Assembly: GCA_023231475.1 (NCBI GenBank)
Contig: JALJEE010002225.1
Span: 1 to 45,450 of the forward strand
Length of the DNA: 45,450 nucleotides
Direction: 5' to 3'
Origin: Seison nebaliae
Taxonomy: Eukaryota
Position 1 is the stretch's first letter. Each line of letters begins with the position of its first letter. A model generated the notes under the pieces. That model was not told the DNA's origin, made no database searches, and was given only the letters and a program-made list of their open reading frames with translations. A program made the position numbers and the translations under genes. Of this stretch, positions 1 through 45,450 are shown piece by piece.

Positions 1-750
1 TGTTCAATAGCGAATGAGTTGAAAGCAATGCAATTTTCAACGTTTATCTATTATATTTTACAAACTAAACAATAATAGTTTGGATAAAGTTTATTTTTTC
101 GGGCAATTCAACGTTGAAAATTTTTTTTTTGTTGAGTAGGGTAGCTATCTCAATGGTCGAGTAACGTTTTGTTTGAAACTTTCGTGGTCTTACCACAGAG
201 TTTTGTAAGGTTTTTCGTAGAGCGACGAGAAAGACATTTTTATGTCTAAAACATTTTGGCTTAAGGAAAAATGTCTTAGGACATATCTCTTACATTTTTA
301 GACTTACATATCTTACATAAATTATTGTAGTAATAATAACAATAATAATTAAATTGTAAGACATAAATGTTTTGAAGTTAATAAGTTTTTTATCTGATTT
401 CAGGGAGAAACATAAGAACATCATAGTTCTATTTTAAGTTTGCACACAGCTTAATTAATTGCTAAAATTCACAAGACTGAATTGATATTATCTGAATGTT
501 AATGTAATAAGGCTACTTAAGTCTAGAGTAATTCCTTATTGAAAATTTTAAAATATTCTTATATATTATATTTAACAACACATACAACATTAACGGTATA
601 AAATTGTCTCTTTAGACCAATTAAAATACACATTTATTCGTTTAACGTTTATAATGATTCAAATATTTCCAATAGTATACGTTGATGTAAAACTTGCGCT
701 TATTAAATTTCATAAAAAACTTTGACAGATAAAATACTTTTGTAAGGAAA

Positions 751-2106
751 ATGTTTAGGGAAAACGTAATTCCGGATTTAAACCAATTAATGAATTATCA
801 GGTGTCTGAAACTAATATGAAATCGAACTTTTATGGTTCAATCAAAAGACATTTCTACACGAATTTTGTGTCATCACCGTTTTATCAAGCGGCGATTAAT
901 GTTGCGATAATAATAAATACAATATTCGTTTGTTTACAAATGGATAATAAAACAAGAAATGAATATATGTTTGAGATTCATGTGGTTCTTCAATTTTTCA
1001 ACGGAGTATTTTTAGTGGATATTCTATTGCGTTATATAAATGATAAAGATGTTTTCTTTATGACGTTTTTTAACAAGATCGATATGATAATAACAGTGTC
1101 AACATCGGTCGCATTACATGTGGGAACAGGGCGTTTGGCATTATTCTTATCATTAACTTCCAGTGGTAAAATTTTGAGGATAAATTACAAGTTTCAACCG
1201 GTAGTTGATATAATTGTATCGTTAAGTTATTCATCAAATGACATCTTTAATATCGTGTTATTAATGTTTGTAACGATGATCAATTTTGCATTATTCGGTG
1301 GGGTGATGTTTCGCAATGAAGCAGTTTCTTGGTTTCACGATTTTACCACAAGTTTCTATACAGTCTTCGTTTGCACTAATCAACAAGGATGGGGATACAT
1401 CGAGCATACATTCCGTCAAGGATCTAATACTTATTATGTTTTCGCAATGGTCTATTGTGTAGTTGTAATTTTTGTAATGGCATTTATCAGTATCAATTTA
1501 TTTGTAGCTGTCGTTATCGCTAATGTGGATGCATCGTCAAATATGCATATGAAACAAAAGTTGAAACTAGTCCAAAAGATTGAACAGAGTGGTCATTCAC
1601 CCTTAGGTATTCAGGACATTTTAAAAGATCAGAAGAAAACTTATCAAGAAAAATTTTCGATTAAGCCTATACCTCGCGATTATTGTCATAGAGCAGCAAG
1701 AAATTTCAGAAGAACTTTAAGAAGAAGTGAATCATTCCTAATTTTCCGCTTGCAAAATACGGGACGTGATGGATCAGATAATTTCAGTCTACCTTTACAT
1801 AAACAACAACAACCTCGAGAATTCGGGACAAACTTAGCAATCCCATCAGAGAAGAATTTAATGAAATATTTATTACTAGTCAATGCACTTAATACCAATA
1901 GTAATGAATTGGATGATCTTATTCAAGATTTGGAATCGATATTTGTCTTACTAGATCAAGGATCGATGGCTTCGTCACATACAGTTGACAGTGTCCATAG
2001 TTTGCCATTGGCTTCCAATCATTTAACCCGTCAAGGTGATGCATTGTCGATGTTGGTTTATTTGGAGAAAGAATTAAAGAATAAAGCAGCATCATTCATG
2101 TTGTGA
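751..2106 (+). CDS. CATSPER4: Single-domain 6TM cation channel, CatSper alpha subunit (CatSper4-like), intronless
   Basis: 451-aa ORF with S1-S6 topology. The pore helix YTVFVCTNQQGW resembles CatSper4 YTLFICITQDGW, and S6 reads FISINLFVAVVIAN. C-terminal segments QQP..G..L...SE.N...LLLVNAL..N..E....Q.LE.I and QGDALSMLVYLEK resemble the recalled CatSper4 tail (QQDLLSALVSMEK). Confidence 0.75.
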   Translation: MFRENVIPDLNQLMNYQVSETNMKSNFYGSIKRHFYTNFVSSPFYQAAINVAIIINTIFVCLQMDNKTRNEYMFEIHVVLQFFNGVFLVDILLRYINDKDVFFMTFFNKIDMIITVSTSVALHVGTGRLALFLSLTSSGKILRINYKFQPVVDIIVSLSYSSNDIFNIVLLMFVTMINFALFGGVMFRNEAVSWFHDFTTSFYTVFVCTNQQGWGYIEHTFRQGSNTYYVFAMVYCVVVIFVMAFISINLFVAVVIANVDASSNMHMKQKLKLVQKIEQSGHSPLGIQDILKDQKKTYQEKFSIKPIPRDYCHRAARNFRRTLRRSESFLIFRLQNTGRDGSDNFSLPLHKQQQPREFGTNLAIPSEKNLMKYLLLVNALNTNSNELDDLIQDLESIFVLLDQGSMASSHTVDSVHSLPLASNHLTRQGDALSMLVYLEKELKNKAASFML

Positions 2107-5100
2107 ATATTTGTTATTTGAACGAATTTTCCCCTAAAACAATTTCAGAAGATTCGTGGGAAAGTTGGTTGTTGTCGGTTTTAAATTATGAATATTCTAA
2201 TCGAAAAAGAATTGAGTTTTAAATAAACATATTTTTTTTCTTTCTCTAAACAAATTCAAAGACGATTCTGTTAATGGAGGTAATTTTTCCTTTAGTAATT
2301 CAATGTGTTTGTTTCAATATTAATTGCAAGAGTGCAATTTTGGATTTAGCACAAAAACTTATTAACGAGAAAGAATTAACGACATGATCATGTCAGAAGA
2401 ATATCGTTATTTAGGAAATAAATGTAGCGGAACGAAAGATCACGTTCTACTCAATATTTGTTGAAGTTAGTGCGATTATGTATATTTCTAGTTGCTGCAA
2501 TTTCGTTTCTGGAATTGAAGGCGAAGATGAAAACATAAAAAGTTGAATAACGTCCAAAAAATAATTGGAGGGGAATAAAGATGAATAAGTTGAGTGGAAA
2601 ATATGAATTTTGTAGGTGATGATTTGAAGAGAAATATATAAACTAAACAAATAGGCGAATGGAACTTGTTTGCTATCGCTTAATTCTAAATAAGAGAATT
2701 GGAAAGACAGAATAATGTCGTTGATTAAAGAATGAGCGAATTAATAATATCAATGTGCAAATATAAATAAGATGTTGAAGAAGAAGGTGAAATGATGCAA
2801 ATTATCGTAACGTTTCGATCTATTTGATATTCCAGTTAATTAAACATTATCGTTCGTCGTCTTCCCTTTCTTTCTTCTTTGCACATTCTATCGACTAACA
2901 AAAATTTATTTATGTTCCTAATGACATTAATGTTCTAGCGGAATGGAAGGAAAATCTTGGAGAATTTTTGTTTTCGATTGATATGTGATAAGTAGACGAT
3001 CTACGACGATAATAACAATAATACAAGTGATAATGATGAAACGATGTGAATAACTGCCATGTCGTCGATTCTTTTTATCCGTTCAGTGCTGGATGATATT
3101 GTTTTGAAATGATATTATTTAAAAAACAACCAACTGTAAATTGGTTTCTTGGTTTGTTTCGGACGACTAGCAAGACTTGTTTCGTTCGAGAGGTTAACAA
3201 TCAGAAAGAGCAAATAGGAGAGAACTGAGGAAATTTAGAAAAGTTAGGAAAAATTAGGAGAAAGTAAAAGGCCCTACACAATTCTCCATAAATGTTGCAT
3301 GAACTTATTATCTGTAAGTGGGACGAAGTAGTAGTAGGAGAAGAAGGAGAGGAAGATTGAAAATGCAAATAAGTAAAGTAAATGAGCGCGTCGCAATATT
3401 ATTAGCGTTTGGTAAAAATGTCGATACAATTATCGTCCATTCCACATCATGTATATTATTTAGCTAATGATTTTCTGCTTAATTATGTCGTCTCCGAATA
3501 TTACATGCATTTTCACTAACAATTTGTAAGGGAAAATGAACGAATGGAATAACAAATTTCATCGAATATTTTTATCCGAATTACCATTGAAGATAAACAG
3601 ATTTCTGGAGTATGTCATCAAGAGTCGTGAGTACGAGTCGTGAAATTAGTAGAAATTAAAAAGATTTGCATTGTCATTAATAGTTATTTCAACATGAATT
3701 TCAATAAGAGTTTTTCTAATTTGATGTTAATTTAAAGAATTCACTTGACCATAATTAAAGGATAAGTTAAAAAAAAAGCAATATTCAATGGTCTTCCTAT
3801 ACGTCTTGTTAATTTACCTAATCTGAAAGTTGAGTATGTTTCGGTCCGAATCATCAGAAGATTATAACGACAGTAGTAATTTGGAATAATATTCATAATT
3901 ATTAATAATGTTCTAATCAAATCATCGAATAACATTTAGTTTGTTGCACGAATTATACGCAGTTAATGATATTCTTCTACATGAATACATGAAAAAAAAC
4001 TAAGAATTATGAGAATGGAACATTATTTCAGTGAGAGGATAGTCTCATCCGCGACTTCTTGATGTCGAGTACGATTATCATAAAATACATAATAATTATC
4101 GATATAGTTACCTCGTTAAGGAAACGCATAAATCTATCTATTTTCTTCTAATTTCTTAAGAGATGTGTCGACGAATGTAGCTGGCTGCTTTCCTAACAAA
4201 TCTTCCTTAATAAGCAATCATTCTCTCATCATAAATGGAGAGAAGGAATGATTACTTGAGAATTGTGTTCGATTATAAATGAAGTAATATGTAATTCCCA
4301 GATTCGGAGAGAATGACGTATGAGAAAGAAGACGAATGATGGTACGAATTGAAATTATTTCTAATAATCATTTTCTCCATCGGTTTTCTTTTTATCGTCT
4401 TTATTAAATCGAATGTAACAACTATTCGGATATGAGCGAGAGCAGAATATGACGAGGAACAATTAGACATATTTCACTCTTGGGACAATCTTCCATCAAT
4501 TAATTTCTTGAAGGTTCTTCTTCAAATGACGATGATAATAATAATGAAAAAAAAGAGGAACATCAACAACAAAAAAACTAATGAAGAACATCATCATGAT
4601 GATATAAAAGAAAATATATCACTATTCCTTCACAATGGTATTTGTGAAAGGGGAAAAAAAATCGAATTATGTAATTTTTAGATTAATATAGTTTTTTTGT
4701 GCTCAAATGATGGTAATCATCGAATTGAATGAAAAAACATTTCCCATATTTTCATTTCGTATTTATTGCTTATTAAGTTTTTATTCTTCAGTTTGAACGA
4801 TTTAGAGATATTTCTAGGAACTTACCTATTGATGGAGGAGATACTGCAAGTTATGAAAAAGGAAGAAATTGGAAAAGTCGTGTTCGATCTATAAAGAAAC
4901 TGAACTGACACAGCACGAAATGTTGATGGAGGAATCGATGTTTCTAATCAATTCAATAAAAGTTCCTTTGCACGAATAATGCACAAATATTTTTGATTAA
5001 GTTTTCCTATCCGAAATTGATGATATATTCGTAAATTTTATCGACATATTCTCCGGCTGTAACTGTTCTTCAGATCTTCTTGAAGAAGAGACGGACATGT

Positions 5101-5220
5101 CGCAATAATGTGAATAAGATCGAGATAGGAAGAATAATCGACATATAGAAAGAAATACATAAAAACGGTAAGATGAGAATGTATCGTCTGTTTGTTCGAC
5201 TTCAGATAATTCACTTTCAG

Positions 5221-5285
5221 ATTATGTTCAATTGTCGAAAAAGACATTCGTTACAACTTGAAGGTGAAAGAAGAGGTAAACCGGC
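5221..5285 (+). other. Predicted shared first (coding) exon of the cholinergic locus
   Basis: Flanked by a TTTCAG acceptor (ends 5220) and a perfect GTAAGT donor (5286). ATG 5224 opens MFNCRKRHSLQLEGERRGKP, ending in phase 2. This joins in frame to the ChAT acceptor TTTTATAG at 7826. Inferred; no transcript data. Confidence 0.5.
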
Positions 5286-5573
5286 GTAAGTTATATTTAG
5301 CAGTCGCAGGGACGATTGAAGCACGAGGCTATTTTCTTTACAATTTATAATATTATTATTGACTTATTCCGCATAAATTCTCGCTGAAAGTTTCTTTTAT
5401 TTTACATTAATTTTTTATGATATACCTCCATTTTTTTCAATGAACATTTAATGATTGTTTATGCATATAAGAATAACTTATGAATAATTTTAGCTTCATT
5501 TTTACAGTTTCTTTTCCTTCATCTACTTCTCCTTTCCTATTATACATAATTGTGCGAAGTTTCGGTGAAGAAC

Positions 5574-7613
5574 ATGAGTAGAATTAGCTCCCAATTACAG
5601 ACGAAAATCGAACGAGCTCGTCAAACGCCCAAAAAATGGATCCTTATCATTGTCTGTGTTGCTCTATTATTGGACAACATGCTCTATATGGTAATTGTTC
5701 CGATCATTCCAGTATATCTTGAGAAAATAGGTGCTTGGAATACGAAGAAGCCTAATACTTTCTCAAGTAATATAACGACATTCACTACTAGTTCTACAAC
5801 ATCTACGACGACAACGTCCAAACCCACTACCACCACCACTACTACCACTACGTCTACAATCCCTATGATCATACAACCACAGTATGTAAATTATGATTAT
5901 GCGTATCGGTATCCACCAATGGTCGATCCGAATTTCTATCAACCTCCCATTCATAAACGAGGAAAAAGGGAAGCGAATTTCACTGATGACGCTCGAGATC
6001 ATTATCACTATAAACCGTCGAAAGGCTTAGCCAAACTATTCTCAAAGTTGCCTCCACCTCCAATGAAGTTACCCGAGAAATCTCATGATGCTGAAGATTT
6101 GGCACTAGGCACATTATTTGCATCGAAGGCTGCCGTCCAATTGATAGTAAATCCTTTTTCAGGTAGTTTTATTGATCGAGTTGGTTACGATTTCCCAATG
6201 CTCATAGGTCTAGTTATAATATTCATTTCAACCGCTTTTTTCGCATTTGGTTCCACATATGGAGTTTTGTTCTTTGCTCGATCTTTCCAAGGTGTGGGAA
6301 GTGCCTTCGCAGATACCAGTGGATTAGCTATGTTGGCTGATCAGTTTATTGATGAGAATGAAAGAAATCGAGCATTGGGTATAGCCATAGCATTCATCTC
6401 TTTCGGTTCATTGGCAGCACCACCATTTGGGGGTATATTATATCAATTTTTGGGTAAACAATTACCATTTATATTTCTTGCTATATTAGCTTTGTTGGAT
6501 GGAGTACTTTTGGTGTTCATCGTCAATCCAAATAAATTAAAAAGCTTCCCATCAATTCTATTCAACTATAGTGTTTATTGCGTTCAAAAAGTCGTATATT
6601 ATATTAATCGTATTCGAGGAGTGACAACTGATCAACCGGTTATGAATGAAACAAATTATACAGATGCCGATAATGGAATTCCTGATTATCAGCCACCTAC
6701 ACCCACTCCTATGAGAAAACTTTTAATGGACCCTTATATTTTAGCATGTGCAGGAGCTCTCGTTATGGCGAATGTATCACTCTCATTCATTGAACCAACA
6801 ATAACCGTTTGGATGAGAGACACGATGGATGCGAATCCATGGGAAATGGGATTCATTTGGTTACCAGCATTCTTCCCTCATGTAATCTCAATTTATATTG
6901 CCATCAAGTTCTGTGAAAGATATCCACATCTACAATGGTTATTGGCTGCAGTTGGATTGATTATTGAAGGATTGATGTGTTTCATTATACCATTCGCTCG
7001 AAATATTTATGCCGTTTCCATTCCTATTTGTGGACTATGTTTCGGTATGGGTTTAGTCGACACTGCCATTTTGCCAATGTTAAGTAATTTAGTAGATGCT
7101 AGACATACACCAGTTTACGGAAGTGTTTATGCCATAGCTGACATTTCATATTCAATAGCATATGCGTTTGGACCAGTACTTGCCGGTTGGATTGTAGCCA
7201 AATCAAACTTTTTAACATTAAATTTGTTAATTTGTGCCGTCAACATCGGATATGCTCCAGTCATGTTAACAGTCAGGAAATTTCATGCTTTCAAACCAAA
7301 TCTTTTACCAAATGAAGAGACGAATCTTGTTGCAAATGAATCGTACAAACAAGAGTATAATGGTAAGGATGTGATGCCTCCACCTATACCTCCGGCTCCT
7401 ATCATGCCTCATGATCCACAACAAAATTATATAAATCGTCCTGAAAATTTCAATTATCAAAATTCGATGAATCCAATGAACAACCCGATCGATTCAATGA
7501 ATCCAATGAACCCAATGAATTCGATGAATTCGATGAATCCAGTGAATCCGATCGATTCTAACCATAATAATCACATTAATTCACCAATCAATTACACGAC
7601 AAACTTCTCTTAA
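5574..7613 (+). CDS. VAChT: Vesicular acetylcholine transporter (SLC18A3/unc-17), intronless
   Basis: Motifs VALLLDNMLYMVIVPIIP, LFASKAAVQL, ADTSGLAM, FIEPTI, LVDTAILP and YGSVYAIADISYS are characteristic of SLC18/VAChT. First ATG is at 5574 (the ORF track starts at TTG 5550). It lies immediately upstream of ChAT on the same strand. Confidence 0.96.
   Translation: MSRISSQLQTKIERARQTPKKWILIIVCVALLLDNMLYMVIVPIIPVYLEKIGAWNTKKPNTFSSNITTFTTSSTTSTTTTSKPTTTTTTTTTSTIPMIIQPQYVNYDYAYRYPPMVDPNFYQPPIHKRGKREANFTDDARDHYHYKPSKGLAKLFSKLPPPPMKLPEKSHDAEDLALGTLFASKAAVQLIVNPFSGSFIDRVGYDFPMLIGLVIIFISTAFFAFGSTYGVLFFARSFQGVGSAFADTSGLAMLADQFIDENERNRALGIAIAFISFGSLAAPPFGGILYQFLGKQLPFIFLAILALLDGVLLVFIVNPNKLKSFPSILFNYSVYCVQKVVYYINRIRGVTTDQPVMNETNYTDADNGIPDYQPPTPTPMRKLLMDPYILACAGALVMANVSLSFIEPTITVWMRDTMDANPWEMGFIWLPAFFPHVISIYIAIKFCERYPHLQWLLAAVGLIIEGLMCFIIPFARNIYAVSIPICGLCFGMGLVDTAILPMLSNLVDARHTPVYGSVYAIADISYSIAYAFGPVLAGWIVAKSNFLTLNLLICAVNIGYAPVMLTVRKFHAFKPNLLPNEETNLVANESYKQEYNGKDVMPPPIPPAPIMPHDPQQNYINRPENFNYQNSMNPMNNPIDSMNPMNPMNSMNSMNPVNPIDSNHNNHINSPINYTTNFS
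5776..5860 (+). repeat. Coding Thr/Ser-rich (ACN)n tract in the VAChT luminal loop
   Basis: Encodes TTFTTSSTTSTTTTSKPTTTTTTTTTST through imperfect ACT/ACC/ACG repeats. Confidence 0.9.
7460..7558 (+). repeat. Imperfect 9-bp tandem repeat encoding (N-P/S-M)n in the VAChT C-terminal tail
   Basis: Units aat tcg atg / aat cca atg / aac cca atg give NSMNPMNNPIDSMNPMNPMNSMNSMNPVNPIDS. Confidence 0.9.
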
Positions 7614-7652
7614 ACCATTTAGGCTTTACTTATTTTGTCGACAATATTAATT

Positions 7653-7658
7653 AATAAA
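7653..7658 (+). terminator. Candidate VAChT polyadenylation signal AATAAA
   Basis: AATAAA 40 nt after the VAChT stop, followed by T-rich sequence and before the ChAT acceptor. Low specificity in AT-rich DNA. Confidence 0.4.
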
Positions 7659-7851
7659 TTTTTTTAATATATTTGATTGATATATTTATCTTATGTAATC
7701 TTTCGTTCGTTTTCAACTTCTATTTTTATTCAACATTTCTTTAAATCAGTTTTATCAATCAAAATATAAAATTGTATTGTTATTTCCTTTTTCTAGAAGA
7801 GAACATATTTTCATAAAATTTTATAGCACTCTTTTTACCAATACTCCTCAA

Positions 7852-10342
7852 ATGAATGAGAATGATTCAGATGATTGTTAGCAGTTTTGTTTGTTTCCTC
7901 GCACGCTTAATCTTACCAAGTTCTTAAAAAATATGAATCCGGAATGGTGCAACCATTACCATCCTTAGATCACACATTCAAACAATATATAGACAATATT
8001 ACACCGTTGCTAACTGAAAATGAATTAGCGTATTCGAAATCATGTGTAAAAGATTTCTTGAAAGAGAATGGATATGGTAGAAAATTCCAAAAAATTATAG
8101 AAGAAATACATGAGAAAAAGAAAACATCTTGGGTAACTTTTTACTCTATTTCAATTTTTATTATCATCTTTTTTACAGTCGTTGGATGCTTGGTTGAATG
8201 AGATGTATTTCGATGTTGATTTACCGGTTATCATTAATTCTTCTGCATGTACGGTAATACCAAAGAAATTGCACTTATCAACTGACGATTGGCTAAGGTT
8301 TTTTCTTCTAAAATTCTCCAATTTCACCATTTTTATTACCATTTTCTAGTTATTCCGCAAAAATTATTTTATCAATTATACACTTTCGATATTTATTATT
8401 AAGGTTCTTAATCTAACTAACTCTCATCATATTGGTTACTTCTATAATCTCCAGTGGACAGATACCTCAAGAAAAAAGTTGCACCCATAATGCCACATCT
8501 CATTATTGTATGAATCAATATCGTTCTTTATTCAATGTACATCGACATCCTGGAATTAATCGTGATTATCATGTCATTAAGAAAATGGAGAATGATACTC
8601 TGAAATTTATGGTGTCTTATAAATCGCAATTATTTATTATTACCATTCCTATGGGTGATTACTTGAAAAAGTTTAAAGAGAACATCAATACCGCAGAAGA
8701 ATTCCTAAATATTTTCAATACATTGAAAAGTATTGTAGATGGAAATTGTTTAAATCAGAATATTTATGAAAATTTAACAAGCGATGAAAATTTTTGTTTA
8801 TTCAACTCCATCAATATTCTGACAACAAATTCAAGACGAGAATGGGGTGCTCAACTATTAACAATACGTCGTTATGGTTAAAAATATATTTAACATTTTC
8901 CGCCCAATAATTGTATTAAATATTTTTTGAAATAGTTTCCGATAACGAGGATAATATTAAACACATTGAATCTGCCGAATTTCTCTTATGTTTAGATGAT
9001 TGTCAATCATGTTATAAAGATTTAACTGAACAATCAATGGCACATCAAATATTTCATGGAGGTGGTTCCAGACAATTTACATCCAATCGTTATTGGGATA
9101 CAACGTTGCAAGTTACTTTTATTAGAAGTTCAAAATTATTCTTCAATTAACTTTTAGATTGTTAGTGGGAAATCTGGTGTCTCGGGTGTTATAGTGCAAC
9201 ATTCGGCATGTGAAGGAGTGGTCACTAACCGTCTATTAGAATTTATCTTGAAAGGAATCAATAATTACAAAGATATAAAATTATCAAAGACGACGAGATA
9301 TAATATTCGACCAATCATATGGAAACTTCCTAGCACCTTAACGAGATGGTTGAGCAATGCTGAAAATAAAGTAGATAAGTTGAATAAAATTCTTATTAAA
9401 GATTATTGAATATCTTCATTTTGATAGATCGATCAATAATATTGACTTGTATATAAACCGATTCCACGTATTTGGAAAAAGATCAATTAAATTAATGAAA
9501 ACCAGTCCTGATGCATTTATTCAAATTGCTATGCAATTAGCTTATTACCAGTTGAAATAATTTTTGAACTAATTTTGAAAAAGAATTAATAAATTTAATA
9601 GATTACATGGACATTTTACGGCTACATATGAAAGTGCCAGTTTGAGGCAATTCCAGTATGGTCGTGTGGATAATATTCGAGCATGTCATCCTGAAAGTCA
9701 ACAATTTGTGTTAGCGGCTAGCAAGAATAACCTTATTAGCAATCTAATAAACAATATGTTATTTGGGAGAACGAATAAAAATGTTTAAAATTTTTCTCGT
9801 AATAAAATTTAAACGTAAATGAATTGGTAATTATTCCTTAATATTTGATTAGATAACTGTTGAATATGAACAATTACAAAATTTGTTGCGATCTGCATTG
9901 GGAAAACAGATTGAAATCATTAAGTTAAATGTTAATGGTATGGGTATGGATCTTCATTTAACAACATTGAAAGAAATGAATAAAAAGTACGCAGAAAACG
10001 GAGAACTCGATTTATGTGAAATATTCCGTGACAAAGCGTATGACGTAATCCAGAACTTCCGATTAACAACTAGTCAAGTTAGTTTTTGAATTGTTATTTT
10101 CATCAATAATCAATCTTCAATTTGGTTAGTTGACAACGAATGATGCTAATATATTTGGCTATTATGGACCGGTAAAAGTTGATGGATATGGATGTTCTTA
10201 TAATATTCAGGATGAGGAAATATTGTTCGTTGTTACAACTTTCAAAGAATGTGGTGAAACTGACTGTAAATTATTCGCGTGGGAATTGTATAAATCATTA
10301 ATCTTCTGCTCTGCCGTTTTACAATTGACTTTTACAAAATAA
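7852..10342 (+). CDS. ChAT: Choline O-acetyltransferase, 11 exons (N-terminus may extend to the exon at 5224-5285)
   Basis: Exons 7852-7876, 7921-8132, 8179-8297, 8350-8403, 8455-8876, 8936-9111, 9158-9378, 9428-9550, 9602-9782, 9853-10077, 10130-10342 total 1971 nt (656 aa). Motifs: PLPSL, WLNEMY, catalytic QHSACEG, SPDAFIQIAMQLAYY, YESASLRQFQYGRVDNIRA (VDN is the choline-specific signature versus TET/TDT in carnitine acyltransferases), LTTSQ and GPVKVDGYGCSY. Confidence 0.95.
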
Positions 10343-10988
10343 TCAGAGAGTGTTGGATCAAAGTGTCTATAATCGAAAAACTTTCCAAACTTCCCGTTTT
10401 ATAAATTATTTTAATTAATATTTTTTTATGAAATAGATTTATGACAAATAATATAGTTAAATAAATTTTAATAATATTTACAAAAATAAGAAAATAAAGA
10501 TTAAGTCAACCGTATGTTCATTATCAAGATTATACTATAATATTATACTAAATTGTATTGTACTACATATTCAATTACTAGAATGAGATTCGATCAACTT
10601 TTCCTACTAGTAGTTTTTTTTACTAAAATAGTTTAATGCTCGGAATTTTTTCCTAATATGAATGAATTGCATTCTCACTTGAAAATTTCATTGAACTCAC
10701 TTTCATTCAATGAAAGTGGTTATCTGCAATGTGGTTAATGTCTATTCGAAGTATGAATAAAGTCCTCGCAAAAAATGAAAACTAAAGCGAACTGAAACAT
10801 GAATGAACATCACTCTACGTAATATATCACAAACAAACGTTATCTCAATTCGAATGGTTTGATAATAAATTTAACGAAATATTTATTAAGTAAAAATTTA
10901 GAAATATTGGAATACAATTTAACCCATAAGATAATGGAAATTAATGAACGACAGAATGAATAGCTATAACTGTATATTATAATAATGT

Positions 10989-13379
10989 TTATAAAATATT
11001 TTTCGAAGATGAGTTTAAATTTGTTAATGGATATTTATTATGGTACCATGGTTGTAATGATGGTTTATTGGGCAACCAATCAGAAGTTGGTCTTAGAGAA
11101 TGATAAAATTTCTTTAAATTACATTGAAATAGAAAAAAAGAAACTGAAAGTCTAACTTGTTTGAACGTTTTTCCTGAACTTTTAGTTATTTGTACATATG
11201 CATAAATAAGAATAACCACAACTGGAGAATAACCAATAAACCATCCTAGTCGAATTGCGGATTTTGGATAATGAAAATCACCATAGAACGGTTCAGTTGA
11301 TAAAATTAGATTACCCAGTAAAATACAAAACAATATAATAGGAACAACGTATTTCCACAAAATTTTCCATACAGATCGATATTTAAATTCTCCGTTGAGC
11401 ATTAGAGCGATATCGTCTAAAAATCGATCTATCCCATATATCCAACAAACGACGACACATTCGATTATACAAATTGCGAAGGCCATTATTGTGGCAATAT
11501 ACCAATCTATTAAAGTATACCAATACATACCAGCTTTCGTTACGAATAGCAGAGCGGTGCAAAAAAACAAGCATCCTGTCAATATAGTTACAATGACTTT
11601 TTGTCTACACAACTTTGGCCACTGATCAAACATACCAGATAATACCGTTTCTAACATACCAAACTAAAAATAATTTTTTGAAACTTATATTTAAATTTTC
11701 ATAAATCTATTTTCAATAACTTGGGTGTCGATACCTAACGTGAGTACAGTGAGGAAGAATAAGAGGACCCAAATATGTGGGAAAGGCAAGGTAGCTAGAG
11801 CTTCGGGAAAGACGACAAACGCTAATGCTGGACCTGTTATATGTACCAATATGATAATATATATGATAAATAATAAAAATAATAACCGTTTGTAGCTACT
11901 TGTTCTATCGGTAAGCCAGTCATAAAGGAAATATGACCGAGAGTAGAAAAAAGAGCTAAGCCGCAACAGAATGCTGTTATTGTAACGACAATAGGAATCA
12001 TCAAGGTATAACTTTTTAATTAATTGTTGTAATTTAATAAGAAGTTTAGAAAGAGAAAATATTAAAGAAACCGAATAATATTCACGTTAAAATTGTTGTA
12101 ACTGGATAACGTAATTAGTCCACCCCAACCAGGTCCTAAGGTAAAAAAAATTTGTGTTGCTGCTTCCAACCATACCTATTTAATACAAATAAAGAACTAT
12201 TTATTCTACAAGTAGAAGAACAAACATTTGGATTCAACATTTTCTTCCATTGTGGAATAATATATTTTTTGGCTCCAATAGACGAACCTTCTAAAGTTAA
12301 ACCCCGGATCATTAGGATCATAATAAAAATGAAAGGTGATGTGGCTGTAAACCATGCAACCTTTAGATATTACTGATATCATAAAGAAATAAAATGAAGA
12401 GGAAACCTTTCCTGATGTTTTTACTCCTTTGATGAGAGCCAAGATGCAAATAACCCAAGAGATAGATAAACAGATTAAAAGACCATATGAAAACCCGGAG
12501 AGATCGTAGACACCACTGGATATTTGAAGTATGCGATAACTTTCAACAATTTTATATAAATCAACTAAAGAAGTAAGATAACTGAAAAAATTCATCACTA
12601 GCAGTTTTTCCAATCCCATGCAATGAATTATTCATCAACGAATTAAAATTTGAAATATTTTGAGTTAACATAATTGAAGTATTTGCAGAACAATAATGTT
12701 CGAGTTCAATAAACGTATTTGATTTATTTAAACCCATCTTATAATTACATTCACTTTCTATTAAATTAATTATATTTGATTTAAGCTTTTTCAAATCCAT
12801 TCGATCTATACATTCTCCACTATTATAACTGTGTCCACATTTGGACCATGGAAGTACCTTGTTGAAGATTTCATAAATGAAAAACAAGGAATAGGCCATA
12901 ATCGCGTTGTAGTAAGTCACACAAAGGGCGGATAGAATAACCATTGTCGTTCCAACACCAGTAGCAATTGGACAAAAACACCAGACAGTAGCCGGACTTT
13001 TACCTGAGAATTGACCGAGACACATTTCTAATGTGAATAGAGGAATGCCCCCGATTGCTAATAAAATAATGTAAGGGATGAGGAATGCACCTCCTCCATT
13101 TCTCACACAAATATATGGAAATCTCCAGAGACAACCAATACCAATGGCAAAGCCAAACGATGATAACAAAAATTCAGAATTACCTTAATTGCATAAAAAT
13201 TATTTTTTTTAAAAATATGAAAAAAAACTGGCCCATTCGTCACGTTTTTTAGTTTCTGGTTTGGATTCATCATCTCGATTTGACGAACAAATTGACGGTG
13301 GTCGAACTTGGAACAAAGTTGATGAAGTTAAATCGGTAAGAATTAAACATTCGTTTTCTAAAACTTTCGATTTCTCCAT
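10989..13379 (-). CDS. SLC6 (neurotransmitter:sodium symporter) family transporter, amino-acid-type, divergent; 9 exons
   Basis: Exons 13379-13229, 13183-12583, 12539-12407, 12360-12226, 12175-12072, 12011-11887, 11833-11721, 11663-11157, 11111-10989 total 1992 nt (663 aa). Motifs: [64 protein letters not shown] and LGIDTQFG. Confidence 0.93.
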
Positions 13380-13989
13380 TATTTGTGGTGTAAGAGGTGG
13401 ATTAAATCGTTTAATTTAAATTTAGAAATGAAATAAATTTAATAAAAGTTGTATGAGCGAAGTTTTGTGTATAAAAAAAATATTCTTACACAAATTTCTT
13501 CACATTAGTTACCTAAACTTATTTTACTAGGTAATAGATAATAATCATTTATTTCTATTGAACATTTATACTTGTGATAAATTAATGAATGACGTTTCTT
13601 TTTATGCTTATTCTATATCTATAAAAAAATCAGCAAAAAACTTTCAGTTGTGAAGATTTTCAACTGATTTTTTAAAGGTTTTTTTAACTAATCAATTTTT
13701 TATAAAGTAATTTTAGGAAATATCGATCCTAGGAAAATATTTTGTATATAGTTAAAAAGAGCTTGAATAGGGCTACAGGATAATGTAAAAACTTTTAAAT
13801 TTTCAAAAATCGGGAATACTCGAGCAATCGAGAATTTGGTTTTTTAATCGAGAATTTTGATGTGCAATAAGAAAATATCAAACATATTTACATAACTGCA
13901 TTTTGTATACGGAGTCTACCAAACGTCCGTCTACCAAATGACCTTGACTCCACGTCTACAGTATAGCATTGGATACGGGAGGAGTCCCG

Positions 13990-14490
13990 ACGCCACAAAT
14001 ATGAGGTATGATCAAGATGTTTGACGGATTTCGCTAATATTACCATATCATCTGCATGAGCGAGCATAGTTTAAGCGAAACAGGAGACTGTCGATTGTGA
14101 CCTGATAAGTGCGAAGACCGATCCTTGTCTGATGCCGTTGTTGATGAAGAAGACATAACCGGACGAATGGCCGAGTAGAACGGAACCATATGAATGGAAG
14201 CAGAGCTGCTGGATGAACGGTATGGCAGTAGATTCCACTCCTTTGGCTGTGAAGCGCTCCAGTGTGGGAGCCATATTCTCCGTGTTGAAGGCCGTAGACG
14301 CATCTAGGAAGAGAGCGACGCCTATCGGTATAAAATAGACAATTGAGTAGTACGAGAAGAAGATGAACGACTCTATCAATAGGACGCCATATCATTTGGA
14401 ACGTTAAAGAGTAAAATGATGTGCGATATTTGGCGAGAATGAGACGTTGGATTAAGCGAAGGAGAAATGAGGAGATAGATATCGTCCTTT
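13990..14490 (-). mobile_element. Decayed non-LTR (LINE) retrotransposon reverse-transcriptase fragment
   Basis: GC-elevated island. The minus strand gives, in order and across frameshifts/stops: RTISISSFLLRLIQRLIL (cf. YRPISLL..KLLE), ALFLDASTAFNT (cf. FLDFSKAFD), INNGIRQGSV (cf. GVRQG), TIDSLLFRLN, and LAHADDMVILAKS (YADD box, 14047-14058). Confidence 0.85.
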
Positions 14491-15197
14491 AGGTCAAAAA
14501 ATATAGTCAACGGTTAAAAAGTTATATTTATCAGTTATAGTCAATTCAAAAATAATTTTTATTTGACTAAACTGGTGTAACGAGTACGATCACGATTTAT
14601 TTAGAACAACTGAATTATAAAATATAAATATGAATGTGAGTTCTTCGACCCTTTCTTCTCAAATGATCTTTTCTTTTATAGTCGTCCCTCGTCACTTTCT
14701 TTACACGATCTTTCTTTTTTCACATACTCTCTTCTCTTTATTTCTTTCGCTTTCTCTTTTCTCATCTTCTTCTTTAGATCCTCTAAGCCACCTCCATTAC
14801 ACTGGTTTGGACAGAAAATTTTAGAAAGAAAATTTAATTTCATTTATTAAAATAAAGAAACACTAATACAAATTAAGTTTATTGTTATTCTCCTCGTAAT
14901 TAATATACACGATTAGTAGATGAAATGTGTATTAATTGTGTATTATTTGAATTAAAAAATTCATCAATGTATATGTTAATCATGAATGATGTAAAATGAA
15001 GATTATGATAATTTGTCACTAGATTAACAGTGAATTATTGGATATTAATAGAATGTTATATACAGGAAACATTGATAAGAAATAATAAAACAATCTGGTG
15101 ATGGGGAATCGAATGTTGAGCAATAAAGAAGAAGAAGTAGGATTAGAAAATCGAAAACTGAAAAAATGATCTAATGAAAATAGAAACAGATGAATCA

Positions 15198-18100
15198 TTA
15201 AGTTCCATTTTGATCATTTCTTATCATGTTCTTACTTGTCGATCTTCGATAATTTTTAGTTTTATCGACATTGATCTGCATTTCTTTCTCAGCATTAGTA
15301 ACTTCACCGGCTAATAATTTTGAGTTGCTACTTTTGCTGATAAGTTTCTTTGATTTATCGGAAGACGTTTCATTTGTTTGAAGTTGCTCTTGTGATGTAG
15401 GAGATGTTGGTATCCACATCGCCTGTTGATTCCCCAGATTGTGAATAATTGCTTTCGTTGTGCGTAAGAGTAACGGATATTCCATATCGGTGTTAAGAAT
15501 CGCTGAAAAAGAACTGCCAAACTCTTGCTCTAAATTTAGCATTTGACGATATTGTTTTCTTGCATCTTCGCTCTTCAATCGATTATTCAACTTCCTTAAA
15601 TTAATTATTCAAATATCAAATTATCAATTCTAAAAATTTGTCTACTAACAAAAGACTTGATACGCTTGTTGGTTTAATATAGATTGAGATGGGGAAGCGC
15701 ATAGCTGCCTGTAATCTACGGATAGCATGTCCACTAACATCGAGTACCGCATGTTTATTCTTTAATCTCAATGAATAAATGATATTATGATATATATATT
15801 AACTTGTTGAATGACATTTTCAACACTCTGTAAACTAGTTCCATAAAGATTTCCTTTAAATTGGCCGGCCTCGATGAAGCATAAGTTTGCTATATCCTCC
15901 TCCATTTTCTCACGACTATTGACAAAATAGTAATCTTTTCCATGAAGTTCATCTTCACGTTTTGGTCTGGTAGTATCTTTATAATTTGATTGTTGAAATG
16001 AAATACGAATTATATTAATGATATTAATTGAATACTAACGAGGGATACATGACCGAAATTTATACGGTTCACTCGCGATTAAATCGTCATTTAGTTGATC
16101 TCTCATTGCACCAAGAATAATTATCGGCTGAATCATACCTGTAAAAAAATGGAATGTTAAACACACCAGATAACAAGAAAATGTTAACATGATTGCTTTG
16201 TCACAATTTCATATGACATAATGGTATTGTCATTTGGATCTAGTTTCATTAAAAGAAATTTAGTGTTGAATTTTTCAAAATTTTTTAACAAAAAAAAACC
16301 TTCAATCTGATTTTTAACTTCATTCGTATTATTCGGTTCGTCCAATAAATTCTGTTGAGATTTTCTTGATAAACTCAAAGTAAAACGAGAGCCAAATGTC
16401 GATTTTTTCGTCTTTGTTTTCGTTTCTTCATCATTTCCATTCGTCTGACAATTGTTGTTATTATTTCCATTCAGATTACCATTCATATTAATAGTATTAC
16501 TATTGTTATTGATGTTGTTGTTAGATTTGTTGTGACCAGATTTAAATCCAACACGTCTTCTTCTTGCCTTCTCTTTTCTTTCTACACGTTGTGCTGATGG
16601 TATAATACCCATGGTTAATGACGAATTTGAGGAAATGGTTGATGCAGATGAGACACTATTGTCATATGAACTATTCCCACCAACTGCCATATTAGCCAAT
16701 TGATTGTCATCTGGAATAACGTTCAATACTCTCTTAGCTTGCCACCATTCAATATCAGCCGCATTAGTAACATGTAAAATATCTCCATAATGGAATGAGA
16801 GACCGCGGCCTGGTATACCGGCATCCTTTCCCGGATCATAATCGAACAATGTTCTAAAAAGTTCATAAGAATCAAATAAAATTTCTTCTCTAATTATACA
16901 AAATTTTAACTTGACATAGAATGATCGTTTTTGTGATGTTTTCAAACTACCCATACTGGCCCATGATACTATTGGTTCAATGATTCTTTCTTTATATTCA
17001 TCGACATCTGTCAAATTAGAAGAAGAAACATTTTTCAATTAACAACGATAATTGATGATTTCAAGGTAAGAAATTAAAGATGTTTGTTTAAAGAAAGATG
17101 TAAGACAATTTTAGAAAACAAAACAAAATTATACTCGATTGGAGAATTTGAATAGAAATGACTTAGGAAATGATGGATCTTATATTATTCATAATCATAA
17201 TAATATTATGAAGATATAACATCAAAAATATGAATTGGAATGATATGCAATCTCTTAAACTATTCATATTTTCGTTGTTCCCATCTATTACTTCCGGCTA
17301 TTCATCATTCGAATAATATCTCTGGACTGGAATGAATATGAAGAAGAGAATTATTTTAATATCACCAGATACCGTCAGATAAAAAAATTCCAATTATTTC
17401 TTAGAGAATGACGGGATTTATTTACAAATAGTGGAAAATATATCAGATGTATGCAACATCTTTTTGGCATTATTAGAAATTAAGATTCTTTATGAATTAT
17501 CATCATTGATTAATCAATCGAAGGAAATATCCTTCAACATTTCAAACCGTACATTTCCTTCCCAATAACGAATGAATCTCATACTTTTAATCAAAAGCGA
17601 AATCAGGACGAGTATGATATGTGATTTGGTCATTAGAAAAGTGTGATACAATATGGTGCGACTGCACATAAAAATACAATAGACACCAATGTTGACCTTA
17701 TATGTGAGAATGAAATATCATCTAAAACTATTAAAAAAAAAGGATTTTACATAATACACATGATAATTGTACAATATAACTATTCATATGTAATAATAAT
17801 TGAATATGAATATTAATTATAGTTAACTTACTCAATTGTCTTTATAATCGAATTAGAAGAAGAAAGAGGAAGATAGTATCATAGTGATTTTATTGGAATA
17901 AAAGAATAATTTAAAAATTTTCTCATTTGAAAAGACAATATTCTTCTAAAATTCATCATCTTCCTGTTGTTTGGCGTCTTATTAAACATTAATTGTTCGA
18001 TTTGAATTCGATCAACACGAGCAAGAAATCAATAGGAACTTCCTGGAAACATTTAGAACTATTTTAATTCTTCACAATTCAGATCAATTAATCAGATAAT

Positions 18101-21100
18101 AGAGTTTATTATGAATAAATTTATGTTACTGTTTCTCTGTTAAACATTTCGATAATTTTTTTCAGAAATACCACACAAAATCAAGACAATAGACACTTGT
18201 TTGAATGAGAAAACACTTGAACTGCAATTTCCTGGTGTAGCAATTGAGGAGATGAAGAGAAAATTATAAGGAAATAATTATTATATGGCAAACGTAATAG
18301 AAGAACTTGAATAATGAAACGAATCACATACAATACATTGCCAAGAAATAAATTGATTTGATTTACTTATTTCCCATTGTGAACTACTGCTATTCATATT
18401 CTCGAACAACGCGAAATTTCTTCCAAACATTTGTTAATTTTGTTCTTCTCCTATTCATAATTATTCAACATTCTATTGACCATTTATTATTTATATATCA
18501 TAAATAAGAAATTAAGACGAACAAATTATGAATATTAACAGAAATAACAAGAAGTTTTTTTTAAAAGAAAATAAATATTTCATAGAATTTCTGAAAATTT
18601 TCTTAAATTGTTGTTCCCAATGAATAATAAGAGTAGTTATTCGCATTATAGACTTCGAATGTATCTGGTATTATATCAAGTTATAAACAGTTATCAATCT
18701 CAATTACTGAAACTTTATACTTTGAAAATGATAGATGAAAGCTCAAGTGCTTATTAAGCTTAACTAGTGGATACAAATTCAGCGGCTATTAAAATTATAA
18801 TGATTCAAATTATGTTAACAGTTGTATAGATACAGAATAACTATTATATAGCTTACTTATGTTAATGCAATTCAAAAAAGATTGTGCAAAGTGAGATTTG
18901 GAAGTAAGATGGGAGGAAATTGTTGAGGTATTATGGTGGATGTTAGACTTTGTATTATTGAGAATGAGTCAGTTATATTGCTAAAAGTCAAAGAAACGAA
19001 TTACTATTCTATTAAAAACGAAACACTATATGAACGAGTGAAGACGAAGAAGAATTTTGGAAATATCATACTTTATTTTCCGTTAGGAAGAGAAAATATT
19101 ATTTTTTATTTACAATCATAGTTTCTTTACATGTGTCATAGCGAGACTTCAATTTATAGAAATATATGATGTGACTAATATATAAATGCTGTGGCTCTTC
19201 ATTTTTTGGTGACATCTAATTCAATCTCTTTTTTCCTTTTACAATGAAAATTTATTTTCTCCGGTTTGCTGTCTTTGTCGAGTTACGACGTCTCTCTTCT
19301 TCTCTTATCGGCCTAGTATTCCATTGGTGTTTCCTTTATACTTGAATTGTCCTTTTATTCAAACTTCCCTTTTAAACTTGAGGGTAGCCCTCTCGCCTTA
19401 CGCAAGTATAACATGATTCTATAAGTGAAGACATTGGATGTCAATTCGAAAGAGCAATTCTGTCCCCTCATATTAAGATGAATTATTTTGCTTTTCAGTC
19501 TTTATACTGTATTAATGACGATGTATAATGATGATAATCATCACCATAATTATGAAAATGAGGATGATAAGCAGGAACTGATGCTTTATATTTATTACAA
19601 AAACATTCATTCTTCAAAATTAACTTTCATTTAATGAATTGATAATTTTCGAATGATAATTTATTCTTTGGTTTTCTCTCGATATAAGACGAAAATAAGA
19701 TGCAACTGATTTATAGTCAACATCGATGAACTATCATTTTTCCACCATCTCATTCTTTTGATGCCAAAGTTATAATAATTAATAATGATATATTTTTCCT
19801 CCATTAAGTCCGTTCTCGATATTATTATGATTATATCATACTATCTTAATACTACATATCTTGTATATTCTCCTTCCTCTCATCGAAGAAATTTATCTTC
19901 CATCAACAACATATTCCTCTTCCACTTACTTATTCCAGTAATTTCTAATGATTATTAGATTAGACAGATAACTGTTACTCATTTGCTTCTCTTTCGACAT
20001 TTGCAGTGACACATTTTTCGAGTAATCTACTTCCAACATTAAATAAACCAGTAAATGTCCATCAATTATATTTATCACCAACCGGCCGACTTATCATTAA
20101 ACTTGATAAACATTCTTATGGAATATTAAGATGATAAATGATAACTACATTTACATATCATCATTCAACGACGATTAAACATTCGAATCGTCTATTACGA
20201 TCGTTCTATAATATCTTTATTTTCGATGATTACATTTTGTTAGTCGTTGTACTCGACTGAAAAAAATATCTAAACTTTTTTTCAATGTGCATTTGTCCGA
20301 TTATTTTATTTGAATACCGTCATACTTCGAGAAGTATTATAATACTATTATATAATACATTTTTTCTTACCTAATCGTCTTAGCAAATATTAATAATATT
20401 AAAATAGTGACGCGTTTCATCTTTTACGAATGGTAACGAATTGTGATTTCTTTGGGTGTTACTTCGATGAAATTAATTTCGATTTGTTAAAGAAATGAAA
20501 TACAATTGAAATTCATTAAGTCAATTGAAAGATGGAGTAGTTGTTAAAGAATAAAAGATAAAAAAAAAGAATTTCACAAAATAAATAATAAACGAGAAAC
20601 AGTATTTTTGTGTTTAGTTTATTTCCTCATCGAAATCGGAAGATGTTTGAATAACACTCATTCTCATTCGACCATCACAACAATTTCCCATTCGGCATTA
20701 ATTGGAATTAAATCCATTAACTAATCAACATTATTTGCAATATGTAGTATTTGTTGAAACGATGAAATGTTTGCCTTCAGATTGATGTTAGATCAATAAC
20801 AAGATTCTCCAACTGCTAAAACATTTCTAAAAGGTACTTAAATATTCTGAAGGAGAATTATCAATTACATCAGATAATAATTATCAGTCAAATAGAAAAT
20901 CCTTCAGAACTCTCTTCTATCTTCCACATCGTCGACGAACAATTTTGGAAATGATATTATACAATTTTTTTCGTCATACTCAATAGACAAATCTTTTCTT
21001 ATATATTTTATTGAAATAACAATTTCTACACGTATTTTCGTCTCTCCCTTCTTGTGCGATAAACGCAATCAAAACTCCGCATAATTATCGTCCGAATTGC

Positions 21101-24100
21101 TTCAGAAGACATCAGACCAAAGCCGAATTATAATAAATGAACAAAATTCATAATCATTACGCAGCATACTAAAAAAGCAATAGAAATAATAAGAAGTATC
21201 AGCTTTCCTTCATTTTTCGTAACAGAATAATAATTATACTTCTTATGTCAACACGAGATAATTAACATGGTGTATGTCAATTGAATAATTCTTGTAAGAT
21301 AATTAATACAATATTAAATGAGTCATTCTCCAGTGTTAGAACGGAGAATGATATGTTTCTATTTATGATCATTTCTTTTTAACCGAATGCCAAATGAATA
21401 AAAAACTTATATGATTATATCGGTAACGATAAATGACACAAATCGATGAATTTCAATATTCTTCTCATTCCCAATCGTCAACCAACGAGTCAACCAATTG
21501 AATATAAGAATGTCTCACAATAATTTATATTCACATATTAATAATTTTCGTTACCATATGGTAACTTTAAGAGATTGTTAGTGAATCATGTGAATTAGGC
21601 TTAAGATCTCTATAGAACGAACGAAAGATGCTAAAAACTAATCTTTCGAATTCTGTACGTGAACCTTCTTCAGAGAAACTGGTTTGATTCATATGTTCTT
21701 GTTGAATAAACCGAGAGATATTGCTAAGTATTGTAAGCTTCATGTGTCTTAAATAGGTATAACCAGTAAGTATAGCAATGATAATAATAAGCTGTTTAAA
21801 AGTTATGGCGATAACTATTAAGAAATAATACTTTCGAATGTAGCAGTCTCAATAAAAATAATCGATAACTCATTATTCGTTAGTTATGGAAGATAACCTG
21901 ACATTTATAAGGAGAATGTAAAATTAACAATAATTATTTTCATAACTAGATATAACGTATTGTTAAATGTTTGCTAGTCAAGAGCGAGATAGAAGAAATT
22001 TGTAAGGAATTTTTTTAGAAAACAATTATTCTTCATTCTAATGCCAAAACTATGGAAAATAATTATAGAAATTTCGATAATTACGAGAGAAAGAAAATAT
22101 TTTACAATCTTACGAAATTCTGCCTTACAATGTCACTAAATACGGGAATTAATTTCAAGCATCTTTTTCCTCATGAACGATGTTGTTCCTACCTAATAGT
22201 TATTCTATTTTTGATGGTCATTATACTCTAACGATATGCCTCCAACATTACCTAGAAGAAATATTGAAGAACAATTAAATTTCGACGGAAATGTATCTGA
22301 TGTACCGAAATGGTTTTTCTGGAAATATCAGTATTTTAAGAGTGCATGAATTATTCAACCTTCTTCCATTGCATACATAGTTAATTCATAAATCGCGACC
22401 CTTCAAATTGCCAAAATTGGCTTTCGACAGCAATGAAGAGAATAGAAACAACAAATATGAATAATACCCTCCAGCATCGATGCAGATGAATAGTAGACGG
22501 AGCGAATGTTTGAAGACAAGTTGAAAGATAATTGAGAAAAATGGAATGGAGTGAAAAGATGGAATAAACGAAGAAGAAAATTAATGTTCCTGCAACATGA
22601 GAAATATTAGGAAATCTTTCTGACATAATTAGGGGAGAATAATCGTACCATAAGTCCATCCTTTGCAGGAATTTTCAGACGAATGTTCACCAAATCAATC
22701 GAATATTATTCGAAGTTATTAGAATTGGACGCGATTAACTGATATTAAAAAGACGAATGAAAGTTGAATACAAACCTTTTCCTTTATGTTCCACGAAAAG
22801 TTTCAGAATTACTGTCATTTCTCCAATAATGTCTTGTATATTAGACGGTGGGATATTAGTTATTTCCTCGCCGTTAATGCGATGAACTTTGTCACCGACA
22901 CTTAAGTTTCCTATTTGGTCGTAAAATTCTGAAGAGAATCGAACGAAATAAAATATCTAACCATCTATGAGGACCATATATTTGTTGCGTAATTTGGATA
23001 TAGAATAACATTTCTTCTTGTCGTCCCAAAACAAAACAAAAGGAAGTTTCGTCGGATGCAAACGACGAAGTTCGACTGATTCCAACATATTATTCTTATT
23101 ACTACTTGCTCTCTCATTATTCATTCTAGTGTCACCGTTAACATTATAGTTGGATGAGAAAGATGTCCTAATAGAAAAAAGGAAGAGAATTTGGATGGAG
23201 ACTTAAGTAATAGAAAAACAAAACTTTTCTTTATTCGAATTCGGTGATGTTAATGATGAGTGATTAGTTTCATCATTTATACTATTCCAATCATTATATG
23301 CGACATCACTAGCTGCACTCATGTTGGGTGATGAAGATGAAGTAACATCATTAGGATTGGAATTATCCTTCTCGTCATGATATATTGTCGGTGTGAATTT
23401 TTGTTTTGGTTCATCGTCTTTTCTTTGTTCGCTGATCATATCTTTCGGATTGGAATCTAATAACATTCCCATTGATCGATGGTGATTCCTTTGCGAAATG
23501 AAATTGTCATTTCCATTGAAATTATTTGATTCAGGGAAAGATGTCGTCATATTATATAGTTGTCGCTGACGATATTCGTCATCATCAACAGCCGCAATTA
23601 ATGTTCCGAGACTCTTGCCGTTCGATTCTCCATCTAATTTCTTTTCCGAATTCAATTTTTTCAAATTATTCTCAACCATCGCTGTACTGATAGTATTGGT
23701 CATGATTGATGTGGAAGTCGATGATGAATTAGCATCAAGTTGACTTAAATAATTGGACGATGGATATTTCATTGGTAATGTTCTTTCATTCGTCTTACTT
23801 ATCGGATTTAAATCATATTGATTATTCACATTATCATTATATAATTGACCTGTCGATTGAGGTGCTGCATTTACCATTTGATTCTGTTGGGGATTATTTA
23901 TCGGTGTTTGAATCGCTGATGTCAAATTATAATCTATTACATCATTGTTCAATGGTATATTTCCATTTAAATAATTTGTATTATTATTATGATTTTTAAT
24001 CATTTCTGCGTTGTTGTTATTGTTGATGTTGGTGTTGTTGTTGGAGAATTTATTATGATGAAGACGAATTGACGACATCCGATTTTTTCCTATTAGTAGC

Positions 24101-27100
24101 ACTACCGGCATATGGAAATGAGCAGAATGACGACGTATAAAATCGAAAGTTGTTTCATCGTCTATCTTCTCGAGGAATCGCTCATAGGCATAATGGACAA
24201 CTCCCTTCAACACTTCAACCGATTGATTTTGTTGAGTGTTCTGCAAATTGATTCCATTCGCAGCAAGAATTCTATCGCCTGGTTGTAATTGTCCATCATA
24301 TTCGGCTAAGCCATTAGGAATTAATCGAGTTATGACTACTTGATTATTTATCTGTTGTTGTTGCTGTTGTTGTTGTTGGGAGTCTCTATTGTCAGTCGGT
24401 GCAGTTCCAATAGAGAAACCTAATGATGGAGTGGGTAAAGAGAATTTGGCTCTCGGATCCAACAATGGCATTGACAAGTCGACATCATTCCTTTCCGCGT
24501 ATCTCTGCATTTCGAAAACTGTCGGCCATAATTCAATCGGTTGAACAATCTCATTCGTTCGTATCCTTTTCACTAATAATTGTACTTGAGATGGAGGCGC
24601 TTGTCGCAATGTATCCACAGCCACTGATCGTGGAACATTGATGCAAGAAACATTGTTCACTGAAACAAGAATGTCATTCAAACATAATCTGCCATCAATT
24701 GCTGCACATCCCCCGGGGATAATTTTCGTTATATAAATTAATCCTTCATTTTCCGCCAAATCATAATTTTGGAACGGATTTGAATGATTAACTCCACCAG
24801 CGATTGAGAAGCCTAATCCATTAACGAGGTTCTATAAACATTTTTACAATTTTTACTTTGAAAATTCAGTGCGAAAGAAAAGAAACCTTGTTTAATTGAA
24901 CAACCTCATATTCCCATCCACTTTCCGTCCAAATTTGAATTAATTGTTGCTGATAATTCATCTATTCAAATTAATTAATTCAAGTTTAACAAATTAATCG
25001 ATCGCGAATGGAAATAAGTGAAAATAAAATAGAATTTTTTCATACAAAGGAAAAGTTGTTAATAAGAGAAGCAGACAATTAATTACAAAGAAATAGAAAA
25101 TTAATACAACGTATGTGATAAGCACAGTAATTAAGTGAATTGGTGCAATAAATTTAAATTGAGAATAATATTATCATTATCATTATTGTTGTTTTTGTTG
25201 ATGTTGGTCGAGCAATAATAAGACAAGTTCTCAGAATAGGTATTAGGAGAAAAACGTGAACAACCAATCAATTATATATTGCATATGTAGAATTATGAGA
25301 GAAACTCGAATACATTCTAATTCTCCTAATTCATAATCGAATATTTAGTAGTTTCTCGTTAAAAAAATTTATTTTTAGGACATACTATATTTCTTTGAAA
25401 TTTTCTAATTAGAATAAAACGTCGAAGGCAAATGTTAAGAGTCACTTCTAATTAATTGAGTTGACATACATAACATTAAGAATGAACGACTATTTACCAA
25501 TTCAATTTATTGATATGAATGAATTGGTATAAATAATAAGAATTCGGTTCTTATTGCTCACTTCTTGTGTTTTTCTATTGAATTAGGAATGGAAATCATA
25601 TTATTCTCATTCGGATAATTAATTTCTATCAATATAACTCAATATATGTTCATCGTGCATTTCTCCCCCTTCAAATTTACGTCAATATCAATAATTATAA
25701 GGAATATCCATTATGGATTGAGTTTCCTAAAGATTCTTCTGTCAACTACTACTATTGGGATGTATGATAAGAGTACACAATTGTAATCGAGTTACAGATC
25801 TAACAATATGGAAGTAGAAATTATATCTAAATGACATCCAATTGAATTCCATCCTGAAAAAATGTGTTATGCAAGTCAACTAATTATTAATTAAAGAATA
25901 CATTTTTAACATTCCCATAACAATGACGTAATTTCGATTAATCGTAATATAATTCTCCTACTTTATTAATAATACGTACGGTTTTCAGTTATCGAATAAT
26001 GACATCGTTTCCGAAATGGAATGTTTGGAGTTGTAAGAGAATTCTTCTTCCTTTCACTACATAATGTAGGAAGAAGAGTTGGTAGATGATTACTACCCAT
26101 ATAACTAATCTATGAACATTTAATGCACGAGATCCATTATCTTACGACAACTTAGATAACTCATGGAAAATACGTAGGCAAACATCATGCAACAAACTCT
26201 CTGGTGCTTTGTTTCTCTTCTGATTAAAGAAAGAATTAATTTCATCTTCTTTTCTTTCAATTTTCCTAGGAAAATAAACACTATCAAATTAGTTCGTTTT
26301 TTCCCAAATTTTTTCTTTATAAAGAAATTGTCTTTTCTCGCATTTCATTTCTTTTCAGCTACAAATGTTACAAATATTCATTAAGAAATATCTTCTTATT
26401 GATGTGAATATTATCATTAATTGGAATGCCTTCCAAATTCTAATGGATATTCTAAATTGAATTTACTTTCAAAAAGAAGAAAAATATTGTAAATCATTAA
26501 AAAGGAGAAACTGATATTGATTCTTAAAGAAAACAAGGATGAAGGAGAAAATGATAAAGAATTTGAAAATGAAATTAAAAATGAACTCTAACGTTTTCAG
26601 CGAATTGTTGAGAGTGTTCCGATAATTTTGATGCAATATTGAATTTTGAAGAATTTTTATTTTTTCTACTATTGTTATTAGATATTTCCGAATTATCTTC
26701 TTTTTCGTCCTTACTATTATCCAATAATAATGGATCGGTAGAAGACACATTCACTCGTTTTCGTTCTTCTTGCACAGAATCATTAATCTCATCATTTGTC
26801 GATGGCACTTCTTTCGATGGAGCTATTTCTCCAATATGGAGATGAGATTCTTCTTTTTTAATATTAATCGGATCGTCTAAATTGATTGAATCAATATGAG
26901 ACGTATTATTTTGGTTCGACGAATTGTTTGTATGCAAATGGCTCCCAACATTTTGTCCATTTACTTTCGGATTGGATTGTTCGAAATTCAATTTATTTTC
27001 ACAGATTACCTTCTCTTCTTTACCTGAAACTGAATCATTGCTTACAGATGGATGAGGAGCGATTGACGTTCTTGTATTCAATTGCCAATTAGTCACTTGC

Positions 27101-30100
27101 GACTGACTCGTCTCATGGAAGTGGTGTGGATATGCTGGTATTATGATGTGAGGGTCGATTTGCGGATGATGTTGAAGAGAATTGTTATGAGGAGAATTGT
27201 ATGGGATTCCCTCCTGTTTAGTACATTGTTGTTGAATGTTGACTGGTAATGTTGGTTCGATCGTTTTATTCTGCTTCCGATCGTTAAGAACGGCGCTGGA
27301 AAAGGCCGATAATCCACCAATTATTTCTTGAGAGTTAATTGAATCGTTATTCTTTAAAGGATTTGATGATAGAAGAGAAATATATGTTTGAGTCAAAAAA
27401 AATTTTACTGGATGTTTATAAGATGAATTCTCATAAATTATAACATTAGATGATAATTATTAATTTTACTAATAATAATGTTAAGTTATTCATGGATAAC
27501 TAATAGATAATTATCTTTCCTCCTATTTCTCTCAAACAAACATCCTACAACTGTATATTAATAATAATAATAATAATAACAATAATATATTATTAAATTA
27601 TTTTCAGGTTAGTTTATATACTTGTAATGATTACACCTAATAATATTCCCATATTCCTCCAAACACACTTTTCTCAAATATCTTTTCGACATACTGATAA
27701 TAATACTTCATTTTTCATTGATGCTTACGGAATATTACATAAGTGAATTGTCAATAAGTAAAAATTAATATAACAATCGAATAATGACCATTCTAACGAT
27801 AATGAGAATTTCGTTTGATTGAGCAGCAAGTTCATAGGAAATTTCATGAATGAATCATTCAGCGCAGTTCCCTAAAATTTCCCTTTTGAGAAAAAATTAA
27901 TGGAATGTGATATGAGCAAAAAATTTCCTTTAGTCAAATAGACAACATACCAAAAGAAGAAAAAGCATCAACCAAATTTCGCTGTTGTTTATGTTCCACA
28001 AAAATGGATGAAGAAACTGATGTTCATTTTATCTCTCGTTCGCTAATCAGATATGTACAATAATAACATTCTTAAAATGCTAATGGACGCAAAATTTTGA
28101 GTTGAACTTTATTATTCCTCTTCATTTTTCTTATTCATGTCATCCAGAACATTTCAACGAACATTAACTTTGATGATTTAAAATTTTAATTCGTGAACAT
28201 TCAATTTATTCTCCACCGATAGGAATTAGGAAGGGCCGGACAGATAGTAAACTAAAAAATAATTGAATACATTTGATGAAATGAATTTATTTAAGATTCA
28301 TTGGAATGTTTACTTATATAAGATTAGCTCACACATACTCACCTTTAAATGTTAATGAATGACTCAACAAATAGTTGAGATGGAATATAATATAATTATG
28401 GATTGGTTTCATATGATTCCATATCTTTCGCTTCACTCACTCATAGTATAGTGTGGATAAATGCATAAATATTATTGTTTTGATTAGTGTGAACTCTAAT
28501 AATATTCCCATTTATTTATTCAGTTGCCTGTACATAATATAATTATTATACCACTATTCACCCTCTAGCAATCATAGGTGGTATTGTTGAAATTCAGAGG
28601 AAATAAATAAATAAACTACATAATAATATAGTGGAATTGATACACGTACGAGGAATAAATTCACAGGAAGATGTTGTTGACTTTCTGCAGCTGGCCGTAG
28701 GTATACACTAATACCAAAAATATGAATTAACTAAACTATCATTAAAAATGATTTATTAATGGAAGAATAGAGAATTTCACATTAACCAAATCGATTGACA
28801 AGATCTCATTACAGATATTCGACGTGATAACTAAATGAAATTCCCATTTCCAATATTTTTCTGGTAAAGATTTTTTTACTTATAATCTGATGTCATCTTG
28901 TCAACAATTCGTCAAATTCTGTTATCTGATTTATTAGGAACATGTAGAATGAAGGAACTGGTGGGATTAATAATAATACATCTTACTTAACCGAAACACA
29001 ATTGCTCATTGTAAGCAAATGAAGGAGGGGGAGAAGACTCATCAATGGAAAATAAATCGATCAAAACATCGGAATAAAAGAATCTTATTAAACTCAAGAC
29101 GATTGTGCCATATATTTCTGCCATGTCTTGAATACTTATGGACAATTGTGCTCGTACGGCCAAATAAATATTTCTAGCTCAACACTCATTCGACATGCAG
29201 TCAGTCATCCAACTGAACATCACATCAATTGTGTGGATTATAAGAGAAAAAGTTTAGGAAATATACGTACGTACAATTAGTATTCGTTTCGAACAATATG
29301 TTCATTTTATAACAATATTCGTCTTCCTATTATTCTTCCTTTCCATTGTCGTATATCTAAACGAACCACAAGTAAATAAATGCGTCAAATAATATGCACA
29401 TAACGATATTAATTATCGGTGCACATATTCATTTTCATTATTTCTCTTCGATTTATATAATATTATGTCTGATGTTCTTCTAATAAATTTCTTTTATTCC
29501 ACATCATATCCAAAAGATATTCTCATTTTATTTATATTTTTCTTATTAATTTTTGCATTTACACATACACACACATACACACATACACATTGACACATGT
29601 GCACAGTCATGATAATGATAAAAATAAGATCAGGGAATGTATTATTATTTTATAATTTTTATTTTATAGAAAAAAGAGAAATTTTCCTTCCAGTAAAATT
29701 CTTTCCTTCATCTTCTAAGAATACTTTACTTTCCATTGGTATAGAATAACAATAACAACAACACTATATAGAACAATAAGTGGAATAATAAGATTCGACT
29801 TTTACATTATTGCAATCTATTCAACTGTGCCCATTTCGTGTATGCAAGTGAATATTCATAAATATACATCATCCAACTCTCAGTCATCCACAACTCAATA
29901 AAGTAAATTTGATTTCGCCACAAGTACTATTATGACGTCGTATTTTCTTGCACGTACATCTGATTTAATCAAACCACAGTCTTACTGTGTAAAGTGACTG
30001 ATGGAAGTGTTATCGAAAAGAAAATAAAAGTTTCCATATCATCAGCTGTCATAAAAATTCATAATCGAACATGCAAATTATATTTTGTAGCGAAATTAAT

Positions 30101-31140
30101 ATTAGTCTATGAGTAAAGCGAACGTGAAAAATTATTTATAAAATCACCCCGAAAAACGACTAGAAGTTATTAAACAGACATTATTTTTCCATTAACACAC
30201 AATTGCACGAAGCGACAAAAATTTCTAATAAGAGAAAGAAAAAACTTACATGATTTTTCAATGGATCTTCTTCCATCAATTCACTTTCGTTATCCGTCGT
30301 GTAGACATTATGCGACTTGGTTAAACGATTCTCCGATTCATTCGATTGTTTCTCATCTAACGATAAATGATATTTGTCTAGCGGAACTAATGCTGATTTA
30401 TTAAGAGCAACAATATTTTGCATAATAATGCTACTTCTTTCACTTAAATTGTTTCTTCGTTTACATTCATCACTGGATTTGGATGAAGTTGAAGAATTGA
30501 AATTTGACCGCGTAGAGAATGCTGGTGAGTTTTTCGATGAAGTTTTATTCATTTTTTGAATTGATTCATTATTATCTAAATTATTTTCTATAGATATTGA
30601 TGATTTTGGATATGGAATCTCTTTTTTCGGTTTCGGCGATGAAGTTGCTTCCGGTTTCTTTAATTCCGTTTCAAAACAATAATCGTATTCGTCTTTCTTT
30701 ATTTCATTGAGATTGTTACCATCAATTATTTCTGTTGCTTCATTCCACTTCATTTGCACATTCGCTGTTTTGGATTCGTTCGTGGCCACGGATGATATTC
30801 CAGAAGTTGTTACTGTTGTCATTGATTTACTCAAAATTGCTTCACCTTTCTCCTTTCCACTAAACGAATTTTTATAGTTTAACAAATCTTTCTGATTCCA
30901 CTTGCCAATCATGGATTGTGAAACTTGAACTTTCTTTGACAAAGGAACATTCTCATCGAGGAGAATGACATCATAAAAATTGTACATTTCAACTAATGCT
31001 TGAAATAATTTCGATTTGAATAATCTCACCAATTTTTCAAGATTCGTTCGCAGTTGATGTTCCTCATGATTTGCCAATTTAACTGCATAATCTTCGATTA
31101 ATTCCAATGCTTTATGAGCTTCAGTTGCACGAACACTCAT
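15198..31140 (-). CDS. dlg1: Discs large (DLG1/SAP97-like) MAGUK: L27-PDZ1-PDZ2-PDZ3(degenerate)-SH3-GuK; 13 exons
   Basis: Exons 31140-30250, 27351-26593, 24961-24887, 24831-23225, 23167-22962, 22928-22776, 17007-16911, 16853-16300, 16239-16189, 16138-16040, 15976-15804, 15759-15650, 15594-15198 total 5172 nt (1723 aa). L27: [21 protein letters not shown]1: [11 protein letters not shown]3: [26 protein letters not shown]. GuK: PHTTRPKR..FIEAGQF..LYGTS..AIRRLQ. Exon 2 and the PDZ3 exon boundaries are less certain. Confidence 0.92.
24352..24378 (-). repeat. Poly-Gln (Q9) tract inserted in DLG PDZ2
   Basis: (CAA/CAG)9 between LGFSIG and VVITRLI. Confidence 0.9.
29561..29603. repeat. (CA/ACACAT)n microsatellite in DLG intron 1
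   Basis: acacatacacacacatacacacatacacattgacacatgtgca. Confidence 0.85.
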
Positions 31141-34100
31141 TTTCGTATTCTTTTGAATAATGATTCTTTTTTTCACACTTCCTTTTATAATTAGACGCGA
31201 AAAAGTTAAAGTAACGTGATTATTATATAATCATCTGGTAATGATATGAAGAATGAGAATGAAAAGAAGAAGATTATAATGATGAACGTCAATGAATGAA
31301 TAAATTAGATGAAGGAGAATGTGAGAAGAATATGGTGGTATAAACAGAATCAAACAACGGAGAAAAGTAGTTCTGATCGGTAATATCATCATCGACATGA
31401 ACATGATCAATTCTTCTTTATTGTCGATATCATTACCATCATCAGATGTGAAGTGGAAGAAACTTTATTTTTTTTAGTGTATTTGTCTGTACTTCACAAA
31501 TTGAATTGGATCATATCGATTTGATATACAACGGTAGGATGAGTATACAGATAAGATGTAATCTAATACAATATACTTGTCCTTCAATTTGAAGGAAGAG
31601 TGTCGCTATCAAAAAGTAGTTGAACTGAAATTTTCTCCGGGAAATTTTATTTATTTCACGATTTCTTTATTGTTATATTTATTATTTTATATTGCTATAC
31701 ATATTCATATATATTATGCTCATTATTCTTCTGGATGAGATATATTCTCAATTTGTCTTATCCCATTAATTTATACACCTTCCACTCTTCTCAATTTACA
31801 CTGACAATTGGAGATAATAATCACTTGTCATCTTCCTAAAGACATAACGAAATAGGAAAGTGCTCGAATAGCTACTGTTGTGTTACACCATCAACTCGAA
31901 GTTAAATGAAGACAAGTTCTATGGAGAAACTAAAACCTTCTTTTTGACAACTAAAAAGGAATTGATTGTTTTCGATTGACCAAAATATTTTTCTTCTTTT
32001 CTTAACATTGATATCCAATTATTTTCTGCTCAACATTATTCTCCCCTCCTTCCATTCTCCCTGGAACTAAGATAACTATTCTTTCCAAGCAATCCTTCTT
32101 AATCAATTACATATCCATCAAATATAATCTAATTAATTAAAAAAATAATCATGATCATAATAGAAATATTAAAAGATACGAGTGTGACGTATTTCTTTTC
32201 TTGTGTAAAAATGAGTGGGTGAGACGATTTTGCTTGATATAGTATCAAATCGTATTAAAATAAGAATTACATTTACCTTTGGTCTTTTCGAAGTTTAACA
32301 TGAAAAAACGAAAAGAAATTAATTTTGTAAGACGATTCGAATTATCTTATACGAAAAGGACATTCTATATTTCTAATTTCTGACAATTATTCTTTCACCA
32401 CATCTTTAATCTTACAAAAATCGAACTGGAATATGGTCGATTATTTATTTTCGAGTATAATTATTGTAACATATTATATAATGAAATTTTATAAAAATAT
32501 AACAATATCATTCTTCTTTATGTTCCAAATACCTGTTGATTTTTCTAAATTTTTTTTGTAACTATTTAAATATATCATGATGTAGTATAATGTAGTTATC
32601 GAATTTTCTATCAAATTCATTAGGCAGCCAACAACTTCTACAATCATTCAAACTTTAAATTCATACAAACGGAAATTGAATAATAACATCTAAGAAAATA
32701 GTAACTCTTCATCAAAATCATTTTAACATGATCATAAAAAATTATATGTTCTTATAGTTTTTGGTTCTATTTTGCAAAATCATTCTAATTATAACTAATT
32801 AGTATTGCATACTAATTAGCAGAAGTATCCGTCTGATATTTTTAAAATAACAATTTGACGTTATCATTTACCAATACTCTCATCGTATACATTTGAATAG
32901 TTTGGTAACGGTTAGTCAATTTTCATAGGTATACCGTCCGAAATTAGTATAGAAAGTTGTCCACTTTATTAAATAAGGATAAAATGGAAAAGAAAGGTTA
33001 ATAATTGTCCGACAATGGACAAAAAGTAATATTTTTAAGATTTTCTTAATAAATTTTGAATAAGACTAGTCTGCTAATGGGGAATTGGGATTGTTATGAA
33101 TAATAAGAATACACTAGACGCATTAAGAAAATTTTTCTATTAATGCATAAAATTTTAAACAGTACACATAACATCATCTGATAATTCATAAAGATGTTGT
33201 GTTCAAATTCCAATACACATGTTGGTATTTAGCCATGCATTCGTCGATTTTTACTAATTACATTTACTACTCGATTTCGTGTTTATCATATTATTCATGG
33301 TTTTGATTCGATTATCGATTTTATATAAAACAATTTACCTGATCATGTTGATTTGATCATGAGAAATATGTCTAGAAATCAAATAGAATATGATATGTAG
33401 TCGAAGAAGAAATCGGTCGTTATCGATTGAGAATAATGAAATAAATTAGAATCGTACGAATCAGGTTGAATAGAGAAAATTAATGAATGTTCAATTTATA
33501 CTATTATTGATGGAAAAAAATTGTTCTACTATATAACTTTCGTCATAAGATGCATCTCAAAGGAATGAAGTACATGTACGGGCATGTGAACATCAACCTC
33601 AAACAAATCAAGTTTTTATTGCCGTCGGATATCATTCTCAATCGCTTCGTTTATTAAATTCATCATCATCATCATCATAATCGACAACAAAAGCAACATC
33701 TTATAACCAGATTTGTATTGTTCCATTAAGGAACTAAGATCTAATTGAATATTTGATCATACATATCTCACATTCTCCACAATTCTTTCCTCTTATCGAA
33801 ATTCACAAGCAGCTTCTCATCTGAAATTACTAGTGAAATTATTTGGTTGAACATCAACGAACGATCGAGTTCCGTTTGCTCAACAATCGATACATGATAT
33901 GATGTCGAATTGCGTACGATTTTTATGGAAAACCACCATGAGTGTTGAGAAGAAGAAATAAATGAGAAAAGAATGAGGGAAATCACTCAAAATAAAATAG
34001 TTTTCTTGAGAGAAAATAACGATTACATAAGATGCAATATGTTAACACTGCTAATCTTACTACTTTCACTTGTGGAACTAATAGAACGTTTATGTGAAGG

Positions 34101-36217
34101 TTATGAAGCACACCACTTCACCCGGATAAGTGTGTTCTTCGAACAAACAAATTTATATTTAACATCATTTGAAGATTTGACGGAAGAGAAATGGAAGAAA
34201 AGTAGAGACAACCAAACACAATTTACATATATATAATAGTAGTATAAGGAAGCAAAAAATAGAATTGACAAATGAAGGAACGCGAAGAGATTCTCTTCAA
34301 GAGAAATTCTCTTTGGCTTCATCAGATGAATGAACATGCATATGGTGTTTTCAATAGAATTAAGGAGTTATGATCTCAACTCGCCTGGAGATATGAGAGA
34401 GAACAATAATCAATTTAATTTATCATTTAAGTAAACGATTTCCATGATTTACAAAGAATGATGTCATCATACTGAATTGATTATCTTTTCACGACCATTG
34501 ATACCATCATTCTTTCCTAATGTCACTTCACTATGATTCATCGTCGAATAAATGAATTATTTCGATTTATTTTCAGTTTATTGCTTCGTTTCGTTCAATT
34601 CATTAAAGGGAGAAATATAAAAAAAGTAAAAGAAATTTAACAAAGAAAGAATTAAAAAAAGTTATCTTTTTCTCTTTTTTCCCGAACAAAAGGTGTTTGG
34701 ACGTACATGTTAAAAGTTTCGTATTTTAGGTACTAGCTAAAACTTGCTAGTCAAAGGAGATAAACGGATTAACATTCTCATTTTATCCTTAAGAGAATAG
34801 AGATGGAAATAGAAATGAAGCTGCTAGGGTTTAGAACATCTTGAAAGGCTAACTCGTTTTTAACGACTTATTTTCAATTCATCTTTCAATATTACATGAT
34901 TATTTTTAACATTTCCGGCACTTATACAAATTTTTCCATTCGTAATATGATGTTCACAATTATTTTCCATTAAAACAGTTCTCATCTCAAATAGAATTTT
35001 TACATTTTGGTAATTTATTACAGTTTTCTGGGATCAAATTCAAATGGTCATCGTAATTATTATTGTTAGATAAGAATGAATTTAAACATTATCTAATAGA
35101 TCGCTATCTATCATTATCTCTTATCAAAACATTTTAAGTATTTAATAAAAAAAGAGGTGTAATGTGTTTGATTTAGATTATCTGACTTTAATAGACGTAA
35201 TTGCTATCTCCAGTTACTCCCAATATTGATATAAAATATAATTTCCTAAAGATTGTTTATTTATTTATTTATTCTACAATTATTATTTCCGTCATGTTCA
35301 AAGTTCATCGGAAATAAAGTGATGAATAAACAAATCTCTTATTGGTTGACGGTAAATATTGGATCCATTGATTCTCTTCACCTGTCGATTACATCCGACT
35401 GTAAAATATATGAATATAACTGTTAATAAACATTACCTAAAAATAAAAGCGCTACTAAAATAAAGGTAGTCTTGTAAATTAAAATCGAATTAAAAGAAGG
35501 AAGTATTTAACATGGAAGGTTGGAATGATGTTATCACCTACAAAATTATTTACAAACTATTCTTTAAGAATAATACTATGAATAACATTATAAAAATGTG
35601 TCTCCTCACTCTTATTCGACTTAAGTGGAATACGATATATATAAAGAGATCGTTATCAAGATTATGATAGTTACCTATTCTTCTCCGTTGTTTACTTGTT
35701 ATTAATCGTCCATTAAAACTTTCGTGTCATAAATTCATTTAATACTTCACTGACTGGAACTTGTGATAAAATGCCTAAGACATAGAATATTTCCAACTCG
35801 ACTAATTATCATAATTAATAACGGATAACTTATTGCATGGTAACATATTTCAATTTGAATTATATTTCGAAATGACTGAACTGAATATAATCATATTTAT
35901 TTTACTTACAGCACATTCCTCACTACTAAAGTTTTTAGTAAATTAGATCAATGTCTAATTCAAATAATATTATTAATTGACTTAATGAAATGGCGGGAGA
36001 TAATCATCAAACTAATAACAATAATTTGGAATTCAGATAACAATTGAAATTTTTCGAAAATTTTTACGTTCAAAACATCACATTTATTTTAAGATTTTTT
36101 TATTTTACTAGTTTTCTAGAATGAAATAAAAAGAATGACTAGACGTAAAATTTTAGAGAACAATAAATATAATAGAAAATAAAGTAATCTGAAAAAGATT
36201 TTAGATTATAAATCTGG

Positions 36218-37672
36218 TTAATTCGTTGCTATTTGTTTGGAGGAACTATGTGGCGCATCATTATCAGTTTTAGATGATTTACTTACATATTCCCAATTAT
36301 GTACCATTATCTTTTGAACGGCTAATAATGCTTGATATCGAACATTCGTATCAGGATGAGTTAACAGAGCCATAATGATCTGTTTCCCACCCAATTGTTC
36401 CAACACATGCTTACCACGACCATAATATCTGACATATTGTCCGAGATCATGAGCCGCAACACAAATTGATAATGGATCTTTATTTTCTTTCAGACATTGA
36501 ATAAGAATTCGAATTAACTCATAATTGTTCGCATTTAAATTATGTGCATTTTCTGCCCAGAACTTTTCTGACTTATGAACTGGCGACCATTCTAATTGTC
36601 TTGTTTTAATTTCTGCTTGATATTCATCGAATGATGAAATGCCATCAATTCTCACTTCTAATTCTTTACAAATATATTCCAAGTCGTCTTTTAATTCAAT
36701 ATCTTTAATTTCTTTTCCTTCCGTATAAATAGATAATCGTCGAAGAACTTTCAAATGTACCATAGTAACAGCATTATTCTTTCTCATTTCTTTATCTTCC
36801 ACAACATCCAATAAGTTCCTTAACAAAGCACAAACAATTCTCACTACTTTCTCACGAGCTGAATCTCCAATTAATTCAGTAAAAGCTGCGAGATATTTCG
36901 GTTTGGATATTTGTTCGGCAAAATCTTTCTCATAAGTCAATTGCCAGAAAACGAAGCAAATTTGATAATGAATTTGAAATCCAACATTTTCACATAATAA
37001 TTCTAGAAATCGTGGAGCACATTGGTTCGCAATAATCGCTATACGATAGTCTTCAATTCTTGCCATATACTGGAAACATCTACAAATGTTTTGAGTAAAT
37101 TCCTTTTCTCTTCCCAACTGATCTTTCAACCAAGTTACATAATATGTCAATTCTCTTCCTTTTAAGCGTTGATCCGATTTCCCCCAACATGCCAGTTTCA
37201 TAACGATTCGACAAATCATATTAACAATGAAATCATTCGGTCGCACTAACATCAATAGAAATGGTTGCCAAACACTCTCATGTTTCTCTTTTGCCATTGC
37301 AAAAAAATATTGACAAATCGTCGGATTTTCTTTTAATAGATCATCCAATAATGTGAGAATGTATGCCACCATCTCATCTTTCGGTAATGCTCCGAATAAG
37401 GTGGTAAAAACTTGCACAAAACTTTTTTGAAAACTCTCTTCCGTAAATAAATCTTTTCTTTTAATTGGAGATGATTGTAAAATTTGAGTGATGATACGAT
37501 GCTCTTCTTGATTGATAATTTGAGCCTGTAAATAACTCTGCCAATTTATTCGTTTCTCCCGATAAATATCAGCTCGCTGATGAAATTTAGAAATAGCGGC
37601 ACGTTTCTCTTCTTCATATGTCGCTAAAGATGACATAGTTCTCCCATCATTTCCTGGTAGATTAGTGGCCAT
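36218..37672 (-). CDS. ATP6V1H: V-type proton ATPase V1 subunit H, intronless
   Basis: 484-aa ORF with INWQSYLQAQII, YILTLLDDLL, GFQIHYQ, REKVVRI, SSFDEY..E...LEWSPVHKSEKFWAENA, VAAHDLGQYVRYY and VRYQALLAVQKIMVHNWEY. Confidence 0.97.
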   Translation of the reverse strand: MATNLPGNDGRTMSSLATYEEEKRAAISKFHQRADIYREKRINWQSYLQAQIINQEEHRIITQILQSSPIKRKDLFTEESFQKSFVQVFTTLFGALPKDEMVAYILTLLDDLLKENPTICQYFFAMAKEKHESVWQPFLLMLVRPNDFIVNMICRIVMKLACWGKSDQRLKGRELTYYVTWLKDQLGREKEFTQNICRCFQYMARIEDYRIAIIANQCAPRFLELLCENVGFQIHYQICFVFWQLTYEKDFAEQISKPKYLAAFTELIGDSAREKVVRIVCALLRNLLDVVEDKEMRKNNAVTMVHLKVLRRLSIYTEGKEIKDIELKDDLEYICKELEVRIDGISSFDEYQAEIKTRQLEWSPVHKSEKFWAENAHNLNANNYELIRILIQCLKENKDPLSICVAAHDLGQYVRYYGRGKHVLEQLGGKQIIMALLTHPDTNVRYQALLAVQKIMVHNWEYVSKSSKTDNDAPHSSSKQIATN

Positions 37673-39023
37673 GACTAGATAAATTATGAATTAAAATGAA
37701 GTCAATCTCTATATGAAATTACAATTAATTATTAACTATTATTTACCAAATTTATGTCAATTATATAAACAAGAGAAAAATAGGACTATGAAATGGAAGA
37801 AACAAATTATATAACGATTTTTTGGAAAACAATTCGGCTAAATATTTGGAAAAAATACAAATATTTCTATAATTCTTCTAGGACAAATAATTATAAACTG
37901 TGCATAAGTAAGAAACGCGTTATAGTATTTTTTTTATAGTCAGGAGATTTGAGAGTTTCCTATAGATTTGTATCCAATGGATAGATTTACATTCGAGAAA
38001 AGAAAAAACTTATCGAATTTATTAGGAAAAGCTATCATTACATCTGGTGCTTCAAATGAGGTTGTAAAGAATAAATATTTGATTCAATTTTCGAATGAAT
38101 CGAATGTTAGATTAATTATTAATTAATTTTTAGTAAATAAAATTTTAAAGTTAATTTTTCTCTTATCGTTCTCTATGAATGATAATATTTTAAGAACCCA
38201 TCGATAAACTCTGGATTTCTGTGGTTTATTCTTTATTCACAAATATTCCAAATGGAAAATTTCCTACCTATTTTATGATATTCAACATTACAAAGATTAC
38301 TTAATTAGACCAGTTTTATAAAACCTCATAACTGTCCGATTACTTTAAGTTTTTTTTTTTTATTGCAGATGTAAATCCCTATAGGATAATTGATAATTTC
38401 TACTTCATTTCATTCAAGAAAACAGATTTTTTAGCGACTCAACGTCTCCAAACATCAGAGATTTACAAGAATTAATAAATAAGAGTGAAAAAAATTAAGC
38501 TAGAAAGAAGGCTTATTTTCAACATTAGAATTTGTATTATATATTTTTAAAAGGAAAGACAAGAAAATCATTTTCCTAATTATACTATCCAATATCTTTT
38601 AATTGTCTAGGAACATATGAAACATCGTAATATTGAGAAGAATCGGAATAATTTGGCAATAATTTTTTTAATTTTTCTTTTGAATAAATATCGTCTTCGT
38701 TTCATTACTCTTCTTGTTCAAAATATTTCCGTTTTGGTTGAATATTTTCATTGTCATTTATTAACTAAACTCTCAAAATAACTCAATATACGTAAAAGAT
38801 AAACTTCTTACAATAGTAGCACTATTACTTCTAAATTTCGTTCAGTGAAAGTGGAAAGGAGATATGATGAAATTCGGTAAAAACTCTAATCTGTTTCTGT
38901 TTATTTCATTTTATTAATTTCTTTACTATTCAGAACAATATTTCTATTTATAATTTGTTTATTATGTTATTATAAATTTAGTAATTCAGTTTAGTTGGTC
39001 GAATAAAAAAATTGATTTGAAAA
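37673..39023. promoter_or_regulatory. Divergent (head-to-head) intergenic region, probable bidirectional promoter / 5' UTRs
   Basis: Lies between the start codons of ATP6V1H (-) and the GGT-like gene (+). Very AT-rich, with no ORF. Inferred from gene orientation only. Confidence 0.45.
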
Positions 39024-41406
39024 ATGGAAAAAGCATTAGGCGATTTTACATTATATGATGATTGTTAATTTTCGCATTTATTTTCTTTCGAAAAATTTAA
39101 ATGAATTGGAATTGACTACTCTATTTTTCAAGTGATACAACCTCTGGACGATGATCCACATATTGATTTAGATGTGCAAGAAATAGACCAAAATAATAAT
39201 GCAGATGACAATAGTGAACCCAATCCATCTGCCGCACCTCCTATCCAACCAATGGGCGAATATTCACCATTAAGAATAATGAATCCCGCTATTGGATATC
39301 TCGATGAGTTTTTGTTCATTTCAGAAATTTTTGAATTTCCACTATATATTTAGAGAGGCAAAAAGAAGTTTAACTATCATCATTTGGAGTACGATAGTGC
39401 TGACTATTATTATAACAATTGCCCTTCTCATACAAATTTTCGTTGGACTGCCTCAAGTTTAGACTATTCTTTTTCATTATATATATTTATTCAATAACAT
39501 CATTAAAGATCTTACCAAATGGTGTCATTATGAGTAATGAAGCAACATGTTCAGCTGTCGGTAAAAAAATTTTGATGGAAGGAGGCCAAGCTGGAGATAT
39601 CGCTATCGCTGTAATGTTCTGTCTAGCCACTGTAAATCCGTTAGGATCTGGAATTTCAGGGTTCTTAATTGTTTTTCGTGTTTTTATGAGAAATGTTTTA
39701 TGTTGAGTAGAGGAGGATTTGGATTAATACGAAATCATCGGGAAGGCATAAATAAAGTAATAAATTTCCAATTTTTGAATCCTGTTGATTCGCATTATAA
39801 TTATTCTTATGCATTACCTCGTGAAATGGAAATGTTAGAATATTTAAAAGAAACATATTCAAAGTTAGAAATTCAAATGAAACACAATTAATTCATTCAA
39901 AGTAACAGACTTCCACTATCTACTCTTTTGGCAACACCTATCAATTTGGCAACTAATGGTTTCCCCATGAGTAAAGGATTCATAGACCTGCTCATAAGTA
40001 AATATGATAAAGATAACGATATTCAAGTGCTTCCATTGTTCCTTCAAGACAAGTCAAAATGGAAAGTAGGAACAATCGTCAAACGACCAAAATTTGCTCA
40101 CATTCTTCAACAAATTGCTAATAATGGAATTGGATGGCTAAGAAATGGAGAAGTATTCGAAGCTATTCAAAAGAAAGTTTTAATATTAATGACGTATTGA
40201 AATTTTAGAATGTTCTTTAAGTTAAAACCGAAAGGTTTATCGGATCGTCGGAATTATGTGAAACCGCAAATTCATGTTCAAGAATCTAAAGGAATGGCCA
40301 TCAATCAAGGTTTTCTTCCTGAAAATTTTTATTATTTCATTCTCCATCCATTTATTAATTAATCGATCTTCTCAGATTATCAAATTCATTTACCAATTGG
40401 TGCTGATCAATGTACAGGTTTAGGAGCTATGGCTGTAGTTAGTGGTAAATTAGAGAAAACGTTAGAAAAGAAAGATTCAGAGGTTACCAATGCAACATTC
40501 ACACCAAATCTCTATCATATGTTAATCGAAGCGGTGAAACATGTTTATTCGAAATCATTAGGAGATAGAACATCGTTCAATTCCTTCATAACAATTTATT
40601 ACTAAATTTTCTTCTTTTTTTAAGTGAAGAGTATTTAGATGGTCTAGTTGCTCAAATTCTCCAATTGAAAACTGCTATTCCAACATTGGAAACTGCTAAC
40701 GCGGCAAAAGAAATATTGGATCAAAAACCTGAAGCCGGTGCAAATTATATGTCAGTAGTGGATGGAGATGATGTTATAATTACTCTAGTCAGGTTAATGA
40801 AAAAAACCTCAATGAAGTGAAAGTAAAAGTAATTTGAAATTTTTTAGCTCATTAGGTTCAAAATCTCAACCGAATATTTGGACGCCTAACGGAATTCCAT
40901 TGAATAATGGAAGACTTTCATCACGTGGAAAGAAAGAAATTACATCACCGTCATTACCATGTCCAATTCATTATTATAGTGACTTACACCCTTGCGAGTG
41001 GCGTGTAGCCACTGTAGTTCGAGATACACCAGAAGAAGCATTACCATTTTTCATAGTCTTAGAATCATTATTCCTTTCCACCACTGTGGTACAACCAAGT
41101 AATTTGAAGAATGCTCTTCAAATTCCCAGAGTTGTTTGGTCGTCAGATTCGGGTAAATTGTTCTTCGAAAAAAATTTGCCTATTTCCGTACAAAATTTCC
41201 TCACTGTCACCACAAAACACCAACTGGTACAACTAGGAAATAATCCGGAAATGTTCGGAGAATTTAATTTACTTGCAAAATTGAAAACGGAACGTATCGC
41301 TCAAATGGATCAGACACATCAATTTGAATATCAGGAAACAATGTCTCCTCAGAAATTACCGTCAGCAGACGCACCAATGGTAGTTATGGTGAAACGAACT
41401 CAATAA
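39024..41406 (+). CDS. Gamma-glutamyltranspeptidase family, GGT7-like type II membrane protein; 10 exons; probably catalytically inactive
   Basis: Exons 39024-39063, 39133-39307, 39354-39456, 39509-39660, 39711-39863, 39909-40176, 40222-40309, 40376-40574, 40625-40792, 40848-41406 total 1905 nt (634 aa). The TM segment ITIALLIQIFVGLPQ resembles GGT7 VALVMQIYFGDPQ. Other motifs: CSAVGKKIL..GG..DIAIAVMFCL..VNP..SGISGGGF, PINLATNGF, HMLIEAVK and NGIPLNN. Confidence 0.85.
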
Positions 41407-41701
41407 GTATAATTGTAAACACAAACACTTTAGAATAATAACCAAATTTTATTAATGAAAAAAAACAAACAAACAAACAGAATGAAAAAACATTCCATTA
41501 AGAAAAATTGTATCTTTATTGTTTCAATTTGTTAATCATTCGAAGTAAACTGTCACGTTTTAATCGTGTTAGTTTAATTAATAGAATGATTATTTTTTAA
41601 TTGTAATTGAATTCCAATTTGTGAGTGATATATATATTATATTTTGTGGTATTCTTCAAATAAAATTTTATATATTATTTCAAATGTCCGAAATGTCAAT
41701 G

Positions 41702-44700
41702 TCATGATGAAAACACTTTCAATAAACTTCCCATATAACTCGAGCGATTTTTTGATAAATTCGACAGATAATGTTTAGTTGTTTCAAACTTATTTTTTAT
41801 TCCATTATCAATCGACCCAATTATATTTTCTTTTTTCAGAATATTTTCGTAAATCATTTGAAAGATTTGTTTATTCTCAAAATCCTTCTCATTCAATGAC
41901 TCATTCCAATTGAATTCCAATTCCTCCAAATCAATCATATCCTAAAGAATAGAAGAAATTTGAATTTTTAGAAGAATCAAATAAAAATGAAAACTCTTTG
42001 TTTCTTATCGGTCGTTAAACGAACAGTAAAAACATTGGTGATTTTTTTAAATTGTTTATTCAATTGAATTTTCGTATCCTGCAATTGAGCATAGAATAGA
42101 AATAATTTGAAGAAAGAGGAAACTTTTAAAGAAATAATTGCCGAATTGATGAGAGAAATGAAAGAAATTTGAAGAATTTCATTTATCACATTAATTCTAT
42201 CCAATTTCTCACTTATTTCTTTCCAATTCCATTTATCCTGACAATTTATTTCGTTATCAGTCAAATATTGTTGGATGTTGTCTAAAATATTCTCATCGTC
42301 TTGTAATGATTGAATGAATAAACTTAAAAGTTGTTTATCCCTTTTCAAATGTCTTATTGGAGAAGAATGAAGACGATTAAAGATGGATGGGATATTGGTG
42401 GAAATATTTTGTTCTTTCTCCAAATTTTTTGAATAATTTATTAATACTTTCTTTATCGAGTTTAAATGATGAATATCGCCATTTTCATTTTTATGAAATT
42501 TCATCGATTCTCTAAAAAAATCGATGACAAGTTTATCGAATTTAAATAATTCGATAATTTCATTCGATTCGTCGATAATTCGATATTCATGTAATTGTCT
42601 TGAATATGATACGGGAAGAAAAGGAGATAAGACGTTTGAACTGTCAATGATAAAATATCTCTTGTCAGTGTCAGTAATGTTGGGACACAATCGTTGAAAG
42701 ATATTACTTTTCCCAAACATGATTCCTAAAGAGTTGACAATTGAATGAATGAAACGTTTATGTGAACCTTCTTCACTTCCTAACTTCGCATAATTATTCA
42801 ACCAATTATCCCAATCGTCAGTTGATTTGATTGTGGATTGGAATCGATTAAGATATCTTCGTTTCATCGATTCGCTTTCCAATGAATTATCAGTTAGTGT
42901 TATGATATCGAACAATTCAAACATATTTGAAAATTTTGATTGAAATAAACATCTAGATATTTGCTGATAATAAATCGAACGATGTTCCCCATCTACTGAT
43001 AAGAATTTATTTAATAAATTCGATTGTTCAACATCTGAATTAAATAATGGGACATTAGGCACATAATCGACAAGGAAGACGGATAGCAGAGTATTCTGCA
43101 ATTTCATATTCTTCAAATATTTCGCTGATTCATCATAGAATTTGAGATGATTTCTATAAAAGAAATATGAGAATATGTTAAATGTTGTAAATTGGTCATG
43201 ATTCATTCTCTCCATTAAACTCATGATACAATATAATCTAATTCTTTCAATCTCTTCATCATCTGATGAAGGAGATGATGCTAAACAATATAATAATGAT
43301 AATAATAAAATATTATATCGTTTCATTTGATTTTGATCGTCTAACGGATGATTAATCATTTCTTTTAAATTATCTAAAAACTTCTCATTATATTTCTGAT
43401 TTGATTGTTGTACAGTGAAATTTGTTAAATTCAATTCATCCATTGATGATATATCGATATCATTCAATAATTGTTTATAAATTAAAAGTTTCTCATCTTC
43501 CTCTCGAAAATATTGGGGGTAGTCCAATTCCATCGAATGTCGTTTACCCTTCTCTATTCCTTCATTCCACAAACAATTGAGGAAGAGATGTTTAAAATCT
43601 TCTCTTGTATTCGGCATGAGATACGTATAAAGGTTTTGTATAGAATTACTGGAATTTTGAAGAATTTTCACAAATAATTTTGATAGTCGAAATCGATAAT
43701 TTGAACAGAAATTTTCATTACCAAAAATATTGAGAACATTAGTGAAAGTGAGACAGATATCTGATTTTTGTTTATCTTCTCGTTCCAAAACTTCCTCGAT
43801 GAAATTATCGCGATCAATCGATTCGATATGTTTAATTTGAATGAAAAATCGAATTATTTCATCAATTATTTTATCATAATATTCTTTCGTCATTGGAACG
43901 TTGAACAATTCCTTATCTAAATCATCGTCATTGAGTAATAGGCCGAGAACGAAATAAGGAAGGAATGGGAAAATATTGGAAGAAACCATTTGATCATATT
44001 CCATATTCTCGTCCATTCGCTCCTTATATTCCACAATTATTTTCGAATGTTCATTCTCATATTTCTTAATTATTCTGTCATAGATTCCTAATTTTTTCTC
44101 TAAAACTTTTACTCTGTCTCCTTTCTTCTCTGTAGAACTTTGAGATTCATCTATTTCCTGTTGTAATTTTCCACGATCCGATTTGGTGGATTTAATACTC
44201 TTTTCGATTTCATCAATTTTCCCCTTCTTCTCCTCTTTCAATTTTTCGATTGTTTGTCGATGATTAAAAATTATTTCTAAATTATTCTTACAAATTCGTT
44301 TCTTTAATTCTTTCTGATTTGGTTGTTGGAGAATCCAAACACAGAAAGCACAATGTTTCACGATGGAATTCAAATTGAAATAATGTTTAGGAATTTCGAA
44401 CATCTCTTCAATTTTCTCATAATTCTTCAAATGGAATAGGGCGGAAACATAAGCGAGGAAATCTTTCTTTGACGACGGCACTTGCTCCAAAAACGAATTA
44501 TCGATCGATGTGTCTTCTGAGTCGATGGATTGGAGGAACAAATTTACATGTCGATTAATTGCCACATTATAAATGGAGATTGATTTAATAAAATCAACAT
44601 CTTTCAACATCATTCCACAATATAATTGATATAAAGAAATGTCAGCACAATATGAAGTGATAACGTCAACATTAGGACGGATGTTCGCTTTCGGCCATTT

Positions 44701-45192
44701 CATCACATCAACTTCTTCCAATTTCTTCAATCTCAATTCGATTGCTGAAAGAAATCTTGAGAATAAATCCATCCGATTCATATCGATGAATGTCGAATGT
44801 AACATATCAATCATATAATTCGAATAATAAACATTCGTCCGTTTAATTTTATCACTTAATTCCACTTTTCTTTTTAAGAAAGGAATATTATATTTCTTAT
44901 AAATATTCTCATCATTCATTTGAACGTCGAGTAGAAACGATTCGTCAATAATCTTCCATGCCTCTAAAATCTTGCCAGTATTCCTTAATATATGAACTTT
45001 CATAGATAATAATAATGATTGTTCGGGTGGATTCGATACTTTCGATTTCGATATTAAACTTAATGCTGTTTCATATTCATCGTTACGTACAGCATTCTCT
45101 ATTGTCTTCAATCGTTTATTAATCTTTCTCATCGAATCATGATTGCACAGAATCGAATTGATTTTCAATAGTTCAATCTCCTTCGAAGTCAT
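41702..45192 (-). CDS. NAA25: NatB auxiliary subunit (NAA25/MDM20/psidin)-like, divergent
   Basis: Exons 45192-42124, 42078-41995, 41941-41702 (1130 aa); an upstream exon via the acceptor at 45205 is possible. The N-terminus NKRLKTIENAV....ALS....SMKVHILRNTGKILEA resembles NAA25 RRLRPIYDYL...KAIGLQRTGKQEEA. IRLYCIM and SKFSNMFE....DNSL resemble the NatB_MDM20 domain. Confidence 0.7.
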
Positions 45193-45450
45193 TCTTATAT
45201 GATCCTGAAGAGAAAAAAGATCTTATTTTAAATTACTACGCGAAAAGAAAAGTAAAAATTAGGAAAAGAAAAATTGGAAAAATATTTAAAAAATTTAAAT
45301 TTTAACAATAAATATCCGAGAGATAATATCGAAAGAAGAATGTTTAAATTTACATAAAAGAATAATTCTCCTTCCATACATTTTGAACAGTTTTCGCCCA
45401 TTCTGGAATTTTCGTATTCAAAATGAAAGTTGGACAATCAAGAATTTGCT

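Follow-up and report, generated by a model that had tools for sequence, protein, structure and literature searches.

Near-Universal U at Position +3 of the 5' Splice Sites in Five Genes of a Seison nebaliae Contig

Introduction

A purine at the third intron position is among the most stable features of animal donor sites. For Seison nebaliae, a tiny rotifer living on crustaceans, a contig on which nearly all introns begin with GTT raises the question of whether the 5' splice-site code was altered in this lineage and, if so, which component of the spliceosome may have changed with it. The window, i.e., the whole stretch of 45,450 nt that was analyzed, contributes introns from five genes on this single contig (Table 1).

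Introns and Their Donor Sites

A GTT start was observed for 39 of 41 introns (Wilson interval 84-99%, applying to this contig), in agreement with the count of the initial annotation, of which all 41 listed hexamers are located at real GT..AG intervals. Introns are known here as breaks of reading frame and homology, from DNA and proteins alone. The set comprises 30 template-fixed and 11 less firmly fixed introns, and among the former, derived from two GenBank models and one paralogue, 28 start with GTT. Position +3 is occupied by T in 39 donors and by a purine in two, with neither C nor G found.

Each of the GenBank proteins SNEBB_003582 and SNEBB_003584 has a single possible mapping, giving the 10 and 12 donors initially annotated. 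The 8 SLC6 donors were obtained with gap-free junctions from a 77%-identical Seison paralogue aligned without a preference for +3. Removal of the introns restores the conserved frame in all 30 template-fixed cases, for 22 of these also via outside homologues or as the sole GT option. In homologue profiles, the chosen donor is the best or only GT option for all 18 ChAT and SLC6 introns as well as for DLG introns 8-11; the remaining 8 DLG introns are tied or score better with a different acceptor. Where outside homology or the lack of another in-frame GT decides the donor, 21 of 22 are GTT. GT...AG ends are present in 41/41 introns, and for 22 of them other ends (GC, AT, or GA donors and AC acceptors) were permitted in the protein mapping yet never chosen.

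The 9 GGT-like donors are fixed chiefly by reading frame, several of them with frame-compatible non-GTT alternatives. Those at 39661 and 40177 are backed by PDB matches, and nothing relevant was matched in a test of one exon. In case of the large unclassified gene, the label NAA25 given in the initial annotation found no support, neither a relevant Pfam match nor a PDB match being obtained. An ORF without introns and resembling VAChT is situated upstream of the ChAT-type gene.

Table 1. Genes, introns, and donor positions in the window.
Feature	Position	Strand	Remarks
Choline acetyltransferase-type gene SNEBB_003582 (ChAT)	7852..10342	+	10 introns of 44-70 nt, 9/10 GTT
ChAT donors	7877, 8133 (GTA), 8298, 8404, 8877, 9112, 9379, 9551, 9783, 10078	+	
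GTA exception in ChAT	8133..8178	+	46-nt intron; no other in-frame GT
SLC6 transporter gene	10989..13379	-	8 introns of 43-60 nt, 8/8 GTT
SLC6 donors	13228, 12582, 12406, 12225, 12071, 11886, 11720, 11156	-	
DLG/MAGUK gene SNEBB_003584	15198..31140	-	12 introns, 11/12 GTT
DLG donors, first six	30249 (GTAAGT, 2898 nt), 26592 (1631 nt), 24886, 23224, 22961, 22775 (5768 nt)	-	
DLG donors, last six	16910, 16299, 16188, 16039, 15803, 15649	-	
GTAAGT exception in DLG	27352..30249	-	2898-nt intron, GenBank model; outside homology does not fix it, ties with four other donors
Divergent gamma-glutamyltransferase-like gene (GGT-like)	39024..41406	+	at least 9 introns required
GGT-like donors	39064, 39308, 39457, 39661, 39864, 40177, 40310, 40575, 40793	+	all GTT
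Large unclassified gene	41702..45192	-	two introns proposed
Frame-required intron, large unclassified gene	41994-41942	-	three donor options, all GTT
Optional candidate intron, large unclassified gene	42123-42079	-	GTT; 45-nt stop-free in-frame stretch inside one ORF, not frame-forced

Contigs from four sequencing runs, one of which may be the source of the window, match it over the compared stretches, and thus an assembly error is excluded. A low-depth divergent haplotype reads across donor 9112 in two runs, and the listed differences include none at +1 to +5. This second haplotype properly bridges 1 of 12 donors; at donor 12582, its pieces stop five bases into the intron, fall short of bridging it, and were left out of the count. 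Short matches of high depth, at 11844-11881 and comparable positions, were rejected as chance AT-rich matches. The run contigs are DNA-like and contain no intron-skipping joints, which is uninformative about expression.

Of 3965 GT dinucleotides in the window, 1617 are followed by T, as are 26 of 51 inside short introns; at least 28 GTT donors among 30 then have probabilities of 2e-9 and 7e-7, respectively. The chance expectation for +3T is thus 41-51%, compared to 93-95% observed. In control eukaryote loci, 5 of 61 introns start with GTT and 56 of 61 carry a purine at +3; GTRAG donors account for 27 of these 61 introns versus 1 of the 41 in Seison. As presumed in the initial annotation, AT-richness is an insufficient cause, and short intron length is insufficient too, since GTT occurs in only 2/24 AT-rich control introns and in 4/28 control introns of up to 70 nt. 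A shift from purine to U at +3 is therefore supported for this contig. Literature searches retrieved no report of such GTT donors in an animal.

Remaining Donor Information and Intron Types

Positions +4 to +6 and exonic -1 had been described as varying freely, which is contradicted by several biases. G occurs at +5 in 11/41 donors against a background of 7.4% (p=1.5e-4; controls 45/61) and at exonic -1 in 14 of 41 versus 6.9 expected. Exonic -3 is A or C in 35/41 and never G, and +9 is T in 30/41 (p=3e-4), within a region (+7 to +15) of 54-57% T. Unlike +3, positions +4 (A in 20, T in 16 of 41) and +6 are close to background; +4A coincides with +5G in 9/41. Two donor sub-classes were recognized, GTTAG and AG|GTTT. 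After exonic AG, +4T is found in 6/8 donors compared to 10/33 other donors (Fisher p=0.04), and in the firm set in 5/6 compared to 5/24 (p=0.009), each comparison being post hoc and one of three such tests. For a -1G/+5G seesaw, no significant effect was observed (p=0.28).

The donors thus have the ordinary two-class layout of animals in its normal register, with U in place of the +3 purine. Of the proposed rewired splice code, the GTT dominance persists, but “little other donor information” was an overstatement given the enriched +5G, exonic (A/C)AG, and +9T. An altered recognition of 5' splice sites is plausible, but a loss of donor information with introns defined by length only is weakened: +5G and exonic AG are retained in their normal register, with a tendency to separate into the two known classes.

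Several intron types were rejected. A ATATCCTT-type donor, as in U12-type introns, occurs in 0/41. Shifted-register donors, reportedly described by Roca and Krainer, likewise begin with GTT but would place G at +6, whereas in Seison +5G is the enriched position, +6G occurs in only 2/41, and +5A with +6G in 1/41. For introner (transposon-made) introns, the best pairwise score of 30 was matched by 64 of 100 shuffles. Pure AT bias is dismissed as well, since a neutral +3 would give approximately half T (p=7e-7).

Possible Causes of the +3 Shift

A variant snRNA or an altered factor behind +3U is plausible. We favor, with a probability of roughly 0.45, a U1 snRNA carrying a change complementary to +3U, as in Entamoeba. 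The introns would be ordinary GT-AG introns of the major spliceosome with U instead of a purine as third base, and the U1 base facing +3 would have changed from U to A, so that a recognition sequence ACUAAC is predicted in place of ACUUAC. U1 would first pair with G|GUUAG-like sites and then probably hand over to U5 loop 1 in case of the AG|GTTT class and to the U6 ACAGA box in case of the GTTAG class, where a wobble pair between +3U and U6 G44 might form in addition. If METTL16, the U6 methylase, were lost, this would help to account for the weak +4 and +5, not for +3.

T at +3 without C or G is what a single A partner would give and mirrors the purine pattern of the controls. The unchanged register, with +5G in 11/41, +4A together with +5G in 9/41, and +6G in 2/41, speaks for the U1 change as well. 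The ACUAAC variant fits the donors better than the standard sequence (6.7 versus 5.8 pairs), a circular comparison as the variant was built from these donors. Against a U1 change stands that the U1 of most lineages with unusual donors is standard, including Saccharomycotina, Micromonas, Thecamonas, Giardia, and the animal Fritillaria (PMC13326754) in the source sections available. In addition, a genome-wide reading is called into question by the limitation to five genes on one contig, since donor signals can differ within a genome, as described in part of the literature for one Micromonas chromosome. We consider it doubtful that in Seison, an intron-rich animal, the 5' splice-site code was rewritten genome-wide, with a co-evolved base in U1 (perhaps also in U6) and loss of U6 methylation by METTL16. 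An Rfam scan of the window yielded no spliceosomal RNA. U6-bearing loci were found in other eukaryotes, with U1s that look too divergent, and none was found in viral contigs.

Similarly doubtful is that U1 is standard yet minor and that donor choice moved to U5/U6 and proteins (loss of METTL16 with U6 A43 left unmethylated, or alterations in factors of the U1C/LUC7 type), with +3U favored via a G44-U wobble and aided by the U-rich tract just inside the intron. METTL16, SNRNP27K, and PRP8 had been singled out in the initial annotation. In the accessible portion of a published BUSCO table (PMC12256650), Seison is the only one of 25 syndermatans with METTL16 scored Missing, the gene being Complete in both acanthocephalans; U5-40K is likewise Missing in Seison, and SNRNP27K and PRP8 are Complete. 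The same portion contains no rows for U1-specific proteins or LUC7. False absences are likely, as 356 of 954 BUSCO genes, LSm2 among them, are scored missing in Seison, and thus the absence of METTL16 is only a lead. SNRNP27K kept without METTL16 is described, in the text available, to tolerate +4A, which fits the A and T counts at +4, and the weak +5G and the T-rich +7 to +15 agree with this explanation. Fritillaria altered snRNA methylation rather than snRNA sequence (PMC13326754), and +3 weakly faces U6 G44 (PMC11732430), according to the excerpts consulted. However, the wobble is open to any eukaryote with standard U6, yet the controls retain the +3 purine. METTL16 is known for a +4U phenotype, yet fewer than half of the Seison donors carry U there. 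METTL16 loss alone does not explain +3, because its reported effect in mutants and yeasts falls on +4, with no +3 change mentioned in the text available.

A U6 ACAGA box in which G44 became A would pair with +3U directly, remove the METTL16 target, and make METTL16 dispensable, so that one change would join +3U with the METTL16 absence. We regard this as improbable: in the sources as far as available, ACAGA is invariant in 240 fungi, typical in Entamoeba, and conserved in Fritillaria, and the U1 mismatch at +3 would remain.

Relaxed selection combined with T-rich mutation bias in short, length-defined introns, with no specific preference for +3U, is already disfavored and rated slightly lower still. 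It agrees with short-intron interiors of 46% T, with lengths of 43-70 nt in 38/41 introns, with the fact that none of four branch-point patterns exceeds shuffles near the 3' end of the 38 short introns, and with GTT in 2 of 5 unfiltered calls at the control locus richest in AT (25% GC, 42-45-nt introns). A neutral +3 predicts about 45-51% T, however, and +4 and +6 are near background when +3 is far from it. GTT also occurs in 2 of the 3 kilobase-long introns, all located in DLG. The least credible explanation is an artefact, i.e., boundaries chosen by a GTT-biased predictor or reader or an unrepresentative contig, which draws on the 11/41 donors resting on frame or resemblance and on the single contig but conflicts with GTT in 21 of the 22 donors set by outside homology or as the sole in-frame GT and with the agreement of the four runs.

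A U1 change accompanying +3U would, if true, mean that an animal had altered one of the core rules of splicing, which is rare. In an intron-rich animal, it would put to the test whether core pairs of snRNA and intron can be rewritten at a very large number of sites, and which of the two snRNAs, U1 or U6, determines the base at +3. For this lineage, splice predictors that learned from other animals would be prone to wrong calls, which may inflate the reported gene losses.

Comparison with Known Systems

The only clear printed case of near-universal +3U that we found is Entamoeba, which is poor in introns, so that co-evolution of snRNA and donors is easier. As far as seen in the source, its donors are GUUUGU(U), with 88-90% GUUUGU, its U1 is complementary (ACAAAC), its U6 is normal, and the U1 of Mastigamoeba reads ACGUAC (Roy and Bowser, bioRxiv 10.1101/2022.06.08.495308). 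Near-universal +3U, U2-type GT-AG introns, and a reduced host-associated lineage are common to Entamoeba and Seison. Entamoeba fixes the whole hexamer, whereas GTTTGT occurs in 2/41 Seison donors and +4 to +6 are loose; furthermore, Seison is an animal with intron-rich genes.

Two donor classes, NN//GURAG and AG//GU, are described for animals and plants in the accessible text (PMC11732430, PMC11347140). Seison donors have the same register, a tendency of GTTAG and AG|GTTT to separate, and the exonic (A/C)AG bias, but carry U instead of R at +3 in both groups and a far weaker +5G.

In Saccharomycotina, loss of METTL16/SNRNP27K goes along with +4U (PMC10581693, as far as available). Like these yeasts, Seison has METTL16 scored missing and a weakened +4A/+5G; its change, however, affects +3, fewer than half of its donors have +4U, and the METTL16 loss is putative. 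Compared to the preference for +4U and AG//GU upon METTL16 loss, +4T in Seison associates with exonic AG but, as counted above, is outnumbered by +4A.

Fritillaria borealis has non-canonical introns and altered U1/U6 m6A; in the sections available, METTL16 is kept, the U1 5' end is standard, and GT-AG is abandoned (PMC13326754). Seison strictly keeps GT-AG. Both are animals with a reshaped donor code, and the Fritillaria case suggests that a change at the level of modification is possible.

Gene Content of the Contig

Seisonids are small rotifers whose hosts are Nebalia crustaceans. Single-exon searches placed two Seison nebaliae GenBank proteins, SNEBB_003582 (ChAT type) and SNEBB_003584 (DLG), on the 45,450-base contig. 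The VAChT-like and ChAT genes presumably form the linked cholinergic arrangement, judged by family role, and the ion-transport ORF may resemble CatSper, which, if true, would be notable for a rotifer. V-ATPase subunit H, with its closest other match just 47% identical, lacks introns, whereas several control loci (see below) contain multiple introns. Depth over the repeat is raised several-fold. The GTA-type candidate of the last gene, if true, would be a third non-GTT donor.

Features of the contig
Feature	Position	Strand	Remarks
Ion-transport ORF	733-2106	+	one long ORF; Pfam Ion_trans
VAChT-like MFS gene	5568-7613	+	intronless; Pfam MFS_1; directly upstream of ChAT gene
ChAT gene	7852-10342	+	Pfam Carn_acyltransf
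High-copy repeat with reverse-transcriptase fragment	~13880-14800		between SLC6 and DLG; weak Pfam RVT_1
V-ATPase subunit H	36218-37672	-	single uninterrupted ORF, 484 residues
Possible extra upstream exon and intron, last gene	~45206-45400	-	acceptor near 45206, GTA-type donor candidate near 45354, ~149 nt

The assembly is described as ~44 Mb with 32% GC and compact genes, and two lineages are described within the species (PMC8351084). Public DNA runs contain low-depth contigs with exons ~85-87% like the window. Of 12 donors in the examined stretch, one (9112) is bridged by such second-haplotype contigs in two runs; changes are listed nearby, none of them at +1 to +5 (10 difference rows, 17 pieces outside the listing), which is a hint of constraint and nothing beyond.

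Intron Boundaries

With non-standard intron ends permitted, SNEBB_003582 and SNEBB_003584 each showed one sole mapping onto the window, giving 10 and 12 donors, respectively. In case of SLC6, the paralogue SNEBB_004638 of another contig (77% identical) served as template for a spliced aligner blind to +3 (intron base 3), and 8 donors with gap-free junctions were recovered. All 30 ChAT, DLG, and SLC6 donors of the initial annotation, which had reported GTT at 39 of 41 introns, were thus reproduced, 28 of them being GTT. For the GGT-like gene, at least nine introns are required and the annotated set is valid, with two donors backed by PDB matches, but it is one of several solutions, as frame-compatible alternatives exist; in the last gene, one of the two donors is optional and not forced by the frame.

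To check for predictor bias, all in-frame GT/GC-AG alternatives up to 45 bases away were scored with profiles built from further homologues, namely 23 acyltransferases, those of 143 SLC6 hits that are 480-760 residues long, and 4 MAGUKs. In each of the 18 introns of ChAT and SLC6, and in introns 8-11 of DLG, the chosen donor scored best or was the sole GT, and 21 of these 22 donors are GTT; 8 DLG introns are ambiguous or lie beyond profile coverage.

Chance Expectation and Control Loci

GT is followed by T in 41% of cases across the window, a share that is 37% for exons and 51% for the interior of short introns, and 28 of 30 GTT donors would arise by chance with p = 7e-7 at worst. As controls, 80 V-ATPase H loci were fetched from metagenomes and 27 possibly intron-bearing ones aligned, yielding 101 unfiltered intron calls, 14 of them GTT. 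After removal of four loci (one duplicate, three with introns too long for the aligner) and of calls with weak flanks, without GT, or above 200 nt, 61 introns in 14 loci were kept. Their +3 base is A in 48, G in 8, and T in 5 (Fisher p = 4e-16 for 5/61 versus 28/30), a comparison with metagenomic loci that carry no taxon labels. GTT occurs in 4/28 short and 2/24 AT-rich control introns; as the initial annotation had argued, AT-richness does not account for T at +3. The donor-code change on this contig is real and statistically strong. Several SLC6 and ChAT intron positions presumably coincide with those of other animals, in which case old introns would have been converted in place.

Further Donor and Acceptor Information

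The donors are less information-poor than initially held. Positions +4 to +6 and exonic -1 had been described as varying freely; instead, +5G occurs in 11/41 introns (7.4% background), accompanied by +4A in 9 of these 11, and, judged against phase-matched exon composition, enrichment was found for -1G (14/41, expected 6.9), -2A (25/41, expected 15), and A or C at -3 (35/41, expected 21; G never). Moreover, +9 is T in 30/41 donors, and a T-rich run covers the first 15 intron bases. After exonic AG, +4T was observed in 6/8 donors versus 10/33 others (post hoc p = 0.04), and a -1G/+5G seesaw reached no significance among 41 introns. A one-base register slide of the motif was ruled out, since +6G occurs in just 2/41. 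Acceptor -3 is T in 19, A in 14, and C in 8 introns; AAG acceptors are frequent and the pyrimidine tract is weak. Among the window introns, neither an outstanding branch-point motif nor mutual similarity was observed.

Possible Mechanism

Standard U1 (ACUUAC) pairs with GUAAGU (bioRxiv 10.1101/2022.06.08.495308). Position +3 is read by U1 first and then lies opposite U6 G44, which it faces weakly (PMC11732430). A purine occupies +3 in 92% of the controls versus U in 95% in Seison, where C and G are absent, a pattern that would be expected if the one U1 base facing +3 had changed from U to A. We tentatively favour a changed U1, at a probability of roughly 45%; the mechanism is directly testable. 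Entamoeba provides a precedent that such a change can occur (bioRxiv 10.1101/2022.06.08.495308), but standard U1 is reportedly retained by most lineages with odd donors, including the animal Fritillaria, in which snRNA methylation is altered instead (PMC13326754).

A modification or protein route, which we consider less likely, could draw on this Fritillaria case and on a published supplement table (PMC12256650), where METTL16 and U5-40K are scored Missing in Seison, METTL16 being whole or fragmented in all 24 other species. Of the splicing factors proposed initially for inspection, METTL16 yields a lead, whereas PRP8 and SNRNP27K are scored Complete, as are PRP6 and PRP31. However, the known effect of METTL16 loss falls at +4 (PMC10581693), and due to the fact that 356 of 954 genes, LSm2 included, are scored Missing for Seison in the same table, this absence needs checking. 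A changed U6 box, which would act at the weak contact with +3, appears improbable. Drift is still less probable in view of 28/30 GTT against the 51% short-intron expectation, and an artefact, given 21/22 GTT among homologue-checked donors, least so.

Comparison with Known Systems

No description of such a predominance of GTT donors in Seison or another animal was found in the literature consulted, mostly outside subscription journals and at listing level; the available parts of PMC10125929, PMC3488318, and PMC3033335 contributed nothing specific to them. As a separate observation, eukaryotic U1, U2, U4, U5, U6, and SRP occur together in repeated clusters on bacterial MAG contigs (L021-L027 of G001 and G002), with 5S in one; the U1 of L021 has an ACAUAC-like 5' end, a variant reported for Physarum (bioRxiv 10.1101/2022.06.08.495308). 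The Seison donors follow the layout of two classes known from animals and plants (PMC11732430, PMC11347140), but in a weaker form, and +3 is U whichever the class.
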